Source of the DNA: Thermodesulfobacteriota bacterium
Lineage (GTDB): Bacteria > Desulfobacterota > BSN033 > UBA1163
DNA length: 64,000 nucleotides
Direction: 5' to 3'
Assembly (NCBI GenBank): GCA_041947025.1
Contig: JBHGBJ010000006.1
Span: forward strand, 5,995-69,994
The translations under genes were made by a program, and so were the position numbers. The notes under the pieces were generated by a model that did no database searches, was not told the origin of the DNA, and was given only the letters and a program-made list of their open reading frames with translations. Below are positions 1 to 64,000 of this stretch, in pieces. Every line of letters starts with the position of its first letter. Positions within the stretch are counted from its first letter, which is position 1.

Positions 1-607
1 GGATGGAGATAAAGTCCGATTCCCTCAGGACGGTATCGAAGCCTTTCAGTTCAATTCCCTCAGGAGCCTTTTCAAGATAGGGATCGAAGGCGATCACCCG
101 GACGCCAAAAACAGAAATTCTTCTTGCGACTTCGAGACCGATCTTTCCACATCCGATCAAGCCCAATGTTTTCCCCTTGGTTCTGTAGATGGGAATCCCC
201 AATCGAAAATCCCACTGGCCGGCCTTCACCTTCTTATCAAAAAAGGCAGTCTTTCGGATCAATCCGAGGATCATCGAGAGGGCCTGGTTTGTAACCTCAT
301 CGATACAGTAGTCCGGCACATTGGCAACGACAATTCCTAAGTCCGTAGCTGCCTTGAGATCGACCGAGTCGACCCCGACCCCGTAACGAGAGATCGCCTT
401 ACATTTCGGAAGATTTTCAAGAACCCTCCGGGTCAAGAGCGCATACTGATTTATAAGCCCGTCCGCATCCCGGCATGCTGAGATCAGGTCTTTCTCCTCC
501 TGCAGCTGTGCCAGTATGATCTCAGCACCTATACGGCCAAGCTCCTCCTTCTCTTCTTCGATGGAGCCATGATCGCAATCGGTGATCACCACCCGATATT
601 GTCCCAT
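1..607 (-). CDS. D-isomer-specific 2-hydroxyacid dehydrogenase (NAD-binding; CtBP/PGDH-like); 5' part only, 3' end off window
   Basis: Minus-strand translation from ATG at 607 (RBS GGAGAGGAGAGG upstream) gives MGQYRVVITDCDHGSIEEEKEELGRIGAEII...GLIGCGKIGLEVARR...VIAFDPY, the typical catalytic/NAD-binding architecture of D-2-hydroxyacid dehydrogenases. Not in ORF track because truncated by window edge. Confidence 0.7.
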   Translation of the reverse strand, partial: MGQYRVVITDCDHGSIEEEKEELGRIGAEIILAQLQEEKDLISACRDADGLINQYALLTRRVLENLPKCKAISRYGVGVDSVDLKAATDLGIVVANVPDYCIDEVTNQALSMILGLIRKTAFFDKKVKAGQWDFRLGIPIYRTKGKTLGLIGCGKIGLEVARRISVFGVRVIAFDPYLEKAPEGIELKGFDTVLRESDFISI

Positions 608-629
608 CCTCTCCTCTCCTCTCTTATCT

Positions 630-1664
630 TTAAGGGATCAGAATCACCTTGGCCGCTTGAAGGTTCTCCAAAAGATGAAAGGCCTCTTCCCACTTTTCAA
701 GGGGAAGCTTGTGGGTGATCAGCTTTTCCGCAGGAAGGAGTCCTTTCGAGATGAGGCCGATCGTCTTCTCCCATGCCGTCCAACTACTGGAGTAACAGAA
801 GTCATAACGAAGGGCTTTGAAAATACCCCGATCGTAAGGGATCGGAACCTCTTCCTTTCCTGAAATTCCAATCGCACAGATCCTGCCCAATCTCCTCACG
901 ATCTCGAAAGCCTGGTAGATGGCCTTTCCGCCTCCTGAGGTCTCGATCAGGATGTCCACTCCTAAGCCATCCGTCATCTCCAAGACTTTCTGTACAGGAT
1001 CCACTTGATCGACATTGATGGTGAAATCGGCTCCCAGTTCCCTTGCTTTTTCAAACCGCACTCCCTCATCCGAGCTCCTTCCGGATACCCCGACCATTCT
1101 CACTCCGGCCGCCTTCGCGATGGCAAGGGAGATGAGGCCAATGGGACCGGGTCCGGTGATGAGGACGGACTCTCCTGCCTGGAGTTGGGCGCGTTCGAGG
1201 ACCGAGGTGACGCAGATCGCAATGGGTTCAATCACGGCACCCACCTCAAAGGGAATATTGGCCGGAAGACGATGGAGGAGTCGGGCAGGACCTGCGACAT
1301 ATTTTGTGTAGGCGCCGTTGATCCCGATGCCATAGGCCCTTTTCTGCTCGCAGACCTGGGGAAAGCCACTCTGACAGGTATAACAGAGGCCGCAGGATCC
1401 GGTGCGGGTCTCGGTCACGATCCGGTCACCCCTCTTCCATCCCTTCACCTCTTTTCCAACATCGATAACGATGCCAGAGAATTCGTGGCCCAGGACGACA
1501 GGAGGCCAGTAAGGATGACTGTCGTGATAGATATGAAGGTCGCTTCCACAGACCGAGACAGCCTTCACCTCGATCAAGACTTCGTCTTCCTTGATTTTGG
1601 GTTCGGGAACCTCCCGAATTTCAATCAACCCCTTTCCCTTTGCGTACTTTACGACGGCTTTCAT
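630..1664 (-). CDS. Zn-dependent alcohol dehydrogenase, MDR family (sorbitol/L-idonate/threonine dehydrogenase-like)
   Basis: MKAVVKYAKGKGLIEIREVPEP...GHEFSGIVIDVG...TGSCGLCYTCQSG...LITGPGPIGL: catalytic Zn GHE, structural Zn Cys cluster, GxGxxG Rossmann. Start moved to ATG 1664 (GGAGG RBS); ORF-track 5' extension to 1877 has no support. Confidence 0.8.
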   Translation of the reverse strand: MKAVVKYAKGKGLIEIREVPEPKIKEDEVLIEVKAVSVCGSDLHIYHDSHPYWPPVVLGHEFSGIVIDVGKEVKGWKRGDRIVTETRTGSCGLCYTCQSGFPQVCEQKRAYGIGINGAYTKYVAGPARLLHRLPANIPFEVGAVIEPIAICVTSVLERAQLQAGESVLITGPGPIGLISLAIAKAAGVRMVGVSGRSSDEGVRFEKARELGADFTINVDQVDPVQKVLEMTDGLGVDILIETSGGGKAIYQAFEIVRRLGRICAIGISGKEEVPIPYDRGIFKALRYDFCYSSSWTAWEKTIGLISKGLLPAEKLITHKLPLEKWEEAFHLLENLQAAKVILIP

Positions 1665-1752
1665 TTTTAAACCTCCGGATGGTAACGCCCTCGTTGACTG
1701 GGAGCGTTTGTAGGGTATCCATACCTTCACACGCCGGCACTCAATGCCGACG

Positions 1753-3033
1753 CTATAGTTTCTTCTGATGCGATAGGATGGGAAGTATTTCCCCGCCTCT
1801 TTGAAGCACTGCCACCTTTGCCCGGGAGCCCATGAGTGAGAAGGCGATCTCCAATGCCTCTTGCGGGCCACGGGCATAAATGAAACCTAATCTCTCGGTC
1901 TCCTTTTTCCCTATTCCCCGTGAAACCATGATTCCCCGCGCCCTTTCCTTGATCACCCTCCCCACGTGGACGAGATGGGCAGCTACCGTTAACTTGTTAA
2001 CAAGACCCTTCTGGAGTTTTTCTTCAGCCTCTCTGAAGGTTTGGTATCCAAATTCGAGGACTTCCGGATGACTGGGAGAGATCCCCTCCGGACAAGTGGT
2101 CACGAGGATCACCACGCCTCCCTGCTTGACTGCCAATTCGGCCGCATAAATCCCTTTGGCTGCCAGCCATAGCTCTGAGTCATAGGGATGGGAATCGGCG
2201 ATGACAATATCCGCCTCCTGAGGGAGTGCAGATTGATAAATCTGACGGGAGCGGATTGCACCGGCCCGATAGGCACGGATGGGGTTTCCTGCTACCACTT
2301 CGATCAGCCTGCCGGACCCATCCTGAATCGTATTGACGATCCACTTTAAGCCAACTTTCTCGGCGACCCTTTCGATCTCCTCTTTCACAGGGTTTTCAAT
2401 CTTTCCCAATATTTCCCGCCCGGGAAACTGTGCGCTGAGCCAATGGGTCCTTCCTGTCGTCTCCTCGCCACAGATTCCAGGCTGAATAATATTTCCTCCT
2501 CCGCTGAATCCGGAGACCCGATGGGGAACGATCTGCCCCACGCCAATAATGAAACTGGCCTCTTCGACCATTCGATTGACAAAGATGGGAGTGCCTCTCT
2601 CTGTCTCTCCCCATTTCATCAACTGGGAGGAATCCCACCAGTGGTGATTGGAGATGGAGTATCGTTTGGGAATTTCCTCTCCGAATTTTCTCCCGATCTC
2701 CTCTTCCGTCATCGGCCGATGGGTTCCGAGGGCCACGAGAATCTTGATGTGGCTCGGTTCGATGCCGGCTCCGCCCAATTCCCTTAATAATCGAGGAAGA
2801 ATCTTCTGGACAGGAGTAGTCCTCGTATAGTCATCCACCGCAATCAATATGGTCTCATGCTTTTTAAGCAGGAAAGGCAAAGGGTCGGAGCCGAGGGGAT
2901 GGGCAAAAGCCTTTTCGACGATCTGCTCCTCATCTTCTTCAGCGTCAACGGAGGTTGGAGAAAAGATTCCGAGGAGGTTCTTTTCCGGGATCTCCATTGG
3001 TATTATTTCAGGATAGGGAAACGAGATACGCAT
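1753..3033 (-). CDS. LarA-family nickel-pincer-dependent alpha-hydroxyacid racemase/epimerase (DUF2088 N-domain)
   Basis: MRISFPYPEIIPMEIPEKNLLG...LIAVDDYTRTTP...ILVALGTHRPMTEEE...VPHRVSGFSGGGN matches the LarA N-terminal (DUF2088) signature and length (~425 aa). ORF-track start 3057 is a TTG without RBS; ATG at 3033 aligns with LarA N-termini (start uncertain). Confidence 0.7.
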   Translation of the reverse strand: MRISFPYPEIIPMEIPEKNLLGIFSPTSVDAEEDEEQIVEKAFAHPLGSDPLPFLLKKHETILIAVDDYTRTTPVQKILPRLLRELGGAGIEPSHIKILVALGTHRPMTEEEIGRKFGEEIPKRYSISNHHWWDSSQLMKWGETERGTPIFVNRMVEEASFIIGVGQIVPHRVSGFSGGGNIIQPGICGEETTGRTHWLSAQFPGREILGKIENPVKEEIERVAEKVGLKWIVNTIQDGSGRLIEVVAGNPIRAYRAGAIRSRQIYQSALPQEADIVIADSHPYDSELWLAAKGIYAAELAVKQGGVVILVTTCPEGISPSHPEVLEFGYQTFREAEEKLQKGLVNKLTVAAHLVHVGRVIKERARGIMVSRGIGKKETERLGFIYARGPQEALEIAFSLMGSRAKVAVLQRGGEILPILSHQKKL

Positions 3034-3142
3034 AATAACTCGATGATCATTGGTCAATGGTCAGAATTCAATGTTATTCTTCGTTTCTTACTGCTTTCGG
3101 CTCACTGCTTACTGATGACTGATCGCTGATTACTGGTTACTA

Positions 3143-3793
3143 TTATTTACCTCGTGCTTCCCGGATGGCCTTAAGAAAAGCGCGGGTGTTCTCGGTGATC
3201 ACATGAAACTTCTTTTCCTTGAGGGCTTTCTTATCGACCAACTCTCCTCCCACACCAAGAGCGGCTACTCCAGCCTTGACAAAGTCGCCTGCATTCTGGA
3301 GATTGACTCCTCCTGTAGGAACGAGAAGAATCTGTGGAAGAGGGGCCCGGACCGCCTTGATATATTCCGGCCCTCCTAATTGAGCAGCAGGAAAAACCTT
3401 GACCATGTCCGCTCCTGCATTCCAGGCGGTCAGGATCTCAGTAGGGGTCATCGCTCCCGGAATGACCACGACGCCATAGCGGTGTGCGAGGCGGATGAGA
3501 TCCAGATTGAGAGTAGGACTCACAATGAATTGGGCGCCGGCGAGGAGTGCAGCCCTTCCTGTCTCAGGATCGAGGACAGTTCCTGCACCCATGACAATCT
3601 CATCCTTATATTTCTGAGTCAGCTCCTTTATCACGTCAATGGCCCCTTGAACACTCATTGTGATTTCGATAAAGGTCACCCCTCCCGTTTTAACCGCATC
3701 CGCCACATCCATCGCTTCCTGAGCAGTGGAGACCCGAATGACAGGGATCAATCCTTCGGAGATCATCCGGTTGAACACTTCCCGTTTTTCCAT
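3143..3793 (-). CDS. eda: 2-dehydro-3-deoxyphosphogluconate / 4-hydroxy-2-oxoglutarate aldolase
   Basis: 216 aa; ...[33 protein letters not shown]...VMGAGTVLD...GAQFIVSP... typical KDPG aldolase motifs incl. Schiff-base Lys region (MVKVFPA). Confidence 0.85.
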
Positions 3794-3873
3794 GCGACCC
3801 TCCTGTTTCTTTCCTTTTCGATTACCGTTTCACGATTTAGAAATCGCAAACTGCAAATCGCAAATCGTCAGAG

Positions 3874-4860
3874 CTATCTCGATATCCTTAACCCCACTCC
3901 CTTGAGCTGGGCCTCGACCTCTTCCAAGGTGGACCAGTTGAAGTCCGTGGGCACGGTGTGCTTAAGGGCGGCAAAGGCGTTTCCGTACTGGACGCCTTTT
4001 TGAACGTCTTTTTCCTTCAGCCAGGCATAGAGAAATCCGGCAGTAAAGGAGTCTCCTGCCCCCACCCTGTCCACAATCTCAACGTCGTACTTCCTGTCTT
4101 TGAAAATCTTTCCATCCTGGTAGGCAATGGCTGTCCAGTTGTTCCTCCAAACCGAAAGGTCTTCTCTTAGCGTGATCGCTACTACTTTCAATTTGAAGGT
4201 CTGGGCAAGCTTCGTCGCTGCAGCCTCATAGTCTTTCTCCTTGATTCCAAAAACCACATTGGTATCTTCCTCGGTTGTGATCAGGATGTCAACGTCGGCC
4301 ATCATCGGTTCTTGAATCTTCTTGGCCTCAGCGGGCGTCCAGAGTTTCTTACGGTAATTAAGGTCGTAAGAGACGCTGCATCCTGCTTCTTTCGCTGCCT
4401 TTAGGGCTTGCGCGGTGACCTCTGCTGCCGATGAGCTCAGGGCAGGGGTGATGCCGCTCATATGGAAATGCTTTGACCCGGCGAAGACCCTTGTCCAATC
4501 GACCTCACCGGGTTTGATCATGCTGATCGAGGAACCCGCCCTGTCATAGAGGACACTCGAAGCACGGGGCGATGCGCCGAGCTCTAAGAAGTAGAGGCCA
4601 GCCCTTCCTTGGTCAGACCAGACAATGTGGGAGCAATCGACTCCAAGCCCCCGGGCACGGTCACGGATAAAATAACCAAGAGGATTCTTAGGGAGCTTAG
4701 AAACCCAGGCACTCTTCAGTCCCAAACGGCTCACGCCAACAGCCACATTGAGTTCGGCTCCGCCAGCACTGACATCGAGACTATGAGTCTGCTCCAACCT
4801 CAAAAAATGAGGAGGTGAAAGCCTTACCATTGCTTCTCCAAAAGTGACAACGTCGTACAT
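3874..4860 (-). CDS. kdgK: 2-dehydro-3-deoxygluconokinase (PfkB family sugar kinase)
   Basis: 328 aa; N-terminal VVTFGEAMVRL, C-terminal DRVGAGDSFTAGFLYA (PfkB signature 2); immediately downstream of KduD-like/IclR and upstream of eda. Confidence 0.8.
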   Translation of the reverse strand: MYDVVTFGEAMVRLSPPHFLRLEQTHSLDVSAGGAELNVAVGVSRLGLKSAWVSKLPKNPLGYFIRDRARGLGVDCSHIVWSDQGRAGLYFLELGASPRASSVLYDRAGSSISMIKPGEVDWTRVFAGSKHFHMSGITPALSSSAAEVTAQALKAAKEAGCSVSYDLNYRKKLWTPAEAKKIQEPMMADVDILITTEEDTNVVFGIKEKDYEAAATKLAQTFKLKVVAITLREDLSVWRNNWTAIAYQDGKIFKDRKYDVEIVDRVGAGDSFTAGFLYAWLKEKDVQKGVQYGNAFAALKHTVPTDFNWSTLEEVEAQLKGVGLRISR

Positions 4861-4861
4861 C

Positions 4862-5524
4862 TTATTCTCCTTTTCTCAGTTCTATACGCATCCCTTTTTC
4901 TGCGGATGCATAGGCCGCGTAAATCACCTCCACCACATCCCTTGCCAAATCGATTCCGGAAACAGGCTCCCGGTCCAATAGAACCGCATCGATGAAATCC
5001 TCCAATTCCTGAGGAAACCCTTTCATCCAGTCATCGTCGGGGCTGGGAAAGTTCCAGCCCGCCTTCGTTTCGAGCCTCTCCGCGATATATTCCTCTCCAA
5101 AGATAGGAGGTTCGGGTGCATAAACCTCCAAAACGTCGTGAGGATTGATCTTGACATATACCACCGAATTCGATAGGAAGACGCTGAGGAGATTTCTCAC
5201 CCCTCCCAAAACGGTGTCCGAAGCGAAGACGGTTGCGTTTGAACCGTCTTCGCCAGCCTCTGCAGCATCGATGGAGAACTTCCCATGGAGATCGGTCGGG
5301 ACACACAGATCGACAATATCGATGTCAGGCCGCTCAAGGATGCGGCGATAGTCGTCATAGGAGTGTGGGATATTGAATTTCTTTGCGAAGGACTCGGCAT
5401 TCTCTTTCTTTTGAGATGCCACCTCAACGACATCCACCTTTAAGCCTCTCAGCTTCGAAAGATTGCTGAGGTGAAGGCTGGCAGCAACTTTCGAACCGAC
5501 GATTCCAAGCCTCACTTTATCCAT
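4862..5524 (-). CDS. Gfo/Idh/MocA-like oxidoreductase, apparently internally deleted (220 aa)
   Basis: N-terminus MDKVRLGIVGSKVAASLHLSNLSKLRGLKVDVVEVASQ...IVDLCVPTDLH is a Gfo/Idh/MocA Rossmann start; C-terminus ...ARDVVEVIYAAYASAEKGMRIEL is the typical family ending; ~120 aa of the usual middle (EKP.. catalytic region) is missing. Confidence 0.45.
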   Translation of the reverse strand: MDKVRLGIVGSKVAASLHLSNLSKLRGLKVDVVEVASQKKENAESFAKKFNIPHSYDDYRRILERPDIDIVDLCVPTDLHGKFSIDAAEAGEDGSNATVFASDTVLGGVRNLLSVFLSNSVVYVKINPHDVLEVYAPEPPIFGEEYIAERLETKAGWNFPSPDDDWMKGFPQELEDFIDAVLLDREPVSGIDLARDVVEVIYAAYASAEKGMRIELRKGE

Positions 5525-5828
5525 CTCTCTTGGACCCCTTCTCTCCGATCACTTCATATACCTGAACCGTGCTCTCGGTATAGAGGGCCTTGATCTTAGG
5601 TGAGAGGGTTTTATGGTCTGGTGAATCCCTCCAAGCAGCAGCCGTCTCGAGGGATTGAAACCGGATCACCATCTGGTAAACAGATCCTTTCCCCTGTTCT
5701 TTGAGGAGCGACACCGAGACGAATCCAGGCTGTCTTGACATGGCCACACTATAAACTTCTTTAAACAGGGCTTCAAACTCCTTCTCCTTGCCAGGAATGA
5801 CATTATAGGTAACATGCCTTTCGATCAT
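5517..5828 (-). CDS. antibiotic-biosynthesis-monooxygenase (ABM/Dabb) domain protein
   Basis: 103 aa; MIERHVTYNVIPGKEKEFEALFKEV...FVSVSLLKEQ...YQMVIRFQSLETAAAWRDSPDHK: ferredoxin-like ABM fold pattern. Overlaps downstream gene start by 8 bp. Confidence 0.55.
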   Translation of the reverse strand: MIERHVTYNVIPGKEKEFEALFKEVYSVAMSRQPGFVSVSLLKEQGKGSVYQMVIRFQSLETAAAWRDSPDHKTLSPKIKALYTESTVQVYEVIGEKGSKRDG

Positions 5829-5903
5829 TATCTAAGTCTCCTTCCCCCCTCACCTTTCCCCTCTCCCCACTGGGGAGAGGGAAGGGTGAGGGGAAATTTC
5901 GCT

Positions 5904-7010
5904 TCATATTTTCTCCAAAATGGCTGGTCGAACAAATGAAATCCCCTCAACGATCATGGAAAGTGTAGGGTAGAGAATTGGATGTGTAATCATCACCGGT
6001 CCTCTCGGGGTGGCGAGGATCGTATCCTCCGATTTCGTTCCTGTGATTGAGGGGTTCCAGGTGAAGGCCTGATTCTCCTGGATGACATCAGGGGTTTTCA
6101 AATGGGTCCGGTAATCCCTACCCGTATACCCGATTGAACCGCCCTGGTGATGGAGTTTCCATTCCTCTGGATATCCCTTTTCTTGATAAGCATCGATCCC
6201 TTTCTGGAAGACCTCCCTTGCGGGCATTCCAGGACGGGTGTGAGCCATAAAGGTGCAATCAATCCAGACATTCGCTTCGTACTTTCTACTCAGTTCTTCG
6301 GGTATCTTCCCGAAGTGGACAAATCGAGTGAGTGAGACGATAAGACCCCACTTCCGGGCGTTGACAGAAACCATGAGATACTTCTCAACCCTTCTTTCCG
6401 TGGGAATGGGGTGGCGAAAATTAGAGACACGATCATCCGCGGCAGCCATCAAGGTAATGGGATCGATTCTGTCTTTCCAGATCTCATTACAGAGCCTTCC
6501 CACAACTTCTGATTCCTTTTCTCCTATCTTCGTTTCAATCAGTGTCTTCTCCAGCGCCCGAGAGACCTTCTCTCCCAACCAGCGATATCGCTCCTGTTCT
6601 TCGGGTGTTAAGGAGTAACGGAGCTTCGCAATCCCTTCCGTCGATAGGACCGCGTCTTTGAACGGGACATCACATCCCAAAGGTCCATCTCCCGCAAGTT
6701 CTTTAACCACGGAGGCTTCTTGTTCTTCATACCAGGGATAGGTTTTGATGATAAAATCCTGTTTCTCCAAACCCTCTTCTTCGATCATGCGAGGGGTTTC
6801 GATATTGTTTGAGATGACAAATTTGGAATCCTTTGTAATGAGAAGGGAGGTGGCCCCAAGCTCTGTAGTAATTCCAACAAGATTGAGGCCACCGCAGGTC
6901 ATCCATGAAAAGTTGGCCTGGCGCTTAAGAAGAAGAGCTTTCAGGCCCGTTGTCTTGAGAAACTCTCTTACTCTCCGTTCCTTTTCCCTGATCTCGTCGG
7001 CGATTGCCAT
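5904..7010 (-). CDS. M24-family metallopeptidase (creatinase/prolidase-type N-domain + pita-bread domain)
   Basis: Start set to ATG 7010 (RBS GGAGAAGGAGAGAGG); MAIADEIREKERRVREFLKTTGLKALLL... (creatinase_N-like), C-terminal HHQGGSIGY...E-rich metal-ligand region typical of M24. Confidence 0.6.
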   Translation of the reverse strand: MAIADEIREKERRVREFLKTTGLKALLLKRQANFSWMTCGGLNLVGITTELGATSLLITKDSKFVISNNIETPRMIEEEGLEKQDFIIKTYPWYEEQEASVVKELAGDGPLGCDVPFKDAVLSTEGIAKLRYSLTPEEQERYRWLGEKVSRALEKTLIETKIGEKESEVVGRLCNEIWKDRIDPITLMAAADDRVSNFRHPIPTERRVEKYLMVSVNARKWGLIVSLTRFVHFGKIPEELSRKYEANVWIDCTFMAHTRPGMPAREVFQKGIDAYQEKGYPEEWKLHHQGGSIGYTGRDYRTHLKTPDVIQENQAFTWNPSITGTKSEDTILATPRGPVMITHPILYPTLSMIVEGISFVRPAILEKI

Positions 7011-7024
7011 CCTCTCTCCTTCTC

Positions 7025-8008
7025 CTATTGTGCAAGCACATCCGGCCAGGTCGTCACCGACCATTGTGTTTTGAACAACTCGTCGACAGCCGGTTTAGCC
7101 TTCTCTCTGAAGGAATTAGCGTCCGGAATGATTACCTGCATCAGTTTTCGTTGGAGATCCACCAGAATGGCGGCCTCGCCTGTCTTGATCTTGTTGTTGG
7201 CCCACTCCTCCGCCTGTTTACCGGCCTTGGCGATAAGATCCTGATCTGCCTTGGATAGCTTGTCGAAGAAAGGCTTGTAGATCAGGATTCCCCCGGTCTG
7301 CACAAGATGATTGGTGATGATTAAATGACTTTGTACCTCGTTAAGTTTGAAGGATTGGATCTGTGGCAGGTCGCCTTCGGAGGCATCAGCCTTACCCGAC
7401 TTGAGCGAGTTATAGAGTTCGGGCAAAGGAACCCCAACGGGGTCGGTGCCGATCGCCTTCCAGACAGCCATCCAAGTAGGTATATTGGGTAGCCGGAGTT
7501 TCAAGTTATAAGCATCGGCAGGCGTGTAGAGAGGTTTCTTCGATGTCGTCTGCCGCAGCCCCCGGTAGATGGTCGCCAGGTGCTTTAGGTCGTTTTTCTC
7601 TAATTGTGCCAGCGCCTCCTTGCCGAGTTTCCCATTCCAAACCCGCATGTAATGTTCGAAGTCTTTCATCACGTAGGGGCCGGTGAAGAAATAGTACGGA
7701 GGGGCGTAATCCTGCAGGAACCAGGTTCCGTTGGACTGCATCTCGATCTCCCCAGCCCTGTTCGCCTTACAAATGGCCTCTTCTGATTTGGTGCCTGCGT
7801 CGATTAGCACCTCGAACCGGCCGCCACTCCCCTTCTCAACTGCTTCCTTGAACCTCTCCGCCGCATCAACAAGAATATTGCCTTTTGGAAATGGGCTGGC
7901 GATACGAATCGTTTTTTCAGCTGAGATTACATTGGCTCCACCAACGAAGATGAAGCACAAGAATGCAATTATTGAGAGAACAATAGCCAATTTTGGAGTT
8001 CTCATCAT
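7025..8008 (-). CDS. TRAP transporter substrate-binding protein, DctP family (solitary)
   Basis: 327 aa with signal peptide (MMRTPKLAIVLSIIAFLCFIFVGGANV), DctP-like body; no dctQM immediately adjacent (sits next to tctCBA). Confidence 0.7.
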   Translation of the reverse strand: MMRTPKLAIVLSIIAFLCFIFVGGANVISAEKTIRIASPFPKGNILVDAAERFKEAVEKGSGGRFEVLIDAGTKSEEAICKANRAGEIEMQSNGTWFLQDYAPPYYFFTGPYVMKDFEHYMRVWNGKLGKEALAQLEKNDLKHLATIYRGLRQTTSKKPLYTPADAYNLKLRLPNIPTWMAVWKAIGTDPVGVPLPELYNSLKSGKADASEGDLPQIQSFKLNEVQSHLIITNHLVQTGGILIYKPFFDKLSKADQDLIAKAGKQAEEWANNKIKTGEAAILVDLQRKLMQVIIPDANSFREKAKPAVDELFKTQWSVTTWPDVLAQ

Positions 8009-8090
8009 CTTACCCTCCTTTCTAAGAGATTGTTTCCTCCGTATTTAATCCGGGGTCCCAAGGGCGCGCTTAGAGGTCTTAGAAAACGCG

Positions 8091-9041
8091 TCATTTTTTG
8101 ATCTCCCTGACCAGTTTGCCATAATACTCATCGTCACTGTCCATCAACTTCCCAAAAGCCTCTGGGCCAAGGTATGAGAGGTTTACAACCATGTCCTTTG
8201 CATTTTTCTGAAATACCGGATCATCCATTCCTTTTTTGAAGGCATCATGAAGTTTTTTAATCACATCCGGTGGAGTGCCTTTGGATGAGGCTAATCCCCT
8301 CCATTGCCCCATGGTAAAATCCACCCCCTGTTCCTTCACGGTTAGAACATCAGGGAAAAGCTCAAATCGCTTTTCGGCGAAGAGAGCGATGATCTTCAAC
8401 TTCCCTGCCTTCACATGCTCGATCCCTTCGGGTGGTGAGACTGTGACAGCATTGACATGGCCTCCGAGGAGGGCGGTTACGGACGGACCTCCGCCAGAAA
8501 ATGGGATATGGTTGAATTTCACACCGGCTGTCTTTTCAAAAGCAAGGGCGATCAGATGAACTCCTCCGCCCGCACCTGAGTTCCCCACGGTGATCATCTC
8601 AGGGTTCTTTTTGGCATAATCCAAAAACTCCTTGAGACTTTTCCATGGGGCATCCGCCCTCACCAGAAACATCCCTGGGTCCTTCACCACATTGATGACG
8701 GGATCAAAACTCTTGTAGGTGAAGGAAGTCTTCACCTGATGCGGAAGTATGGTGAGGGGCGTAATCGCAGAAACAAGGGTGTAACCATCTGGTTTTGCCT
8801 GAGCAACTTCGGTATATCCTACCGCTCCTGCTCCCCCTGGCTTGTTCACCACAACCACTGCCTTTCCAAGGTATTTTCCTGTTGTCGCAGCCAGAGCCCG
8901 AAAGATCAGGTCTGTTGCGCCTCCTGCTGCCCAGGGGATGATGATCTGGACTTCCTTGGCCGGGAACTCAGCGGCCTGGATTGACACGCTCCCTGAGAAA
9001 ATTAGAATTGCAAATAATCCGATGATCGTTTTTTTCAACAT
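8091..9041 (-). CDS. tctC: tripartite tricarboxylate transporter substrate-binding protein (Bug/TctC family)
   Basis: 316 aa, signal peptide, ...IIIPWAAGGATDLIFRALAA...KPGGAGAVGY... TctC hallmark. Confidence 0.8.
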   Translation of the reverse strand: MLKKTIIGLFAILIFSGSVSIQAAEFPAKEVQIIIPWAAGGATDLIFRALAATTGKYLGKAVVVVNKPGGAGAVGYTEVAQAKPDGYTLVSAITPLTILPHQVKTSFTYKSFDPVINVVKDPGMFLVRADAPWKSLKEFLDYAKKNPEMITVGNSGAGGGVHLIALAFEKTAGVKFNHIPFSGGGPSVTALLGGHVNAVTVSPPEGIEHVKAGKLKIIALFAEKRFELFPDVLTVKEQGVDFTMGQWRGLASSKGTPPDVIKKLHDAFKKGMDDPVFQKNAKDMVVNLSYLGPEAFGKLMDSDDEYYGKLVREIKK

Positions 9042-9128
9042 GGTGTTCCCTCCTTTCTTAACTTTGAACCATGAACGATGAATGACAAGCCTTAATCCCT
9101 CCTTTACTGTCTTACTCCGAACTCCGAA

Positions 9129-10640
9129 CTAAAACCTCCCTCCTTTCTTAGATGTTTTGATAATGATTCGAACCAATGGGATGAGTAGAAAGATGACAGT
9201 CGCAAGAAGAAAGACCATGGAGACAGGTCGATTGATAAAGATCCCAAAGTCGCCGTGGGAGATCATCAGGGATTGACGGAAGGCCACCTCCAATTTCGGG
9301 CCGAGGACTAATGCCAAGAGTAGTGGAGCAGCCTCGTAAGCCCATTTTCTCATCAAAAATCCGAGACCCCCGAAGAGAAGCATCATCCAGATATCGAAAA
9401 CGGAATTATTCACGGTGTACATCCCCGTGATGCAGAAAAGGATGACGAGAGGCAAGAGGATCTTCTTGGGAATTCTCAGGATGTTGGCAAAGAGAGGAAC
9501 AAAGGGAAGATTAAGAATCAGGAGGATAAAGTTGCCGATATACATGCTGGCGATCACGCCCCAGAAGAGTTCTGGGTGTTGCCCAATTAACAACGGACCA
9601 GGATTGACTCCGTGGATGAGAAGGGCACCCAGAAGAATAGCCGTTGGAGGAGCGAAAGGGATTCCAAGGACAAAGAGGGGAATGAAGGCAGATTGGCAGG
9701 CAGAGTTATTGGCCGATTCAGGACCGGCCACTCCCTCTATCGCCCCTTTGCCAAATTCCTCCGGCTTCTTGGAAATCTTTCTTTCAACCATATAAGAGGA
9801 GTAGGTTGCAATGACAGGAGCAGGCCCCGGTATAAGACCGATCCCGAATCCGATTCCCGAACCTCTCAGAATGGGGCCGATGGATCTCCTGACATCCTGA
9901 AGGGTAGGATAAAGTTCTCTCAAACGGGGTACGAGAACATGTTGTTCCAACATCTCCAATGGCTGATCGACATTGAGTAAGACTTCTCCAATCCCGAAGA
10001 GTCCGATGGCCACAGCCACGAATTCAATCCCTCCCAAAAGCGAGATGGAGCCAAAGGTCAACCGGGCATCTCCGGTCACCGGATCGATTCCGATGGTCCC
10101 GATGATCAAACCGATGACTGCCATCATGAGGGATTTGGTGAGGGATGTCCCTGTGACATTACTCAAGACAATAAACCCAAAGACCATCAGAGAAAAATAT
10201 TCCGGGGGACCAAAGGCGAGTGCTGCCTCTGCCAAGGGCGGGGCCAAGAAAACCAATCCAAATATTCCAATCGTTCCTGCGATGAAAGAACCAATAGCAC
10301 AGGTGGCAAGGGCCGGGCCGGCCCTTCCTTTCTGGGCCATTTGATAGCCATCGATGCAGGTAATCACCGAAGCGGTTTCGCCAGGGACGTTGAGGAGAAT
10401 AGAGGTTGTAGAGCCCCCATACATCGCCCCGTAATAGATTCCAGCAAGCATGATGATCGCAGAGGTGGGATTGAGACCAAAGGTGGCTGGGATGAGGAGG
10501 GCGATCCCGGCGATCGGCCCGAGCCCAGGGAGAACGCCGATCAATGTCCCGACAATGGCGCCAATCAAGCAATAGAGAAGGTTCTGAATCGTCGTAGCGA
10601 TCCCAAAACCGTTGAGAAGATGCTGAAATGATTCAAACAT
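9129..10640 (-). CDS. tctA: tripartite tricarboxylate transporter large permease
   Basis: ~503 aa polytopic membrane protein; MFESFQHLLNGFGIATTIQNLLYCLIGAIVGTLIGVLPGLGP... TctA signature. Start set to ATG 10640, 26 bp after tctB stop; ORF-track extension would overlap tctB. Confidence 0.85.
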   Translation of the reverse strand: MFESFQHLLNGFGIATTIQNLLYCLIGAIVGTLIGVLPGLGPIAGIALLIPATFGLNPTSAIIMLAGIYYGAMYGGSTTSILLNVPGETASVITCIDGYQMAQKGRAGPALATCAIGSFIAGTIGIFGLVFLAPPLAEAALAFGPPEYFSLMVFGFIVLSNVTGTSLTKSLMMAVIGLIIGTIGIDPVTGDARLTFGSISLLGGIEFVAVAIGLFGIGEVLLNVDQPLEMLEQHVLVPRLRELYPTLQDVRRSIGPILRGSGIGFGIGLIPGPAPVIATYSSYMVERKISKKPEEFGKGAIEGVAGPESANNSACQSAFIPLFVLGIPFAPPTAILLGALLIHGVNPGPLLIGQHPELFWGVIASMYIGNFILLILNLPFVPLFANILRIPKKILLPLVILFCITGMYTVNNSVFDIWMMLLFGGLGFLMRKWAYEAAPLLLALVLGPKLEVAFRQSLMISHGDFGIFINRPVSMVFLLATVIFLLIPLVRIIIKTSKKGGRF

Positions 10641-10666
10641 CGATCTATTCTCACCCACAAAACATT

Positions 10667-11134
10667 CTAAATCCCAATCCACCCCTTGGGGAGAGGAATT
10701 TTGAGCCACTGAACGAATAGAAAATAACAAGCCAAGGCGGTCAGAAGGGACAGAAGAAGATTGAAGGACCATCGCTTCGTCCCAAGGATTCTCAGGAGGC
10801 CGACCATGAGAAGAAAGGAGACGACCGGGTATCCCAGACGGTTTAAAAAGAGGGTCGCCAATACCATCATTCCGAAAAAGAGAATCATCTGTTTTGTGGA
10901 TCCAGAAATCTCTGGGATGGGAACTTTTTTCTCAACCCTCTTCTTGTCGAGGGAGAGCTGAAGCAAAAAGATCCCGGACAAAACCATCAGGAGCATGCCG
11001 AGAATGAGAGGAAAGAAGCCGGTCCCCGATTTACGGAATGTTCCAATGGGCATTCTTAGAGAGAGAAGGGTTGTAATCGCTCCAAAGACAAGGACCACAA
11101 CTCCCCCAATCATTTCGTCCCTTTTCAATTGCAT
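10667..11134 (-). CDS. tctB: tripartite tricarboxylate transporter small permease
   Basis: 155 aa, 4 predicted TM helices, positioned immediately upstream of tctA. Confidence 0.65.
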   Translation of the reverse strand: MQLKRDEMIGGVVVLVFGAITTLLSLRMPIGTFRKSGTGFFPLILGMLLMVLSGIFLLQLSLDKKRVEKKVPIPEISGSTKQMILFFGMMVLATLFLNRLGYPVVSFLLMVGLLRILGTKRWSFNLLLSLLTALACYFLFVQWLKIPLPKGWIGI

Positions 11135-11183
11135 TCCCTTTCAGGTTGTAACTGCTAACTGATCATTGCCAATCGATTATTTT

Positions 11184-11927
11184 TCAGTCCATCCATGCTC
11201 CACCGTTTACATCAAGGATCTCACCGGTGATAAAGGAAGCTTCTTCAGAGACCAAAAAGAGTACAGCATTGGCGACGTCTTGCGGATTTCCGAGGCGGCC
11301 GAGAGGAATGGAGGCAATGATTTCCCTTCTCCTCTCCTCTGACCACTGGGCACTCATCTCTGTTTCAATGGCATGAGGGGATACCGCATTGACGTTGATC
11401 CCATTTCGAGCCAATTGTCGTGCAAGAGTTTTAGTCAAAGCATCCACGCCAGCCTTCGAGGGTCCATATCCAGGAGCTGAGGTGATATCTCCCATCTTTC
11501 CCGCAATCGAAGATACATTGACAATCTTCCCATAACCTTGCTGCTTCATGATCCCTGCCACAGCCTTACAACAGTTAAACGTCCCTTTCAGATTTACTTC
11601 GATGACCCGATCCCAATCCTCTTCTGTCACGGTATCGATCGTCCCCCTTCTGATGATCCCGGCATTGTTGACGAGAATGTCAACGCGACCAAAGGTTTTT
11701 TGAACCTGGTTCACCATGGCCGTCACTTCAACACTTTTTGTGATATCACAAGGGATGATGATCGCTCCCCTGGTGTCTTTGGCGCCGCTCCCAGCGGCCT
11801 CCAATGATCCTATATCCACATCGACGAGGGCGACCTTTGCCCCTTCCCTCATGAAGACGAGTGCGATGGCTCGTCCAATACCCTTTGCAGCTCCGGTGAC
11901 GATGGCCGCTCGATCCTTTAATCTCAT
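11184..11927 (-). CDS. SDR-family oxidoreductase (KduD / 2-deoxy-D-gluconate 3-dehydrogenase-like)
   Basis: Start at ATG 11927 (GGAG RBS); MRLKDRAAIVTGAAKGIGRAIA (TGxxxGxG), NNAG, catalytic YxxxK (YGPSKAG). Confidence 0.8.
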   Translation of the reverse strand: MRLKDRAAIVTGAAKGIGRAIALVFMREGAKVALVDVDIGSLEAAGSGAKDTRGAIIIPCDITKSVEVTAMVNQVQKTFGRVDILVNNAGIIRRGTIDTVTEEDWDRVIEVNLKGTFNCCKAVAGIMKQQGYGKIVNVSSIAGKMGDITSAPGYGPSKAGVDALTKTLARQLARNGINVNAVSPHAIETEMSAQWSEERRREIIASIPLGRLGNPQDVANAVLFLVSEEASFITGEILDVNGGAWMD

Positions 11928-11978
11928 TGGTTTACTCCAAACCATCAACTTTGGACAATGAACGATGAACTCTAAATT

Positions 11979-12830
11979 CTAAACTCTCAACTCTAAACCC
12001 CCGGGCTTGTGTCCGTTCCTTTTTCGAAATCCAAGCCTCTGGGAGATTTTGGACGCAGTCTCCATAACCTCCTTCTTTAAAGATTCTTGAATGATCTTTT
12101 TCGTCACTCGAAAAGCCGGGCCGGAAATGCTAATAGCAGCCACCACTCGGGAAGCCTCATTAAAAATGGGAGCAGCCACGCATCGGATCCCTCTTTCATT
12201 CTCCTCGTCATCGATAGCAAATCCTTGTTTCCTTACAAACCTTAGGTGTTCTCTCAATTGGACGGGGTCGGTCATGGTGTTTTCAGTTCTTCTCATGAGA
12301 TTTTTCCCCTCCAAGAACTGGTCGAGGACCTCATCGGAGAAATCGGCCAAAAGCACCTTCCCTACGGCACAACTGTGGATTGGGTTCCGAAGGCCAACCC
12401 GGGAGGCCATCCTTAAGCCCCCTGGGTTTTGATCGACCTCGACTTTATCAATGTAAACCACCTCATCTCGATCCATGACAACCATATGGACGGTCTCATT
12501 CGTTCGTTTGACAAGATCCCTGAGAAAGGGCTCGGCCTCTTTTCGGAGGTCGAGTTGGCCGAGAAGAAGGTTTCCGAGTTCGACCAGCTTAAAGCCCAAA
12601 AAATAATCCCTGGTCTTAGAGTCTTGTCTCACATAACCGAAGTGGAGGAGGGAGGAGAGGAGACGATGGATCGTGCCCTTGGGGAGATTGACTCTGGAAG
12701 AGAGTTCGCGGATGCTTATCCCTTGGGGACTCTGTCCAAGGATGTCGAGGATCTGGGATGCCCTTTCAATCGTCTGAACAAGATTTTGAGACTTAGAATT
12801 TCGAACCTGATTTCTGTCCGTATTATTCAT
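11979..12830 (-). CDS. IclR-family transcriptional regulator (KdgR-like)
   Basis: N-terminal wHTH (LVQTIERASQILDILG...GISIRELSSRVNLPKGTIHRLL) + C-terminal IclR effector domain; located inside sugar-acid island. Confidence 0.8.
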   Translation of the reverse strand: MNNTDRNQVRNSKSQNLVQTIERASQILDILGQSPQGISIRELSSRVNLPKGTIHRLLSSLLHFGYVRQDSKTRDYFLGFKLVELGNLLLGQLDLRKEAEPFLRDLVKRTNETVHMVVMDRDEVVYIDKVEVDQNPGGLRMASRVGLRNPIHSCAVGKVLLADFSDEVLDQFLEGKNLMRRTENTMTDPVQLREHLRFVRKQGFAIDDEENERGIRCVAAPIFNEASRVVAAISISGPAFRVTKKIIQESLKKEVMETASKISQRLGFRKRNGHKPGGLELRV

Positions 12831-12871
12831 TCGCCACTTTCCCATGCAAGAGGATCTTTAACAAGTTAACC

Positions 12872-14158
12872 TCACTCAATCCCAAATGTCAGATTCGGGA
12901 GCCATAAAGCGAGATCCGGCCAGAAAATAACCAAGAGCACCACCACGATAACAGACAGCATAAACAGCCAACCTTCCTTGACAAAATCCCAGAGAGAGCA
13001 TTTGAAGATCGTACAGACAATATAAAGGACCGCTCCCTCCGGCGGGGTCAATAATCCGACGGTGAGAGTCAGTACCATAATGATCCCGAAGTGCACCAGA
13101 TCGACATGGACTTGCTCGGCGATCGGAGTAAGAATTGAGGTCAACATCAGGATTAACACAGTCGAGTCCATCGCCGTCCCGGCAAAGAGTAAAAATCCGA
13201 TAATGATCAGCATGACCATCCAAGGAATATTGGAAATCCCCAGCATGAACTCGGCCATCCTTTGCGGTATTTGATCCCAGATAATGCCGTAACTGAAGGT
13301 TGCCGACAACGCGATCAGGATCATGACCATCCCGATATCGACTACAGTGTTCTCCAGGGTTTGAAGCAATCCTTTCCAGGAGAAGCGTTTATAGACGACC
13401 ACTCCCACCACAACGGCATAGACACACGCGAAAGCACCTGCTTCGGACGGAGTAAACATGCCGAACCTTAATCCGGCAATCAGAATGACCGGGAAAAGAA
13501 AAGCCCAGATGCAATCGACGAAAGTTCTCGCCACCTCTTTGAAAGGTGCCCTTTTTTCTCTCTCTGGAAGATAACCTTTTTGCCTGGCCCTCAAGCCAAC
13601 CGCAACCATCAAGAATATCGTCATTAAAATACCGGGAATCATCCCAGCAGCAAATAACCGTCCGATAGAAACTTCGGCGATGCTGCCATATAAAACCAAT
13701 CCGATACCAGGGGGGATCATCGTCGTGATGAGTGAGCTGCAACCAATGACAGCCGCCGAGAACCCTCCGGAATATCCCTTCTTGATCATGCCCGGCCCCA
13801 GCACGCGCGAGAGCATCGCGGCGTCACCGATCGCCGAACTCGTAATCCCGCCCAGAGATGCAGCGATCACCATGTTGCTCTGTGCCATCCCGGCGCGCAT
13901 ATGTCCCGTGAGAACCGACGCCAGCTTCATGACCCGTTCGGTAATACCGGTCTCGTTAAGCAAGTTGCCGGCGAAAATGAACAATGGAATTGCCAGGAGA
14001 AGAAAATTTTGTGTTTGAGAAAGCACTTGCTGAACAGGCATGGTCAATGGCAAGGTTGGATGTAGAAGAAAGAAGGCCACTCCGGAGATACCAAAGGCAA
14101 AGGGGACAGGCATTCCCATTAACATAAAGAGAAAAAAGAGAATTGTTACTAAGGTCAC
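12872..14158 (-). CDS. dctM: TRAP transporter large permease
   Basis: Polytopic membrane protein, DctM pattern; start set to GTG 14158, 7 nt after GGGAGG (ORF-track TTG 14173 lies inside the RBS). Confidence 0.85.
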   Translation of the reverse strand: MTLVTILFFLFMLMGMPVPFAFGISGVAFFLLHPTLPLTMPVQQVLSQTQNFLLLAIPLFIFAGNLLNETGITERVMKLASVLTGHMRAGMAQSNMVIAASLGGITSSAIGDAAMLSRVLGPGMIKKGYSGGFSAAVIGCSSLITTMIPPGIGLVLYGSIAEVSIGRLFAAGMIPGILMTIFLMVAVGLRARQKGYLPEREKRAPFKEVARTFVDCIWAFLFPVILIAGLRFGMFTPSEAGAFACVYAVVVGVVVYKRFSWKGLLQTLENTVVDIGMVMILIALSATFSYGIIWDQIPQRMAEFMLGISNIPWMVMLIIIGFLLFAGTAMDSTVLILMLTSILTPIAEQVHVDLVHFGIIMVLTLTVGLLTPPEGAVLYIVCTIFKCSLWDFVKEGWLFMLSVIVVVLLVIFWPDLALWLPNLTFGIE

Positions 14159-14198
14159 TCTATAACCTCCCAACTGTCCGCACGAATGGGTATTCTAT

Positions 14199-14717
14199 TC
14201 AGATGATTTCACCGCTGACGCCTTCTGCACGTGTCTCGATGGATTCACCCGTCGATATCGCTCGCACGAAAGTCTTGATTTTCAAAACCGCGGTGATCAA
14301 CATTAGAGCACAACCAAACGGCACACTCAGCGTAACCCACGTATAACTGAAACCCGGGATCCCCTGAAAGCTTCTCAACCGCGTCGTGTAGGAAAGCCAT
14401 GAGCCATATCCGATCATGCCTACTAAGAAGAGAGCAATGATCGAATAATTAATAAGTTTGAGATAGAGCTGCGCTTTCTGTGAGAGTTTACCCGTAATCA
14501 CTTCGATGCAGAATAGTCTATCCAATCGCATCGCGGCATCGGCGCCTAAGAAAACCGTCCAGGCAAAGAGAAATGTTGCCACATCCATGGCCCAATTTAT
14601 GGGGTGATATAAAAAACGTCCTACAGCCGCAGCAAATACCAATAACGAAAGAATTCCCAACGCACATTGGGCGATGAGTATCTCTTTCTTACAGATAAAC
14701 TCGTACATTTTCTTCAT
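14199..14717 (-). CDS. dctQ: TRAP transporter small permease
   Basis: 172 aa, 4 TM, directly upstream of dctM. Confidence 0.75.
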   Translation of the reverse strand: MKKMYEFICKKEILIAQCALGILSLLVFAAAVGRFLYHPINWAMDVATFLFAWTVFLGADAAMRLDRLFCIEVITGKLSQKAQLYLKLINYSIIALFLVGMIGYGSWLSYTTRLRSFQGIPGFSYTWVTLSVPFGCALMLITAVLKIKTFVRAISTGESIETRAEGVSGEII

Positions 14718-14751
14718 GGGCCAGGACCTCCACCCACTGCAATCCCGAAAT

Positions 14752-14790
14752 CCCTGTCCCTGCCGCCTGCTTCCGGCAGGCAGGGAAGTT
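14752..14790. repeat. REP-like GC-rich palindromic element (CCTGCC..CCGGCAGGCAGG) between dctP and dctQ
   Basis: tccctgtccctgccgcctgcttccggcaggcagggaag; member of a family recurring at 30967, 34399, 34463, 42638, 55366, 61815. Confidence 0.6.
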
Positions 14791-14850
14791 GGTGCTTCTG
14801 GGCTTGAACTGATCCCACCTCCGGAGATGGGACCAGTTCATGCACTATTC

Positions 14851-15861
14851 CTACTTCTTCCCAATTTCATCAAAGATCTTTTTCTTTACATCGGCAATCT
14901 TCAAAACCTCATAAGCCTTTTCTCCAGCCTTTTTGAAAGCGGCTATATTAACATTGTCTGTCACGATCATCCCTCTCTTCGTTGTCAGTTCCGCTTTCAC
15001 TTCTTTCTCAAGCTTATCCATGATGAGCTTTGAAGTCTCGATGCCGGCTTTTTCGCATTCCTCAACAAGAATGTTTTGATAGTTTGCGGGCAATGCGTTA
15101 AACCATTTCGAGCTGATGACTTCATAATTAACAAGCATGATATGATGTGTCTCGCTCACATACTTAAGAACCTCATAGAAGCGTCCGGCAGGAATGTTGT
15201 TATAGACCAGCTCAACTCCATCCATCGCTTTTTGCTGAAGAGCCGGGTACATATCTCCAAAAGCCATCGCCACAGGGGTTGCGCCGAGAGCGCGTACAGA
15301 CTCCTGCCAAATGGGCGCAGGAGGCGTCCTGATTCGAAGACCCTTTAAGTCTTCGGGGGTCCGGATTGGCTTATTCGTAAAGAAATGTCTGTAGCCCTGG
15401 ACCCAGGTGAAAGATAGAACTTTTATACCATGTTTATTAGCCAGCTCGTCATGAAAACGTATGATTGTTGGCGCCTTTTTGACTTTTGCCACTTCCGCAA
15501 GATTCTCAACAAAATAAGGGCCATTCAGGCAATCTACCCCTTTGACATACATTCCCATGCGGGCCGAGTCGGTATTCTGTCCAATATTTGCGCCCGCCTT
15601 TATCTGCTCGAGGATGTCTTCTTCAACGCCAAGCTGAGCACTGTGAAAGACCTCAATTTTAAGACCGCCCTTTGTCTTCTGATCAACCGCTTTTGCCCAA
15701 TTCAGAAATCCCTGGTGATAAGGTTCTTTTTGACCCAACACGTGGTTAAATTTTAAAACAAACTTCTGCTGTCCAGAGGCCGGTGCTCCATAAGAGGCTA
15801 TTGCTAGGAGTAAAACCGTGAAAACAGCTACTGTAAGGGAAAATTTCTTTGAACGTTTCAT
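14851..15861 (-). CDS. dctP: TRAP transporter substrate-binding protein
   Basis: Start at ATG 15861 (RBS AAGGAGGG, 6-nt spacer); signal peptide MKRSKKFSLTVAVFTVLLLAIASYGAPASG; DctP-family body. Confidence 0.8.
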   Translation of the reverse strand: MKRSKKFSLTVAVFTVLLLAIASYGAPASGQQKFVLKFNHVLGQKEPYHQGFLNWAKAVDQKTKGGLKIEVFHSAQLGVEEDILEQIKAGANIGQNTDSARMGMYVKGVDCLNGPYFVENLAEVAKVKKAPTIIRFHDELANKHGIKVLSFTWVQGYRHFFTNKPIRTPEDLKGLRIRTPPAPIWQESVRALGATPVAMAFGDMYPALQQKAMDGVELVYNNIPAGRFYEVLKYVSETHHIMLVNYEVISSKWFNALPANYQNILVEECEKAGIETSKLIMDKLEKEVKAELTTKRGMIVTDNVNIAAFKKAGEKAYEVLKIADVKKKIFDEIGKK

Positions 15862-15948
15862 ACAGACCCTCCTTTTCATCCTTGTTTCGTATTTCTCTAA
15901 CCTTGAAATTCAACTCGGAACTCATCACCTTCAGTTCTTAACTCCCCA

Positions 15949-15983
15949 CTCCGAACTCCGAACTCCGAACTCCGAACTCCGAA
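15949..15983. repeat. heptanucleotide microsatellite (CTCCGAA)x5, ~90-120 nt upstream of dctP start
   Basis: ctccgaactccgaactccgaactccgaactccgaa; 2-copy version at 9114-9127 upstream of tctC, inverted copies at 48088-48132. Confidence 0.8.
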
Positions 15984-16324
15984 CTGAAAATCACCTCCTT
16001 TCTTAAGGATTTTCCTGATCATTTAAAACAAAATGATTCGCTTCTTTGTTCTTTTGAGCCTAAAACAGGCATTCCGTATTACGAAACGCCGTTTCCTATT
16101 TTATTAAATCCAAAAAAAAAGTCAAGTGTTTTATTTTAGGGCTCTGAAGAACTATTCATTGCTCTGTGATTAGAGATTTTCGAAAAAGATCGGAAATCTC
16201 TCCGTTGGTTTTCTTATTGACGGCGAACCGTTCATCTGCTATGAAGAAAAGTATCGCCTTGCTTCGATCAAAAGATAGATGGCTTTCATCGAGCAGAATG
16301 AAAATAGGCTAATGGAAGGAGGCA

Positions 16325-17176
16325 ATGATGAAAAAGAAATTAAACCGATTTGATCTTCAGAATATGAAGGAATCCGGCAAGAAAGCGGTTTGGATTACCG
16401 CTTATGATTACTGGATGGCGCAGTTTGCGGAGAAGGCGGACATGGATATGATTCTGGTGGGCGATTCTCTGGGGATGTGCGTCTATGGCTATGAAGGCAC
16501 CGTTCCCGTGACCATGGACCAGTGCATTGGTCATTCTGAGGCGGTTCGCCGGGGTGCTCCCAATACGTTTATCATTGGGGATATGCCCTTTCTTTCCTAT
16601 CAGGTCAACATTGACGATGCGGTTCGAAATGCGGGCCGATTCTTTAAAGAGGCTAGAGTGGATGCGATTAAGCTCGAAGGAGGTCAGAGGGTCTGTCCGC
16701 AGATCAAGGCGATTTCGGATGGGGGCATGTTGGTGATGGGGCACATCGGCCTGACGCCACAGAGCTCAGGCCAGCTTGGCGGTTTCAAGGCCCAGGGAAG
16801 AACCGCCGAGTCAGCGATCGGATTGATTGAGGATGCGAGGGCGGTCCAGAGTGCCGGGGCTTTTTCCCTCCTTGTAGAAGCTGTGCCCCCAGAGATCTGT
16901 AAAATCATCCGAGATGATTTAACCATCCCGGTTTACGGTATCGGTGCCGGAGTGGATGTGGATGGCCAAGTCATGATTTGCAGTGACATTCTCGGCATTT
17001 TCCAGGCCTTTACTCCAAAATTTGTAAAAAAGTATGCGGATTTGGGAGATCAAACATTGAAAGCCATGGAGGCTTATGTCGGCGATGTGAGGGCGGGGAG
17101 GTTTCCAGGGGCTCAGCACACTTATAACATGATCGAAGGCGAACTTCCGAAACTGAGGGCTGCCCTGAAGAAGTAA
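16325..17176 (+). CDS. panB: 3-methyl-2-oxobutanoate hydroxymethyltransferase (ketopantoate hydroxymethyltransferase)
   Basis: 283 aa; AVWITAYDY...ILVGDSLGM...GAPN...IKLEGG...GHIGLTPQS...IGAG conserved PanB blocks; RBS GGAAGGAGG (second ATG 16328 may be the true start). Confidence 0.85.
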   Translation: MMKKKLNRFDLQNMKESGKKAVWITAYDYWMAQFAEKADMDMILVGDSLGMCVYGYEGTVPVTMDQCIGHSEAVRRGAPNTFIIGDMPFLSYQVNIDDAVRNAGRFFKEARVDAIKLEGGQRVCPQIKAISDGGMLVMGHIGLTPQSSGQLGGFKAQGRTAESAIGLIEDARAVQSAGAFSLLVEAVPPEICKIIRDDLTIPVYGIGAGVDVDGQVMICSDILGIFQAFTPKFVKKYADLGDQTLKAMEAYVGDVRAGRFPGAQHTYNMIEGELPKLRAALKK

Positions 17177-17248
17177 GCTCCGTTAGAAAAGAGAATCTTT
17201 GACATCGCTCTCAATCAATGAGGTTTCTATCGGGGCAAAGGAAAAACG

Positions 17249-18514
17249 ATGAGTCTGAGAGGTCGTCTGAGAATCGAGCCATCGGTCATTGAGGAGATCA
17301 ACCGCTTTCTCCTCGACCCGGAGAATCCTGTCGTTAACGCACTCTTGCAAGTTGTCGCCAAGTATGGAACTCCGGAGGAGATCAATTCCCGGGCCCGGAA
17401 GGCACGGGATCTTACCAACCTGTTGGGAAGACTGCGAGAAATCGGGTCTCCTTATGTAAGAGATTTAGAGTGGATCGTGGCTGAGAGAGAGAGGAGATCT
17501 TTTGTCTCAATTTCTGATTTCCGAAAGAAGATTCTTGGAAAACGCATGGACGCGATCCCCTTCGATGAAGGGAAGGCCGTGACTCTGGAAATCAGCGCTC
17601 TTCAATACTTTCCATGGTTGATCGCGGAGGCCCATCATGCGATCGAGCACCAAGAAGTCATGCCGGCAAGATATATCCGAGTCCGTAAGATGAAGGAGCA
17701 AGAAAGAGATCAAGGAGATATTCTGGCTGTGGCCGCAGCCATGGAGATCATCGGTGCAACTTACGTGGAAACCTTGGATACCAAAGGAACAGACGGATCG
17801 AACGTCCATCTGGGCGGCCCGGAAACCATCACAGGATATTTCGGAGGAATCGGACAGCCGAATGAGCATGCCCTTCAATGGGTCGATGAATATCTTTACT
17901 ATTATACGCAATACGGAATACGGCAGGTTCTCAACATCAACCCGGGGACGGTGTTTCTGGGTTACCTTCTCCACAGATTAGGTATCGATATGGAGTTCAA
18001 GATTTCTGTCTTTATGGGAAATGATAATCCTTATTCGGTTTTATGGACATTGATTGCAGCCAAGCTCTTTTCGCGGGAAGATGGCTCCTCACCGCTGGTT
18101 GGGTTCAATCTGAGCAATTCCGTCGATGGCCAGACTCTGACTTTATCCGGCGAAATTCGCCGAAAGCTCGGATTCGAAGAGGAAGTCCGGATCGAACATC
18201 ACATCACCGAGACATGGAAAAGTATCGTGCGACAGCCCTATAACCGGCGAGGGGATCTATTCGAAGTGGCCTCCCGAATGCCCAACATCTCAGCCAAGCA
18301 CGAAGGGGGCGATCCAGAAATTGAGCAGACAAGGGAACATCCATCGGACATCTTGGACTATTTTCGGGATAAGGAGGAGATCTTATCTTCCGGAGATATG
18401 CCACACCTGGAAAAAAATTATATGGACAAACACGATGCGGTCAACCGAACCGCCAGGGCATTGACAGAAAGAGGTGTGTCTTTTGTAGCTGCCTGGAATT
18501 TACATAGCCGATAG
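17249..18514 (+). CDS. hypothetical protein (421 aa, no family recognised)
   Basis: Long uninterrupted ORF, soluble, no Cys motifs, no Rossmann/P-loop; sits between panB and a BKACE gene. Confidence 0.5.
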   Translation: MSLRGRLRIEPSVIEEINRFLLDPENPVVNALLQVVAKYGTPEEINSRARKARDLTNLLGRLREIGSPYVRDLEWIVAERERRSFVSISDFRKKILGKRMDAIPFDEGKAVTLEISALQYFPWLIAEAHHAIEHQEVMPARYIRVRKMKEQERDQGDILAVAAAMEIIGATYVETLDTKGTDGSNVHLGGPETITGYFGGIGQPNEHALQWVDEYLYYYTQYGIRQVLNINPGTVFLGYLLHRLGIDMEFKISVFMGNDNPYSVLWTLIAAKLFSREDGSSPLVGFNLSNSVDGQTLTLSGEIRRKLGFEEEVRIEHHITETWKSIVRQPYNRRGDLFEVASRMPNISAKHEGGDPEIEQTREHPSDILDYFRDKEEILSSGDMPHLEKNYMDKHDAVNRTARALTERGVSFVAAWNLHSR

Positions 18515-18541
18515 AATACGGAAACGGATCGTATGCATCCT

Positions 18542-19378
18542 TCATCGAAGAGTTTTTAGGCCGAGGATCTGCCGTGCCTCTCGGGCGGTAGCCACCTGCC
18601 TTCCAAGACGCTCGGTCAAATCCGTAGCCATCTCTACCATCTGAGCATTGCTCGAAGCCAGGACTCCTTTTTTCAGATAGATATTATCCTCGAAACCGAC
18701 CCGAATATTTCCGCCCAAGAGAATACCCATGGTGATCATTGGAAGCTGATCCTTTCCGACACCAAGAACGCTCCACTCTGCGTTCGAGGGGAGCTTACTC
18801 TTCATAAAAAGGAGGTTTTCAGGTGAGGCTTCTATGCCCCATTTGACCCCCATACAGAGCTGGAAATAAGGGGGAGAGTCGATCAGTCCTCTTTGTATGA
18901 GATCCCTGGCTTCATAAATATGGCCGACATCAAAGGCCTCGATTTCCGGTTTGACGCCGTTTTCCTGCATGCATTTTGCCGCGACCTCGGCCCAGTCCGG
19001 AGGGTTGACAAAGGCACGATCCTGAAAGTTGATAGAGCCCAAGTCAAAAGAACAGAGATCGGGTTTGAGCGATATGGGCTGGAGACGCTCAGCGTTGGCT
19101 TCTGGTCCATCGAGAAACAGGCCGCTGGTCGTCAAATTGACGATCATATCGCATTGCTGCCGAATGCCATCCAATATTTCTTTGAACCATTGGATCTTAA
19201 AATCGGGTTGACCGGTTTTCGGATCCCTCAGGTGGATATGGGCGATTGCTGCCCCTGCCCGGTGGGAATCCAGAGCGGCCTGAATGATCTCTTTTGTCGA
19301 GTACGGAACAGCAGGGTTCATCTCCTTGGTTGGCCGAGACCCTGTTAAAGCAGCGGTGATGATAATCTTTTCTCCCAT
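18542..19378 (-). CDS. beta-keto acid cleavage enzyme (BKACE / DUF849; 3-keto-5-aminohexanoate cleavage enzyme family)
   Basis: 278 aa; [52 protein letters not shown]... is the hallmark BKACE N-terminus (TIM-barrel Zn enzyme). Confidence 0.75.
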
Positions 19379-19480
19379 AAAACCTCCCTCAGCTCTCGCT
19401 TGGGTAAGCTACAGCAAAGTGGTATGGACATCAGAGAGACATGCCTGCCAGCAGGATAGACTGGGCAGAGGCAATTGCAT

Positions 19481-19987
19481 TTATCGAAACTCAACGAACT
19501 CCTCAAGGGGTTTGCGGTAGTTCTGCGGCGACTCTGCAGGATACCCGACCGGGAGAAGAGAGACCACCCGGATCGCCTCAGGAAGTTGAAAGAGTTTTTG
19601 AATAGCTGTCTCAGCCCCTGTCCCCCAAACACCGATCCAGCCCACCCCCAAACCGAGGCTATGTCCAGCCAGGGCCATATTCTGTGTGGCAGCAGCTCCC
19701 GCCTCAATCCCATGGAGGGGATCGATCCTGCGATCCACGCAGACCAGGATGACTGTGGGTGCTTCGTTGATTCCCAGATGAAGGACATTCTCCCTGGACG
19801 CCTTATCCAGTTTATTTTTTAAATCGGGATCTTTGATGACGATAAATTTCCAAGGTTGAAGATTACTGAATGAAGGGGCCCACCTTCCTGCATCGAGAAT
19901 CATCTGGAGCCTCTCCTGACCGATCGGGTCAGGTTTAAATTTCCGGATCGTCCTTCGATTCTTAATCGCGTTTAACACTTCATTCAT
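19481..19987 (-). CDS. nitroreductase-family protein
   Basis: 168 aa; ...AIKNRRTIRKFKPDPI...APSFSNLQPWKFIVIKD... classic nitroreductase N-terminus. Confidence 0.7.
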   Translation of the reverse strand: MNEVLNAIKNRRTIRKFKPDPIGQERLQMILDAGRWAPSFSNLQPWKFIVIKDPDLKNKLDKASRENVLHLGINEAPTVILVCVDRRIDPLHGIEAGAAATQNMALAGHSLGLGVGWIGVWGTGAETAIQKLFQLPEAIRVVSLLPVGYPAESPQNYRKPLEEFVEFR

Positions 19988-20121
19988 GGGTCGGTCCTTT
20001 CCATCGAAAATTGGTCATAGCATAGTGAACTTTTAAAGAGATGTCAATGATCAGATAAGCCATATGGTTGGATCGTTGAGTTCGTTCGTTCCGCCGAACG
20101 ATCAAAGCGATCCAAACGATA

Positions 20122-21045
20122 TTAACGTTTTTCAGATAAGAATCGATCGAGCCCCCTTCGAGAGGGCAGGGAAGGCTGGGCGCCGAGTTTCGTTGTGGCA
20201 AGGGCTCCTGCCGCACTCGCAAATTTGAGAATTTCCCGGATGGGCTTTCCATCCGCAAGGCCGCAGGCAAGGGCTCCCATGAAGGCATCTCCTGCCGCAG
20301 TCGTATCCACCGCATTTACTTGAAAGGCCTTCATCCGAATTGACTCCGTTCTATTCTTAAAGAAAAGTCCTCTCGGTCCTAAGGTGATGACCACATTCTT
20401 TGCCCCTCTATCCAGCAATCGATCAACGATCTTTTCAATATCTTTTTCCTTTCTCATTCTTAATCCTGACAGGCGTTGGGCCTCCTCTTCGTTAGGGACG
20501 AGGAAATCGACCCATGAAAGAATATCGGATGAAAGGGGAATGGAGGGAGATGGATTGAGAAGGGTAAGGGCCCCTTTCTGTTTGGCCCTTTTCAAACCCT
20601 CCCTGACGGTTCGGATGGGGATCTCCAATTGGGTGACGAAAACTCTAATCTCTTTCCAGAAGGGATCAAATCTTTTCAAATCTTTCTGAGAAAGGCCGCG
20701 ATTTGCTCCCGGGGAGACGATGATCCGATTCTCCCCTTTGGGATTCAATTCAATCAGTGCCAAACCGGTTGGAAGTTTCTTGTCTTTAAGAATCCATCTC
20801 TGATCGAGTCCGTTCCTTATTAAATACTGATAATAAGATTGACCGTAGTGATCATCCCCCAGCTTTGTGATGAAATTTACCTTCCCACCCTGGCGCTTTG
20901 ATGCGATGGCCTGGTTGGCCCCTTTTCCTCCGAAGGCGGTGACGAGATTCTCACCCAAGATCGTTTCACCGGGAAGGTGAAAACGCGGGATTTTAAGAAT
21001 GAGATCGATATTCGAACTGCCAAGAACGAGAATTTTTTTAGCCAT
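20122..21045 (-). CDS. rbsK: ribokinase (PfkB family)
   Basis: 307 aa; KILVLGSSNIDLI...GGKGANQA...C-terminal DTTAAGDAFMGAL (PfkB signature). Confidence 0.8.
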   Translation of the reverse strand: MAKKILVLGSSNIDLILKIPRFHLPGETILGENLVTAFGGKGANQAIASKRQGGKVNFITKLGDDHYGQSYYQYLIRNGLDQRWILKDKKLPTGLALIELNPKGENRIIVSPGANRGLSQKDLKRFDPFWKEIRVFVTQLEIPIRTVREGLKRAKQKGALTLLNPSPSIPLSSDILSWVDFLVPNEEEAQRLSGLRMRKEKDIEKIVDRLLDRGAKNVVITLGPRGLFFKNRTESIRMKAFQVNAVDTTAAGDAFMGALACGLADGKPIREILKFASAAGALATTKLGAQPSLPSRRGLDRFLSEKR

Positions 21046-21143
21046 GAGTCAGCTGAACCAGAGTTTTTTTAGATACCCCGTCCGTAATCCCCCTTGGCCC
21101 CCCTTTATAGAAAGGGAAGGGTGTGTGGGGGGATTTTTGAACT

Positions 21144-22088
21144 TCAACGAAGCCTTGATATAAAAAGATCCAGGAACTTCTCTGCATCCACTGCCAAGCA
21201 TACCTCAATCTTTGGACCGTCGTTTACCTCTGAAACACGGCCATAATGTTTCCCCTCTTGGGTTTGCACGCTAAGGGACAGGCTTTCCTTTTTTACGAGG
21301 CTGGGATCGATCACCGCACCTATGGCAAGTGGGTCGTGGAGGTAGACCCGTTCGGAACCCCTCGAGAACCGATGCGTGGTGGGATCATAACCAATTGCCT
21401 CGATCAGAAACTGTGAAAACGGGTTCTTGATCGGTATCAACCTTTCTTCGATCACCGGAGGGGTGAGAAAGACCTGATGGGTGACATCGAGGGGAACGAG
21501 TGAAATCGGCAATCCGGAATCAAAGACCATTTTGGCTGCGAGGGGATCGACAAAGACATTAAACTCAGCATAAGAAGTGATGTTTCCTTTCGTGCGAACC
21601 GCGCCCCCCATGATCACCACTTCCTTCAATTTTCTCATTCCTTCAGGGTCTTCTTGAAGTCCCAAGGCGAGATTAGTAAGGGGACCCGTGGCAACTAAAG
21701 TCAATTGATGGGGGTGTTGAAGGGCCATCTTTGTGATCAGTTCTTGTGCAGGGCCAGGATAGATCTGCCACCATCTCTCCTTTCCCTTTCGATCTATCCT
21801 CGCGCCGCCCAACCCGTCTTTCCCGTGGACAGAATGGGCGTAAACGGACTTCCCTGTAAGAGGACGGTCTGCCCCTTGGGCAATCAGAGGTTTTGGCCGA
21901 GGCTGGATCAAGTAGAGGATTTTCTGGATGTTTTCAAAAACCTGGCCTAAAGGAACATTCCCATCGACCCCTGTAACAGCCATCACTTCCAATTCGGACG
22001 AATGGAAAGCAAAGATCAGGGCCAGGGCGTCATCGACCCCGACGTCACAATCGATGATCACCTTTTTCCTCATGATCTCCTGAGCCAT
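21144..22088 (-). CDS. inosine-uridine-preferring nucleoside hydrolase
   Basis: KKVIIDCDVGVDDALAL (DxDxxxDD Ca-binding motif) ... typical IU-NH; alternative start ATG 22073. Confidence 0.8.
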   Translation of the reverse strand: MAQEIMRKKVIIDCDVGVDDALALIFAFHSSELEVMAVTGVDGNVPLGQVFENIQKILYLIQPRPKPLIAQGADRPLTGKSVYAHSVHGKDGLGGARIDRKGKERWWQIYPGPAQELITKMALQHPHQLTLVATGPLTNLALGLQEDPEGMRKLKEVVIMGGAVRTKGNITSYAEFNVFVDPLAAKMVFDSGLPISLVPLDVTHQVFLTPPVIEERLIPIKNPFSQFLIEAIGYDPTTHRFSRGSERVYLHDPLAIGAVIDPSLVKKESLSLSVQTQEGKHYGRVSEVNDGPKIEVCLAVDAEKFLDLFISRLR

Positions 22089-22261
22089 GTCGATCCCTCT
22101 CTTAACTTCTATCGGAATTTGATCACTTCGTCAACATGAAAAGAGAGATCCCTGAAACACTCGAGATCTCTGTAATCCAGAGAGCGGGTGGCAGTCTTCC
22201 AGCTGTCCCAAGAATTAATGGAAAAAACTGGATCCTGTCCGTTATAGTGTGAAAGACTGAA

Positions 22262-23644
22262 ATGGGTGACAATCAACAGACAAACAAGCGATTGACGTTA
22301 TTGATGACAACTTCGGGGGCATTCGTGGTTCCCTTTATGGGGTCCTCTGTCAACATCGCACTTCCTTCGATTGGAAAGGAATTTGCGATGGACGCGATCA
22401 TGCTGAGCTGGGTCACGACCTCTTATATTTTAGCGTCGGCTGCCTTCCAGGTCCCTGCCGGCAGGATCGCGGATATCTTTGGGAGGAAGAAGGTTTTTCT
22501 CTGGGGGTTTGTCATCCATACCTTTTTCTCCCTTCTCTGCGTAATCTCCCGCGATTCCATTTCCTTCATTGTCTTCAGGTTTCTTCAAGGGGTTGGGGGC
22601 TCGATGACCTTCAGCACGGGGACAGCCATTCTCATGTCCGTCTTTCCGGTTGAGGAGAGAGGAAAGGTTCTTGGGGTGAATGTGGCGGCAGTTTATGTCG
22701 GGCTCTCGTGCGGCCCTTTCGTCGGAGGCGTCTTAACCTATTCCCTTGGATGGAGAAGTATTTTTCTTATTACGGTGCCCATTGGGTTTCTGATCATCCT
22801 GTTCACGCTCTTAAAGATAAAAGGCGAGTGGGTCGAGGCCAAGGGGGAATCTTTCGATCTGACCGGATCGATTCTCTTCATCATCACCCTTACTGCAATC
22901 ATTTACGGTTTTTCCTTACTCCCGGGACCAAAGGGAAGCCTCCTCATCCTCTTCGGAGCTGTCATGCTTCCTCTATTCGTGAAGTGGGAGATCAGGTCAA
23001 AGGCATCGATCTTCAATATCGATCTTTTTAGAAGGAACAGGGTCTTTGCCTTTTCCAACATCGCTGCTTTCATCAATTATGGTGCGACCTTTGCGGTCAC
23101 CTTTCTCTTAAGCCTCTACCTCCAATACGTTAAAGGGTTGAATCCTCAGGGGGCAGGTCTGATACTGATCGCTCAGCCAATCTTTCAAGCAGTCTTTTCA
23201 CCCTTTGCGGGCAAGCTCTCGGATAGGATCGAACCGGGAAAAGTGGCATCAACTGGAATGGCCATCACTGCAGTCGGTCTCTTTCTGTTTATCTTTCTAA
23301 GGGAAAAGACAGCCATCTCCTTCATCATTGCCAACTTGGCATTCATGGGTATCGGTTTCTCCCTCTTCTCCTCTCCAAACACGAATGCCGTGATGAGTTC
23401 GATTGAAAAGAAGTATTATGGAGTCGCCTCAGGAACGCTTGGAACGATGCGGACCGTAGGGATGATGTTCAGCATGGGAATGGTGATGCTGGTTTTTTCC
23501 CTATACATAGGACGAACTCAAATTACACCTTCTTCCTACCCGCTCTTTGTAAAAAGCATGAAGGCCATATTTATCTTTTCCACTGCCCTCTGCGTAGCAG
23601 GTATTTTTGCCTCTCTTTCAAGGGGCCGAGTGCGCCGAGGATAA
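22262..23644 (+). CDS. MFS transporter (14-TMS DHA2-like)
   Basis: 460 aa polytopic; GRIADIFGRKKVF MFS motif A region. Confidence 0.8.
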   Translation: MGDNQQTNKRLTLLMTTSGAFVVPFMGSSVNIALPSIGKEFAMDAIMLSWVTTSYILASAAFQVPAGRIADIFGRKKVFLWGFVIHTFFSLLCVISRDSISFIVFRFLQGVGGSMTFSTGTAILMSVFPVEERGKVLGVNVAAVYVGLSCGPFVGGVLTYSLGWRSIFLITVPIGFLIILFTLLKIKGEWVEAKGESFDLTGSILFIITLTAIIYGFSLLPGPKGSLLILFGAVMLPLFVKWEIRSKASIFNIDLFRRNRVFAFSNIAAFINYGATFAVTFLLSLYLQYVKGLNPQGAGLILIAQPIFQAVFSPFAGKLSDRIEPGKVASTGMAITAVGLFLFIFLREKTAISFIIANLAFMGIGFSLFSSPNTNAVMSSIEKKYYGVASGTLGTMRTVGMMFSMGMVMLVFSLYIGRTQITPSSYPLFVKSMKAIFIFSTALCVAGIFASLSRGRVRRG

Positions 23645-23755
23645 GGGAACCCTAAAATAGATATTGAAAGGTGCAACAGAGCGTTGGTCTGGAATGTTTA
23701 AAATGGACTTGTTAATGATTTTATTCCGCTTCAAAAACTTTTGGGGGGATGAGAG

Positions 23756-25612
23756 ATGGAGAAACATATTGCTTGGTTGGATGCAGAAGAAAAAGAATTA
23801 GAGAAACAAGTGTTAGGGGAATATTCGAGCGATCAAGTTCGAAAGCATCTTGAATATTTAACAACCCTGACTCGCCGTGCTGGAACAGAGGATGAACTGA
23901 AGGCGGCCAAATATATTAAGAACAAACTTGAAGAGTACGGGGTTGATGGGAGAATTCATGAAATCGATGCTTACATCAGTCTTCCCGGAGAAGCAGAGCT
24001 TGAGATTCTGTCCCCGGTTCAAAGATCGATTCCCTGCTTGCCACGTACTTTTATACCCTCAACCCCTCCGAACGGCATAGAGGCTGAGCTGATTTTGGTA
24101 CCGGGCAGCGGATCAAAGGAGAATGATCAAGGAATCGATTTAAGGGGTAAGATTGTTTTGGTCGAGCTGGGATACAGAGAAGGCCGGATCGATTCATTGC
24201 GTATAGCTGAGGAAAGAGGCGCGGCGGGTCAGATTCAGGTCACTGGAAAAGCGCTCCACATACATGAGGTGAAAGATACAACATTTTCTGGGCTTTCGAA
24301 TCAGGTTTATCCGGCTGAAAAATCCCGTCTCATCAACATCGGACAAATCCGTTATACATGGGGGAACCCTACCCCGGATACGATGGATAAAATCCCCAGT
24401 ATCCCTGTCATATCGATTTCGAATGAAGATGGAAGGGATCTCACAGATTTAACCAGGAAGGGTCCCGTCGTAGTGAGGTTAAAGGCTGATGTGTGGCGTG
24501 GTTATAAAAAGATACGACTTCCTATGGGCGATATTAAAGGGACTAAGAACCCCGAAAAATATATCCTTTTGGGAGGCCATTTTTGTAGCTGGTTTACCGG
24601 AGCGGTGGACAACGCCGCGGCAAGCTCTCTGATATTGGAAATGGCCAGAATCTTCTCTAAGAATCGGAAGCATCTTTCCAGGAGCATCAAGTTCGCTTGG
24701 TGGTCTGGGCACGAGCAAGGGACGTATGCAAGCTCAACCTGGTATTTGGACAATTTCTGGGAAGATATTCGGGACCATGCGGTGGCCTTTGTGGTGATGG
24801 ATGCCATTGGAAGACTGGGCTCATCGGGTTTTGAATCGAGAAACACTGAAGACGTAAGGAAATTTCACGAGAGAGTGATCAAAGAGGTTTTAGGAATAGA
24901 GGTGAAAAGCAATCGGGTTTCCAAGATCGGGGATCAGAGCTTTTGGGGGATGGGAATTCCATCCACGGCAGGAAACACAACTTTTACGGATGAGCAAAGT
25001 GCAGCCATGGGAGGGAATCCCCATTGGTACAGTCACACGATAGAAGACACCCTGGATAAAGTGGATATGCAACTCGTGTCCATTCCTTTTAAGATCAATG
25101 CTACTTCCGTCTTGAGACTCTGCAACAACCCGGTTTTACCTTTCGAATTTGTGACGATGGCAGAGATATTTGAGAAGAGATTGGATGATTTGCAAAAAGC
25201 TGGTGGATCATTCCTGGATTTGACTCCGTTGATAAATCAGACGGAGGAATTAGAAAAGAGGGCAAAGGCCTTGAATAAGGGAATCGCAAAGAATCTTTCA
25301 GCTTTTGTAAATAAGAGGACAGGTGGAAGAAGCAAAAGCAAGTTTGAAGAGATAAACGCATGTCTGATGGGACTTAGCCGAATTCTTATCCCCGCACTTT
25401 CCTCGAAAGCGGGAAAATATGGACAAGATCCCATTTTTAGCAGATACAAGCTGATTCCAACGCTTCAGCCAATGGAAGAGCTGAATTCGATGGACAGAGA
25501 GGGTGAAGAATGTAAGGCTTTAATGACCTCTCTGTTGAGGGAGCGTAACAAGTTGTCAGACGCTCTAAACTTGGCTAATCACATTCTGGATAGCACCTTG
25601 AGCAGAATATGA
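23756..25612 (+). CDS. M28-family peptidase with PA domain (transferrin-receptor-like aminopeptidase)
   Basis: 618 aa; N-terminal region + PA-like insert + M28 metal-ligand blocks (HxD...D...EE...H pattern: GGHFCSW..., ...WWSGHEQGTYASS...). Confidence 0.65.
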   Translation: MEKHIAWLDAEEKELEKQVLGEYSSDQVRKHLEYLTTLTRRAGTEDELKAAKYIKNKLEEYGVDGRIHEIDAYISLPGEAELEILSPVQRSIPCLPRTFIPSTPPNGIEAELILVPGSGSKENDQGIDLRGKIVLVELGYREGRIDSLRIAEERGAAGQIQVTGKALHIHEVKDTTFSGLSNQVYPAEKSRLINIGQIRYTWGNPTPDTMDKIPSIPVISISNEDGRDLTDLTRKGPVVVRLKADVWRGYKKIRLPMGDIKGTKNPEKYILLGGHFCSWFTGAVDNAAASSLILEMARIFSKNRKHLSRSIKFAWWSGHEQGTYASSTWYLDNFWEDIRDHAVAFVVMDAIGRLGSSGFESRNTEDVRKFHERVIKEVLGIEVKSNRVSKIGDQSFWGMGIPSTAGNTTFTDEQSAAMGGNPHWYSHTIEDTLDKVDMQLVSIPFKINATSVLRLCNNPVLPFEFVTMAEIFEKRLDDLQKAGGSFLDLTPLINQTEELEKRAKALNKGIAKNLSAFVNKRTGGRSKSKFEEINACLMGLSRILIPALSSKAGKYGQDPIFSRYKLIPTLQPMEELNSMDREGEECKALMTSLLRERNKLSDALNLANHILDSTLSRI

Positions 25613-25653
25613 AATATCGAAACGGTCCGGTCGAGAATCAAGGGGACGAAGCA

Positions 25654-27753
25654 TTACTTATTTTTTTCCGTCCTTTTCTCCGGCCCTTTGGGTTCCTTCG
25701 CTCTCTCTATTCTTTTCTCCACGGGTTGGTCTTCCACAGGGCTTTGAGTCTCTTTTTCAACCGATTGGCGTTCCTTAAACGTTTCAACCGGTTTCTCCTG
25801 GGATCTTGATTTTTCTGTCCCTCTTTCCTGAGGCTGGAATTCTCTCTGTTTCTCTATTCCCTTTTCAGTCGGTCTGGACTGTTGACGGGTCTCTATTCCT
25901 CTTTCAGGGGTTCTCAATTCCTTCGGTTTTTGTGTTCCCTTCTCGTTTTGAGTTCCCTTCTCGGGAGGTTTGGTCTCCCGAGTTCTTTCCACTGTTCTCT
26001 CTTGAGGCTGAGACACTTTCTCTTTCGTTTTCTCAGCGGGACTGGGTTCCTTAGGTTTCTCTACGACCTTCTCCGTCGGCTTGATTTCTCTATTTTTTTC
26101 GACTCGCTCCGGTTGACGAGACCTTTCAATTGTTCTTTCTGAGGGTTTAAATTGTTTGGTCGTCTCGCCCCTCTTTTCCAATTCCTTTGACACCTGAGAT
26201 TTCTCGATGGTCTTCCCCACGGGGCTTGATTTTTCAGCCTTTGTCTCCGGCCGTTTCATCTCTCCGGGTTTCTGTACTTCTTTCTGGATCGGGCTGCGCT
26301 CTCCGGCCTTTTCAAATTCTCTCTGGACGGGTTTGCCCTCTTTGACCTTCAACGTCATTTCTCTTGGCGGCGACTCGGGCTTGAGAACCGAGGCGTTTCT
26401 CTCCTTGACGAGGGGACGTTTCTCCTTTGTTTCTCTAACCCGTATCTCTTTGATGGGCTCAGGGGGTCTTTTTGCCGGCGGAACCTCCTTGACCACTGGC
26501 ATCCTCGTTGTCCTTTCCGGTCTTATATCCGGCCCTACAATACTTATTCTTTCCTTGCGAAATGGATTTTCCCTGACATGGACATCCACGTGCTTGCCAG
26601 TCACGAACGTGTCGTTGTGAACGACTGTCACCGAATTTTTCACATTGACGTTCTTATACACAATCTTATTCACCTGGATATTTGTAATATTGACGCTGGT
26701 TATGTTGACACTGTGCGGGCCATAGTGGCCGCGGCCGTAGTAAATCTCTCTCGGGGCGAGGGGGATCCAGGCAACATATGTCGGAGTCCGAACCCAAGCC
26801 ACAAATCCGGGGCCCCAAAAGACAGCCCCTCGGGAGGGTGGAACCCAGCACCATCCGATCGTGGCGACAAAGGCCCACCTCCCATAGTGATAAGGCACCC
26901 AACCCCAGGGCTCGTAAGAGACCCAGACATAATCGCCAGCCATCCATACCCATCTTCCCATTCGATAAGGGGCCCACCCGGCAGAGGCAACAACCTTCGG
27001 TGTCCATACATAACCGTATCCGCTCGTATAGACCCACTTCCCGTATTCATCAAAGTCGGCGGAGTAAGCACTGAGCTCTTCAGGCAGGTGACGAACGGGT
27101 GGTCTCCATGCGGCAAGTTTCCCGTCCCTCTCACGGTTCCATCTTTCCCATTGATCAGGAGGTCCGAGTGGAGAAAGCTCCGCATAAGCCTCCTCATCGA
27201 GAGAGAGTGCGTAACCTGACTTCACTGTTCTCATTCCTCTCTTGGCCTCCACATCGACTGAACCTTTGAGCACGGAGATCTGATTCAGGCCATCGTCGGA
27301 GAGATCCACCATGAATATGGAAGGATCATAGGCTCGTATCGAAGAGATGGAAGTATCGATTTGGAGGATACTGTCTGTCTGACCTCTAAAATTGGCGTAG
27401 AGATGCCCTTCGTTTAGATAGAACTGTAAGGAATCTTTATCGAGGGTGATGATTTCGAGAGCGGATTCTTCATCAAGCCTTAGGTATGTCCCGTCTCTTA
27501 ACTGAAGCTCGAGTTTTCCTTCCTGCGGGATCCAAATCCGGTCGCCTTCCCGAAGCGGCATGTTGATTGAGGCAGGAACCCAGTCTTCTGTATCCTCTGT
27601 CCTGATCTGAACATCTCCCGAAATAAGACTGACACGCAATTCTCCAAGATCTTGTGAGTAAGAATGGGCGGGGAGAAGAAAAAGAGCTGATATGATTATG
27701 AAGAGCTTAAAGGCTTTCATTTCTTGGTCCTCCTTATTCTGAGTTACTGTCAA
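25654..27753 (-). CDS. secreted FecR-domain protein with W/Y/G-rich repeat region and ~300-aa K/E/P/R-rich low-complexity C-terminal tail
   Basis: Signal peptide (MKAFKLFIIISALFLLPAHSYSQ), FecR-like beta-sandwich segment (LISGDVQIRTEDTEDW...REGDRIWIP...LRDGTYLRLDEESALEI), then GRW/WV repeats (YRMGRWVWMAGDYVW...YHYGRWAFV), then EK/PE repeats to the C-terminus; DNA 25654-26600 shows degenerate periodic repeats. Confidence 0.6.
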   Translation of the reverse strand: MTVTQNKEDQEMKAFKLFIIISALFLLPAHSYSQDLGELRVSLISGDVQIRTEDTEDWVPASINMPLREGDRIWIPQEGKLELQLRDGTYLRLDEESALEIITLDKDSLQFYLNEGHLYANFRGQTDSILQIDTSISSIRAYDPSIFMVDLSDDGLNQISVLKGSVDVEAKRGMRTVKSGYALSLDEEAYAELSPLGPPDQWERWNRERDGKLAAWRPPVRHLPEELSAYSADFDEYGKWVYTSGYGYVWTPKVVASAGWAPYRMGRWVWMAGDYVWVSYEPWGWVPYHYGRWAFVATIGWCWVPPSRGAVFWGPGFVAWVRTPTYVAWIPLAPREIYYGRGHYGPHSVNITSVNITNIQVNKIVYKNVNVKNSVTVVHNDTFVTGKHVDVHVRENPFRKERISIVGPDIRPERTTRMPVVKEVPPAKRPPEPIKEIRVRETKEKRPLVKERNASVLKPESPPREMTLKVKEGKPVQREFEKAGERSPIQKEVQKPGEMKRPETKAEKSSPVGKTIEKSQVSKELEKRGETTKQFKPSERTIERSRQPERVEKNREIKPTEKVVEKPKEPSPAEKTKEKVSQPQERTVERTRETKPPEKGTQNEKGTQKPKELRTPERGIETRQQSRPTEKGIEKQREFQPQERGTEKSRSQEKPVETFKERQSVEKETQSPVEDQPVEKRIERAKEPKGPEKRTEKNK

Positions 27754-28082
27754 TTCTTAGACGGAAAGCAAATTCTCTTTATTCATCCCAGAGGGACATC
27801 CATGGCTTTGAGAGCAAGAAATATGCCTGGAAGATTTGAATGGAGGCAATTCTGTAACCCTTCGAACCTCAATACCAAATTCGAGTTTTGCGGGAGCTTC
27901 AAGATTGGAATGAGTTCTTACTAATGACAAATTGTCGGGCTTCAGAACATTTTTCGTCTGCGGGAGCTTTGAAGATCAAGATGATACGGGGGCACGAACA
28001 AGCATGAACTCAGTTTGATACAAGAGGTAATCAGTGCAGATTCTTGCCCGAAAAGTTTATAGCCCAGCCACAATCATTCCCC

Positions 28083-28502
28083 TCAACTTGTTTCAGATTT
28101 CTTTTTGGTCTTGTTCTCCATAGGAAAATTGGCCGCCTCCCATTCTGGGAATCCTCCTTTGAGTGCAAAGACCCTGGGATAACCTTTTTCTATGAATTGG
28201 CGTGCCACCCAGGCACTTGTCTCTTCACTCGGTCAGGAGCAATAGAATACAAGGGTCTTGCTTTTCGGATATTGCTTCAACCATGATCCGATTTCCTCGG
28301 GGTTTTTCCAGGTAGCTCCCGGAATCTTTTTTTCGCTGGCGTTCCATTCGTCATCTATTCGTACATCGAGAATGATCACATTAGGATCGCCGAGCATGGT
28401 TTTGAGCTCCTCTTTACTGATTCTAGGTGACTCTTGGGAGAAGGCGACTGTCGAAAGGAGTTGCATCAGAATCAGAATCGATCCGAATATAACCGTTTTC
28501 AT
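28083..28502 (-). CDS. periplasmic single-domain rhodanese (sulfurtransferase) with in-frame TGA at the catalytic position; candidate selenoprotein (Sec at 28233-28235)
   Basis: ORF 28233..28550 ends ...KTLVFYCS-TGA, but translation continues in the same frame PSEETSAWVARQFIEKGYPRVFALKGGFPEWEAANFP..., the conserved rhodanese C-terminal half. The TGA sits exactly 17 residues before the conserved GY, as the catalytic Cys does in GlpE/PspE. Signal peptide MKTVIFGSILILMQLLSTVAFSQ; start ATG 28502 after AGGTGG. Confidence 0.5.
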
Positions 28503-28702
28503 TTTTCCACCTCGTATGTTTAAATAACCGATAAGTATTTTACCAACCACATCTTGATAAGCAAATACTGTGGAGGCCGTATTTTTAGGGAAATATCGCT
28601 GTATTTCTTGCGGGGAGTGGTCGATTACAGTTTGAATTGTTTACATCGTGGGGTGGGATCTGAAAGTCACCAGGAACAATACGACTATATCGATACTCCT
28701 AA

Positions 28703-29719
28703 TTACTGTGCTGCCGCACCCCGGGCACGCTGTACTCGCGCCGAGGTAAGCGGATGTGTGGAGACGTAGGCATAGGCCCCCATCTCCTTTTCATCTCTCT
28801 TTGCAAGCCTTTCCATGATCGAGGCAAAGGCATTCGGGGAGTAGCCTTTCTTCTTGAGGAGTCCGAAGGCATATTCATCGGCTGCGGTTTCGAACTCACG
28901 AGAATACTTGGTCTGGGCCAATAACACCGGAACGCTGGCAACAGCAACGCTCAGTGATGCAGCATCAGAGGTCACGGCGGCGACCACGGCCCCAACAACT
29001 GAATTCTGTAACACGCTCCTCATCATATGGCGAAGCTCCACATGCCCGATCTCATGGGCCAATATCGCCAGCACTTCTTCTGTGGTCTGTGCAGCTTTCA
29101 CCATATCATCTGTGATGATAATGATGCCGCCAGGAAGAGCAAGGGCGTTCGGGCCGAAAACCGGTCCTGAGCGGAATTCCAGGCGGTAATAATCCCTTAA
29201 TGGCAAATCGCTGCGAAGCCTGTCAAACCCGTCGATTATTGCTTTCTGCGTATCATAATCGAGCCTTGTTCGGCGAAACCATCCTCTTTCATCCAACCAG
29301 GTCAGGGCCTGTCTGCCCAAGGACTGTTCCGTCTCCATCGGGATACGGGCGGCAATCCGTTCTGCTGCGGCCGGCAGACCGAAGAAATAAGCGGCCAACA
29401 GGGTGCAAAAAATGATCACAACACAGACCAGTGCGATACCCCAGCGCTCCTCGAGCCAGGCCACCGGGCCTTCGGAGGGGCTTTCCTGGGGGAGCGAGTC
29501 CAGAAAAGCAGAGTCCGGGCACGCAAATTGTCCGCCATCTGGAAGAGCGATGAAACGGTCGGACGACCCAATTCTCGGAGAAACCTTGAGTCCCAAGGTT
29601 GAATAACGCTTGGAAATAGGACCGGAAGTGAGCATCGCTTCCTCGTCCCCGAGATCCATTCTCGCCGGCAGGTCGATCGGCTGCCGACCGTCGAAGTAAT
29701 GGCCATCAATGGTAATCAT
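28703..29719 (-). CDS. M48-family zinc metallopeptidase (HtpX-like)
   Basis: HEIGHVELRH (HExxH) + downstream Glu (EFETAADEYA); one TM segment; start overlaps upstream DUF898 gene by 4 bp. Confidence 0.75.
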   Translation of the reverse strand: MITIDGHYFDGRQPIDLPARMDLGDEEAMLTSGPISKRYSTLGLKVSPRIGSSDRFIALPDGGQFACPDSAFLDSLPQESPSEGPVAWLEERWGIALVCVVIIFCTLLAAYFFGLPAAAERIAARIPMETEQSLGRQALTWLDERGWFRRTRLDYDTQKAIIDGFDRLRSDLPLRDYYRLEFRSGPVFGPNALALPGGIIIITDDMVKAAQTTEEVLAILAHEIGHVELRHMMRSVLQNSVVGAVVAAVTSDAASLSVAVASVPVLLAQTKYSREFETAADEYAFGLLKKKGYSPNAFASIMERLAKRDEKEMGAYAYVSTHPLTSARVQRARGAAAQ

Positions 29720-30963
29720 AGTGAAAGATCCACGTCAAAAAAGTCTACAGTTTCAGCTCCGATAGCTGTAACCGCACTCCTTTCGCCTCCCTGGAATTCA
29801 CTGAGTTCTCCTTCCTGCAGTCCCCGAAGGTTTTCTGCGCGGTATCTCAGCGTCCGCATAACCGCCCAGGGAATCAACAACCCTAATGAGACGGCGATCC
29901 CGAGGGCATTGGTCACGTAGAGTTTCAGTAAATCTCTGCAGCGCATGGTGGATTCAAAGCGGAGGGGCCCAAGCTGTGTATGATTCCAGACAAGATTACC
30001 GCTCCGCGCCCGGTTATAAGCGAATGCCAGCACATATCCGGCATACATCGGAACAGCCATGAGATGGGTGTAGATCCCCCATTTCTTTGTAGAGCCAAAC
30101 AGGATTCCCGCGAGTATCCCTGAGGGAATCAGTAGTGCAAGCAAGATCAGGCCGGAGACAAAATAGATCCTGAAGAATTGTCCGCCGGTGGCAGAAAAAG
30201 CCCCTTTTTTGCCGCCATAGGATGTATGTTCAACAATAAATTTTTTAAGTCGCTTGATCCACCAGGGATAGGAGAAACCGATCACGGCGAAGGGAATGCC
30301 AAGCATAAAAGGCTTTTCCGGCCAGATGGACATCATTCCAATGACAACGGCAAGAATGATGCCCCAGGCATAAAACACTTTCACGACGTCCAGGTAGCCG
30401 CCATCAAAATGGAACGTCATGTTCCGAAAGGCCGAATAACGGGCGTTGAACGCCGCCGAGCGGACGATCACCCAGGGGGAGACGACTAATCCTGCGGCTA
30501 AAATGTAGGGCAACAAAGAAGTGATCAAATGGCTTGCCGTGTAGTAAGCCAGGAATCCAATCGCTGCGATCACACGGCCCTTGAGGATCGGGATCGGTTG
30601 CCCCAAGAACTGGAAAGGTGTGCCTGCCAAGGTTGTGTGAGAATACAAATAGCGTTTCTTGCGCACCTTGGCCCATGCCGAAAAGATGCCGAAGGTCAGA
30701 AGGGTGAGGCAGAGGTTCACGATCCAAATCCGAAAATACTCCCGTGCTGAACCGTGGAACTCGAGTCTCATGCTAAATGTTTTGTGAGCCTCGTTATCTT
30801 CGCCTTGGGGTTGAAGCTTTTTTTCTGAGATTGCATCAATAATGGCCTTATGCCTTTCAGGATATCTCTCTTTATCAACATTGGCGGCCATCCACTCAAG
30901 GTGAGCTATGGGCAAAGGGCGGAGGGATTTGATGTATTCTTCAATGGTTTCTTCGCTAATCAT
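29716..30963 (-). CDS. DUF898 (YjgN-like) polytopic membrane protein
   Basis: 415 aa, ~8 TM segments with YjgN/DUF898-like pattern; translationally coupled (ATGA overlap) to the M48 peptidase gene. Confidence 0.6.
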   Translation of the reverse strand: MISEETIEEYIKSLRPLPIAHLEWMAANVDKERYPERHKAIIDAISEKKLQPQGEDNEAHKTFSMRLEFHGSAREYFRIWIVNLCLTLLTFGIFSAWAKVRKKRYLYSHTTLAGTPFQFLGQPIPILKGRVIAAIGFLAYYTASHLITSLLPYILAAGLVVSPWVIVRSAAFNARYSAFRNMTFHFDGGYLDVVKVFYAWGIILAVVIGMMSIWPEKPFMLGIPFAVIGFSYPWWIKRLKKFIVEHTSYGGKKGAFSATGGQFFRIYFVSGLILLALLIPSGILAGILFGSTKKWGIYTHLMAVPMYAGYVLAFAYNRARSGNLVWNHTQLGPLRFESTMRCRDLLKLYVTNALGIAVSLGLLIPWAVMRTLRYRAENLRGLQEGELSEFQGGERSAVTAIGAETVDFFDVDLSL

Positions 30964-30966
30964 CGG

Positions 30967-31009
30967 TCCCCGCCTGTCCCACCTGCCTACCGGCAGGCGG
31001 GACAGGGGC
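30967..31009. repeat. REP-like palindromic element
   Basis: ccccgcctgtcccacctgcctaccggcaggcgggacagggg: cctgcc/ggcagg stem around TACC loop with flanking secondary arms. Confidence 0.6.
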
Positions 31010-31045
31010 TAATCGAAAAAGGATTCAGAGGTTTTTCAATGTTCT

Positions 31046-32026
31046 TCACTGACTCTTGAAGAGGTTCCTGAATTGATCAAGGAGGACATACTGTTTTTGA
31101 GTCTCGCCCAAATATTTCTTGCCATCAAGAGGGGTGATGTCGATCTTCCTGTTCTTGGCCCACTCCAGAAATGCAGGGCTTCTGGCCGTCTTTAGCATCG
31201 CATCCTCCAGAATTTTGACCCGGTCGGGTGGAGTGTTAGGAGGTGCAACGAATCCCCTGACCGCAGCCATAACCGTCATGTTGTGGCCCAACTTACTGGG
31301 GAAAGGTACATCGGGAAAGACCGAATCCGGTGCATCCGAATAGACCAGAAGAGGACGAATTTTTCCCGCAGCCACCAGCGGCTGGGCGCTGTTGGTTGAG
31401 ATGATGGCAAAATCGATATGTTTTCCTGCAAGGCTGGAGAGAACCTCCCCTGAACCATCAAACGGAACCCAATTGGCCTTCATCCCCAATTTATCAACAG
31501 TGGCCAGGCCGCAGATATGGGAGGTGCTTCCTGGGGAGGGGACACCTCCGGACAGGGTCTTTTCCCTGGCAACCTTGAGGAATTCATCAAAGGTCTTCCA
31601 GTTGTCCGGATGGACCAAGAGAACCATATTGGTGATACAAAGGCCAAAGACATGGGTGAAGCCACTCGTTTTAAATTCAGTCTTAAAAAGGTACTCGTTC
31701 ATGATCGACTGGGGAATGCCATGATATAACAACGTATAGCCGTTCGGATCGGCTTTCCAAACCTTGGTCAATCCCATCTTCCCCCCGGCCCCCGGGAGGT
31801 TCTCAAGGATGATGTCCACCCCGAGGGTCTTACTGAGGTAGGGTGTAAACCCTCGTGGTTCCATATCGATTGATCCTCCTGCAGATTGTGGAACGATCAC
31901 TCTGACTGCCTTGGCGGGAAATTTTTCGGCAGCTTCCGTGCTTGCCATCCAAATACAAAGACAGAATGCCAGTGCCAGAATGATTGCACAACCTTTCCTC
32001 CCTCGTAACCCTTTTAGATTTTCCAT
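31046..32026 (-). CDS. Bug/TctC-family substrate-binding protein (orphan, no tctAB adjacent)
   Basis: 326 aa, signal peptide, ...VRVIVPQSAGGSIDMEPRGF...PGAGGKMG... TctC pattern. Confidence 0.75.
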   Translation of the reverse strand: MENLKGLRGRKGCAIILALAFCLCIWMASTEAAEKFPAKAVRVIVPQSAGGSIDMEPRGFTPYLSKTLGVDIILENLPGAGGKMGLTKVWKADPNGYTLLYHGIPQSIMNEYLFKTEFKTSGFTHVFGLCITNMVLLVHPDNWKTFDEFLKVAREKTLSGGVPSPGSTSHICGLATVDKLGMKANWVPFDGSGEVLSSLAGKHIDFAIISTNSAQPLVAAGKIRPLLVYSDAPDSVFPDVPFPSKLGHNMTVMAAVRGFVAPPNTPPDRVKILEDAMLKTARSPAFLEWAKNRKIDITPLDGKKYLGETQKQYVLLDQFRNLFKSQ

Positions 32027-32117
32027 CTCGTGCCTCCAGTCTGTTGATAGATTTCCTTGTCACCATTTTATATGGCTAACCCTCCCCAAAAGTCAACAGA
32101 ATTTTTGATCGTAGCGG

Positions 32118-32324
32118 TTAGGCACTCTTTTGATACTGGGAAGCGTGCCAATCTACAACCCCCCTGATCATCTTTTGGTAGGACATGCCATGCTTTTGTG
32201 CTTCTTTCTTAAAAAAGCCCACACTCGATTTTTTCAAGGAGATGGTTATCTTGATGTTTTCCCCTTTCAATACCAGTTGATCCGCCGGGGGAAGAAAATC
32301 TTCGATAACTCTCAATTCCCCCAT
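32118..32324 (-). CDS. BrnA-like (CopG/RHH type II antitoxin) protein, orphan
   Basis: 68 aa; ...KITISLKKSSVGFFKKEAQKHGMSYQKMIRGVVDWHASQYQ matches the BrnA pattern (ISIRL..S...LK..A...G.pYQ.lI...L); no DUF497/BrnT ORF upstream (only 33 bp to ligA stop). Confidence 0.5.
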   Translation of the reverse strand: MGELRVIEDFLPPADQLVLKGENIKITISLKKSSVGFFKKEAQKHGMSYQKMIRGVVDWHASQYQKSA

Positions 32325-32357
32325 CGGTTGGTCAGCATATTCTTGGAAGATCCAAAT

Positions 32358-34442
<2,085 letters not shown>

Positions 34443-34462
34443 TTATCCGGCTACTTCACATC

Positions 34463-34505
34463 AGGCAGGGAACGCATATATGCCTGCCTACCGGCGGGCA
34501 CGGGT
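34463..34505. repeat. REP-like palindromic element
   Basis: caggcagggaacgcatatatgcctgcctaccggcgggcacggg; also shares GGAACGCATA word with 36200-36227 palindrome. Confidence 0.55.
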
Positions 34506-34673
34506 TTCCCTACCGACCATTTGATCTCATTTTAGACATAGGAGAAGCTTTTGTCAAACAATGCAACCCGTATGGGAATGGGCACTAAATATGGTGTAAA
34601 TAAAGTCCAATCGGGGCAGATATTGGGCCACGGGGATGAAATCAAAAAAATTGAAATAAGTATAAAATTTTAC

Positions 34674-34702
34674 TTGACAAAATAAGGTTTTCGGTATAAA
34701 TA
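34674..34702 (+). promoter_or_regulatory. sigma70-type promoter of the dcw cluster (TTGACA-17 nt-TAAATA)
   Basis: ttgacaAAATAAGGTTTTCGGTAtaaata: consensus -35, 17-nt spacer, near-consensus -10, ~65 nt upstream of mraZ ATG. Confidence 0.55.
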
Positions 34703-34711
34703 ATCCGGAAA

Positions 34712-34736
34712 GTGGTAAAAAGTGGGAAAAGGTGGT
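34712..34736 (+). promoter_or_regulatory. putative MraZ operator: three GTGGN direct repeats at 10-bp periodicity
   Basis: aGTGGTaaaaaGTGGGaaaagGTGGTa directly downstream of the -10; E. coli/Bacillus MraZ binds three TGGGN repeats with 5-nt spacers at the mra promoter. Confidence 0.5.
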
Positions 34737-34767
34737 ATGGTTTCTCAAAACGAGGGGGGTTTAAAGG

Positions 34768-35208
34768 ATGTTCAGGGGCCGGTATGAGTATACCATAGAT
34801 TCCAAGGGCCGGATCAGCATTCCTTCAAGGTTCAGAGAAATCCTCAATGAAAGGTATGACAATCGTTTAGTCATCACCAATTTTGACCACTGCTTGGTTG
34901 CCCTCCCATTTGAAGAATGGTCCGCTTTAGAGCAGAAGGCAAGTTCCCTCTCCTTGGTGAAGAAGGAAGCCAGGACCTTTCTGAGGTTTTTTTATTCGAG
35001 CGGCATCGACTGTGTGATCGATAAGCACGGAAGGCTCCTTATCCCCCAGACGTTAAGGGATTATGCCAACCTTCAAAAGGATGTCGTGTTGGTGGGAGAG
35101 GGAAAAAAGATTGAGATCTGGGCCAAAGAGCGCTGGGATGAGGAATTCCGGAGATCCCAGGAGAGTTTTGAGCAGATCAGCGATACTCTGGCCACTCTCG
35201 GGCTTTAA
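34768..35208 (+). CDS. mraZ: transcriptional regulator MraZ
   Basis: 146 aa, MFRGRYEYTIDSKGRISIPSRFR... duplicated MraZ/SpoVT-AbrB fold. Confidence 0.9.
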   Translation: MFRGRYEYTIDSKGRISIPSRFREILNERYDNRLVITNFDHCLVALPFEEWSALEQKASSLSLVKKEARTFLRFFYSSGIDCVIDKHGRLLIPQTLRDYANLQKDVVLVGEGKKIEIWAKERWDEEFRRSQESFEQISDTLATLGL

Positions 35209-35264
35209 TACGACGACGAACGATAAACAATGAACGATGAACATTGGACGATAGACGATGAGCA

Positions 35265-36191
35265 ATGGACGATGGGCTGCGAACGAAGCACATTCCGGTT
35301 TTAGTCGAAGAGGTGATGACCTTCTTAAGATGCGAACCGGGTCGTACCTATGTGGATGCGACATTAGGGGGAGGCGGCCATGCCTTCGAGATTTTGAGAC
35401 GGACCGCTCCCAGTGGAATTCTGATCGGATTGGATTGGGACGAAGAGGCCATCTCCGAGGCGAGAAAGGCATTAGCGCCCTTTGGTGAGCGGGCTAAAAT
35501 ATTCCGCGAAAATTTTGTTCTTCTCCCTGAATTACTGAGGGAGATAAAGAGAGAGCCGGTCGATGGAATACTGCTCGATTTAGGGCTCTCTTCCTTTCAG
35601 TTGGAAAGGGAGGAGAGGGGATTCAGCTTTCAACGAGAGGGCCCATTGGATATGAGGATGGATCAGCGGCTGGATCAAACAGCGAGCTACCTTGCCAACC
35701 GCCTTTCTGCGGATGAGTTGAAAGAGATTCTCCAGCGCTACGGGGAAGAGAGATGGGCGAAGCGGATTGCCAAGGCGATCGTTCAGGAGAGAGGGCAGGG
35801 TTCTATCGAGACGACCCAACAATTGAGAAGGATCGTCCGTCAGGCCGTCCCGAGAAGATTTCACCCCCGAAAGATTGATGTGGCGACGAAGACCTTTCAG
35901 GCCTTCCGTATCAGGGTCAATGACGAGTTGGAAAATCTCAGAGGGATACTGGAGACCGGGTGGAAATGCTTAAAAAAGGGGGGAAGGATGTGCATCATCT
36001 CTTTTCACTCCCTTGAGGATCGGATGGTTAAAGAAAACTTCCGGAAACTGGAAGGGCGAGGAGCCGATGGGTCGAGCCCGGAAGCCGTGATGCGCGTCCT
36101 CACGAAAAAGCCCATCGTCTCTTCTGAGGAGGAGCAAAGAAGAAACCCGAGATCCCGGAGCGCCAAATTGAGGTGCGCGGAGAGATTGTGA
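35265..36191 (+). CDS. rsmH: 16S rRNA (cytosine1402-N4)-methyltransferase
   Basis: 308 aa; HIPVLVEEV...YVDATLGGGGHA...LLDLGLSS...RMD... canonical RsmH/MraW blocks. Confidence 0.9.
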   Translation: MDDGLRTKHIPVLVEEVMTFLRCEPGRTYVDATLGGGGHAFEILRRTAPSGILIGLDWDEEAISEARKALAPFGERAKIFRENFVLLPELLREIKREPVDGILLDLGLSSFQLEREERGFSFQREGPLDMRMDQRLDQTASYLANRLSADELKEILQRYGEERWAKRIAKAIVQERGQGSIETTQQLRRIVRQAVPRRFHPRKIDVATKTFQAFRIRVNDELENLRGILETGWKCLKKGGRMCIISFHSLEDRMVKENFRKLEGRGADGSSPEAVMRVLTKKPIVSSEEEQRRNPRSRSAKLRCAERL

Positions 36192-36199
36192 GGAAATCT

Positions 36200-36227
36200 C
36201 GTAGGGAACGCATAGATGCGTTCCCTA
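36200..36227. repeat. perfect 13-bp-stem palindrome (gtagggaacgcat AG atgcgttccctac) between rsmH and ftsL
   Basis: Exact reverse-complement arms separated by 2 nt, 9 nt after rsmH stop; no U-tract. Confidence 0.7.
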
Positions 36228-36246
36228 CTGTTAGAGGGCAAAGACC

Positions 36247-36522
36247 ATGACCAGGAGTGTGAGTCGAATATCCATCTTTATCCTCTTTCTGCTTATTTTA
36301 GTCGGTGGGTCCTTGTTCTATGTTTGGTCGAGAATTCAGGTCATCCAGCTTGGATACGAGATATCGAATGCCCTGAAGGCGGAGCGGGCACTCGTTGAGG
36401 CGAATAAACGCTTGCGAGTGGAGATCGCCACACTCAAATCCTACACCCGGATCGAAAAATTTGCAGTGGAGGAACTGAGAATGGCCAAACCCAAACCTGA
36501 TCAGGTGATCGTGATCCGATGA
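36247..36522 (+). CDS. ftsL: cell division protein FtsL
   Basis: 91 aa, single N-terminal TM (ISIFILFLLILVGGSLFYVW) + coiled-coil; position between rsmH and ftsI; stop overlaps ftsI start (ATGA). Confidence 0.7.
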   Translation: MTRSVSRISIFILFLLILVGGSLFYVWSRIQVIQLGYEISNALKAERALVEANKRLRVEIATLKSYTRIEKFAVEELRMAKPKPDQVIVIR

Positions 36523-38489
36523 AGCGGCAATCTATCAATTGGTTCAAAGTCAGGATCATTTTCATCTCGACTCTCCTCCTCTTTTCCTTCGGATTGATCG
36601 TAGGAAGAATGTTTCAGCTTCAGGTGCTGAAAAAGGAGCAGCTCTATAAACTGGCTGCTCAGCAGCAGTTGGTTCAAATCCCGTTCGTCCCAAAGCGGGG
36701 GATCATTTACGATCGGAATGAGAATGAGCTGGCGGTCAGCATCGAGGTCGATTCCGTTTACGCAGATCCTCTTCGGGTGGTTGACGCGAACAGGACAGCC
36801 CGGGATCTTGCTCCCATCCTCCAGATCGATCGGGGGGAATTGCGACAGAGGTTGAAGAACCGTCGGTCCTTTGAATGGGTTCAAAGAAAGATTTCTTCGA
36901 ATGAGGCCGAGAAGATCAAGGCCCTTCAGCTTCCGGGGATCCATTTCCTGAAAGAGAACCGAAGGTTCTATCCCAATTCCCAATTGGCTGCCCAAATCAT
37001 TGGCTTCGTTGGCCTCGATTCCAAGGGGCTTGAGGGACTCGAATTCCAATATAATACCCTTCTCAACGGAATAAACCATGTGTGGACAATGGGGAGAGAT
37101 GCCCGGGGTCGGGAGATCCTGATGGGCGATCCTTTGCCCGAGCCGGAGGATCACCACAAGAATCTCTTCTTGACGGTGGACAAAAACATCCAACATGTGG
37201 CTGAGACAGAGCTCAGCAAAGCCGTTCAAAAATGGGGGGCCAAGGGAGGAATGGTGATCGCCATGGATCCCCGGACCGGAAAGATCCTGGCCATGGCCTC
37301 TTACCCTTTTTTCAATCCAAACCAGTTTATCCAATATCAGCCAAAGTTTTGGAGGAATCGAGCGATCTCCGACGTCTTTGAGCCGGGCTCCCTTTTTAAG
37401 GTCTTTCTTGCAGCGGCCGCTTTGGAGGAAAAATTGGTGCGGCCTTCCGATTCTTTCTTTTGCGAAAACGGAGCCTATACGGTTTATGATCGAACCATCC
37501 ACGATCACTCCAAACATGGCTGGCTTACCTTTCAGCAGATCCTGAAGGTTTCGAGCAATATCGGGGCGTCGAAGGTCGGCGAGAAGATGGGGAAAGAGCG
37601 TTTCTACAAGTATATTTGTGGATTCGGATTTGGAGAAAAAACACGGGTCGACCTTCCGGGAGAAGGCAAAGGGATCGTCCATCACCCGCGATACTGGCCT
37701 CCGGTTGCCCTCGACACAATTTCTTTTGGCCAGGGAATTTCCGTGACGGGAATCCAATTGGCGGTTGCCCTTTCGGCCATTGCCAATGGTGGATTCCTGA
37801 TGAGGCCTTACGTCGTGGAGAAGATTACGAATGAGAAAGGTGAAATCACTCAGGCCTTTCAACCGGAGGTGGTTAGAAGGGTGATCTCAGAGGAAACGGC
37901 CCAGAAGGTAACTGCAATGCTCAAGACAACGACAGAAAAAGGAGGGACCGGAGAACAGGCTGTCCCCGCCGGATTTGAGGTGGCAGGAAAGACAGGGACG
38001 GCCCAGAAGGTGGAACCACTCGGGGGTTACTCCGACCATCGGTTTAACAGCGGGTTCATGGGATTTGCTCCTGCCAATGACCCCAGGCTCGTTCTCCTTG
38101 TTGTGATTGACGAACCGCGAGGCGAGTCGTACGGAGGAACCGTGGCTGCTCCAGTATTCAAGGCCATTATGGAAAAGGTTCTCCCCTATCTCAATGCGAT
38201 TCCTAAAGGGACGCTGATCGTAAAGAAGGAACCCGATTCTGTCCCTCATTCGGAGACCTTGGAAGCTGAAACCTTGAGAGAGGAGATCAGGGTAGGGAAA
38301 GGGCCAGAAAGGATCGTCATGCCAGACCTCACCGGGTTGTCCATGCGTAATGCATTGAATCGCATCGAAGGAAGAGGATTGATTATCAAGGTATCGGGTA
38401 TGGGAAAGGTCGTGGAGCAGGCCCCCAAAGCAGGAACGGTGATTGAAAAGGGGGATATCTGTTATTTGAAGTTTCAGTCACCGTCGTAA
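36519..38489 (+). CDS. ftsI: peptidoglycan D,D-transpeptidase FtsI (PBP3), with C-terminal PASTA domain
   Basis: 656 aa; SxxK (SLFK), SxN, KTG(T) (KTGTAQ) motifs; C-terminal PASTA-like (RIVMPDLTGLSMRNALNRIEGRGL). Confidence 0.9.
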   Translation: MKRQSINWFKVRIIFISTLLLFSFGLIVGRMFQLQVLKKEQLYKLAAQQQLVQIPFVPKRGIIYDRNENELAVSIEVDSVYADPLRVVDANRTARDLAPILQIDRGELRQRLKNRRSFEWVQRKISSNEAEKIKALQLPGIHFLKENRRFYPNSQLAAQIIGFVGLDSKGLEGLEFQYNTLLNGINHVWTMGRDARGREILMGDPLPEPEDHHKNLFLTVDKNIQHVAETELSKAVQKWGAKGGMVIAMDPRTGKILAMASYPFFNPNQFIQYQPKFWRNRAISDVFEPGSLFKVFLAAAALEEKLVRPSDSFFCENGAYTVYDRTIHDHSKHGWLTFQQILKVSSNIGASKVGEKMGKERFYKYICGFGFGEKTRVDLPGEGKGIVHHPRYWPPVALDTISFGQGISVTGIQLAVALSAIANGGFLMRPYVVEKITNEKGEITQAFQPEVVRRVISEETAQKVTAMLKTTTEKGGTGEQAVPAGFEVAGKTGTAQKVEPLGGYSDHRFNSGFMGFAPANDPRLVLLVVIDEPRGESYGGTVAAPVFKAIMEKVLPYLNAIPKGTLIVKKEPDSVPHSETLEAETLREEIRVGKGPERIVMPDLTGLSMRNALNRIEGRGLIIKVSGMGKVVEQAPKAGTVIEKGDICYLKFQSPS

Positions 38490-38540
38490 TCCCCCCTTCT
38501 CTCCCCTGTAGTAAAGGCGAGCTGGGAGGGATTAGCGGCC

Positions 38541-40082
38541 ATGATTGCAGCTATGGAATTAAAGAAATTATTAGAGGGCGTCGAGGTTAAAAAGGTTACG
38601 GGAGACCTCCACAAAGAGATCGAGGGAGTGGCTTACCATTCCAAACGGGTGAAGAAGGGTTTTCTGTTTGTGGCCATTCGGGGGATGGAGATGGATGGCC
38701 ATCGATTTGTCGGAGAGGCGGTCGAAAGAGGTGCGGATGGGGTTCTTTTGGAGGAAGATCGAGAGATTGCCGGGAGAACGGTCATCGTCTCCCCGAACAG
38801 CCGGCAGGCCCTGGCACAGGTTTCATCCAATTTTTACGGGAATCCATCATCCCGGCTGCGACTGATCGGCATCACCGGGACGAATGGGAAGACAACGATC
38901 ACCTATCTCTTGGAATCGATCTTCAAAAAGGCCGGATATTCCGTGGGTGTCATCGGGACCATCAATTACCGATACGGTCAGAAGCTGACCCTTGCATCCA
39001 ACACCACTCCGGAATCGTTGGATCTTCAGAGAATCCTGGGAGAGATGGCGCAGGAAAAGATTTCTCATGTCATCATGGAAGTTTCTTCCCACGGACTGGA
39101 CCTCGACCGGGTTTACGGATGTCAATTTGACGGGGCGATCTTCACGAATCTCACGACCGAACATCTTGATTATCACAAGACGATGGAGCAATACTTCGAG
39201 AGTAAAAAGAGGCTCTTCTCAGAGTCTTTGATGAAGAGCCTCAAGACCAGAAGGTTTGCAGTGACAAACCAGGATGACCCCAGGGGCGAGGAGATCGTTC
39301 AGGGGACCGACCTTCCTGTATTCCGTTACGGATTGAGCCCTTCCTGTGATATCTCTGCGGATCAGGTGAAGTCCACCTTCGACGGCCTTTCGTGCAGGGT
39401 GAAAACCCCGCGGGGCGAATTCTTCTGTCGATCGAAATTGATCGGCGAGCATAATGTTTACAATATCCTGGCCGCTGCCGCCGCAGGAATAGCGATGGAT
39501 ATCCCATTGGAGGCGGTCAGGGATGGGATCGGATCATTGGAAGGCGTGTCGGGAAGATTGGAAAAGATCGAGAACCTGAAAGGGCTTCACGTCATCGTGG
39601 ACTATGCACATACCCACGATGCCTTGGAGCGAGTCCTCGTGGGATTGAGGAATGTCTTGAGAAATTCGAATCAGGGCAACGGGAAGTTGGTCACGGTCTT
39701 CGGTTGCGGGGGGGACCGGGATCGGACGAAGCGGCCTTTGATGGGGAAGGTGGCTGCCAGATATAGTGATCTCAGCATTCTCACATCGGACAATCCAAGA
39801 ACGGAAGACCCTTTGGCGATCATGAATGAAGTGGAAAGGGGATTCAAATCCCTCTCTTTATTTGAGTGGCCCCGGGACGAAATCGCCTCGTGGAGATCCA
39901 AGAAGGGGTATCTGAAGATTCCGGACAGGAGAGAGGCCATCCGGGTTGCGATCGGGCTCGCTCAACCCTCCGACACGGTTCTCATCGCCGGCAAAGGCCA
40001 TGAGGATTATCAGATCATCGGAAAGCAGAAATTTCCTTTGGATGACCATGTCGAGGCTAAGAAGGCCCTGGAGGAAAAGTGA
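38541..40082 (+). CDS. murE: UDP-N-acetylmuramoyl-L-alanyl-D-glutamate--2,6-diaminopimelate ligase
   Basis: 513 aa; GITGTNGKTT P-loop; DNPR motif (SDNPRTEDP) indicating meso-DAP specificity. Confidence 0.9.
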   Translation: MIAAMELKKLLEGVEVKKVTGDLHKEIEGVAYHSKRVKKGFLFVAIRGMEMDGHRFVGEAVERGADGVLLEEDREIAGRTVIVSPNSRQALAQVSSNFYGNPSSRLRLIGITGTNGKTTITYLLESIFKKAGYSVGVIGTINYRYGQKLTLASNTTPESLDLQRILGEMAQEKISHVIMEVSSHGLDLDRVYGCQFDGAIFTNLTTEHLDYHKTMEQYFESKKRLFSESLMKSLKTRRFAVTNQDDPRGEEIVQGTDLPVFRYGLSPSCDISADQVKSTFDGLSCRVKTPRGEFFCRSKLIGEHNVYNILAAAAAGIAMDIPLEAVRDGIGSLEGVSGRLEKIENLKGLHVIVDYAHTHDALERVLVGLRNVLRNSNQGNGKLVTVFGCGGDRDRTKRPLMGKVAARYSDLSILTSDNPRTEDPLAIMNEVERGFKSLSLFEWPRDEIASWRSKKGYLKIPDRREAIRVAIGLAQPSDTVLIAGKGHEDYQIIGKQKFPLDDHVEAKKALEEK

Positions 40083-41479
40083 CCATTACCATTGAGGAGG
40101 TCTTGCGGGCAACCGGGGGAAGACTCCTTCAAGGAGAGGGGAGAGCCTTCTTTCAGGGGATTTCCACGGATTCAAGATCGGTGACCGAAGGGGAACTCTT
40201 CGTCGCCCTGAAGGGTCCCCGCTTCGACGGACACCATTTTGCCCTAAAGGCTCTTGAGAAGAGAGCAGGAGGCGTGCTGGTCGAAGAAGATCAGGCCAAG
40301 GATATCCGGTGGAATGGTTATCGACCCAAGGCGGTCATCGCTGTTAAGGACACCCTGAAAGCCTTAGGAGACATAGCCCGGGAGAAGAGGCAAAGATATC
40401 GCACCCCGGTCGTCGCGTTAACCGGGAGCAACGGAAAGACGACGACCAAGGAGATGGTCTCTGCCTGTCTCGAGACAACCTTCCCCGTTCTCAAGACAAA
40501 GGAGAATTTGAACAATCTCATCGGGCTTCCTCTCACCCTTCTAAAACTCACGGAGAAGGAGAGAGTGGTAGTCCTCGAAATGGGAATGAACGTTCCGGGT
40601 GAGGTCCGGAGGCTGACCGAGATTGCCGAACCCGACGTGGGATTGATCACCAATATCCACATCGTTCATCTCGAAGGAATGGGAAGTCTGGAAAGGGTGA
40701 AGGAGGAGAAGGGAGAACTCTTCCGAAAGATGCGAAGGGACGGAACAATTCTGGTCAATCAGAATGATCCCCATGTGATCGATCTGGCGAGTGAGTTTCC
40801 CGGCCAAAAGATCACCTACGGGGTTGAAAAATCCGCAGATGTGATGGCTAAGGGGATTCGACTCAAAGGACTGGAAGGGACTTCGTTTAAGCTGATCTTG
40901 GAGGGGGAAGAGAGCGAGGTTGTCCTTCCCCTATTGGGAAGACATTTCGTTCCCAATGCTCTGTCCGCGATTGCCGTGGCAAGCCTCTTCGGGATCGAGG
41001 TCGAGAAATCCAAAGAAGCACTCGAACATTTTCAGCCTTTCCACATGAGGATGGAGATGATCCGCCTTGAGGGTGGAAAGATCCTGATTGATGACACCTA
41101 TAATGCCAATCCCAGATCCATGGAAACGGCCCTGGAGACGCTGGCTGAGGCCAAGGGAAAGGGAAGGGCCATCGCCGTATTAGGCGACATGATGGAATTG
41201 GGAGATTTTAGGGAAGAGGCCCATCTGCAAATCGGGCAGAAGGTCAAGGAACTTTCGATCGATCTGCTTCTTGTCATGGGAGAAATGGCACCTCTCGTCG
41301 CGGGATCGGCGATCCGTCGTGGATTCGAGCCGAAGAAGGTCAGGATCGTGGAGGGCTATTCGGAGGCCATCTCCATTCTTAGAGAGGTGGCCCAGGAAGG
41401 AGACTGGATACTGATCAAGGGATCAAGGAGGATGGCGATGGAGAAGATCGTTGAGGGCTTGATCGAGAGGAGGGCTTAA
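40079..41479 (+). CDS. murF: UDP-N-acetylmuramoyl-tripeptide--D-alanyl-D-alanine ligase
   Basis: 466 aa; GTG start overlapping murE stop; [13 protein letters not shown]-loop. Confidence 0.9.
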
Positions 41480-41483
41480 AGGA

Positions 41484-42563
41484 ATGCTTTATCATCTCCT
41501 CTATCCTCTTCATGAGTATTTCTCCTTTCTCAATGTTTTTCGGTATATCACCTTCAGGACGATCTATTCGATTTTGACCGCCCTTCTGATCAGTTTCGTC
41601 GTCGGGCCTTGGCTGATCAAGAAGTTGAGGGCTTTTCAGATTCAACAGGTGGTGAGGGAGGATGTCCCCAGCCGGCACATGGTCAAGAATGGGACCCCCA
41701 CGATGGGAGGGAGCATGATCCTCGCTGCCGTCCTCATCCCGACCCTCTTCTGGTCTGACCTGACCAATCGCTATATCTGGGTCGTTTTGCTGACGACCTT
41801 GGGATTTGGGGTCCTGGGCTTTCTGGATGACTATAAGAAGCTCCTGGATAAGAAAGGAATCGGCCTCAAGGCCCGATACAAATTCCCCATCCAGGTCGCG
41901 ATGGGGCTTGTCACCAGCCTGGTCCTTTTTTATGGCTTTGATCACGACTCGAGACTGATCTTCCCGTTCTTTAAAAAGGTCATGCCGAATCTGGGGGATG
42001 GAGGATATGTCCTCTTTGCCATGCTTGTGATCGTTGGTTCTGCCAATGCGGTTAACCTGACGGATGGTCTGGACGGACTGGCGATCGGGCCTGTCCTCAT
42101 CGCCAGCGGGACCTTCATGCTTTTCTGTTACCTTGCAGGGAACTTCCGGTTCGCCGGTTATCTCCAGATTCCTTTCGTCCGAGGCAGTGGCGAATTGACG
42201 GTTCTGTGCGGAGCCTTGGTCGGTTCGGGCCTGGGTTTTCTCTGGTTCAATACCTATCCGGCCCAGATCTTTATGGGAGATGTCGGCTCTCTGGCCCTGG
42301 GAGCGGCATTGGGGACGATCGCGGTGATCATCAAGCAGGAGATCCTCCTGGTGATCGTCGGAGGAATCTTTGTCATCGAAGTGCTTTCGGTCATCATTCA
42401 AGTGATCTCCTATCAGTTGAGGAAAAAAAGGGTTTTCCGTATGGCACCCATTCATCACCATTTTGAATTGAAAGGTTGGGCCGAGCCGAAGATCATCGTC
42501 CGGTTCTGGATCATCGGCATCATCCTCGGATTGGTTGCGATCAGCACGCTGAAGCTGAGGTAA
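41484..42563 (+). CDS. mraY: phospho-N-acetylmuramoyl-pentapeptide-transferase
   Basis: 359 aa polytopic; ...K.GTPTMGG..., [13 protein letters not shown], ...[12 protein letters not shown] motifs. Confidence 0.9.
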
Positions 42564-42637
42564 ATTACCGGGGAATGGATTCGAGTGTTTGGGCGGGAAA
42601 GGGCAATGCGAGGAGATATTCAACGACAATTTCCAAA

Positions 42638-42658
42638 TCCCCTGCCTACCGGCAGGCA
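42638..42658. repeat. REP-like palindromic element (core copy) in mraY-murD spacer
   Basis: cccctgcctaccggcaggcac. Confidence 0.6.
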
Positions 42659-42719
42659 CCAAATTCAAAACAAATTCCAAATTCAAATTTCTGAATATCT
42701 AAACTCTTGAATTTGGTGG

Positions 42720-44162
42720 TTGGAATGTATTCGGTGCTCGGAGTTTGGAGCTTGGGATTTTCGCTACGGAGTTGAATTGAAATCGTCAACGAGTGTGTCA
42801 AAAGGGTTGGATCTCAGTGGCAGGAGAGTTCTGGTGGTGGGTTTGGCTCGGACCGGATTGGCAACGGTGAAGTTTCTCAGAACCAAGGGTTCGATCGTCA
42901 GCACGACAGAGATGATGCCAAAGGAACAGATGAAGGCTGCCGTCCAAGAATTGGAGGGAATCAATATTCCGATGGAATGGGGTGGCCATCGAGAAGAGAC
43001 TTTTCTCAGTCCCGATCTCATCGTGGTAAGCCCCGGGGTCGATTTGAACATTGGGCCGATCCAAAAGGCCCTGGGAAAAGGGATTCGCGTCATCAGCGAG
43101 ATCGAACTGGCTTACCACTTCATCCACATTCCCATCATTGCCGTCACAGGAACGAACGGAAAGACCACCACCACCTTATTGATTGGCGAAATGGTGAAGG
43201 AAGCAGGAACGAAAGTGGGGGTGGGAGGAAACGTCGGTGACCCGCTGATCCTGTTTGCAGAGGGGGGGGATCGATGGGAGGTTCTGGTGGTTGAGATCTC
43301 CAGCTTTCAATTGGAGGCGATCGAAGACTTTCGGCCCCGATTTTCAATTCTTCTCAACATCACCGAGGATCACTTGGATCGCTACCGGCGTTACGAAGAT
43401 TATATTGAGGCAAAGGTCCGGATCTTCATGAACCAGGATTCGGGTGATGTGGCGGTCCTCAATCAAGACGATCCCATGGTGAGGGCCAATCAAGCAAAGG
43501 TGAAGGCGAAGAAGCTCTTCTTCAGCTTGAAGGAGAGACTGGAGCAGGGTGCTTTTCTATCTGACCAAAGCATCGTCCTCAGGCTCGGGAAGAAAGAGGA
43601 GGATTACTCCTTAGCGAAGGCTTCCTTAAAAGGGATCCACAATGTGGAGAATATGATGGCGGCGATTACCGCTGCCAGAGCCTTCGGTTGTCCGAAGAAG
43701 CCGATCGAGACCGTTCTTTCCCGGTTTAAGGGGCTTGAGCATCGTGTTGAATTTGTGCGGGAGATCGAAGGCATCCGTTTCTACAATGACTCAAAGGGAA
43801 CCAATGTGGGCTCCGTGGTGAAATCTCTCCAGAGTTTTTCAGACCCCATCGTCTTGATAGCCGGAGGAAAGGATAAGATGGGGGATCTTTCCCCCCTCAA
43901 AGAATTGATCCGGGATCGGGTCAAGCAACTGATCCTCATCGGAGAGGCTAAGGAAAGAATGAATCGGGAGCTTGGAAGATACACGGATACGACCATTGCC
44001 AAGACCCTGGAAGAGGCCGTGACACTTGCTTATCAATCGGCGAAGAAGGGAGAAGTGGTTCTTCTTTCACCAGCCTGTTCGAGTTTCGATATGTTCAAAG
44101 ATTACAAGGAGAGAGGAAAGGTCTTTAAGGAAGCCGTATTTAGATTAGGAAAGAATGAATGA
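42720..44162 (+). CDS. murD: UDP-N-acetylmuramoylalanine--D-glutamate ligase
   Basis: GRRVLVVGLARTGLA, GTNGKTTTT P-loop. First ~25 codons of the ORF-track frame (MECIRCSEFGAW...) are probably not translated; GTG 42795 or TTG 42810 likely true start. Confidence 0.85.
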   Translation: MECIRCSEFGAWDFRYGVELKSSTSVSKGLDLSGRRVLVVGLARTGLATVKFLRTKGSIVSTTEMMPKEQMKAAVQELEGINIPMEWGGHREETFLSPDLIVVSPGVDLNIGPIQKALGKGIRVISEIELAYHFIHIPIIAVTGTNGKTTTTLLIGEMVKEAGTKVGVGGNVGDPLILFAEGGDRWEVLVVEISSFQLEAIEDFRPRFSILLNITEDHLDRYRRYEDYIEAKVRIFMNQDSGDVAVLNQDDPMVRANQAKVKAKKLFFSLKERLEQGAFLSDQSIVLRLGKKEEDYSLAKASLKGIHNVENMMAAITAARAFGCPKKPIETVLSRFKGLEHRVEFVREIEGIRFYNDSKGTNVGSVVKSLQSFSDPIVLIAGGKDKMGDLSPLKELIRDRVKQLILIGEAKERMNRELGRYTDTTIAKTLEEAVTLAYQSAKKGEVVLLSPACSSFDMFKDYKERGKVFKEAVFRLGKNE

Positions 44163-44403
44163 CAAATGTCAAAGCTCAAAGGAAGCTCGAAATCTAAATG
44201 TCAAAAAATTTGACATTTAGTCATTTGTCATGAATTTGACCGGAACGTGCCCCGCAAGCCCCGCCTTGTAGGCGGGGTAAAGGGGCACTATATGAACGAT
44301 GATACCTTTCCGGGAAGCCCCGGCCTGTGGCCGGGGAGCTTCACCTTTGAACTTTGGAATTCTGAGAGATTTTCTAATTTTCAGGTATCGGCGATGGGGC
44401 AGG

Positions 44404-45507
44404 ATGAGCAAAGGTAAACGAAGATTCGACTATATTCTATTAATCGTAACCCTTGCCTTAATTGGAGTCGGGATTGTGATGGTCTACAGCACGAGTGCGA
44501 TCCTGGCCGGAGACCGTTTTCAGGATCCGTACTACTTCTTAAAGAGGCAAGCCCTCTATGCAGGGATTGGTTTCGTCCTGATGATCCTGATGATGTTCTT
44601 CCCTTACGAGGTTCTGAAACGATTCGCCTACCCGATCCTGATCCTTTCCATCCTCTCCTTGATTGCCGTCCTGATCCCGGGGATTGGCCACAAAGCGGGA
44701 GGGTCCATGCGCTGGCTGAAGATTCAATTCTTCTCCTTTCAGCCTTCGGAATTTGCCAAGTTAGGTTTGATCATCTTTTTGGCCTACTTTTTAACCAAGA
44801 AGGAGGAGAAGATTCGAAGCTTCTCGTTTGGTTTTCTTCCGACCATCCTTCTCTCCGGTGTGGTCATCGCCCTGGTGGTGAAAGAGCCCGATTTTGGAGC
44901 CGCCCTCTTCCTGACCGTGGTGGTTTTTCTCCTTCTTTTCGTCAGCGGTGCCAGGTTGATCTACGTCGCCGGCGCTCTTCTGATCGCCGCCCCTGTTGCC
45001 TATTATTTCATCATGAATGCGGGGTACCGGTACAAAAGGCTGATGAGCTTTATCCGGCCCTGGGAGGACCCTACGGGGACCAGTTTCCAGATCATTCAAT
45101 CCTTTCTCTCCTTCGGCTCGGGAGGCCTCTTCGGATTAGGGCTGGGAGAAGGAAGGCAGAAACTCTTCTTTCTTCCTGCTCCCCATACGGATTTCATCTT
45201 TTCCATCATCGGAGAGGAGTTGGGATTGGTCGGGGCGATGATCGTGGTGCTCCTTTTCTTCATTTTGACCTTAAGAGGGGTTCAGATCGCCCTTTCCGTT
45301 GAGGATCGGTTTGGGGCTTATCTGGCACTCGGAATTACGCTGATGATCTCTCTGCAGGCGGTCATCAATATGACGGTGGTCTTAGGACTCCTTCCCACAA
45401 AAGGGTTAACCCTTCCTCTGGTCAGTTACGGGGGGACGTCCTTGGTTGCGAACCTGGTTGGGGTCGGGATTCTTCTTCACCTCTCGACCCAGATGGATCG
45501 GAGATGA
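44404..45507 (+). CDS. ftsW: peptidoglycan glycosyltransferase FtsW (SEDS family)
   Basis: Start at ATG 44404 (MSKGKRRFDYILLIVTLALIGVGIVMVYS); 10 TM SEDS pattern; ORF-track N-extension covers the murD-ftsW hairpin spacer. Confidence 0.85.
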   Translation: MSKGKRRFDYILLIVTLALIGVGIVMVYSTSAILAGDRFQDPYYFLKRQALYAGIGFVLMILMMFFPYEVLKRFAYPILILSILSLIAVLIPGIGHKAGGSMRWLKIQFFSFQPSEFAKLGLIIFLAYFLTKKEEKIRSFSFGFLPTILLSGVVIALVVKEPDFGAALFLTVVVFLLLFVSGARLIYVAGALLIAAPVAYYFIMNAGYRYKRLMSFIRPWEDPTGTSFQIIQSFLSFGSGGLFGLGLGEGRQKLFFLPAPHTDFIFSIIGEELGLVGAMIVVLLFFILTLRGVQIALSVEDRFGAYLALGITLMISLQAVINMTVVLGLLPTKGLTLPLVSYGGTSLVANLVGVGILLHLSTQMDRR

Positions 45508-46610
45508 GATTGGTGATTGCAGGAGGCGGTACAGGAGGACATCTTTTCCCGGGAATTGCGATCGCAGAGGCCTTCGCAGAAAGAGAGCCGGGGAACGAGG
45601 TCCTTTTCATCGGGACAGAGAGGGGGATCGAAGCGAGGGTCTTGGCGGAAGGAAAATTTCCCTTGAGAACGATCCGAGCGATGCCTCTCAAAGGAAGATC
45701 TTTTCTTGAGAAGGTAAAAGCCCTCGGGTCCATTCCAGCGGCCGTAGCAGAGGCGTACTCCATCTTAAAGAACTTCCAGCCTCAACTGGTATTGGGCGTA
45801 GGAGGATATGCCTCTGGGCCGACCCTCGTGGCGGCCTCTCTTTTGGGGACGAAAAGGGCAATCCACGAACAGAATGTGATACCGGGGATGACCAATCGTA
45901 TCTTAAAGTGGTTCAGTCAACGGATCTTCGTCTCCTTCGAAGAAACCCAGGAGTACTTTCCTGAGAAGAAGACGATCGTGACAGGAAATCCGATCCGGAG
46001 AGACATTCTCCAACCGGGTGCCGAGGTTAAAGGGACGGAGAAGAAAAAGGGGGATCGATTCACTCTCCTTATCTTCGGAGGGAGCGCAGGGGCCCATCGG
46101 ATCAATCAGGCGATGGTGGAGGCCCTGGATTACCTCCAAGAGATGAAGCTCTATCTGAAATTCTTTCACCAGACAGGGAGAGAGGATGTGGATTGGGTTT
46201 CCAAAGGATATCAAGAGAAAGGCTTTGATGCGGTGGTGATGCCTTTTATTAAAGACATGGCGACCCACTATCAAATGACCGATCTGGTCGTCTGCAGATC
46301 AGGGGCAAGCACGGTTTCGGAATTGGCAATCTGCGGGAAGGCGGCCATTCTGATCCCCTATCCCCATGCGGCCCATAACCATCAGGTGATCAACGCCCAG
46401 AAATTGGTCGACCTTGGCGCAACGCGCATGATACGGGATGAGGAATTGAACGGCTCCCTGCTCGCTCAGACGATTCATCACCTTTATAATCATCCAGAAG
46501 AACGAGCCCGGATGGAAGCGCAGATTCGGCTGGTGGGTAGGCCCAGGGCGGCCCAAGAGATTGTAGAACATTGCTATGCGCTCATTAGAAATAAGGAAAT
46601 GTCTGTTTAG
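45504..46610 (+). CDS. murG: undecaprenyldiphospho-muramoylpentapeptide beta-N-acetylglucosaminyltransferase
   Basis: 368 aa; MRLVIAGGGTGGHLFPGIAIAEA... canonical MurG N-terminus; overlaps ftsW stop. Confidence 0.9.
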   Translation: MRLVIAGGGTGGHLFPGIAIAEAFAEREPGNEVLFIGTERGIEARVLAEGKFPLRTIRAMPLKGRSFLEKVKALGSIPAAVAEAYSILKNFQPQLVLGVGGYASGPTLVAASLLGTKRAIHEQNVIPGMTNRILKWFSQRIFVSFEETQEYFPEKKTIVTGNPIRRDILQPGAEVKGTEKKKGDRFTLLIFGGSAGAHRINQAMVEALDYLQEMKLYLKFFHQTGREDVDWVSKGYQEKGFDAVVMPFIKDMATHYQMTDLVVCRSGASTVSELAICGKAAILIPYPHAAHNHQVINAQKLVDLGATRMIRDEELNGSLLAQTIHHLYNHPEERARMEAQIRLVGRPRAAQEIVEHCYALIRNKEMSV

Positions 46611-46709
46611 TCTATTTAGTCTTTTTCGTCTATCTCGTTAACTTAACAAACCAGATAGGCCAGAAGAACCAGACAGACTAGACAAACCAGATAGACCAGA
46701 AAGACGAGA

Positions 46710-48080
46710 ATGTATCGAAAAGGAAAGATTCAGCATATTCATTTTGTGGGCATCGGCGGGATCGGCATGAGTGGCATTGCCGAGGTTCTCCTCAACCTGG
46801 GCTACCACATCACGGGCTCGGATATCAAGGAAACCGAAGTGACCCGAAGGCTGCAAACGCTCGGATGTGAGATCTTCTACGGCCATCGGAAGGAGAATGT
46901 GAAGGAGGTCGATGTGGTCGTGGTCTCCTCTGCGATTCGTCACGAGAATCCGGAGGTGAAAACGGCTGAGGAGAGGCTTATTCCGGTGATCCCGCGGGCG
47001 GAGATGCTTGCGGAGCTGATGCGGATGAAAGTCGGGGTCGCGATTGCGGGCACCCATGGAAAGACGACGACCACTTCCCTTATCGCCACCGTTCTGGGAG
47101 CCGGCGGGCTCGACCCGACCGTGGTGATCGGAGGGAGACTGAACAGCATCGGAAGTAATGCCAGGCTTGGCCAGGGAGATTTCTTGGTGGCTGAGGCTGA
47201 CGAAAGCGACGGCTCTTTCGTCAAACTGATGCCCACCATTGCTGTCGTCACGAATATCGACCCCGAACACCTCGATTACTATCCAGGGATTGAGGAGATC
47301 AAAGAGACCTTTCTCAGTTTCTTAAATAAGATTCCCTTTTTTGGCCTGGCCGTACTCTGCCTGGATCATCCCAATATCCAGAGCCTCATCCCGAGGCTGA
47401 AGAAACGATTCACCACTTATGGATTGACATCCCAGGCGGATTTCCAGGCCAAGGAGATCGAGTTCGAAGGTCTTTCCACGAGCTTTGACGTCCTTCATAA
47501 GAATCGGGAGATCGGCAGATTGAAGCTTCGGATGCCCGGACTCCATAACGTCTATAATTCCTTGGCCACCGTCGCCACAGCCTTTGAGCTGGATATCCCC
47601 TTCCGGGTGATTCAGGAAACGCTCCGTGATTTCAGCGGGATTCAGAGAAGGTTCCAGATCAAAGGAGAGAAGAAGGAGATCCTCATCGTCGATGACTATG
47701 GCCATCATCCGATAGAAATCATGGCAACACTGAAGGCGGCGCGGAGCGGCTGGAAGAGAAGGGTTGTCGTGGTTTTCCAGCCGCACCGTTACTCCCGGAC
47801 CAAGGCCCTTTTCCAAGATTTTCTAACGGCCTTTTACGATGCCGACGTTCTCATCCTCACCGATATCTATCCGGCAGGAGAGGATCGGATCGAAGGAGTA
47901 GAGGCCCGCTCGCTCTTTGAAGGCCTTCGAGAATACGGCCATAAGAATGTGACCTATCTGCCGAATAAGAAGGAGATTGTGGATCATCTCCTTCGAATCC
48001 TTGCCCCGGGAGATCTGGTGATCACCTTGGGAGCCGGTGACATCTGGCAGGTGGCTGATGAGCTGGTGCAACGTTTATGA
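46710..48080 (+). CDS. murC: UDP-N-acetylmuramate--L-alanine ligase
   Basis: 456 aa; [29 protein letters not shown]-loop. Confidence 0.9.
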
Positions 48081-48087
48081 ATTCGGA

Positions 48088-48211
48088 GTTCGGAATGCGG
48101 TATCCCAAATTCGGAATTCGGAGTTCGGAATGCGGAGTGAAAGATTTATATTCCGCATTCTGCGTTCCGCAATCCGCATTTGATAAATTCCGCACTCTGC
48201 ATTCCGCAATA
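48088..48211. repeat. 124-bp imperfect inverted repeat built from TTCGGAAT(G)CGG / CCGCATTCCGAA words (murC-murB spacer)
   Basis: attcggagttcggaatgcggtatcccaaattcggaattcggagttcggaatgcggagtg ... tattccgcattctgcgttccgcaatccgcatttgataaattccgcactctgcattccgcaat. Confidence 0.7.
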
Positions 48212-48213
48212 GA

Positions 48214-49122
48214 ATGATGACAAGGGATTACAAAAAAATGGCCATGGGTTTGATTCATGGAAGAGTTCTTTTCGATGCACCCATGAGGCGGTTCACCTCG
48301 ATGAAGGTGGGCGGTCCTGCGGACAGCCTCCTCTTTCCAAAGGATGTTGCGGAGCTGAGAAGGGTGGCCCGTTATGCCAGGAGGGAGAGGATCCCCGTCT
48401 TGATCTTGGGAAAAGGGACAAACCTGGTCGTGCGGGACAAAGGGGTCCGCGGGTGGGTGATCAGTCTCGCTCAAGGAATGAAAGAGGTTCGGTTGAATGG
48501 AGATGTGGTTGAAGCCGGAGCGGGTCTTTCTCTCCAACGACTGGTCCGGTTTTCAATCGAGAAGGGCCTGACGGGGCTCGAACCCTTCTTCGGCATTCCG
48601 GGGACCGTGGGTGGCGGATTGGCAATGAATGCCGGTGCATGGGGTGCTGAATTGAAGGATATTCTCCTTTCGATCACCTTCATGAATGGGGAGGGAGAAA
48701 TCGTGGAGAGGCCGCGGAAAAAGTTGAGATTCTATTATCGGAGGCTGGCGATCCCATCTTCCTGGATCATTCTCAAAGGACGGTTTCAGTTGAAAAAGGG
48801 AAGAGGAGAGGAGATCCGTGCGCGGATCAAATCATATTCAGAGATGAGAAAGAGAACCCAGCCATTGGATTACCCCAGTGCGGGCTCCATCTTCAAAAAT
48901 CCTCCGGAAGGCCCTGCGGGAAAATGGATTGAGGAAGCGGGACTGAAAGGGTTTAGAATAGGACAGGCCATGGTTTCGGATCGCCATGCCAATTTCATCA
49001 TCAATCTGGGTACGGCCAAGGCCCGCGATGTGATCCATTTGATGGAGTGGGTGGAGAAGAAGGTCTATGAAGAGAAAGGCATCTCCCTTGAAAGGGAGGT
49101 CAGAGTGGTGGGCGAGGCCTGA
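48214..49122 (+). CDS. murB: UDP-N-acetylenolpyruvoylglucosamine reductase
   Basis: 302 aa; FAD-binding PCMH domain (KVGGPADSLLFP...LILGKGTNLVV) and C-terminal MurB domain. Confidence 0.85.
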   Translation: MMTRDYKKMAMGLIHGRVLFDAPMRRFTSMKVGGPADSLLFPKDVAELRRVARYARRERIPVLILGKGTNLVVRDKGVRGWVISLAQGMKEVRLNGDVVEAGAGLSLQRLVRFSIEKGLTGLEPFFGIPGTVGGGLAMNAGAWGAELKDILLSITFMNGEGEIVERPRKKLRFYYRRLAIPSSWIILKGRFQLKKGRGEEIRARIKSYSEMRKRTQPLDYPSAGSIFKNPPEGPAGKWIEEAGLKGFRIGQAMVSDRHANFIINLGTAKARDVIHLMEWVEKKVYEEKGISLEREVRVVGEA

Positions 49123-49150
49123 TACGGAATAAGGGGTTGGCGATCAGTCC

Positions 49151-50083
49151 ATGAATGATCAGTCTCTCAAGAAAAAGAAGATCGGAGTATTAATGGGGGG
49201 CCTCTCCCGGGAGAGAGAGATCTCTCTGAAGACGGGAAAGGCGATCCTGAGAGCTCTTGCCGAAAAGGGATATACGGTTTGCTCCATCGATGTGGATCAA
49301 AACGTTGCCGAGACCTTGATCAAGAAGAGGATCGAATATGCCTTTGTGGCCCTCCATGGACGGTTCGGGGAAGACGGGACTGTTCAGGGAATGCTGGAAT
49401 TAATGAGGGTCCCCTATACCGGATCGGGCGTTTTGGCAAGCGCTTTGGCGATTCATAAGATCATGTCCAAGAAGATCCTTCTTTGCGAAACGATACCCAC
49501 TCCTCCCTTTGAGGTCGTTCAGCGACGGGACCTCGAAAAAGGTTCTCTGAGAAAGATCTCATTACCTCTTCCCCTTGTGATCAAACCCGCAAGGGAGGGT
49601 TCGACGATCGGTATCTCGATTGTACGGACGGAAGAAGACCTGGTCCCTTCCTTAAGAGAGGCGGGCAAATATGACGAAGAGATACTGGTGGAGAAATTTG
49701 TGAAAGGCAAGGAGATCACCGTAGGGATTCTCGAAGACATTCCGCTACCCGTGATCGAGATCGTTCCGAAAGGCGGTTTTTACGATTACCACTCCAAATA
49801 TACAAAAGGGGAGACCCAATATATTATCCCTGCCCGGATTCCGAGAGAAAAGTATCTCCATGCGCAGGAAATGAGCCTCAAGGCCTTTCACGCTCTGGGT
49901 TGTTCGGGTTGTGCGAGAGTGGATTTGATGACCGACGAGAATGACGATTCATTTGTGATCGATATCAACACCATGCCAGGGATGACGGAGACGAGCCTCC
50001 TTCCGAAGGCAGCCAATCATGTCGGGATTTCATTTGAAGACTTAGTCGAGAGGATACTCTTGGGAGCGTCCCTGAAAGCGTGA
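49151..50083 (+). CDS. ddl: D-alanine--D-alanine ligase
   Basis: 310 aa; KIGVLMGGLSREREISLKTG, HGRFGEDGTVQG, ATP-grasp C-terminal. Confidence 0.9.
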   Translation: MNDQSLKKKKIGVLMGGLSREREISLKTGKAILRALAEKGYTVCSIDVDQNVAETLIKKRIEYAFVALHGRFGEDGTVQGMLELMRVPYTGSGVLASALAIHKIMSKKILLCETIPTPPFEVVQRRDLEKGSLRKISLPLPLVIKPAREGSTIGISIVRTEEDLVPSLREAGKYDEEILVEKFVKGKEITVGILEDIPLPVIEIVPKGGFYDYHSKYTKGETQYIIPARIPREKYLHAQEMSLKAFHALGCSGCARVDLMTDENDDSFVIDINTMPGMTETSLLPKAANHVGISFEDLVERILLGASLKA

Positions 50084-50149
50084 AGAGGAATCCCCATTCT
50101 CTCCCTCCGTTTCTAAGGGGGGGTAGGGAGGGGTTAGGCCATTCGTGAT

Positions 50150-50977
50150 ATGGAAGAGATCGCTGTAATCGATCAAGAAAGATTTCTTCGACCCCGGAAA
50201 AAGAGGGAGACGAGAGGGGGAGAAAAATTTCAGAATATTTTGAGGAAAACGGTTCGTATCGCTTTCCAACTCCTGCTCCTCTCCTTCTTCTTCTTCATCG
50301 GTTATCGTGTCTATGTCCATCTTTTAGAAGATCCGTGGTTTCGAGTGAACGAGGTTGAGGTGGAGGGAAACCAAAAAATTTCGCGAGAAACCGTCCTATC
50401 CCTTATCCGGCTCGAGGGTATGCCAAACCTCTTCACCCTCAAGCTGAAAGAAGTGACCAAGCGGTTAGAGGGGCACCCATGGATTGAGCAGGTGAAGGCA
50501 AGAAAGGTTTTCCCCAATAAGATCCGGATCGAGATCGAGGAGAGAAGGCCGATCGCCATCCTTCAATTGGAGGAGCCTTATTATATCGACACCAAAGGGG
50601 TGATCTTTTCTCAAGTGGAAGGCGAAGATACATTTGACTATCCCTTCCTCACGGGATTGACCCTTCGGTCTCTGGAAAAAGATCCCGCGGAGGCGAAGCG
50701 CCTCATCACCAAAGCCCTGGAATTCTTAAGAATGATCCATAAAGAACAGGCCTTTCCCGCAGAGGAGATTTCCGAGATCCATATGGAGAAGGCTTTCGGC
50801 CTTCAGTGTTTCACAAAGGCCGAGGGAATAGAATTGAGAATGGGGTGGGGACAGTTCGGAGAGAAGCTGAGAAGATTGTCCATCATCTGGTCGGACCTTA
50901 AGAAAAGGGGAGTCTCCGTGATTTCGATCGACTGCAGTGATTTGAAGAGGATGGTCGTCAAAAAATCCCCGTCATAG
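50150..50977 (+). CDS. ftsQ: cell division protein FtsQ (POTRA + beta domain)
   Basis: 275 aa; N-terminal TM (IAFQLLLLSFFFFIGY), POTRA segment (FRVNEVEVEGNQKISRETVLSL...), position between ddl and ftsA. Confidence 0.75.
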   Translation: MEEIAVIDQERFLRPRKKRETRGGEKFQNILRKTVRIAFQLLLLSFFFFIGYRVYVHLLEDPWFRVNEVEVEGNQKISRETVLSLIRLEGMPNLFTLKLKEVTKRLEGHPWIEQVKARKVFPNKIRIEIEERRPIAILQLEEPYYIDTKGVIFSQVEGEDTFDYPFLTGLTLRSLEKDPAEAKRLITKALEFLRMIHKEQAFPAEEISEIHMEKAFGLQCFTKAEGIELRMGWGQFGEKLRRLSIIWSDLKKRGVSVISIDCSDLKRMVVKKSPS

Positions 50978-51004
50978 AAGGACGGGGGAGGAGGTGATTA
51001 CGAG

Positions 51005-52231
51005 GTGAGTAAGAAAGATCCGTATGTGGTCGGATTGGACATCGGGACCACAAAAATCTGCACTGTGGTTGGCGAAGTGGAAAACGGCCAGTGCGACATC
51101 ATCGGTCTTGGGACCCATCCTTCAAAGGGGCTGCGAAAGGGCGTGGTCGTCAATATCGAGAGCACGGTCCAATCGATCAAGAAGGCGATCGAAGAAGCGG
51201 AGCTAATGGCAGGGTGTCACATCACCTCCGTCTATGCAGGGATCGCCGGCGGACATATCAAGGGGATTAACAGCCATGGAGTGATCGCAGTTAAGAATCG
51301 AGAAATCGGTCCCAACGAAGTGAAGCGGGTGATCGATGCTGCGAGCGCCGTTGCCATTCCCATGGATCGCGAGGTCATCCATATCATCCCTCAGGAATTC
51401 ATCGTGGATGATCAGGACGGAATCAAGGATCCCGTGGGAATGTCAGGGGTCAGATTGGAGGGAAGGGTCCACATTGTCACGGGCGCGATTACCTCTGCCC
51501 AAAACATCGTCAAATGTGCGAATCGGGCAGGGCTGGATGTGGATGACATTGTTTTGGAACAATTGGGCTCGAGCGAAGCGGTCTTGACTCCCGAAGAGAG
51601 GGACTTGGGAGCGGCCATCATCGACATCGGAGGGGGGACGACGGACCTGATCATCTTTTCCAATGGCTCGATCAAACACACGTCTGTCTTCTCCTTAGCC
51701 GGGAACCACGTTACGAGCGATATCTCGATGGGGCTTCGGACACCCCTGGAGGAGGCGGAGAAGATCAAGATACGCTATGGATGTGCACTCACCTCACTGG
51801 TCCGAAAGGACGAGACGATCGAGGTTCCCAGTGTTGGAGGAAGGGGCCCTCGCGTCCTATCCAGACAGACCCTGGCAGAGATCGTTGAACCCCGGGTCGA
51901 GGAGATCCTGACCTTGGTGCACAACGAGGTGCAAAGGATGGGATACGGGAATCTGATTGCCTCCGGCATCATCCTCACCGGCGGAAGCGTCATCATGGAA
52001 GGCGTGCCTGAGTTGGCCGAACAGATTTTTAACGTCCCTGTCCGAAGGGGGACCCCGATCGGTATCGGGGGGCTGGTCGATTTAGTCAATAGCCCCATTT
52101 ATGCGACAGGGGTGGGCCTGGTCCTCTACGGAAGCAAGAGCAAGGCGCAGAGTCGTTTTAAGGTGGGACAGGGAAACATCTTCACCAAGGTCACCCACCG
52201 GATGAAAGAATGGATCGGTGAATTTTTTTAA
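51005..52231 (+). CDS. ftsA: cell division protein FtsA
   Basis: GTG start after GGAGGAGGTGA; VVGLDIGTTKICTVVGEV... actin-like ATPase, 408 aa. Confidence 0.9.
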   Translation: MSKKDPYVVGLDIGTTKICTVVGEVENGQCDIIGLGTHPSKGLRKGVVVNIESTVQSIKKAIEEAELMAGCHITSVYAGIAGGHIKGINSHGVIAVKNREIGPNEVKRVIDAASAVAIPMDREVIHIIPQEFIVDDQDGIKDPVGMSGVRLEGRVHIVTGAITSAQNIVKCANRAGLDVDDIVLEQLGSSEAVLTPEERDLGAAIIDIGGGTTDLIIFSNGSIKHTSVFSLAGNHVTSDISMGLRTPLEEAEKIKIRYGCALTSLVRKDETIEVPSVGGRGPRVLSRQTLAEIVEPRVEEILTLVHNEVQRMGYGNLIASGIILTGGSVIMEGVPELAEQIFNVPVRRGTPIGIGGLVDLVNSPIYATGVGLVLYGSKSKAQSRFKVGQGNIFTKVTHRMKEWIGEFF

Positions 52232-52338
52232 AAAACAAACGTTCGACGTTAGGATCGTTTAGATGGTTTTGATGGTTTAACAGGATATACGATCTAAACA
52301 AACCAAACGAACTAAACTTTTTCAAGGAGGAGGGTCAT

Positions 52339-53502
52339 ATGATCGAATTCGACGAGAACAAGAATTTGGCCGCCAAGGTCAAGATCATCGGTATCGGAGG
52401 AGGAGGGAATAACGCTCTGAATACGATGATTTCGAGTAACCTCTCTGGAGTCGAGTTCATTGCGGCCAATACCGATGCTCAGGCGCTGGCGGCAAACCTG
52501 GCTCCCATCAAACTGCAGTTAGGAGCCTCACTGACAAAAGGATTGGGAGCCGGGGCCAATCCTGAGGTGGGGAGGAAGGCCGCCCTGGAGGATGTGGAGA
52601 AGATTCGGGAGGTCCTGATGGGCGCGGACATGGTCTTCATCACGGCCGGATTAGGAGGCGGAACAGGCACGGGCGGAGGACCGGTGATCGCCGAAGTGGC
52701 TCGAGAGATGGGTGCCCTTACGGTCGCCATCGTGACCAAGCCTTTCCACTTTGAAGGAAAGAAACGGATGAAACAGGCAGACGAGGGGTTGTCCAATCTG
52801 AAGATGACCGCAGATGCCCTGATCACCATTCCGAATCAACGGCTTCTGAGCGTCAGCGGAAAGACCATGACCTTGCTGGAGGCCTTTAAGAAGGCGGATG
52901 AGATTCTCTATCATGCAGCCAAAGGGATCTCGGACATCATCGTCGGCCATGGGATCATCAATCTGGACTTTGCGGATGTCCGGACCGTCATGGCTGAAAC
53001 GGGTATGGCGTTGATGGGAACGGGGATCGCTGCCGGTGAAAACCGGTCGGTGGAGGCGGCCCAAAGAGCGATATCGAGCCCCCTCTTGGAAGATATCACC
53101 ATCGAAGGGGCCCGGGGCCTTCTCATTAACATTACCGGAGGCCAGAGCATGACGCTCAATGAGATCAATGAAGCCACCACCCTCATCCAAAAGGAAGCCC
53201 ATGAGGAAGCCAATATCATATGGGGTATGGTGATCGACGAAATGATGACAGAGGAGATCCGGGTTACAGTGATCGCGACAGGATTCGGAAAGGCAGAGGA
53301 GAAGAGTGCGTCGCGGTTCAAGAAAGTGGCACCGATTTCCTTCAGCGTGAGAGAGAATAAAGACGTCCCCACCTTCATGAGGAAGGTGAAGGTCAATGAG
53401 CGATTTGACGAGTTGAAATTGAAAGAGCCACTCCCGGAATTCACAATGGAGGATGAAGATCGTTTCGACATTCCAACGTTTCTAAGGAAACAGGCCGACT
53501 GA
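52339..53502 (+). CDS. ftsZ: cell division GTPase FtsZ
   Basis: KIIGIGGGGNNALN, GGGTGTG tubulin signature, conserved C-terminal peptide DIPTFLRK. Confidence 0.95.
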   Translation: MIEFDENKNLAAKVKIIGIGGGGNNALNTMISSNLSGVEFIAANTDAQALAANLAPIKLQLGASLTKGLGAGANPEVGRKAALEDVEKIREVLMGADMVFITAGLGGGTGTGGGPVIAEVAREMGALTVAIVTKPFHFEGKKRMKQADEGLSNLKMTADALITIPNQRLLSVSGKTMTLLEAFKKADEILYHAAKGISDIIVGHGIINLDFADVRTVMAETGMALMGTGIAAGENRSVEAAQRAISSPLLEDITIEGARGLLINITGGQSMTLNEINEATTLIQKEAHEEANIIWGMVIDEMMTEEIRVTVIATGFGKAEEKSASRFKKVAPISFSVRENKDVPTFMRKVKVNERFDELKLKEPLPEFTMEDEDRFDIPTFLRKQAD

Positions 53503-53645
53503 AAGAGCAAGTAATCAGTGGAGTGTGGTCAGCGATCAGCAAGAAACAGTAAGATTATCTACGAGGAGTGAAATTTGTTATAATGGATCGTAGATCTCTT
53601 TTGACAACCGGGAACTGATTACTGACAACTGCTTACTGATAACTT

Positions 53646-55355
53646 ATGACTTCCTGGAAACTGATTCAGAAGGCCAAACGCATTCTCGAGAAAGAGAGAG
53701 GAGCTGTTCAAAAACCCTGGGGCGGGAAAAAAACAATATGTCTTATCTACCCCAACACCTACCATGTGGGAATGTCCAACCTGGGATTTCAGACCGTTTA
53801 TCGACGTCTGAACTCGGAAGACGATATCGTCTGTGAAAGAGCCTTCCTTCTCGATCCCGATGACCTTCGAGAGTATCACAATACCCAGACCCCTCTTTTT
53901 TCACTGGAGTCCCAGAAGCCTCTTTCTGACTTTGATATCTTAGCCTTCTCGATCTCCTTTGAGAACGATTTTCCGAACATTCTCACCCTATTAGACTTAG
54001 CCCACATCCCAATCGAGAGCCGGCTTCGTGAGGAAGCTCACCCGCTGGTGATTGGAGGAGGCGTTGCGACCTTCATAAACCCGGAGCCGATCAGCGAATT
54101 TTTTGACCTCTTTGTCATCGGCGAAGGTGAGGAGGTGATCGGGGAATTCTTAGAGATCTACCGTAACTCCTATTCAGATATTGGGAAAAGAGGGAAGGGC
54201 GCTTTCTTGAGAAAGGTGGGAAAGTTGGAAGGGATTTATGTTCCGAAGTCTTATCATGTGACTTACACCGAGGATGGAAAGATTGAGGCGATGACCCCCG
54301 AAACAGGATTTCCCGGACGGGTCAAGAGGAGGTGGGTTAAGGAGATCGATCGATTTCCAACCCGTTCCATTCTCTTCACCCGGGAGACCGAGTTTAAGGA
54401 GATGGCCTTGGTTGAAGTGAACCGGGGCTGTCCCCGAGGGTGCCGCTTCTGTGCAGCCTGCTTTGTCTACCATCCTTTTCGAAACAGAAGCCTTTCCTTC
54501 CTTGAGAATTTGTCAAAAGAGGGTCTGTCCGAGGAAGACCGAATCGGCCTGACCGGAACAGCAGTGTCCGACTATCCCAATCTTCTCCCCTTATGTCAGG
54601 CCATTCTTTCCCGGGAGGGAAGGATCTCTCTTTCTTCCTTAAGGGTGGATGCCATCACTCCTTCTTTGGTTCAATGTCTGAAAGGGGGCGGGGATCGGAC
54701 CGTGGCGATTGCGCCTGAAGCAGGCTCTGAAAGGCTTCGAAAAGTATTGAAGAAGCCTTATACGGATGAGGAGGTATTGAAAGCGGTCGATACATTGACT
54801 GAGAATGGTCTCTGTCAAATCAAATGCTATTTTCTTATCGGTCTTCCGTCTGAAACCGATGAAGATGTGAGAGCCATTCCCGCTCTTGTCAAAAAGATTC
54901 GTCATCGGATTGTCTCAAATCGAAAGAAGGAGCAGAATCGATGGAAGCTGGTCGTGAGTGTCAATCCCTTTATCCCCAAGCCTGCCACTCCTTTTCAATG
55001 GGCTCCCCTGGAGGATGTGGCTCAATTGAAGAGAAAGTTGAAGGTCATTCAGAGGGAGCTTAAAGGTGAGAAGGGGATAGAGATGATCCACGATCTTCCC
55101 AAATGGGCCTACATTCAGGCTTTGCTTTCAAGGGGAGATCGGAAGGTTGCAAAAATATTGATCGCAACTCATCATTACGAAGGGGATTGGGGCCGGGCCC
55201 TCCGGGAGACGAATATCAACCCTGACTTTTATGTCAATCGAAAGAGGGACCTGAATGAAGTCTTCCCCTGGGATTTCATCGACCATGGAATTTCCAAAGA
55301 AAGGTTGAAGCAAGAGTACCTCAAGGCGATGGAAGAAGCAGGAGTGACCCGATGA
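53646..55355 (+). CDS. B12-binding-domain radical SAM protein
   Basis: 569 aa; N-terminal cobalamin-binding-like domain, radical SAM Cys triad (CPRGCRFCAAC). Confidence 0.75.
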   Translation: MTSWKLIQKAKRILEKERGAVQKPWGGKKTICLIYPNTYHVGMSNLGFQTVYRRLNSEDDIVCERAFLLDPDDLREYHNTQTPLFSLESQKPLSDFDILAFSISFENDFPNILTLLDLAHIPIESRLREEAHPLVIGGGVATFINPEPISEFFDLFVIGEGEEVIGEFLEIYRNSYSDIGKRGKGAFLRKVGKLEGIYVPKSYHVTYTEDGKIEAMTPETGFPGRVKRRWVKEIDRFPTRSILFTRETEFKEMALVEVNRGCPRGCRFCAACFVYHPFRNRSLSFLENLSKEGLSEEDRIGLTGTAVSDYPNLLPLCQAILSREGRISLSSLRVDAITPSLVQCLKGGGDRTVAIAPEAGSERLRKVLKKPYTDEEVLKAVDTLTENGLCQIKCYFLIGLPSETDEDVRAIPALVKKIRHRIVSNRKKEQNRWKLVVSVNPFIPKPATPFQWAPLEDVAQLKRKLKVIQRELKGEKGIEMIHDLPKWAYIQALLSRGDRKVAKILIATHHYEGDWGRALRETNINPDFYVNRKRDLNEVFPWDFIDHGISKERLKQEYLKAMEEAGVTR

Positions 55356-55365
55356 CGGGAGCTCA

Positions 55366-55449
55366 AGGCTGAAAGCTCCCGCCTACGCTGAAGCTGCGGC
55401 GGGCAGGCAAAGCTGAAAGCTCCTGCCTGTCCGGTAGGCAGGGGGGATG
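55366..55449. repeat. tandem pair of REP-like palindromic elements
   Basis: ggctgaaagctcccgcctacgctgaagctgcggcgggcaggcaaa + gctgaaagctcctgcctgtccggtaggcaggggggatga. Confidence 0.6.
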
Positions 55450-55492
55450 AAGGGGGATTTGAGACGGATCACAAACACGAAAGGAGTTGGAA

Positions 55493-56200
55493 ATGAAAAT
55501 CGAAAAAGTATCTTTTCAAAGTGAAGGTCAGAAGGTTGCAGGCGTTTTGCATCTTCCTGATGTTTGGAGTCGTGCGTGTGTGATCGCCTCTCATGGCCTT
55601 CTTTCGAGCAAGGATAGCGAGAAGTATATTGCCCTGGGTGCCCGGCTTTCCGAGGAAGGGTTTTCGATGCTTCGCTTCGATTTCAGAGGAATCGGCGAAA
55701 GTGAGGGAAGGGTCCAAGACGATACGGTCAGCAGAAGAATTACCGATTTAGGATCGGCGGTCGATTATGTGAGGTCACGGCCTGGTCTTGGAAATCGGGT
55801 GGGTCTTGTGGGATCGAGTCTTGGGGGCTATGTCTCTCTGATCAAAGCCTCGGCGGATAAAGAGATCAGAGCCACAGTGACCTGGGCCACCCCTTTTCAC
55901 CTGGATGATCTCAAGTCAAACCAAGGGACCGGGGGCTACGAACTGCCCGCAGAGCCATTCTTTGAGGATCTTCCGAAGCATCGGCTCCTTCCTCTGCTTC
56001 CGAAAGTCTCAAATTGCATGGTCATTCACGGAGAGGAAGATGAGCTTGTGCCCGTAGATCAGGCCTGGGAAATCTTCCATAGCGTGACTGAGCCCAAGGA
56101 GATTCATATCCTTGAGGGCGCTGACCATCGTTTAACGGATCCCAAACATCGCCAACGGGCCATGGAACTGACAGCGGAATGGTTTAAGAAATATATGTGA
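55493..56200 (+). CDS. alpha/beta-hydrolase (dienelactone hydrolase/BAAT-like)
   Basis: Start ATG 55493 after AAGGAG; nucleophile elbow GSSLGG, C-terminal His (EGADHRL). Confidence 0.65.
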   Translation: MKIEKVSFQSEGQKVAGVLHLPDVWSRACVIASHGLLSSKDSEKYIALGARLSEEGFSMLRFDFRGIGESEGRVQDDTVSRRITDLGSAVDYVRSRPGLGNRVGLVGSSLGGYVSLIKASADKEIRATVTWATPFHLDDLKSNQGTGGYELPAEPFFEDLPKHRLLPLLPKVSNCMVIHGEEDELVPVDQAWEIFHSVTEPKEIHILEGADHRLTDPKHRQRAMELTAEWFKKYM

Positions 56201-56325
56201 AGTTTAGCGAAATGATCTCGGATATCTTGTCTTTCTCAATACGAGTTGAATCCGACCGGACTTGAACTGTCATAGTTCAGTTTGCCAAAGTTGCCTTCAT
56301 TCTCCCTTCCAGTTACCATAATATC

Positions 56326-57366
56326 ATGGATAGCATTACCCATACGCTGACGGGTGTGGTTGTTGCGAAGGCCATAAAGGATGAGAAGGTCGGGAATTGG
56401 GGGACGGTTGCTGGTTTGACGATGGGATTCTTTCCCGATACCGATTTTGTCCTTGGCCTTTTCAACCGTCAATTCTATCTCCAGTATCACCGGGATTTCA
56501 CGCATTCCTTGTTATTAATCCCTTTCTATGCACTTTTTTTCAGTTGGCTCTTTGTTAAAATTTCAAGGCGGCCCTTTTTCTGGAGTTTTTATAAGATCTG
56601 TCTCTCCGTTCTGGTCAGTCACGTCATCCTCGACCTTCTCACCTCTTATGGGACGATGATTCTTTCCCCTCTTTCCGACCACCGGTTTTCATGGGATCTT
56701 GTTTTTATCGTCGATCTGATCTTCTCCGGAATCATCGTTTTCCCATTGTTGATTAGTCTTTTCCTAAGAAGAAAAGCTCCCTGGATCTGCCGTGGCTCCT
56801 TGATAGGAATTTCGCTTTATATCTTTTTCACCTGGATACTGCACCATCAGGCCATTCATCTCGCAAAGACCTTCGCACACAATTTGGACCAAGAAGTCAT
56901 TCAAGTGGCTTCCTTGCCTCAACCCATATCCCCTTTTCGATGGGCCAACTATGTCGAGACCAAGGACAAGATCTACCAAGGGGTTGTCGATCTCAAAGGG
57001 GAATACTCTCAACTTCTCGGAACGCTGACATTGCCTCTCTCCAAACTTCCTTTTTTCAAGAGATATGAAAGGTATAGACGATTGGATGATCTCCTTCAGC
57101 CTCCTGAAAAACTTGTGTATCGGTCCTGGCAAAGATCCGACGGGTCTCCCTGGGTGAAAAAGGCACTGGCTACGAATGGCGTGAAATTTTATTACTGGTT
57201 TGCCCGCTTTCCAGTGGTGATGTCAGTGGAATCCGGAGATGGAAGGCACCGGGTGGAGTTTACAGACGTCCGTTTTTTCTTTCCGAACGTTCGCGTCCCA
57301 TTCGCATACTATGTGGAATTTGATGACTCGGGAAATATTCGCTCAGAAGGGTTTGCGGAGAATTAA
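56326..57366 (+). CDS. membrane-bound metal-dependent hydrolase (DUF457/YdjM-like) with C-terminal extension
   Basis: MDSITHTLTGVVVAKAI... N-terminal His-rich start typical of DUF457, 5-6 TM, ~150-aa soluble C-terminal domain. Confidence 0.5.
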   Translation: MDSITHTLTGVVVAKAIKDEKVGNWGTVAGLTMGFFPDTDFVLGLFNRQFYLQYHRDFTHSLLLIPFYALFFSWLFVKISRRPFFWSFYKICLSVLVSHVILDLLTSYGTMILSPLSDHRFSWDLVFIVDLIFSGIIVFPLLISLFLRRKAPWICRGSLIGISLYIFFTWILHHQAIHLAKTFAHNLDQEVIQVASLPQPISPFRWANYVETKDKIYQGVVDLKGEYSQLLGTLTLPLSKLPFFKRYERYRRLDDLLQPPEKLVYRSWQRSDGSPWVKKALATNGVKFYYWFARFPVVMSVESGDGRHRVEFTDVRFFFPNVRVPFAYYVEFDDSGNIRSEGFAEN

Positions 57367-57379
57367 ATAAAGTATTAGA

Positions 57380-58435
57380 TTAGCTGGTTGGTTTGATATT
57401 CTTTATCTTCCAGCCGCCAGGTTCTTTATTTAAAGTGACATCCAGAACCGTTTCACTCTGCTGGGTTGGGCCCCCTCCCTTTGAAGAGTACACAACAACC
57501 CATGCAACCTTGGCCCCAGCGGTATCGGCCGAAATCGAGTGCTCCCTCAGGGTGTAGGAAAGGTTGATATAGGTGAAATTCTCCCAATTCCTGAGCGTCT
57601 CTTTTTTCTTCCCTTCCCGGTCTTTAAAACCCGCCGAATAACACGACATGAATAGATCGATATTTTTTCTTAAATTTGCCTGACGAATGTTTTCTAAGAG
57701 GTTCTTTATGTTTTCGATCTCTTTATCATCGGATGCGGGTGTTTTAGGGACCACTGGAGCCGGAGGGGGAGAAGGAGGATGCGTTATCTTTGGTTCAGGA
57801 CGCGCCGCAGGTTCGGTGGGAGCGGCGGGACGAGAGGGGAGAGAACTGACCACTTTCTTAGGAATAGGCTTGCTTGGAGCAGACTTTTTGGGTGTAAAAT
57901 GAGAGTAGGCAGACCAGAGGAGGTACCCTCCGATGATGATCACAACAATAAAACCGATCTTCTGGTAGGTTAAGCTTGGAATCCTTATCTGAATCTTTTC
58001 GGAACGGCGGGGCTCCTTTCTTCTTTCTCCGGAAGATAGATCAGGAGAATCCGGTTCATCGGTTGAGGGTTCAGGGTGGCCCTTCTTCATCTCTTCCAAA
58101 AACTCTGGCTCAGGTTCTTCTCTCTTGACCCGTTTGACAGGTTCAGGCTCCCTCCTTGGAGGTGGCGGAGAAGAGCGCCGCTCAGGGGCGGCTTTAGGTT
58201 TAGGGGGAGGCGCAGTTGGGAATTTTTCCTCGAAGTCGAATAGATTTGATGTTTCGATCTCCACTTTTCCGGCTTTAGGCTCCTCGACAGGAGGAATTTC
58301 CTTATCGGTTTTAGGTTGGGGGAATGCCTCAAGTTCCTCTTTCTCGGAAGAAGTCTTTTCAACCAAAGAAGAACCGCATCGAATGCACTCGGTGCTCTTT
58401 TCGTAGAGTAGTTTACACTTTGGGCAGATTAACAA
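57380..58435 (-). CDS. zinc-ribbon / Pro-rich linker / single-TM / periplasmic NTF2-like (DUF4440-type) domain protein
   Basis: MLICPKCKLLYEKSTECIRCGSSL (4-Cys ribbon), ~140-aa P/E/K-rich linker, TM (IGFIVVIIIGGYLLWSAY), P/A-rich spacer, C-terminal ~110-aa domain (NIKNLLENIRQANLRKNIDLFMSCYSAGFKD...) paralogous to 60089..60847. Confidence 0.5.
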   Translation of the reverse strand: MLICPKCKLLYEKSTECIRCGSSLVEKTSSEKEELEAFPQPKTDKEIPPVEEPKAGKVEIETSNLFDFEEKFPTAPPPKPKAAPERRSSPPPPRREPEPVKRVKREEPEPEFLEEMKKGHPEPSTDEPDSPDLSSGERRKEPRRSEKIQIRIPSLTYQKIGFIVVIIIGGYLLWSAYSHFTPKKSAPSKPIPKKVVSSLPSRPAAPTEPAARPEPKITHPPSPPPAPVVPKTPASDDKEIENIKNLLENIRQANLRKNIDLFMSCYSAGFKDREGKKKETLRNWENFTYINLSYTLREHSISADTAGAKVAWVVVYSSKGGGPTQQSETVLDVTLNKEPGGWKIKNIKPTS

Positions 58436-58455
58436 TTTTTATCCCCCACAACAGA

Positions 58456-59385
58456 TCACATGGGATTTGGTTTTGCCGGAGTACTGGGAGGAGGGGAGTC
58501 ATCAGCCAATGTGGTTGCCTGCTTGCTCACCCATACTTCTTTTCCATCTTGCAGTCGAACGCGCAACCAATCCCCTCTTTCTTCAAGAAGTCCTAAGGAA
58601 GTCCCTTTCTTGATGCTGCCAACATTCCTGTAATTTGTTCCTGGCCCATCACGCAGATTTGCATAAGACCATACGATCTGAATGGAACGAAGAGCAGGCG
58701 TTGTCTTAACAACAGGATTTGCCGGAGGAACTGGAGTTGTTTCAGGTTGATCTGCCGGCAGTTTTGCTGACTCCTTCGGTGGTGTAGGCGGAGAAGACGG
58801 GACAGGAGCAGGTGAAGTTCGGTAGTATTCGGGAGGGGTTTTGGAGACAATCACCTTCACCGATTCTTCAATCACCATTTGTATCGCCTTCTCCAGAGGT
58901 GCGGCCTTTCCCTCCATATTCTGGGAGATAATCTTGCGGCCGGTCTTTATGTCGCTCACGCTCAACAGGAGCGCAATATGGGATGGGCTCTTTAGGAGGA
59001 GTCCTTTTCCCTGCTCGAATTGAGTGATGGTCCCTCCAATTAAGAGATGGGCGCCTTTCATCGATTGTTTTGAACCATTCCGGGACAACTGCATCTGGAT
59101 CGTAAAACGGTTGGTTGCCAGTAAGGCGTTACCTAACATCTCTGCCATGCTCTCTTCGGTCTGGCCACTATTCTTAACATTAGATGACTTATCAATGAAT
59201 TTCGTTATCACAACTTTTACTTTGGGCCCCTTATAGTCCTTCTTCTGGGGAGAGGGTTCCGACGAAGAGACAGTCTTGTCGGTGGGATGAATCACCTCTT
59301 TCACCGCTGCGCAACCGATCAATATAGGCAAGATCATAAGGAATACGATAACTTTAACGAATGAATTCTTTGGTCTGTACGTCAT
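58456..59385 (-). CDS. lipoprotein with CsgG/LpoB-like N-domain and C-terminal bacterial SH3 domain
   Basis: Lipobox (LILPILIGC), KVKVVITKFIDKSSNVKNSGQTEESMAEMLGNALLATNRFTIQ (CsgG/LpoB-like), Pro-rich linker, C-terminal SH3b-like (IQIVWSYANLRDGPGTNYRNVGSIKKGTSLGLLEERGDWLRVRLQDGKEVWV). Confidence 0.5.
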   Translation of the reverse strand: MTYRPKNSFVKVIVFLMILPILIGCAAVKEVIHPTDKTVSSSEPSPQKKDYKGPKVKVVITKFIDKSSNVKNSGQTEESMAEMLGNALLATNRFTIQMQLSRNGSKQSMKGAHLLIGGTITQFEQGKGLLLKSPSHIALLLSVSDIKTGRKIISQNMEGKAAPLEKAIQMVIEESVKVIVSKTPPEYYRTSPAPVPSSPPTPPKESAKLPADQPETTPVPPANPVVKTTPALRSIQIVWSYANLRDGPGTNYRNVGSIKKGTSLGLLEERGDWLRVRLQDGKEVWVSKQATTLADDSPPPSTPAKPNPM

Positions 59386-59630
59386 AGGGTTTCTCTTCTT
59401 TCTTTATCGTGACCAAAGAAAAAGAAGCAAAAGTAGTGCCAAAATTTGACAAACCTTTAATTGTTTGGATTTATTTAGTTTTTAGTGAAATGCAGAATTC
59501 GATGCTGCCTTCCATGTTAGGAAAATGGTCCTTTCCTATGACAATTTGGGTAACCGAAGGAATCTCACTCACATTTCTGTCACTGAGAATTGAGGACGGT
59601 TCTGCTCATTCGAGATCGAAGGATGTCCGC

Positions 59631-60068
59631 TCAGATATTCCATTGAATTCCCTCTCTTGATTCGGGCCTTTTTGCTATTTCTGCCATATGATGGGCAATA
59701 CGCAAAATCACAGTGAACATTTCCAGTAGGAGCCTGCTGTAAAGGAGGGTTAAAAGAAATATGAGCGGGGCAACGAGGACGAGGGTAAGAATCCCTAGGC
59801 CTTTTGAGACATTGAATCCGAGGGCGACGCAGAGAAATGAAAGGAGTCCGGCATAGAGAATCGATAAACCGTAAATGAATTTGATCATTTTTGAAGCCAA
59901 ACCCTTGCTGAATGAGAGATCAAAGAGGTTTTGAAGAAAACCGGCCTTCTTCAATAGCCGCACGGCCAAAGATTTCTTCTTGATTGCGGTCTCTGTCAGA
60001 GATTCACCACACTGGATGCAAAGCTTCTTATCGTCTTCATTTAACGTGCCGCAATTCGTGCAATACAT
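59631..60068 (-). CDS. zinc-ribbon domain fused to small two/three-TM membrane domain
   Basis: MYCTNCGTLNEDDKKLCIQCGESL ribbon then hydrophobic segments (ILYAGLLSFLCVALGF, ILTLVLVAPLIFLLTLLY). Confidence 0.45.
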   Translation of the reverse strand: MYCTNCGTLNEDDKKLCIQCGESLTETAIKKKSLAVRLLKKAGFLQNLFDLSFSKGLASKMIKFIYGLSILYAGLLSFLCVALGFNVSKGLGILTLVLVAPLIFLLTLLYSRLLLEMFTVILRIAHHMAEIAKRPESREGIQWNI

Positions 60069-60088
60069 AAATGTCCTCCTCTAAACGC

Positions 60089-60847
60089 TCAACTTATGGG
60101 TTGGATATCTTTGATCTTCCAGTCCTCTCCTTCTTTCTTCAGTACGACATCCAAAACGGTTCTGTTGTCTTGCGGTTTTCCAGATCCTTTTTGAGAAATC
60201 TTCATCCGCCACTCCACCCTGATATGGGCGGAATCTCCTGATATGGCCTGTTCCTTCAAATCATAGGCAAGGTCGAGGTAATCAAACTTTTTCCAGTTTT
60301 CAAGGGTATCGAGCTTCTTCTTGTCCCTATCCTTAAAATCAAGAGTGTAACAGGACATAAAGAGATCGATGTTCTTCTTGAGATTTGCTTCCCGGATCCT
60401 TTCGAGAAGGGATTGTATCTTTTCAGTTTCTTTGGCTTCAAGCACCGGACCCGGGTTCGGTAAGGAAGGTGCCTCGGACTGGCGGGTTTGATCGTGGTTT
60501 TGCCAAAAGAAGTACCCGCCCACAATCACCAGGAGAATGGCCACGCTTGCCATGGCCCAAGGGAAGAGACGAGTTCTGAGAGGTTTTCTCCCGAATGATC
60601 GAAGAGCGGGTTGGGATGGAGCCTCCCGATCCAATAGGGAGCCACATTTTCTACAGTATCTTCCTACCCCGTAAGACTCTTGGCACCGTGGACAGAATAA
60701 GTTCCCTCCTTTCTTTCCCGATCGGGTTGATTCCGTTATGGGAAGCTCAAAAGTGGACCCCTCTTCACTCAAGAGGAAGCTTCCGCACTTTCTGCAAAAC
60801 TTTTTTCCTTCCTCGTATTCGATATTGCATTTCGGACAGACAAGCAT
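60089..60847 (-). CDS. double zinc-ribbon / single-TM / periplasmic NTF2-like domain protein (paralog of 57380..58435)
   Basis: Two CxxC...CxxCG ribbons (CPKCNIEYEEGKKFCRKCG; CPRCQESYGVGRYCRKCG), TM ([18 protein letters not shown]), C-terminal domain IQSLLERIREANLKKNIDLFMSCYTLDFKD... closely similar to the other paralog. Confidence 0.5.
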   Translation of the reverse strand: MLVCPKCNIEYEEGKKFCRKCGSFLLSEEGSTFELPITESTRSGKKGGNLFCPRCQESYGVGRYCRKCGSLLDREAPSQPALRSFGRKPLRTRLFPWAMASVAILLVIVGGYFFWQNHDQTRQSEAPSLPNPGPVLEAKETEKIQSLLERIREANLKKNIDLFMSCYTLDFKDRDKKKLDTLENWKKFDYLDLAYDLKEQAISGDSAHIRVEWRMKISQKGSGKPQDNRTVLDVVLKKEGEDWKIKDIQPIS

Positions 60848-60867
60848 CTTTTACCCCTTCCAGCCAG

Positions 60868-61644
60868 TCATTTGACTCCTAACTCCTCGCGTACCTTCTG
60901 CAAAATATCGGCCATTGTGGGGCCGGCCTGACCGTAAATCACGATATCCGCGGTGCTATCGTAAGGGGTTGGGTCACGGTTGATGATCACCAATTTAGCT
61001 CCGTTTCGTTTGGCCACCAAAGGCATCGAGGCTGCAGGCTGTACGACCAGAGATGAGCCGATGACGATGAATAGATCGCTTGTGGAGGATCGATGATAGG
61101 CCTCTTCGGTTTCCCTTTCCGGCATGGATTGACCAAAGGAGATGGTGGCAGGTTTTAGAGGTCCATGGCAGTCATCACAATAGGGGGCCCTCTCGCCCTT
61201 GCGCAATCTTTCCTGGATCTGATCGCGATCGTACCTCTTCCCGCAACTCAGGCAGGAAACAGCCATGGCTGTGCCATGAAGCTGGATCACCTTCTCTTCT
61301 GAATTTCCAGCCTTGAAGTGGAGGCCATCGATGTTCTGGGTGATGACGCAATCCAGTTTACCGAGTCTTTCCATCTCCGCAATGGCAAGATGGGCCAAGT
61401 TGGGTTGGGCCTTCTTCATGGGTTCGTACATCTCGGTTGCCATCTGCCAGTATTTCTCACGAGAGGTTTCACTCGCGAGAAAATTCTGGTAGTAGAAGTC
61501 TTCGGGATTATACCGATCCCACACCCCCCCCGGACTCCGGAAATCAGGAATCCCGGATTCCGTGCTGAGGCCTGCCCCTGAGAAGACCACTATTTTTTTT
61601 GAACTGAGTATGAACCGTGCAACGTCTTCGGCCTGCTTTGTCAT
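60868..61644 (-). CDS. cobB: NAD-dependent protein deacylase, Sir2 family
   Basis: GAGLSTESGIPDFR, QNIDGLH, Zn ribbon CLSCG...CDDCHG; 258 aa. Confidence 0.85.
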   Translation of the reverse strand: MTKQAEDVARFILSSKKIVVFSGAGLSTESGIPDFRSPGGVWDRYNPEDFYYQNFLASETSREKYWQMATEMYEPMKKAQPNLAHLAIAEMERLGKLDCVITQNIDGLHFKAGNSEEKVIQLHGTAMAVSCLSCGKRYDRDQIQERLRKGERAPYCDDCHGPLKPATISFGQSMPERETEEAYHRSSTSDLFIVIGSSLVVQPAASMPLVAKRNGAKLVIINRDPTPYDSTADIVIYGQAGPTMADILQKVREELGVK

Positions 61645-61814
61645 GTGACTCTCCTGGCTTAAAGTTTGTCCGGATATCAGGGTATCCGTTGGAGGGATAT
61701 CAGAATATCAGAACGCCAGGCTTAACAACCTCTTATTCTTGGACCTTTCCTGATATCTGATACCTCGTATCCCGCCTGTTGATTTCCTGGTATCCTGATT
61801 CCCTCTTCTGATTT

Positions 61815-61846
61815 CGCCTGCCTGCGCCTGCTCGCCGGCAGGTGCC
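61815..61846. repeat. REP-like palindromic element
   Basis: cgcctgcctgcgcctgctcgccggcaggtgcc. Confidence 0.5.
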
Positions 61847-61917
61847 TCGAATTCAGGAATCATATACCACAGGCTACTCTTCTGTTGCAAGGGAGATGTG
61901 GCATATGATAAAATTTT

Positions 61918-62949
61918 ATGATGAAATGCAACTTGATCAAGCAGGGATATCCCCAGGGGAGTTGTTACACGGAGACCGAGGGAGGGAAGTCTCTCGCGTG
62001 CGAAGCGACGCTCAAACAGACCGATGCTGGTCCCCTCAGGCTGATTTCAGCCATTCATCTTTCTCGTCCGGAAAATTACCTCTCTGTCTACCAATCAGGA
62101 TGTAACTTCTCCTGTCGAAAATGTCACTCTTGGACCTTTACGAAGGTCGCCAAAGGGGATTGGTGGTCACCGGCAGATGTGCTGAAGGCCTGTAAGGAGT
62201 ATGATCGGGAGGTCACCCTTCGAGAACCACGGAACAGAGCCACTTCTTTTCATGGCCACGATGCCTGCCGTTGTTGTGGGTCCTGTGTGATGTATGGAAG
62301 ACGATCCTCCCTCTGCCCCAAGGCCATCCAGAAGAAGGACATTCTTTTGAGCCCTCAGGGATGGGGGCCCGCTCGGAATATTGTGGCCTTCACAGGTGGG
62401 GATCTTACCTGTTGCCCGGACTATTATATTAAATGTACCCGTCTGATTAAGGCAGAGACCGATCTCTGGGTGCTGATCGAGACGAATGGCTACGGCCTCA
62501 CCCCTCAGAACCTCGACGCCTTGAAGGAGGCGGGAGTCGATTCCTTCTGGCTCGATATCAAGGCCTACGACGGGACAGATCATAAATGGTGGACCGGGTG
62601 TTTCAATCGAAACATTCTGAAACTACCGGAGGAGATTCTCAAAAGAGGTTTTGTCCTGGAAGTGCTCTCCCTCTATGTCCCGAACTTGGTGGAAACCCCT
62701 CAATTGAAAAAGATTGCCCAATTGATCTTTGATCTTGATCCGGACATCCCGTTCACGATTTTGGCCTTTTTCCCCGAATATCAGATGAAGCGATACAAGA
62801 GCCCCAAGATTTCTGAGATGGTGGGAGCCTTTCTCGAAGTTAAGAAGATCGGATTGCGAAATGTCAGACTTGGGAATGCCGGAATCTTTGCTTCCTCCGA
62901 GGAGGATCAGGTCTTTCTGAGAAAGAAGGTGGGGACGGGGAATTACTGA
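61918..62949 (+). CDS. radical SAM protein (CxxxCxxC, with additional Cys cluster)
   Basis: SGCNFSCRKCHSW radical SAM triad; second cluster CRCCGSC; ~340 aa; true start may be downstream of ORF-track ATG. Confidence 0.65.
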   Translation: MMKCNLIKQGYPQGSCYTETEGGKSLACEATLKQTDAGPLRLISAIHLSRPENYLSVYQSGCNFSCRKCHSWTFTKVAKGDWWSPADVLKACKEYDREVTLREPRNRATSFHGHDACRCCGSCVMYGRRSSLCPKAIQKKDILLSPQGWGPARNIVAFTGGDLTCCPDYYIKCTRLIKAETDLWVLIETNGYGLTPQNLDALKEAGVDSFWLDIKAYDGTDHKWWTGCFNRNILKLPEEILKRGFVLEVLSLYVPNLVETPQLKKIAQLIFDLDPDIPFTILAFFPEYQMKRYKSPKISEMVGAFLEVKKIGLRNVRLGNAGIFASSEEDQVFLRKKVGTGNY

Positions 62950-63062
62950 TTTTGGATTTCAGATTTCAAATGGCAGATTGAAGGAAGATGCGGAGATTTG
63001 ACCCGGAATTTTCAATCTTAAATCTGAAATCTCAGATCTGAAATTGAAGAGGAGGGATGAAA

Positions 63063-64000
63063 ATGGAACGGATTAAAAATTTTATCAACGGGGAGTGGAC
63101 GGATTCCAAGTCGAAAGAGACCTTTCAATCGATCAATCCTGCCAACAAAGACGAGGTGATCGGGCTCATTTCGAAATCGGTTCGAGAGGATGTGGATGAG
63201 GCGGTCAAAGCCGCAAGAGAGGCCTATGAAGGATGGCGGCTCTTTCCGGCCCCGCGCCGAGGTGAAATTCTTTTCAGGGCTGCAGAGATGCTTTTGAAGC
63301 ATAAGGAGGATTTGGGCAGGCTTGAAACTCGGGAGATGGGAAAGATCCTCTCGGAGGGGCTCGGTGATGTCCAGGAAGCCATCGATATGGGTTATTATAT
63401 GGCCGGAGAGGGAAGGAGGCTTTCCGGAGAGACCGTTCCCTCTGAACTTCCCAACAAGGATGCGAAATCTGTCCGAGTCCCTGTCGGTGTCTTTGCCCTG
63501 ATTACTCCGTGGAATTTTCCCATTGCCATTCCCGCATGGAAGGTCTTTCCGGCCCTGATCTGCGGCAACACGGTCGTTTTTAAACCCTCGAGCGAAACCT
63601 CGGTCTGCGCTGCAAAATTTGTGGAAATTCTTGTTGAGGCGGGCCTGCCCAAAGGGGTCTTGAATCTTGTCCATGGTCCAGGGGGAGAGGTGGGCGAATA
63701 CCTGGTGAGCCACCCCGGTGTGGATGCCGTCTCCTTTACGGGTTCCTTCGATGTGGGGAAGCGGCTTGAAGGAATCTGCGGGGGGATTCACCGGCCAATC
63801 GTCACGGAAATGGGAGGGAAAAATATCATCATCGTCATGGAAGATGCCGACCTCGAGCTGGCGATCGACGGAGCGATCTGGGGTGGCTTCGGGACGACCG
63901 GTCAGCGGTGCACCGCCGCCAGCCGTGTCTGCGTTCAACGGAAAATTCACGATGAGTTTACGGAAAGGTTCCGAACAACGGCCTCCGGCCTCAAGTTGGG
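63063..64000 (+). CDS. NAD(P)+ aldehyde dehydrogenase; N-terminal ~312 aa, continues past window
   Basis: Not in ORF track (no stop before window end). ATG 63063 6 nt after AGGAGGG; [12 protein letters not shown]...(ALDH N-term)...[11 protein letters not shown]...EMGGKN...CTAASR (catalytic Cys). The 63018..63950 minus ORF is its antisense shadow. Confidence 0.8.

Follow-up and report, generated by a model that had tools for sequence, protein, structure and literature searches.

A LarA-superfamily gene without the cofactor-tethering lysine in a KDG-type sugar-acid gene cluster

In a window of 64,000 nucleotides from a Thermodesulfobacteriota bacterium, the whole stretch of DNA that was analysed, a gene of the LarA superfamily (LarAH) lies among genes of a KDG-type sugar-acid island, and its source annotation at NCBI and JGI, like that of its homologs, is 'nickel-dependent lactate racemase'. 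The original prediction had placed a LarA-superfamily gene in such an island and had favoured a sugar-acid or 2-hydroxyacid epimerase over a lactate racemase; the Pfam matches, the matches to solved structures and the neighbouring genes described below confirm that the gene is real and that the island surrounds it.

The reading frame of LarAH is intact from the ATG at 3033 to the stop codon at 1753–1755 and encodes the two-domain architecture of the LarA/DUF2088 superfamily, with Lar_N (PF09861; E = 2.1e-56, residues 11–200) followed by LarA_C (PF21113; E = 4.1e-11, residues 272–413), both above the gathering score. The NCBI gene call for the locus (P0001) is 414 residues long, compared with 426 here. 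As the first 12 residues are conserved in the homologs (consensus MRISFPYPE, with I3, P6 and Y7 invariant), the ATG at 3033, which was also the start chosen in the original prediction, is preferred to the NCBI start. The best solved relative is the malate racemase Mar2 (6d6z; 8e-57), and LarA of Isosphaera pallida (LarA_Ip, 9eid; 3e-46) and LarA of L. plantarum (5huq; 1e-39) are also matched. More than 120 homologs share 73–100% identity with LarAH, and the hosts of this subfamily are mostly metagenomic (Thermodesulfobacteriota, Syntrophaceae and 'Deltaproteobacteria' MAGs). By its sequence, LarAH is a member of the LarA (NPN) superfamily and belongs to a branch without characterised members.

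Table 1. Positions of LarAH, its active-site codons and its neighbours in the window (residues on the right of an equals sign are numbered by L. plantarum LarA).
Feature	Position	Strand	Basis or remark
D-isomer-specific 2-hydroxyacid dehydrogenase (2HADH)	2..607	-	Pfam 2-Hacid_dh, 2-Hacid_dh_C; cut by window edge
Zn-ADH, TDH/IolM/polyol-DH-like	630..1664	-	Pfam ADH_N, ADH_zinc_N, Glu_dehyd_C; directly downstream of LarAH
LarA-superfamily gene (LarAH), Asn-type subfamily	1753..3033	-	426 aa; Pfam Lar_N + LarA_C
His353-Leu354-Val-His356 = specificity positions W358, T359 + extra invariant His	1966..1977	-	H, L, H each 120/120
Trp289-Leu290...Lys293 = Tyr294, Gln295, Lys298	2155..2169	-	alignment
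His197 = Ni-coordinating His200	2443..2445	-	conserved 120/120
Asn181 (codon AAT), at the NPN-tethering Lys184 site	2491..2493	-	gapless motif alignment, PHRVSGFSGGGN vs SHFFAGFSGGRK of L. plantarum LarA
His171 = catalytic His174; then Arg172, Val173 = F175, F176	2515..2523	-	alignment
His105 = catalytic His108	2719..2721	-	conserved 120/120
Asp68...Arg71 = Asp72, Arg75	2821..2832	-	120/120 each
KDPG/KHG aldolase (Eda)	3143..3793	-	Pfam Aldolase 6e-46; directly upstream of LarAH
PfkB-family kinase, KDG/KDGal-kinase-like	3874..4860	-	Pfam PfkB 4e-45
Variable upstream module	4862..7064	-	Pfam
GFO/IDH/MocA oxidoreductase with internal deletion	4862..5524	-	Pfam
ABM protein	5517..5828	-	Pfam
M24-like protein	5904..7064	-	Pfam
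Orphan DctP (extra)	7025..8008	-	Pfam
TTT TctCBA	8091..11134	-	Pfam
SDR	11184..11948	-	best model FabG
IclR	11979..12845	-	Pfam; nearest BhcR and KdgR models, below cut-offs
TRAP DctPQM	12872..15879	-	Pfam

Focusing on the functional groups described within the superfamily, LarAH scored below the cut-offs of all six NCBIfam equivalog models. The best-scoring model was MAR LarAH6 (NF052593), with 294.7 bits against a cut-off of 500; the scores were 257.5 against 540 for the LarAH10 model, 253.8 bits against 460 for Ni_dep_LarA (NF033504), 242.1 against 462 for the LarAH5 malate racemase (NF052595) and 103.8 bits against 500 for the Group 18 hexonate model (NF052594). The four specificity positions 175, 176, 358 and 359 are R, V, H and L in all 120 members of the window family that were counted, whereas the published signatures are F, F, W, E/Q for LAR, E, V, A, H for GntE and Y, F, H/Q, T for HGR, with H/Q, K at 358/359 for MAR and F/Y at 358 for HHR. 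The LAR residues are thus replaced, the sole match to the gluconate/hexonate epimerase signature is the valine at 176, the histidine at 358 is shared with MAR but 359 is leucine instead of lysine, and R, V, H, L also departs from the HGR and HHR signatures. Judged by these residues, LarAH fits none of the five published functional classes, and to call it a 'lactate racemase', as the databases do, is almost certainly an error. The original prediction had called for inspection of the substrate pocket and had doubted a bona fide lactate racemase; the pocket residues, which lie outside the LAR signature, and the score on Ni_dep_LarA both uphold that doubt.

The closest described sequences are those of Group 23 of Desguin et al. 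(2020), Amico_1664 of Aminobacterium colombiense (46.6% identity) and Anamo_1826 of Anaerobaculum mobile (43.5%), for which the substrate class is given as 'unknown function', whereas identity is 31–32% to Mar2, Pediococcus claussenii LarA and LarA_Ip, the value for P. claussenii LarA, of the lactate racemases of Desguin Group 1, being 31%. The Synergistetes signature of Group 23, RV...K...WQ...AAH(L/I)xH, is shared in part: the R, V loop after the second catalytic histidine and the tryptophan at 294 are common to both, and the AAH(L/I)xHVGRV motif is closely similar, but Group 23 keeps K184 (in GGGK or GGAK) and Q295 (in LWQAAKG), whereas the window family has asparagine at 184 and leucine or valine at 295.

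Residues were counted over 120 close homologs of LarAH with positions numbered by L. plantarum LarA; positions 358 and 359 were read from HMMER pairwise alignments to Mar2 and LarA_Ip, and MAFFT misaligned the C-terminal signature against Pediococcus LarA. Both catalytic histidines (H105 and H171, the latter kept in 119 of 120) and the Ni and NPN ligands H197, D68 and R71 are present, and Arg172 and Val173 are each found in 120 of 120. The equivalents of D68 and R71 in LarA, Asp72 and Arg75, bind the ribose and the phosphate of NPN as well as the substrate carboxylate, and Gln295 and Lys298 of LarA are substrate-carboxylate ligands. In LarAH the lysine of this last pair is retained as Lys293 (K in 120/120 at position 298), whereas the glutamine is replaced by Leu290 (position 295: L in 110, V in 9 and I in 1); position 294 is W in 120/120. 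On this alignment, LarAH keeps the full machinery for proton-coupled hydride transfer (H105, H171, H197, D68, R71 and K293). What it lacks is the lysine that forms the thioamide tether to NPN: the K184 position is asparagine in 120 of the 120 close homologs. Of the 150 nearest 50%-identity representatives, about 140 keep K184, and most keep Q295. The exchange of K184 for asparagine, together with that of Gln295 for leucine or valine, is the most unusual trait of the gene, and one that the original prediction overlooked. With neither the tether nor one of the carboxylate ligands in place, LarAH could depart from canonical LarA in how the cofactor is loaded or in the type of substrate.

All the LarAHs that the cited structural papers solved or characterised have an equivalent of Lys184, and no characterised LarA homolog was reported to have lost the tethering lysine in the LarA literature examined. 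There is, however, precedent for non-covalent use of NPN in LarA of Thermoanaerobacterium thermosaccharolyticum and other LarA homologs, and NPAD is held non-covalently by another enzyme; the window family differs from these precedents for an untethered nickel-pincer cofactor in having lost the lysine altogether. L. plantarum LarA shares with LarAH the superfamily, the catalytic histidine pair, the Ni-binding His200 and, presumably, the proton-coupled hydride transfer, but its NPN is covalently bound on K184, which would be impossible in LarAH, its pocket residues are F, F, W, T and its operon contains larBCE, none of which stands beside LarAH in the window. Mar2 (LarAH6) likewise belongs to the same two-domain fold family, with around 32–33% identity in this comparison and the D, R, H, H, H and K residues conserved, but has its tether at K181 and H-K at 358/359 for the second carboxylate, where LarAH has asparagine and H-L. 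A second clade without the lysine, with threonine or serine at the tether position, runs parallel to the Asn type. An exchange of arginine for lysine at position 217 was considered as compensation for the lost tether and was rejected as a general requirement, because the Thr/Ser-type clade keeps the arginine. In an AlphaFold2 model of LarAH (33 sequences, 72–82% identical), the mean pLDDT was 58.9 and the active-site loops were below 50, so that the pocket was unreadable.

The neighbours named in the original prediction (Zn-ADH, D-2-hydroxyacid dehydrogenase, Eda, KdgK, here the PfkB kinase, SDR, IclR and two tripartite transporters) are all present and, like every gene of the cluster in Table 1, lie on the minus strand. 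Its description of the SDR as KduD-like proved too specific, since FabG is the best model and the KduD equivalog gives 186.6 against a cut-off of 338.9. Eda passes NCBIfam NF005119 (239.4 against 238), and the PfkB protein matches the kinase half of the KHG/KDPG aldolase–kinase fusion with 395.6 bits and KDG_KDGal_kin_Halo with 318.5 bits, the latter below the cut-off of 440. The Zn-ADH falls short of tdh (252.7 against 458) and IolM (218.5 against 450). A myo-inositol-type pathway was rejected, the IolG-, IolM-, IolC- and IolB-like scores all being far below the cut-offs. The window was extended by Logan contigs matched through the Zn-ADH and a radical-SAM protein (L091 and L092); in L091 the 2-hydroxyacid dehydrogenase has its full length of 328 residues, and a KduI/IolB isomerase is encoded 5.7 kb beyond the left end of the window. 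With the NCBI product P0001, an exact-match search gave no contig. The orthologous dehydrogenase in L002 lies nearest the PGDH and glyoxylate-reductase models, below their cut-offs. The variable upstream module recurs in L001, L004, L006, L009 and many metagenome loci; its M24-like protein has no NCBIfam match and only weak PDB matches to prolidases. Consensus scans over 1..16500 stayed at chance level for promoters (14 sites, 13.9 expected) and terminators (22, 18.1 expected), and an Rfam scan of the window gave no match.

This arrangement is not a coincidence of one window, as the sugar-acid context proposed in the original prediction is conserved over about 50 loci. A scan of genome contigs with the LarAH protein as the single query gave three loci; the counts that follow come from 49 loci with an Asn-type LarAH, with denominators that differ for each gene pair. 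LarAH has Eda as its immediate upstream neighbour in 33 of 36 loci and is preceded by the PfkB–Eda pair in 23 of 29, while Zn-ADH is directly downstream in 25 of 32 and the pair Zn-ADH–2HADH follows in 20 of 26, so that the order PfkB–Eda–LarAH–ZnADH–2HADH is repeated in most of the 49 loci, from various environments; PfkB and Eda are 78–92% identical across most of them. This fixed order also sets the window family apart from Group 23, which lacks a conserved gene context. Genes for sugar-acid dehydratases occur in none of the 49 Asn-type loci, and a KduI/IolB isomerase is encoded in nine. KduI/IolB isomerases accompany both clades without the lysine (Asn type and Thr/Ser type), whereas dehydratases accompany their lysine-keeping sisters; the sister genes adjoin TRAP, 2HADH, PfkB, Eda, enolase-superfamily dehydratases, IlvD/Edd dehydratases and DgoK. 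Across the clade, no association is more widespread than that between LarAH and 2HADH. A literature search for links of LarA or DUF2088 with KDG, KduI or KdgK returned no relevant paper.

As the original prediction had stated, larB, larC and larE are missing from the window: the Pfam families AIRC, LarC and PP-loop had no match in the 47 ORFs scanned, and tblastn with LarB, LarC1, LarC2 and LarE of L. plantarum gave nothing at E<=1e-3. None was found in about 80 kb of contiguous sequence (the window plus 16 kb of flank from L091 and L092), nor nearby in 90 related loci. The absence of adjacent larBCE is nevertheless uninformative, because even among the true lactate racemases only 33–42% of the genes lie within three genes of larB or larC, and the heterogeneous Group 23 has no associated COG (Desguin et al., 2020).

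Which function, then, is the most plausible for LarAH? That it is a true lactate racemase, as annotated by NCBI and JGI, is very improbable: all the catalytic residues are present, but the NCBIfam LarA score, the 31% identity to P. claussenii LarA and the replacement of the LAR residues speak against it, and the conserved neighbours are a KDG-kinase-like protein and a KDPG aldolase, with no lactate-utilisation genes nearby. A racemase of malate or another dicarboxylic 2-hydroxyacid, imported through TTT/DctP and with the aldolase acting as a KHG aldolase, would agree with Mar2 and MAR LarAH6 as the top PDB and NCBIfam matches, with an Arg172 that could bind a second carboxylate, with the di- and tricarboxylates that TTT and DctP transporters typically carry and with the cleavage of 4-hydroxy-2-oxoglutarate by the aldolase family; yet the MAR score is well below its cut-off, Lys359, which is proposed to bind the second carboxylate of malate, is leucine in 120/120, and the strictly conserved KDG-kinase-like PfkB beside the aldolase would be left unexplained, which makes this an unlikely function. 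Rather unlikely, too, is a racemase of a small product-side hydroxyacid such as glycerate, in which the D-2-hydroxyacid dehydrogenase would serve as a D-glycerate/hydroxypyruvate reductase downstream of the aldolase. The breadth of the LarAH–2HADH pairing, the resemblance of 2HADH to glyoxylate and hydroxypyruvate reductases and a preference of some LarAHs for glycerate are in line with it, but the enzymes known to act on glycerate fall within the LAR group, where the pocket is F, F, W, Q, whereas that of LarAH has an arginine and two histidines, and the sister genes adjoin aldonate dehydratases.

The loss of the tether bears on two further explanations. LarAH might be an inactive relic unable to hold the cofactor, for which the missing lysine and the lack of larBCE nearby, in the window and in 90 related loci, could be cited, but this is scarcely credible for a protein with an intact reading frame, more than 120 homologs at 73–100% identity, invariant catalytic and Ni-binding residues and an operon position fixed over about 50 loci from different environments. 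Alternatively, instead of epimerising, LarAH could use nickel-pincer chemistry to isomerise a KduI-type keto-deoxy acid through a ketol or hydride-shift reaction, or could work with another untethered cofactor such as the dinucleotide NPAD. The loss of both the lysine and Gln295, the link of the two lysine-less clades to KduI/IolB where the sisters have dehydratases, the lack of dehydratases in the 49 Asn-type loci, the non-covalent binding of NPAD elsewhere and the remark in the literature that other hydride chemistry may be open to LarAHs whose active sites are altered are all compatible with this idea, which is still improbable in that both catalytic histidines, which only a two-faced proton transfer requires, are invariant.

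We lean, with modest confidence, towards LarAH being a C2 epimerase that acts on a C6 sugar acid, carries NPN non-covalently and feeds a KDG-type route. In such a route, NPN would be made by putative unlinked larBCE genes and would be bound non-covalently by LarAH, which would invert the hydroxyl at C2 of a six-carbon sugar acid after its import; candidates with a relation to the uronate/KDG pathway are a hexonate, a 5-keto-hexonate or a 3-deoxy-hexonate. The stereospecific dehydrogenases encoded next to LarAH may then convert the epimerised acid to a 2-keto-3-deoxy acid, which PfkB would phosphorylate and the aldolase would cleave to pyruvate and glyceraldehyde-3-phosphate. The operon is fed by TRAP/TTT carboxylate transporters and adjoins IclR-type regulator genes. 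Against this reading stand the lack of larB, larC and larE in the contiguous sequence and the related loci, and the loss of the lysine and of one carboxylate ligand; moreover, a plain hexonate would need a dehydratase to reach KDG and none of the 49 loci encodes one, so that the substrate and the order of the steps given here are tentative. GntE1/GntE2 (LarAH19/20) and the putative hexonate epimerases of Group 18 would be functional analogues: they lie inside uronate/hexonate clusters with SDRs, ribokinase-family kinases, KduI and glucuronate isomerase, which feed the KDG route, but are distant in sequence, carry the signature E, V, A, H and retain K184. A bolder and rather doubtful extension is that the Asn-type and Thr/Ser-type LarAHs form a branch in which the nickel-pincer cofactor, be it NPN or a variant like NPAD, is never tethered. 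These enzymes would catalyse the key stereochemical or hydride-shift step of an undescribed dehydratase-free route by which anaerobic Thermodesulfobacteriota would turn a six-carbon acid, either uronate-derived or 3-deoxy, into KDG/KDPG.

In conclusion, about half of the LarA superfamily is still without a predicted substrate, and the Asn-type subfamily is both abundant in sediment and groundwater metagenomes and uniformly mis-annotated as lactate racemase. Its unusually fixed operon narrows the substrate search to C6 sugar acids, and with this family nature offers a test of whether the covalent Lys–NPN tether is necessary in the LarA fold. The module of KDG kinase, KDPG aldolase, LarAH, Zn-ADH and 2HADH without a dehydratase suggests a variant catabolic route for acid sugars in anaerobic sulfate-reducer and syntroph lineages which, if true, would bring a new reaction to nickel-pincer enzymes, whose list of activities is short.

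The LarA homolog studied here (LarAH) is encoded by an intact open reading frame with the Pfam domains Lar_N (2.1e-56) and LarA_C (4.1e-11), and its best structurally solved relatives are the malate racemase Mar2 (6d6z; 8e-57), followed by LarA_Ip, a broad-spectrum LarA from Isosphaera pallida (9eid; 3e-46), and by the LarA of L. plantarum (5huq; 1e-39). The gene is thus a real member of the LarA superfamily, as originally predicted. The start codon of that prediction is preferable to that of the 414-residue NCBI call (P0001), which omits the first 12 codons and with them the conserved N-terminal MRISFPYPE, because the homologs are conserved from Met1; the longer form is also backed by the Logan gene call. 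From its sequence, LarAH is established as an intact protein with a predicted LarA fold under strong constraint.

None of the NCBIfam equivalog models of LarA type reached its curated cut-off with LarAH: MAR LarAH6, 294.7 bits (cut-off 500); LarAH10, 257.5 (540); LarA, 253.8 (460); MAR LarAH5, 242.1 (462); Group 18 hexonate, 103.8 (500); and LarAH14/15/16, 73 (740). LarAH was then aligned with LarA (L. plantarum numbering), Mar2, LarA_Ip and 120 close homologs. Asp72, Arg75, His108, His200 and Lys298, which define the mechanism, are kept in all 120 and His174 in 119. The His/His acid–base pair, the Ni-binding His and the phosphate and ribose ligands of the nickel-pincer nucleotide (NPN) are retained; the tethering Lys is gone. 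Positions 175, 176, 358 and 359, which predict the substrate class (Urdiain-Arraiza et al.), are R, V, H, L in 120/120 and match none of the five published classes (LAR, F,F,W,E/Q; GntE, E,V,A,H; HGR, Y,F,H/Q,T; MAR, H/Q,K; HHR, F/Y at 358). In a rough neighbour-joining tree LarAH and its close homologs form one tight clade within a large star-like 'RV.K.Q.H[LIM]' radiation, and LarA, Mar2 and LarA_Ip fall outside it. The motifs PHRV...GFSGG and AAHLVHVGRV recur in Amico_1664 and Anamo_1826 (46.6 and 43.5% identical to LarAH), two proteins of Group 23, a group of unknown function without conserved gene neighbours (Desguin et al. 2020, Dataset S2); identity to Mar2, a P. claussenii LarA and LarA_Ip is 31–32%. 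By predicted fold and catalytic residues, LarAH belongs to the LarA superfamily, outside every functionally assigned family.

In LarA, Lys184 forms a thioamide bond to NPN. The corresponding residue of LarAH is Asn181 (codon AAT), with Asn in 120/120 close homologs (the Asn type). Gln295, one ligand of the substrate carboxylate in the LarA_Ip–lactate structure, is likewise absent from all 120, which have Leu, Val or Ile in its place. The tether Lys is kept in every structure-solved or characterised homolog checked (LarA, Mar2, GntE2, LarA_Ip, LarA_Sp and LarA_Bw); the tether is a classical defining feature of the superfamily that LarAH lacks. A search of 1.8 billion proteins gave the nearest 150 cluster representatives at 50% identity; Lys stands at this position in about 140 of them and Gln at 295 in most. 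The exceptions include LarAH's own clade (P0136), a protein 48% identical with T/V (P0121) and a few with T, A, D or E. A second, separate clade carries Thr or Ser in place of Lys184 and retains Gln295. The Asn type is also marked by Lys217 (Arg elsewhere), Trp231, Tyr255 and Ser286. Every Asn-type sequence has Lys at position 217 (NPV-K-EE), where Arg stands in 97% of the Lys-type relatives and in 100% of those of the Thr/Ser type; the position adjoins LarA Ile220, a published pocket position. An untethered NPN has precedents: the T. thermosaccharolyticum LarA loses non-covalently bound NPN during purification, and a 2026 paper describes covalent or non-covalent cofactor use by LarA homologs and non-covalent use of a dinucleotide form by an ornithine cyclodeaminase. 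No description of a LarAH clade wholly without the tether Lys was found in the literature examined.

Pfam annotation places every gene of the run containing LarAH on the minus strand, in the order DctP–DctQ–DctM (TRAP transporter), IclR, SDR, TctB–TctA–TctC (TTT transporter), a second DctP, an M24-like protein, an ABM protein, a GFO/IDH/MocA oxidoreductase, PfkB, KDPG/KHG aldolase (Eda), LarAH, Zn-ADH and a D-2-hydroxyacid dehydrogenase (2-HADH). By NCBIfam, the aldolase clears a KHG/KDPG subfamily cut-off, the nearest models of the PfkB kinase are KDG/KDGal kinases, and the Zn-ADH (TDH/IolM-like) and the 2-HADH (PGDH/glyoxylate-reductase-like) lie below cut-offs. The SDR previously called KduD-like is present, but as a generic SDR rather than a KduD orthologue. 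The island continues on a Logan contig (L091; run SRR29307520) that extends about 6 kb past the left window edge and encodes a glyoxalase, the components of a third TRAP set (DctP/DctM/DctQ), an isomerase of the KduI/IolB family and another IclR; together with the window genes, these make the earlier term 'KDG-type sugar-acid island' apt. The remainder of the window holds a dcw cell-division cluster and unrelated genes.

Several further features were recorded (see the table). The GFO/IDH/MocA gene codes for just 220 residues, against 395 in the orthologue in a related locus (L006); residues 1–90 and 92–218 align to orthologue residues 1–90 and 269–395, an in-frame loss of about 178 central residues that is also present in the independent Logan assembly, and what is left of the gene is probably inactive. 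Elsewhere in the window another kinase of the PfkB family, ribokinase-like, forms a pair with an inosine-uridine nucleoside hydrolase; this is a separate unit for nucleoside salvage, unrelated to the KDG-like kinase. The 421-residue frame between panB and a BKACE gene is a conserved gene without assigned function, since an equally long frame lies at the matching position in a related locus (L005).

Coordinates of the features described (L091 and L092 extend the window leftward and rightward)
Feature	Location	Strand	Remarks
LarAH	1753..3033	-	ATG at 3033, stop 1753-1755; 426 aa
Lys217 codon	2383..2385	-	
Asn181 codon	2491-2493	-	
Run containing LarAH	15879 down to 2	-	
Identity to L091	1..7202		
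GFO/IDH/MocA gene	4862..5524	-	probable remnant
ORF between panB and BKACE gene	17249..18514	+	421 aa, no Pfam match; L005 counterpart 609-1874
Kinase–nucleoside hydrolase pair	20122..22088	-	
ORF in murF–murD gap	41415..42686	-	no Pfam match; + strand mraY expected here; probably spurious
ORF beside SH3-domain and zinc-ribbon membrane proteins	57380..58435	-	351 aa (328 aa in L092), no Pfam match
ORF overlapping + strand aldehyde-dehydrogenase gene leaving the window (L092:11140-12633)	63018..63998	-	no Pfam match; probably spurious
Left continuation of island (5.9 kb beyond left window end)	L091:7601-13057		
Nicotinate phosphoribosyltransferase gene	L092:14588-16174		about 3.5-5 kb past right window end
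Lys-type sister clusters	L040:4921-11962; L068:1945-13198; L018:2002-8762		
Thr/Ser-type locus, example	L059:185-4107		

Nine loci from close relatives and 80 metagenome loci, obtained with a sister-clade profile, were annotated by BLAST against the window proteins. Eda lies directly upstream of LarAH in 33/36 Asn-type loci with enough sequence (0/23 for the Lys-keeping sisters) and PfkB–Eda in 23/29 (0/21); directly downstream are Zn-ADH in 25/32 (0/21) and ZnADH–2HADH in 20/26 (0/18). A 2-HADH anywhere in the locus is found in 24 of 49 Asn-type and 10 of 27 Lys-type loci. LarAH has a fixed place in an operon whose other products are a KDG-kinase-like enzyme, a KDPG aldolase and a pair of dehydrogenases. 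This core is preceded by either M24-like–(ABM)–GFO or GFO–Zn-ADH-like–FAD_binding_2–OYE, and a subgroup at 61–65% identity has a KduI/IolB isomerase in the place of PfkB. KduI/IolB is present in nine Asn-type loci, and enolase-superfamily or IlvD/Edd dehydratases in 0/49. Several Lys-type sisters adjoin TRAP transporters, PfkB, Eda, DgoK and both kinds of dehydratase. Three of them (L040, L068 and L018; 47–49% identical) lie in TRAP–LarAH–2HADH–PfkB–Eda clusters that also hold both dehydratases, DgoK, a YhcH/YjgK-family and an FAA-hydrolase-family protein, and look like uncharacterised aldonate pathways. In the Thr/Ser type, KduI/IolB is directly upstream of LarAH in 6/8 loci inspected, usually with an MFS transporter after LarAH (L057, L059, L060, L064, L076 and L080); L057 alone has two xylose-isomerase-like TIM-barrel genes upstream. 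Both Lys-less clades are tied to KduI/IolB and the Lys-keeping sisters to dehydratases.

The original observation that larB, larC and larE are missing from the window holds by both Pfam and tblastn (queries L. plantarum LarB/C1/C2/E, plasmid NZ_CP055122), and no lar genes occur in the 10 kb past its right end. The weight placed on this absence was misplaced, because NPN biosynthesis genes are usually unlinked; with the L. plantarum queries, 0/90 related loci carried homologs. The nicotinate phosphoribosyltransferase gene past the right end has no accompanying lar genes and is most likely ordinary NAD salvage; this enzyme feeds the pool of NaMN/NaAD, the precursors used for NPN synthesis.

LarAH most likely works as a LarA-type epimerase. 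By analogy with the established LarA mechanism, NPN made by unlinked LarB/E/C would bind non-covalently, one histidine would deprotonate the C2 hydroxyl as the C2 hydride passes to C4 of the NPN pyridinium, and return of the hydride on the opposite face, with reprotonation by the other histidine, would invert C2. The gene context suggests a six-carbon sugar acid imported by the TRAP/TTT systems, neighbouring redox steps by the D-specific 2-HADH and Zn-ADH, and a 2-keto-3-deoxy acid product that PfkB would phosphorylate and Eda cleave. Because Asn-type loci lack a dehydratase and often contain KduI, the weakly favoured substrates are acids that derive from uronates or have already been deoxygenated. 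Examples are a 5-keto-hexonate and a 3-deoxy-hexonate whose epimerisation would be followed by oxidation at C2 to give KDG. Epimerisation of a plain hexonate at C2, with the dehydratase gene located elsewhere, fits equally well.

As the original prediction held, lactate racemase activity is excluded by the LarA model score, the residue signature and the sugar-acid gene context, and the 'lactate racemase' annotation is almost certainly wrong. Malate racemase is the closest characterised relative, but the Lys thought to hold the second carboxylate of malate is Leu in LarAH, and a malate or dicarboxylate racemase would give the PfkB kinase no role. LarAH could also act on the product side as a glycerate racemase, although this does not match the pocket, and it may instead run a non-epimerase hydride shift or use a variant cofactor. 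That LarAH is conserved contradicts the view of it as an inactive relic.

In conclusion, the diversity of the LarA superfamily and non-covalent cofactor use were already known, and the Lys-less active site is a natural variant that has so far gone unremarked, in a mis-annotated family with a strikingly conserved operon.

Follow-up and report, generated by a model that had tools for sequence, protein, structure and literature searches.

The window analysed here, a stretch of 64,000 nucleotides, belongs to an uncultured Thermodesulfobacteriota or Syntrophaceae-like bacterium, a relative of sulfate reducers. Its intergenic spacers, among them those of the conserved dcw operon, carry tandem arrays of short words, some facing a reverse-complementary array across a hairpin and others standing alone (Table 1).

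Table 1. Word arrays and word hairpins of the window, with their genomic setting and the evidence for each
Position	Strand	Feature	Setting	Evidence
3094..3145	-	One-armed heptamer array, TTACTGA-type on + strand; no inverted partner	Flanked by KDPG aldolase gene (3143-3793) and LarA-like gene (1753-3057) (Pfam)	TRF period 7, 6.1 copies; fold z +0.45
3819..3870	-	AAATCGC array 3841-3867 (3.9 copies), two CGATT(T/A) words upstream; weak inverted repeat only		TRF; MFE -7.0 kcal, z -0.4
9060..9130	-	Two short one-armed arrays, TGAACGA-type and ACTCCGA x2.4	tctA/tctC spacer	TRF; z +0.9
11947..11998	-	One-armed arrays ATGAACG x2, AACTCTA x4.4	Whole 30-nt spacer, extending into 3' end of IclR-family gene (Pfam)	TRF; z +0.1
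15940..15985	.	Direct array AACTCCG x6.6, uncited in the earlier note	Divergent region, DctP-family gene / panB	TRF score 78; z -1.9, no real stem
20060..20121	-	Word hairpin GATCGTT.../...AACGATC, period ~9, uncited in the earlier note		MFE -26.3 kcal, z -5.3
35213..35274	+	One-armed ACGATGA array, 8.9 copies	mraZ/rsmH spacer up to ATG (Pfam MraZ, MraW); no Shine-Dalgarno	TRF
42650..42740	+	CAAATTC/GAATTTG word hairpin	mraY/murD spacer; CCTGCC..GGCAGG hairpin (42641-42656) directly 5'	z -2.9
44150..44240	+	AATGTCA/TGACATT word hairpin	Begins within final murD codons	MFE -25.5 kcal, z -4.6
46598..46712	+	Hairpin of 9-nt words GTCTATTTA / ACCAGATAG	murG stop to murC ATG	TRF period 9 + 18; z -3.8
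48079..48213	+	Hairpin, T[TG]CGGA[ATG] words x TCCGCA/TCCGAA words	murC stop to murB ATG	MFE -55.5 kcal; z -5.8 and -6.2
52245..52322	+	GTTTAGATG/CTAAAC word hairpin	ftsA/ftsZ spacer; conserved AAGGAGG Shine-Dalgarno sequence directly after	TRF period 9; z -2.6
53503..53645		Bridging hairpin	ftsZ/radical-SAM spacer	z -2.2
53510..53540	+	5' arm of the bridging hairpin, AGTAATC-type words	Begins 7 nt past ftsZ stop	Fold
53576..53584	+	TGTTATAAT, extended -10-like box	Loop of the bridging hairpin	Pattern TGnTAnAnT in 12/12 clade loci
53610..53645	+	3' arm of the bridging hairpin: GAACTGA TTACTGA CAACTGC TTACTGA TAACTT	Adjoins radical SAM gene ATG (53646); no Shine-Dalgarno	TRF; fold
61668..61800	.	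GATATCAG/CTGATATC hairpin, period 8	Divergent spacer, Sir2-family gene / radical SAM gene	TRF; MFE -47.7 kcal, z -4.4
62941..63050	.	ATTTCAGAT/ATCTGAAAT heptamer hairpin	Between convergent genes, overlapping 3' ends of both	TRF period 7, 5.1 copies; z -2.5

Tandem arrays and hairpins in the window

Tandem arrays are strongly over-represented in the spacers. TRF detected 16 in the 6,235 nt of spacer sequence, where 100 dinucleotide shuffles yielded 1.39 +/- 1.23 and never more than 5; the 57,618 nt of coding sequence hold 19, the two densities being 2.6 per kb of spacer and 0.33 per kb of coding sequence. The word repeats described in an earlier note are present at every locus it cited, far above chance; what that description overlooked is the dominant period of 7 nt, with periods of 8-9 nt at a few loci. 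Twelve groups of head-to-tail copies have period 7 by TRF, and threshold-free autocorrelation has its maximum at lag 7 (0.310 for spacers versus 0.246 for coding sequence) and echoes it at lags 14 and 21; the lag-7 value for the spacers of relatives is 0.41. The longest matches between spacers of the window are 23 nt (family D8, in which the array at 9060-9082 recurs at 11947-11969 with 91% and at 35219-35241 with 83%) and 63 nt at 75% identity (D9). Comparison of repeats between the window's spacers revealed neither a consensus common to the word hairpins nor long, dispersed, near-identical copies, and Rfam covariance models at gathering score gave no match on either strand of the 64 kb.

Do the arrays fold? 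RNA minimum free energies were computed per locus as z scores against 200 shuffles, and 11 of 32 spacers in the window fall below -2, as compared with 1 of 32 matched coding segments. The earlier claim that the spacers build hairpins holds for eight of its 13 loci (z -2.2 to -5.8), whereas the remaining five are direct arrays with a single arm: folding gave no hairpin at 3814-3870 (z -0.4), 3058-3145 (+0.45), 9060-9130 (+0.9) and 11945-12000 (+0.1), and the fold at 35205-35275 is marginal, at just -7 kcal. Stems are about 79% Watson-Crick. Functional RNA stems usually favour G-U; here G-U (166) is about as frequent as A-C (152) among stem mismatches and thus not favoured, strand asymmetry is absent, and arm polarity is inconsistent (46/77).

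The murC/murB hairpin of the window is a doubled version, with a 22-nt exact repeat (family D18) 35 nt apart in its 5' arm and a matching repeat of about 37 nt, read from the sequence, in its 3' arm, the duplication thus being in both arms. Forward arrays end no more than a few nucleotides from the start codon at 35213-35274, 46648-46709, 48150-48213 and 53610-53645, and five of the seven genes with an array at most 30 nt upstream, small numbers though these are, have no Shine-Dalgarno sequence. The -10-like box in the ftsZ/radical-SAM loop was not flagged by a simple promoter scan.

Conservation and turnover among relatives

The earlier note saw in these hairpins a rule specific to one organism, a reading that is wrong because the architecture occurs in relatives and in other phyla: 30 related contigs carry it at the corresponding dcw-cluster junctions, it is also present in contigs of Methylomirabilota, Binatia and Geobacteraceae, and in Methylomirabilota, too, hairpins lie at the corresponding junctions. 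The murC/murB hairpin has orthologues in about 20 relatives, and a homologous GTTTNTTTA/AAACCAGA hairpin lies at murG/murC in relatives L001, L087, L092, L095 and L103. Other palindromic inserts sit at hairpin apices in relatives.

Across the clade, period-7 arrays reach a density of 30.9 per 100 kb; the figures for periods 6 and 8 are 3.9 and 7.6. About one third of the clade arrays (40/118) have a reverse-complement array within 160 nt, and a single strand therefore folds into a long imperfect hairpin; among the same 118 arrays a direct partner was found for 5, and an inverted partner in a control region 1 kb away for 1. Outside the clade, 29 of 90 arrays have an inverted partner and 3 of 90 a direct one. 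For hairpin score, 74 of 133 clade spacers exceed the 95th percentile of shuffles.

The words themselves are diverse. The 118 clade arrays comprise 60 distinct canonical heptamers, and for the window's own genome the test for one or a few consensus words covered 64 kb. Words vary from genome to genome, and both arms change together: within a genome, the two arms are a better match for each other than for the arms of other genomes, with cis means of 22-30 versus trans values of 13-22 in arm pairing score at seven junctions, the cis mean being reached by 0-13 of 5,000 permutations. In the ftsZ/radical-SAM spacer, the invariant TGnTAnAnT box is flanked by six word families. Similar words (nACTGA, TTCGGAG, AACGGTG, ATTCCAA) recur across unrelated phyla.

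Turnover is visible between loci that are 89-92% identical, which differ by indels of 7, 8 and 8 nt and, in two spacers, by wholesale replacement. The arrays are dispensable, since the close relative L004 (MurC 85%) has none; its array-free spacer forms a stem from stop to start all the same (-34.9 kcal, z -3.6). At murC/murB, the stem ends have pairwise identities of 0.76 and 0.72, versus 0.40 at murC fourfold sites, and the stop codon precedes the stem by a median of 1 nt, the stem the start codon by a median of 9 nt; at ftsZ/radical-SAM, these medians are 9 and 3 nt. A stem spans 80% or more of the spacer in 31% of cases, versus 9% in shuffles.

Relation to known repeats

No known element class had seemed to fit this structure. 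Tandem heptamers are in fact published, their paired form from Xanthomonas, Geobacter metallireducens and the cyanobacterial hupS-hupL spacer, and the repeat type is neither new nor organism-specific. The window arrays are of the same kind as cyanobacterial STRRs, Xanthomonas GGGAATC arrays and the paired G. metallireducens arrays, and fit the heptameric intergenic SSR class, in the paired form seen in Xanthomonas and Geobacter, with words that are more diverse here.

Cyanobacterial STRR heptamers, which form a hairpin between hupS and hupL, are likewise tandem 7-nt intergenic units with several words per genome and possible hairpins within operons, they too adjoin start codons, and the same roles, transcript stability or translational coupling, have been proposed for them. 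The host phylum differs (cyanobacteria, heterocystous ones in the narrow original definition), the window words presumably differ from the STRR1-3 consensus sequences, and positional conservation together with word turnover is documented here over about 30 genomes.

Xanthomonas genomes each hold 70-75 convergent pairs of intergenic GGGAATC arrays, potential stem-loops that stay at the same gene junctions in different species but vary in length (Rehm et al. 2015, PMC4692102). There a single G-rich word with G-quadruplex potential is used genome-wide, whereas the words described here number dozens, are mostly AT-rich and for the most part lack G-tracts. In G. metallireducens, paired hepta- and octanucleotide tandem-repeat sites fall into classes 1-3 (24+21+8 pairs), which the authors read as sites for IHF/HU-type DNA-binding proteins (Aklujkar et al. 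2009, PMC2700814). These sites resemble ours in pairing three to five tandem 7-9-nt words on opposite strands at variable separation, in spacers that include operon junctions (proB-proA), and their MTYCTGA word is similar to ATCTGA and TACTGA in the window; their three or four word classes, with 8-24 pairs each, are less diverse.

TAACTGA direct repeats are found in Beggiatoaceae, cyanobacteria and Bacteroidetes, and a role in translation has been proposed for them (MacGregor 2015, PMC4679880). Like the array at 53610-53645, which holds one-mismatch variants, they are heptamers ending a few nucleotides from a start codon; exact TAACTGA occurs in the window as five scattered copies versus 4.0 expected, none of them tandem. 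In Beggiatoaceae, unlike here, one word prevails and inverted pairing is rare (1/170).

The REP and BIME sequences of enterobacteria are intercistronic imperfect palindromes without U-tracts that can stabilise upstream mRNA segments. REPs, which are linked to RAYT transposases, number hundreds of copies built on one consensus. The window hairpins are likewise intercistronic imperfect palindromes without U-tracts, but they have no common consensus and are built of tandem words. We therefore agree with the earlier note that they are not REPs, MITEs or canonical terminators: identity with REP/REPIN is rejected for want of a palindromic consensus in many dispersed copies, identity with MITEs because long near-identical copies are absent and length differences between relatives are unit-sized, and a T-tail is present on one hairpin only.

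Origin and possible function

We favour, with moderate confidence, the reading that the spacer arrays are heptamer microsatellites driven by slippage, with arms copied alike and stems selectively retained at operon junctions. The patterns described above suggest that arrays would lengthen and shorten through replication slippage of 7-nt units and that the arms would regain their complementarity when one is copied from the other, whether by template switching or by conversion between arms; arm matching would then be a case of concerted evolution and not of compensatory selection acting base by base. Less certainly, selection may keep the operon-junction stem, which typically runs from the upstream stop to at or near the downstream start. 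On a polycistronic mRNA such an intercistronic stem might shield the upstream 3' end, and the downstream gene, which often has no Shine-Dalgarno sequence, might have its initiation masked or coupled; one-armed arrays might give unstructured spacers or leaders. Judged from sequence, it is plausible, though unproven, that the RNA acts in mRNA stability or translational coupling. The similar frequency of G-U and A-C, the absence of arm polarity, the proportion of Watson-Crick pairs in the stems and the array-free L004 all weigh against this favoured reading, as does the sharp preference for a 7-nt unit above one of 6 or 8.

Could the hairpins be a functionless by-product of heptamer slippage and inverted duplication, tolerated in spacers? 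The first of these objections and the lack of arm polarity, together with degenerate stems, the 60 different words among 118 arrays, rapid turnover with spacer replacement between 92%-identical loci, and L004, are what such neutrality would lead one to see, and we regard it as possible, if rather unlikely. Against it stand the identity of about 0.75 at the murC/murB stem base versus 0.40 at fourfold sites, the hairpins at corresponding junctions clade-wide and in Methylomirabilota, the excess over shuffles of spacers at least 80% enclosed by a stem, and the stop-to-start stem that L004 keeps without repeats.

We doubt that the arrays serve a trans-acting protein as binding sites, whether an IHF/HU-like global regulator on DNA or an OB-fold protein (Csp, S1) or CsrA on RNA or single-stranded DNA. 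OB-fold or CsrA binding was proposed earlier for TAACTGA repeats, the OB-fold footprint being about 7 nt, and the 7-nt unit equals the CspB footprint from the literature; the authors of the Geobacter study took paired arrays for regulator sites, arrays here adjoin start codons with no Shine-Dalgarno sequence, GGA motifs are abundant in the murC/murB 5' arm, and in the literature a heptamer deletion in Nostoc gave reporter effects. Sequence-specific recognition is nonetheless disfavoured because there are 60 distinct canonical heptamers and words are replaced at a fixed junction; moreover, exact TAACTGA is found about as often as expected, and no candidate for such a factor emerged.

Miniature mobile elements (MITE-, REPIN- or SDR-like) inserting into spacers and into each other are similarly improbable. 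Spacers are replaced in cassette-like fashion between close relatives, a 23-nt array recurs in three spacers (D8) and a 63-nt stretch is shared at 75% (D9), the murC/murB hairpin of the window resembles a copy nested within itself, and the apical palindromic inserts of relatives would suit such elements, but terminal inverted repeats, target duplications and long near-identical copies are all absent, copy number shifts by single-unit steps, and no transposase is linked to the arrays, none being present among the 20 of ~55 window genes scanned (Pfam). Ordinary Rho-independent terminators are very improbable: although stems begin directly after stop codons, one (44194-44220) has a T-rich tail and the hairpin at 62941-63050 lies between convergent genes, only 44194-44220 fits the canonical form, a scan of 42-57 kb showed no enrichment (24 sites versus 17.8 +/- 4.4 expected, one coinciding with a word hairpin), and the majority of stems, AT-rich and without a U-tract, are internal to the conserved dcw operon.

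There is, finally, a slim chance that spacers receive their 7-nt arrays, inverted copies included, from a dedicated mechanism, either an enzyme or a tiny mobile element, that is shared horizontally. If so, it would explain the bias for a unit of 7 over 6 and 8, the similar words in unrelated phyla, the swaps of hairpins at one junction between 92%-identical genomes, and the presence of one 23-nt array in three spacers of the window.

Repeat arrays and folding in the window

Read directly, the spacer "words" of the earlier note are degenerate tandem repeats, and Tandem Repeats Finder (TRF) gives most of the window's arrays a period of 7, with some of period 9 and a single case of period 8. When the window was split by a greedy ORF map, 6,235 nt of spacer held 16 arrays, against 1.39 +/- 1.23 (maximum 5) in 100 dinucleotide shuffles, so that the spacer repetition claimed in that note withstands comparison with shuffled controls; coding DNA held 19 arrays in 57,618 nt. 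Threshold-free autocorrelation of the window's spacers likewise has its maximum at lag 7, where it reaches 0.310 (background ~0.26; coding sequence 0.246), with echoes at lags 14 and 21. One 23-nt stretch of array is present in three spacers (at 9060, 11947 and 35219; 83-91% identity, family D8).

Each interval that had been cited as a hairpin was folded as RNA and compared with 200 dinucleotide shuffles. Most of these places hold inverted repeats with 71-93% complementary arms, and the proposal that the words build hairpins stood at eight of them (z -2.2 to -5.8). It fell at 3814-3870, 3058-3145, 9060-9130 and 11945-12000, where z is about 0, and a hairpin at 35205-35275 is barely supported; these five loci and 15940-15985 consist of direct arrays with a single arm. 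A further word hairpin, at 20060-20121, had escaped the earlier note. Across the window, z falls below -2 in 11 of 32 spacers versus 1 of 32 length-matched coding segments, some of the 11 being GC-rich hairpins of another kind.

Positions of repeat arrays and hairpins in the window
Feature	Position	Characteristics	Method
Array	3104-3145	period 7, unit ACTGATT	TRF
Array	3841-3867	period 7, unit AAATCGC	TRF
Array	9114-9130	period 7	TRF
Array	11968-11998	period 7	TRF
Array	15940-15985	period 7, unit AACTCCG, 6.6 copies	TRF
Array	20097-20120	period 9	TRF
Array	35213-35274	period 7, unit ACGATGA, 8.9 copies	TRF
Array	44208-44231	period 7	TRF
Array	46601-46710	period 9	TRF
Array	48079-48136	period 7	TRF
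Array	52253-52317	period 9	TRF
Array	53613-53644	period 7	TRF
Array	61697-61713	period 8	TRF
Array	63014-63048	period 7	TRF
Word hairpin	20060-20121	z -5.3	RNA fold
Word hairpin	42650-42740	z -2.9	RNA fold
Word hairpin	44150-44240	z -4.6	RNA fold
Word hairpin	46598-46712	z -3.8	RNA fold
Word hairpin	48079-48213	-55.5 kcal, z -5.8 (second tool z -6.2)	RNA fold
Word hairpin	52245-52322	z -2.6	RNA fold
Word hairpin	53503-53645	z -2.2	RNA fold
Word hairpin	61668-61800	z -4.4	RNA fold
Word hairpin	62941-63050	z -2.5	RNA fold
CCTGCC-N(2-14)-GGCAGG	14759-14784
CCTGCC-N(2-14)-GGCAGG	30982-30997
CCTGCC-N(2-14)-GGCAGG	34401-34426
CCTGCC-N(2-14)-GGCAGG	42641-42656
CCTGCC-N(2-14)-GGCAGG	55422-55442
CCTGCC-N(2-14)-GGCAGG	61817-61842

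Other repeats share the window. The CCTGCC-N(2-14)-GGCAGG hairpins (6 copies versus 0.04 expected) look REP-like; several adjoin or sit within word arrays, and the family also occurs in five relatives (L082, L084, L085, L092, L130). C-run/G-run hairpins (CCCCTCACC..CCCTCTCCCC / GGGGAGAGGG..GGGTGAGGGG) lie at 5844-5893 and at about 21090-21135, 38490-38530 and 50090-50135, that at 5829-5903 folding with z -5.9; they are also present in the murG-murC spacers of L002, L082, L088 and L101, and in some relatives replace the word hairpin, filling that spacer. Two unrelated spacers have a 63-nt stretch in common (9114-9176 and 15969-16031, 75% identity), in which, on the - strand, a AAGAAAGGAGG motif resembling a Shine-Dalgarno sequence precedes TTCGGAG repeats. 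The period-10 repeat AAGTGGTAAA (34709-34737, x2.9), just upstream of mraZ (34768), resembles the GTGG[GT] direct-repeat operator of MraZ; it is unrelated to the heptamers and likely has a known function. Two stretches in which the greedy map places no ORF of 90 aa or more, 10773-11183 (411 nt) and 27754-28232 (479 nt), may hold small genes or pseudogenes.

Distribution among relatives and published precedents

The best matches to the MurC protein (46710-48080) have 83-90% identity and come from MAGs labelled Thermodesulfobacteriota, "uncultured Syntrophaceae" or Deltaproteobacteria, along with JGI metagenome contigs. A search for strain-level polymorphism yielded a sole contig with identical MurC, a Logan contig of run SRR29307520, which is 100% identical to window 44315-54080 (9.8 kb) and therefore carries no copy-number information. 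The clade was defined as the 31 loci whose MurC is at least 80% identical, and the orthologous dcw-cluster spacers were taken from them. The clade (382 kb) has 30.9 period-7 arrays per 100 kb, versus 3.9 of period 6 and 7.6 of period 8; outside it, the other 130 loci have 5.2 period-7 arrays per 100 kb. Lag-7 autocorrelation reaches 0.407 in the relatives' dcw spacers.

Inverted partners, defined as two consecutive reverse-complement units with at most 2 mismatches within 160 nt, accompany 40 of the 118 clade heptamer arrays, against 5 of 118 with a separate direct partner; a control window 1 kb away gave a match for 1 of 118. (Allowing 1 mismatch per 7-mer, with 79/118 inverted and 48/118 direct, proved too lenient, and this 14-mer test was used instead.) At non-clade loci the figures are 29/90 inverted versus 3/90 direct, with examples in Methylomirabilota (L036, L038, L051, L073), Ca. 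Binatia (L027), Geobacteraceae (L033) and other MAGs (L008, L026); in the methylomirabilotal L051, hairpins occupy the identical junctions murG-murC and murC-murB. Heptamer arrays are absent from one close relative, L004 (MurC 85%), whose spacers are mostly short. The comparison with related genomes thus recovers the same architecture at the clade's dcw spacers, and what had been proposed as an organism-specific rule is shared by this clade and by contigs of Methylomirabilota, Binatia and Geobacteraceae.

Heptamer repeats were described in 1990 and later in several phyla, and Vioque is said to have reported, in 1997, an STRR within RNase P RNA. Heptameric SSRs are described as over-represented in many bacterial genomes, an excess for which polymerase-footprint slippage was offered as a hypothesis (Mrazek 2007, as cited in PMC4692102). 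The STRRs of Calothrix and Nostoc are 7-bp repeats, and for their hairpins between hupS and hupL putative roles in transcript stability or translational coupling were suggested (PMC2670836). Xanthomonas genomes each hold 70-75 convergent GGGAATC array pairs, conserved in position and variable in length (PMC4692102). Geobacter metallireducens has 24, 21 and 8 opposite-strand pairs of tandem octa-, nona- and heptanucleotide arrays, one of them between proB and proA, read by the authors as IHF/HU-type sites. In Beggiatoaceae, TAACTGA direct repeats abut start codons, with Csp, S1 and CsrA proposed as binders; exact TAACTGA is not enriched in the window. Deleting heptamers beside start codons had modest reporter effects in a Nostoc preprint. 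None of these studies (Mrazek, STRR, Xanthomonas, Geobacter, TAACTGA, Nostoc preprint) established a function, and we found no description of the class for this lineage. The window's repeats genuinely belong to a class that is known and has yet to be explained.

Junction conservation and word turnover

At murC-murB, about 20 clade members have a hairpin of T[TG]CGGA[ATG] words against TCCGCA/TCCGAA words, from 46 nt long (L100) to 133 nt (window). Across ten "type A" genomes, mean pairwise identity is 0.76 over this spacer's first 28 nt and 0.72 over its last 42 nt, compared with 0.40 at fourfold-degenerate sites of the adjacent murC; the alignment figures may be somewhat too high where sequence is of low complexity. 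The ends were aligned with MAFFT, because register shifts made an ungapped comparison misleading. Four loci (L085, L097, L098, L103) carry extra palindromic inserts at the apex of the murC-murB hairpin, and small palindromic elements are likewise nested in the murG-murC apices of L002 and L084. Such elements include those of tgtcatgctgaacttggttcagcatctc type and of CCCTGAACC..GGTTCAGGG type, and insertions seem to favour the apex.

Downstream of ftsZ, an invariant extended -10-like TGnTAnAnT box (53576-53584 in the window, and in 11 relatives) is kept in the loop of the bridging hairpin at 12 of 12 loci, flanked by arms of six different word families. The box implies that the radical SAM gene (PF19864+PF04055), which follows ftsZ in clade loci reaching past ftsZ, would have its own promoter. 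The promoter consensus scan of 42-57 kb did not flag this conserved TGTTATAAT box, because the -35 region is weak in the window.

How closely do the two arms change together? Since stem registers differ between genomes, covariation was measured by cis-versus-trans pairing of spacer halves rather than column-wise. At seven junctions a spacer's own 5' and 3' halves pair best (cis mean 22-30 versus trans mean 13-22), and the cis mean was reached by 0 to 13 of 5000 permutations. Among locus pairs 89-92% identical (L002/L107, L088/L090, L092/L095), spacers differ by single indels of roughly unit length (7, 8 and 8 nt). Whole word hairpins have also been swapped for others, at murC-murB between L002 and L107 and at murD-ftsW between L092 and L095, with neighbouring spacers still about 90% identical. 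The window's murC-murB hairpin is a doubled form: 22 nt are repeated exactly on its 5' arm at a distance of 35 nt (family D18), and its 3' arm has a matching ~37-nt duplication, read by eye from the spacer and reported by no repeat search.

Stem geometry, origin and possible role

Best-stem scores exceed the 95th percentile of shuffles in 74 of 133 clade spacers of 40-200 nt, and 31% of stems span 80% or more of their spacer, versus 9% in shuffles. At murC-murB the stem begins a median 1 nt after the stop codon and ends a median 9 nt before the start codon; at the ftsZ-radical SAM junction these gaps are 9 and 3 nt. In the repeat-free L004, the region after the ftsZ stop pairs with the radical SAM start region (-34.9 kcal, z -3.6). 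The longest-ORF starts of murD (42720) and ftsW (44299) lie ~29 and ~37 codons upstream of the orthologue alignment start, and the mraY-murD and murD-ftsW spacers, at about 243 and 247 nt, are therefore longer than they look on an ORF map. Five of the seven window genes with an array at most 30 nt upstream (rsmH, murC, murB, the radical SAM gene and a short-chain dehydrogenase; small numbers) lack a Shine-Dalgarno sequence; strong ones are used elsewhere in this organism.

For stems scoring at least 24 under a scheme that weights G-U and A-C mismatches equally, the totals are 2201 Watson-Crick pairs, 166 G-U, 152 A-C and 268 transversion mismatches; wobble pairs are not in excess on the sense strand, and there is thus no sign of sense-strand RNA selection. 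Nor is arm polarity clearly biased (of 77 hairpins, 46 have a GT-rich 5' arm). Indels of unit size and differing copy numbers suggest that the arrays are slippage-driven heptamer microsatellites, and word-level covariation, the lack of G-U bias and the duplication on both murC-murB arms of the window point to complementarity being renewed by copying between arms. The stem itself, judging from its conserved base, its persistent position and the repeat-free stem of L004, is retained at operon junctions. A neutral account, in which the hairpins are functionless by-products of repeat mutation, is less probable than this reading but still a strong rival. A single sequence-specific binding factor is unlikely, because the 118 clade arrays comprise 60 distinct canonical heptamers. 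Terminators were rejected: the stems are not terminator-like, in agreement with the earlier note, and scans of 42-57 kb for terminator and promoter consensus sequences gave no excess of either. The Rfam scan gave 0 matches and the tRNA scan nothing.

For a retained stem, the most plausible effect would be that of an intercistronic RNA structure running from stop codon to start codon, which would shield the upstream 3' end; at the downstream gene, often one without a Shine-Dalgarno sequence, it would mask initiation or couple it. After ftsZ, a transcript from the loop promoter would carry the 3' arm alone, as an unstructured leader, and read-through transcripts would fold.

The comparative set comprises about 30 genomes with the common junctions murG-murC, murC-murB, ftsA-ftsZ and ftsZ-radical SAM, at which stems persist with a conserved base, words turn over and both arms change in step; one close relative has lost the repeats and kept a stem. 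Two ideas become open to direct testing: that the arms evolve in concert by being copied from one another, and that stop-to-start stems act in mRNA stability or translational coupling. Functional stems would amount to widespread operon punctuation; stems without function would be a clean case of self-renewing structured junk.

Follow-up and report, generated by a model that had tools for sequence, protein, structure and literature searches.

The window, by which we mean the whole 64-kb stretch of Thermodesulfobacteriota DNA that was analyzed, contains GC-rich hairpins with CCTGCC/GGCAGG arms, eight or nine in all. They lie among genes identified by Pfam as DctP/DctQ/DctM, a TctC solute-binding protein and a DUF898 protein around 30982, a radical-SAM protein and a hydrolase at 55.4 kb, and SIR2 and radical-SAM proteins at 61.8 kb, and among the LigA/MraZ and MraY/MurD genes, which were assigned by synteny with relatives. 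Inspection of the sequence and a search allowing mismatches found palindromes at every locus named in the original prediction. The features are listed below, with strand given where one was assigned.

14752..14785: copy 1, degenerate, CCCTG-tc-CCTGCCG-cctgcttc-CGGCAGG-CAGGG; dctP-dctQ spacer, beginning 65 nt past the dctP stop and ending 34 nt short of the dctQ start
14802..14843, minus strand: conserved hairpin, an inverted repeat directly after the dctP stop; not a member of the family
19440..19459: possible decayed ninth remnant, weak, CATGCCTGCCAGCAGGATAG; spacer 19379-19480; 5 mismatches to the perfect 20-mer and 3 to the 16-mer
30968..31008: copy 2, with the 20-mer at 30982-31001, CCTGCCTACCGGCAGGCGGG (1 mismatch), and outer stem CCTGTCCC/GGGACAGG; spacer between the tctC-family solute-binding-protein gene and the DUF898 gene; folding z = -5.1
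34399..34430: copy 3, with a 20-mer-like unit at 34401-34420, CCTGCCCGCCGGCAGGCGGG, then GGCAGGCAG; putative ligA 5′ leader
34463..34515: copy 4, with the 20-mer at 34483-34502, CCTGCCTACCGGCGGGCACG, nested in a second module (GGGAACGCATATATG ... GGTTTCCCTAC)
42638..42660: copy 5, with the 20-mer at 42641-42660, CCTGCCTACCGGCAGGCACC; mraY-murD spacer
55378..55408: copy 6, degenerate, CCCGCCTA-cgctgaagctgcg-GCGGGCAGGC, with added internal sequence; preceded by GCTGAAAGCTC
55422..55442: copy 7, CCTGCCTG-t-CCGGTAGGCAGG, the variant form in reverse orientation with one extra base; preceded by GCTGAAAGCTC
61816..61846: copy 8, degenerate, GCCTGCCtGCGcctgctCGCcGGCAGGTG; divergent spacer between SIR2 (minus strand) and radical-SAM (plus strand) genes

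By eye, and with one indel, the second module around copy 4 resembles an uninterrupted palindrome at 36201-36228. Copy 5 adjoins a low-complexity hairpin (42656-42737).

With up to three mismatches allowed, the 16-mer CCTGCCTACCGGCAGG matched the window 11 times, against 0.27 matches expected from shuffled sequences, and none of 100 shuffles attained 11; it occurs without mismatch at 30982 and 42641. The pattern CCTGCC-N(2-12)-GGCAGG defined five hairpins (14759, 30982, 34401, 42641, and 55422), all of which fell within the 6,062 bases (9.5%) of the window that are non-coding (P ~8e-6). All of the loci named earlier were likewise non-coding in this comparison of coding and spacer DNA, which had been set beforehand, and in the loose sense of short, GC-rich, extragenic, dispersed palindromes the copies are REP-like, as proposed. 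The unit itself proved to be a 20-mer rather than the suggested 16-mer core: its perfect form is CCTGCCTGCCGGCAGGCAGG (CCTG CCTG CCGG CAGG CAGG), and a common A8/T13 variant, CCTGCCTACCGGCAGGCAGG, has A at position 8. The window copies are degenerate versions of this unit with one to five mismatches. Relative to the nearest 20-mer form, 30982 has one mismatch and 34401, 34483, and 42641 have two; three window copies lie within two mismatches of the 20-mer, where ~2e-4 would be expected by chance (arithmetic on 4^20). The family is heterogeneous, the four just named alone being near-canonical and those at 14752-14785, 55378-55408, 55422-55442, and 61816-61846 being looser or indel-bearing and only tentatively assigned to it. 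Folding of the spacers that carry copies was much stronger than that of shuffled controls (z = -4 to -6.6). No window copy was found among the terminator-like sites, and no T run accompanied a copy on either strand.

The dctP-dctQ spacer and the dcw region

The E. coli malE-malF REP is said to have been described by Newbury et al. in 1987 as a stabilizer of mRNA 3′ ends, and a similar role had been proposed for the dctP-dctQ palindrome. Both hairpins separate the gene for a binding protein from those for the membrane components in a transporter operon. Unlike the malE-malF REP, the window palindrome is a lineage-specific extra, and what relatives conserve is the unrelated neighboring hairpin at 14802-14843. 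Orthologs of this neighbor were found in the closest relative (L257) and in L258/L259, with a compensatory T-A to C-G change. L257 lacks the CCTGCC palindrome in its dctP-dctQ spacer, where a clean gap of ~38 nt is bounded by conserved flanks, and other relatives carry unrelated modules in the same slot. To judge from these comparisons, the dctP-dctQ copy is a lineage-specific insertion, and of the two, 14802-14843 is the more plausible malE-malF-type 3′ hairpin; the analogy, if valid, would belong there and not to the palindrome. Placement of copies after solute-binding-protein genes held for dctP and tctC (31046-32026), but these are two of the four such genes in the window and the association is not significant.

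LigA almost certainly starts at 34358, which gives a protein of 666 aa that matches those of relatives. Given this start, both 34.4-kb copies would lie in the ligA 5′ leader and not at the mraZ promoter. The unit of copy 3 (34401) is 43 nt upstream of this likely start; the leader is ~140 nt longer than in relatives, and a promoter-like site occurs in its region on the minus strand (34557-34529). The ligA leader and the mraY-murD spacer both differ from those of all relatives compared, a further indication of lineage-specific insertion, and six relatives have unrelated sequence in the latter. Strong but unrelated hairpins were found in the same dcw spacers of relatives. Since spacers of this clade are rich in hairpins in every relative examined, some selection for "a hairpin here" is possible.

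A 20-bp unit in many phyla and its nuclease neighbor

The identical 20-mer was found in more than 10 phyla; intergenic copies occur in Bacteroidota, Patescibacteria, Omnitrophota, Ignavibacteria, Nitrospirota, Chloroflexota, Planctomycetota, and Syntrophaceae-like MAGs. Among 128 exact 16-mer matches listed from species-representative genomes, 104 contained the full 20-mer, and those without it were chance matches in long ORFs. When positions 8 and 13 were left free, the matches listed comprised 42 perfect, 14 variant, and 1 double form, and no other. A compensatory variant, CCTGCCTGTCGGCAGACAGG, preserves the stem; this pattern shows selection on hairpin structure, which would be equally expected of a functional RNA or DNA hairpin. 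No orientation bias was seen, the asymmetric form being oriented about 21:14 relative to flanking genes in other genomes. The literature searched contained no published account of the 20-mer or of its association with a nuclease. The palindrome would seem to be selfish DNA of a very small and apparently undescribed kind, and not a regulatory hairpin that evolved locally.

Dozens of filled and empty site pairs differed by exactly 20 bp, without target duplication. For 28 of the 42 copies near GIY-YIG genes, the intact tRNA at that locus contained an uninterrupted empty site (exact over 22 nt in 12 cases), and 36 of the 164 other copies had an empty-site paralog in the same locus. In one case the unit was inserted in the variable loop of a tRNA-Met, and a module of the window (44243-44290) was found again in L034, there with the unit inserted. 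For the window copies, which are degenerate and have boundaries blurred by decay, no ungapped empty-site paralog was found inside the window. MITEs have terminal inverted repeats and target-site duplications and are typically 50-500 bp long; the present unit is 20 bp, and the filled/empty comparisons revealed no duplicated or lost bases.

The sole recurrent neighbor gene among 147 loci from other genomes encodes a stand-alone GIY-YIG protein (UPF0213, SLX1-like) and is located beside tRNA genes, with the palindrome inside a displaced partial tRNA copy. The protein is ~80 aa long, consists of the catalytic domain only, and is chromosomal in many phyla, with a fixed palindrome alongside; its nearest solved structures are UPF0213 proteins, followed by SLX1. 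All seven GIY-YIG ORFs in the palindrome-fetched loci listed were within ~120 nt of a unit. When loci were instead fetched by protein only, the unit was present in 34 of the best 80 nuclease loci; since the search profile came from proteins adjacent to palindromes and its top matches were taken, this proportion is too high for UPF0213 as a whole. In those 34 loci the unit lay 32-73 nt upstream of the nuclease ORF, 8-127 nt downstream of it, or both. Palindrome type tracked nuclease similarity, with 61 of 80 nearest neighbors in agreement (matched by 1 of 2000 permutations), although this co-variation may merely reflect host phylogeny. Roughly ten copies lie near tRNAs without a nuclease gene, and the linkage may alternatively arise if the palindrome independently prefers tRNA-like or repeated DNA, with pseudo-tRNA halves as permissive targets. 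Searches of the window with Pfam and hmmsearch found no gene for a GIY-YIG protein, a RAYT, or any other transposase, and no GIY-YIG cassette was found in the loci L170-L175 of relatives.

Origin and significance of the palindromes

On balance, we consider it probable that the window palindromes descend, in various states of decay, from a selfish insertion element of just 20 bp, REP-like and possibly nuclease-driven. Such an element would enter non-coding DNA as an exact 20-bp block, without target-site duplication. The palindrome would be recognized as a hairpin or cruciform and spread in trans by the nuclease or by some other enzyme with specificity for sequence or structure, in parallel to RAYT and REP; the identity of the unit across phyla would stem from horizontal movement of a tRNA-targeting cassette, and copies would persist only at harmless sites (intercistronic spacers, leaders, and divergent regions). 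Once inserted, a copy would be transcribed and fold into a stable GC hairpin of 6-8 bp, which could, as a secondary side effect, impede 3′ exonucleases or change how the ligA leader behaves. The family may no longer be active in this lineage, given that every copy in the window is imperfect and that no nuclease gene lies close by. A more specific version, which we offer tentatively, makes the 20-mer the non-autonomous partner of the ~80-aa GIY-YIG (UPF0213/SLX1-like) cassettes, which would home into tRNA genes, the nuclease recognizing the hairpin or cruciform and excising or seeding the exact 20-bp block. Such a system would be REPIN/RAYT-like but with another nuclease fold at its core, and movement between phyla would be possible because its landing pad, a tRNA gene, is universal. 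No smaller mobile unit of DNA would then be known from bacteria.

Known systems share parts of this picture. Free-standing GIY-YIG homing endonucleases such as T4 SegB, encoded in a tRNA gene cluster, are likewise small, lie between or beside tRNA genes, and are thought to spread by break repair (PMC2988022; PMC13096335). The Seg proteins are phage-encoded and carry DNA-binding domains, unlike the chromosomal, catalytic-domain-only protein described here. We know of no dispersed palindrome family associated with Seg genes. The mobile GC-rich palindromes that form clusters in the organelle genomes of fungi and algae are also very short, multiply in spacers, nest, occasionally enter genes, and are regarded as selfish, with no encoded enzyme known (PMC4478555; PMC7218506; PMC2670323). 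They are lineage-specific and confined to organelles, whereas the bacterial unit is cross-phylum and nuclease-linked. Target-site features are seen in the GC clusters of yeast. In Geobacter, a related host (formerly also Deltaproteobacteria), genomes contain numerous families of short repeats, palindromic or heptanucleotide and of unknown function, between and within genes (PMC2700814); these have other consensus sequences, e.g., GRCGTAGCGCTGCTACGCC, with no cross-phylum distribution or nuclease link reported.

The most serious competitor, which we nevertheless regard as rather improbable, is that the palindromes are locally selected RNA hairpins that shield the upstream message from 3′ exonucleases or mark processing sites, setting dctP above dctQM and segmenting the dcw transcript in the manner of the malE-malF REP. 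All copies are at probably transcribed positions, two of them after solute-binding-protein genes, and the strong folding of the spacers, the stem-preserving variant, and the unrelated hairpins that relatives keep in the same dcw spacers would all fit a preference for some hairpin. A copy follows just two of the four solute-binding-protein genes, however, the conserved dctP-dctQ hairpin is 14802-14843, and the palindrome there is absent from the closest relative. The missing T tails and the lack of orientation bias argue against a terminator or any oriented RNA role; the latter also speaks against the local hairpin, as does the fact that some copies occupy divergent promoter regions or a 5′ leader. 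A locally evolved stabilizer would leave unexplained the identity of the 20-mer across phyla and its precise insertion into tRNA pseudo-halves and other repeats.

Origin in place is unlikely. Units would then recur without mobility, through CCTG/CAGG tetranucleotide slippage and hairpin-templated palindrome correction in stutter-prone spacers, converging on an especially stable hairpin. The tetramer build of the unit, the extra tandem units at L011, L027, L049, and L088, and the low-complexity stutter hairpins that fill neighboring spacers and differ between close relatives are all consistent with such a process. It does not account for exact 20-bp filled/empty pairs with unrelated, non-repetitive flanks (e.g., in tRNA D-loops), for the dominance of just two sequence forms across phyla among the matches listed, or for the specific linkage to one nuclease family.

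Mobilization of a classical REP/REPIN by a RAYT (Y1 HUH) transposase encoded elsewhere in the genome is already weakened, and we hold it to be quite unlikely. Like REPs and REPINs, the palindromes are short, GC-rich, extragenic, dispersed, and often paired (PMC3733652; PMC3116915; 10.1101/2022.05.22.493013); window copies are imperfect, 20-40 bp long, and include the pairs 34401/34483 and 55378/55422. In both systems, palindromes of the family flank a nuclease or transposase gene present in single copy, and non-autonomous DNA is proposed to be replicated in trans. Classical REPs also reach high copy number across a genome, and the 64 kb analyzed carries eight or nine copies. The defining features of a REP are lacking. 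A REP is a stem-loop with an unpaired terminal GTAG (or CGTC) tag (PMC3733652); the perfect form of the present unit has neither, and the GTAG of the variant (CCGGTAGG) is internal, in the loop (CC-GGTA-GG). No RAYT gene was found in the window or among the recurrent neighbors of the 147 loci. REPIN-RAYT systems are described as lineage-specific and for the most part inherited vertically (10.1101/2022.05.22.493013), whereas the 20-mer is identical across phyla. Here the partner is a domain-only GIY-YIG nuclease and not a Y1 transposase, it sits at tRNA genes beside partial tRNA duplications, and what is inserted is one exact 20-mer, with no duplication. Least likely of all is a DNA-level site at which a conserved host protein binds, as a palindromic operator or in the manner of a nucleoid, gyrase, or IHF site. 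Dimeric DNA-binding proteins usually have a perfect 20-bp dyad of this geometry as their target, and the strand symmetry of the unit fits the absent orientation bias, but no gene other than the nuclease recurs beside it in the 147 loci, copies occur within operons, downstream of stop codons, and in fragments of pseudo-tRNA, and presence at the same spacer varies between close relatives.

If the selfish-element reading is true, one 20-bp palindrome seeds bacterial spacers in many phyla, moving as an exact block, and would represent a minimal selfish DNA. It would also offer a testable function for the large, uncharacterized UPF0213 family and for its placement beside duplicated tRNA halves, and would account for recurrent "junk" hairpins annotated as spurious small ORFs. 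In practice, such units can break assemblies, give false ORFs, and change the stability of leaders or operon segments. The window also provides a caution that an intercistronic GC hairpin is not always regulatory, the conserved and probably functional hairpin after dctP being another one.

Palindromes and hairpins in the window

The original prediction described GC-rich, REP-like palindromes dispersed in spacers, and all of the loci that it named were found in the window sequence. Window copies were recovered by Hamming and regular-expression scans; the 16-mer CCTGCCTACCGGCAGG, the core of a 20-bp unit (20-mer), gave 11 matches at ≤3 mismatches against 0.27 expected and was exact at 30982 and 42641. 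The copies were heterogeneous, with those at 30982, 34401, 34483 and 42641 lying near one common unit and those at 14752-14785, 55378-55408, 55422-55442 and 61816-61846 being looser; position 19440 may hold a remnant of the family. On a gene map drawn from ORFs, Pfam and synteny, all five CCTGCC-N(2-12)-GGCAGG hairpins fell in non-coding DNA, which is 9.5% of the window, and the predicted preference for spacers over coding sequence was upheld.

The dctP-dctQ spacer, whose palindrome had been likened to the malE-malF REP, contains two hairpins, one at 14802-14843 directly after the dctP stop codon and the CCTGCC palindrome at 14752-14785. The hairpin at 14802-14843 is orthologous in relatives (loci L257 and L258/L259), where it shows a compensatory base-pair change. 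The palindrome is absent from L257, which has a clean gap between conserved flanks, and its slot is occupied by unrelated modules in L258/L259 and in L256, the spacer of a further relative. The malE-malF likeness, if valid, would belong to the conserved hairpin and not to the CCTGCC copy; the conserved hairpin is the real candidate for the 3′ hairpin of the message for the solute-binding protein (SBP).

The minus strand has a promoter-like site at 34557-34529 that fits a motif retained by relatives. This site lies ~160 nt from the ligA start in the window vs. ~10-40 nt in relatives; the extra leader DNA consists of two palindrome modules. The ligA-mraZ region of one relative (L172) contains an IS fragment (HTH_38 / rve_3) at 1922-2844, and a longer perfect palindrome (gggtcggcgcg...cgcgccgaccc) has a 20-mer copy at its tip, at 2931 of this locus. 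The mraY-murD spacer was wholly different in each of seven genomes whose MraY proteins are 86-94% identical; the relatives are named "Syntrophaceae bacterium" and "Thermodesulfobacteriota bacterium", and the host is accordingly taken to be uncultured and Syntrophaceae-like. Most spacers of the dcw cluster folded far better than shuffled sequences in every genome (z = -3.5 to -6.7). Long imperfect hairpins of stuttering 6-8 nt words (aaattcaaa, cggaattcggagttcgg, gatttcagattt) were seen to fill the spacers between cistrons, above all in the dcw operon, and the same spacers in relatives with ~90% identical proteins were equally structured and unrelated in sequence.

Promoters and stutter-hairpin spacers in the window
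34529-34557, minus strand: strong sigma-70-like ligA promoter, TTGACA-17-TAAAAT, conserved in relatives
~34680-34720, plus strand: strong sigma-70-like mraZ promoter, identified by eye, conserved in relatives
42656-42737, 44163-44240, 46611-46709, 48079-48213, 52247-52309, 53503-53645, 62949-63044: stutter-hairpin spacers
3058-3142, 3794-3873, 35209-35264: further stutter-hairpin spacers

Several explanations for the window copies were set aside. Descent from an rRNA fragment, raised by a likeness to the 16S 341F region, was rejected by eye since the sequences are not alignable, and a terminator role was rejected because no copy is terminator-like or has a T tail. An orientation set by the replication strand was dropped because the unit is essentially symmetric, the copy at 55422 runs the other way and loci with several copies are mixed in orientation. 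Enrichment after SBP genes was not significant, a copy following two of the four such genes in the window. No Rfam family matched anywhere in the window at the gathering threshold, and no nuclease or transposase gene was present among the ORFs of these 64 kb. An ungapped search for empty sites (loci without the unit) corresponding to the four canonical window copies found none, an exact look-up of the window's MraY and TctC matched no record, and the sole other contig with the same FtsZ (Logan assembly, SRR29307520) was identical to the window, revealing no strain-level polymorphism. Judged by sequence comparison, the window copies are lineage-specific and decayed.

The 20-bp unit in other genomes

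A scan with the exact 16-mer across genomes, one for each species, yielded at least 120 loci. Among the matches listed, 104 of 128 extended to CCTGCCTACCGGCAGGCAGG, which is one base from the perfect palindrome CCTG CCTG CCGG CAGG CAGG; matches lacking this extension lay within long ORFs and look like chance. When viral contigs were scanned with positions 8 and 13 left free, the 57 sites comprised 42 perfect units, 14 A8/T13 variants and one double change, and no other form appeared. The variant CCTGCCTGTCGGCAGACAGG carries a double change that retains the 6-bp stem, and hairpin formation is therefore constrained. Another variant, CATGCCTACCGGCAGGCAGG, occurred 11 times among the fetched loci (L002-L255). 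Hosts of the 20-mer included many Patescibacteria, Bacteroidota (among them the isolates Olivibacter oleidegradans, Flavobacteriaceae R38 and Thermobacterium salinum), Ignavibacteria, Omnitrophota, Stahlbacteria, WOR-3, Planctomycetota, Chloroflexota, Nitrospirota, Terriglobia, Bdellovibrionales, and Syntrophaceae or "delta proteobacterium" MAGs.

Flanks were not conserved between copies, and about three quarters of the copies lay outside ORFs of at least 100-120 aa by a crude six-frame test. Copies were seen in 38 tandem, 11 divergent and 6 convergent spacers. The asymmetric form showed no orientation bias of the kind the original prediction had raised (~21:14 between co-directional genes, counted by hand in other genomes). 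At the edges of the unit, T was rare immediately before and A rare immediately after. To reconstruct empty sites, 11 nt of left flank and 11 nt of right flank were joined and matched with ≤3 mismatches. Of the 42 copies close to GIY-YIG genes, 28 had joined flanks that recreated an uninterrupted site in an intact tRNA gene ~300 nt away, 12 of these matches being exact; for other copies, an empty-site paralogue was found within the same locus in 36 of 164 cases, some with low-complexity flanks. Comparison of filled and empty junctions showed no bases duplicated and none lost. In a predicted 92-nt tRNA-Met(CAT) on a "viral" contig (L159, 2239-2330), a perfect 20-mer forms the long arm of the variable loop. 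The idea that copies cap hairpins that were there before them was rejected as a minority pattern (only 5% vs. 0.75% in controls). Taken together, these sequence comparisons show the 20-bp unit as an exact, intergenic insertion common to many phyla.

Other hairpin modules were seen in similar spacers. In the window, 5846-5896 forms a 22-bp near-perfect hairpin (cccctcacctttcccctctcccc-act-ggggagagggaagggtgagggg; spacer -45.8 kcal/mol), and modules resembling it, CCCTCTCC/GGAGAGGG, border the 20-mer in loci of other phyla (L063, L102, L109, L117) and are present in the L256 and L171 spacers. The window module at 44243-44290 (gtgccccgcaag-CCCCGCCTTGTAGGCGGGG-taaaggggcac) recurs in a "delta proteobacterium" MAG (L034, 7560-7640) with the 20-mer inserted; its core belongs to the CCGCC-N-GGCGG type, also seen with GIY-YIG/tRNA cassettes. 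Between rsmH and ftsL, 36201-36228 is a perfect palindrome with 13-bp arms (GTAGGGAACGCAT-ag-ATGCGTTCCCTAC), of which 34469-34515 is a disrupted relative with the 20-mer within. Further cross-phylum hairpin modules, gtcatTGCGAacgaagtgaagCAATC..., gtcatcctgag...cgaaggatc and cgcgggaatgaca (L258/L259 2590-2660; L009, L032, L069, L112, L115, L118), appear to share a spacer niche with the 20-mer.

GIY-YIG nuclease cassettes at tRNA genes

Clustering of the ORFs around 147 loci gave a sole recurrent neighbor, a ~80-aa protein with a GIY-YIG catalytic domain by Pfam, whose closest solved structures are UPF0213 proteins (1zg2, 1ywl) followed by SLX1. The family comprises at least 7,798 clusters, and their annotations go no further than "GIY-YIG nuclease family protein" or "putative endonuclease". 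All seven GIY-YIG ORFs in the palindrome-fetched loci adjoined a tRNA gene and lay ~20-120 nt from the unit. In the reverse test, 80 metagenome loci (L176-L255) were fetched by protein pattern alone, as the best matches to a profile built from palindrome-adjacent proteins, and the unit, at ≤3 mismatches, was present in 34 of them; copies began 32-73 nt upstream of the ORF, 8-127 nt downstream, or on both sides. In the cassettes of these loci, the nuclease ORF stood between an intact tRNA gene and its incomplete duplicate (e.g., L204 1440-1800, L239 700-1100 and L190 580-1000), with the palindrome placed in the D loop, T stem/loop junction or anticodon arm of the duplicate. The ORF's stop codon often fell inside the first bases of a tRNA, and some loci had an intact tRNA gene with two filled duplicates. 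These results show that the unit is strongly associated physically with UPF0213 nuclease/tRNA cassettes.

Where GIY-YIG loci lacked the 20-mer, its place was usually taken by different short GC palindromes (types TCCGCC-N-GGCGGA and GCGCC-N-GGCGC). Palindrome type tracked nuclease similarity, nearest neighbors agreeing in 61 of 80 cases, a level equaled in 1 of 2000 permutations; host phylogeny may contribute to this agreement. Alternatively, the palindrome may independently favor tRNA-like or repeated DNA, such that nuclease cassettes merely offer neutral targets.

Origin and consequences of the unit

We favor a reading of the 20-bp unit as selfish REP-like DNA that would rely for its spread on a nuclease specific for sequence or structure. 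The GIY-YIG protein most readily suggests itself as a candidate for this role, which we hold to be possible rather than probable. Horizontal transfer of a tRNA-targeting cassette would explain the identity of the unit across phyla, and we speculate that the self-complementary 20-mer could be excised and then re-ligated. The elements act like REPs but lack the terminal tag and lineage specificity that mark them, and no RAYT (transposase partner) gene lay in the window or among the recurrent neighbors of the 147 loci. Organelle GC clusters and Geobacter multicopy palindromes are looser analogues. Literature searches of incomplete coverage returned no paper with the 20-mer sequence or linking GIY-YIG genes to dispersed palindromes, and nothing relevant on COG2827/UPF0213/YhbQ or on GIY-YIG with palindromes, tRNA, REP or RAYT. 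Effects at the RNA level, such as message stabilization and leader folding, are plausibly consequences of these elements and not the reason that they exist.
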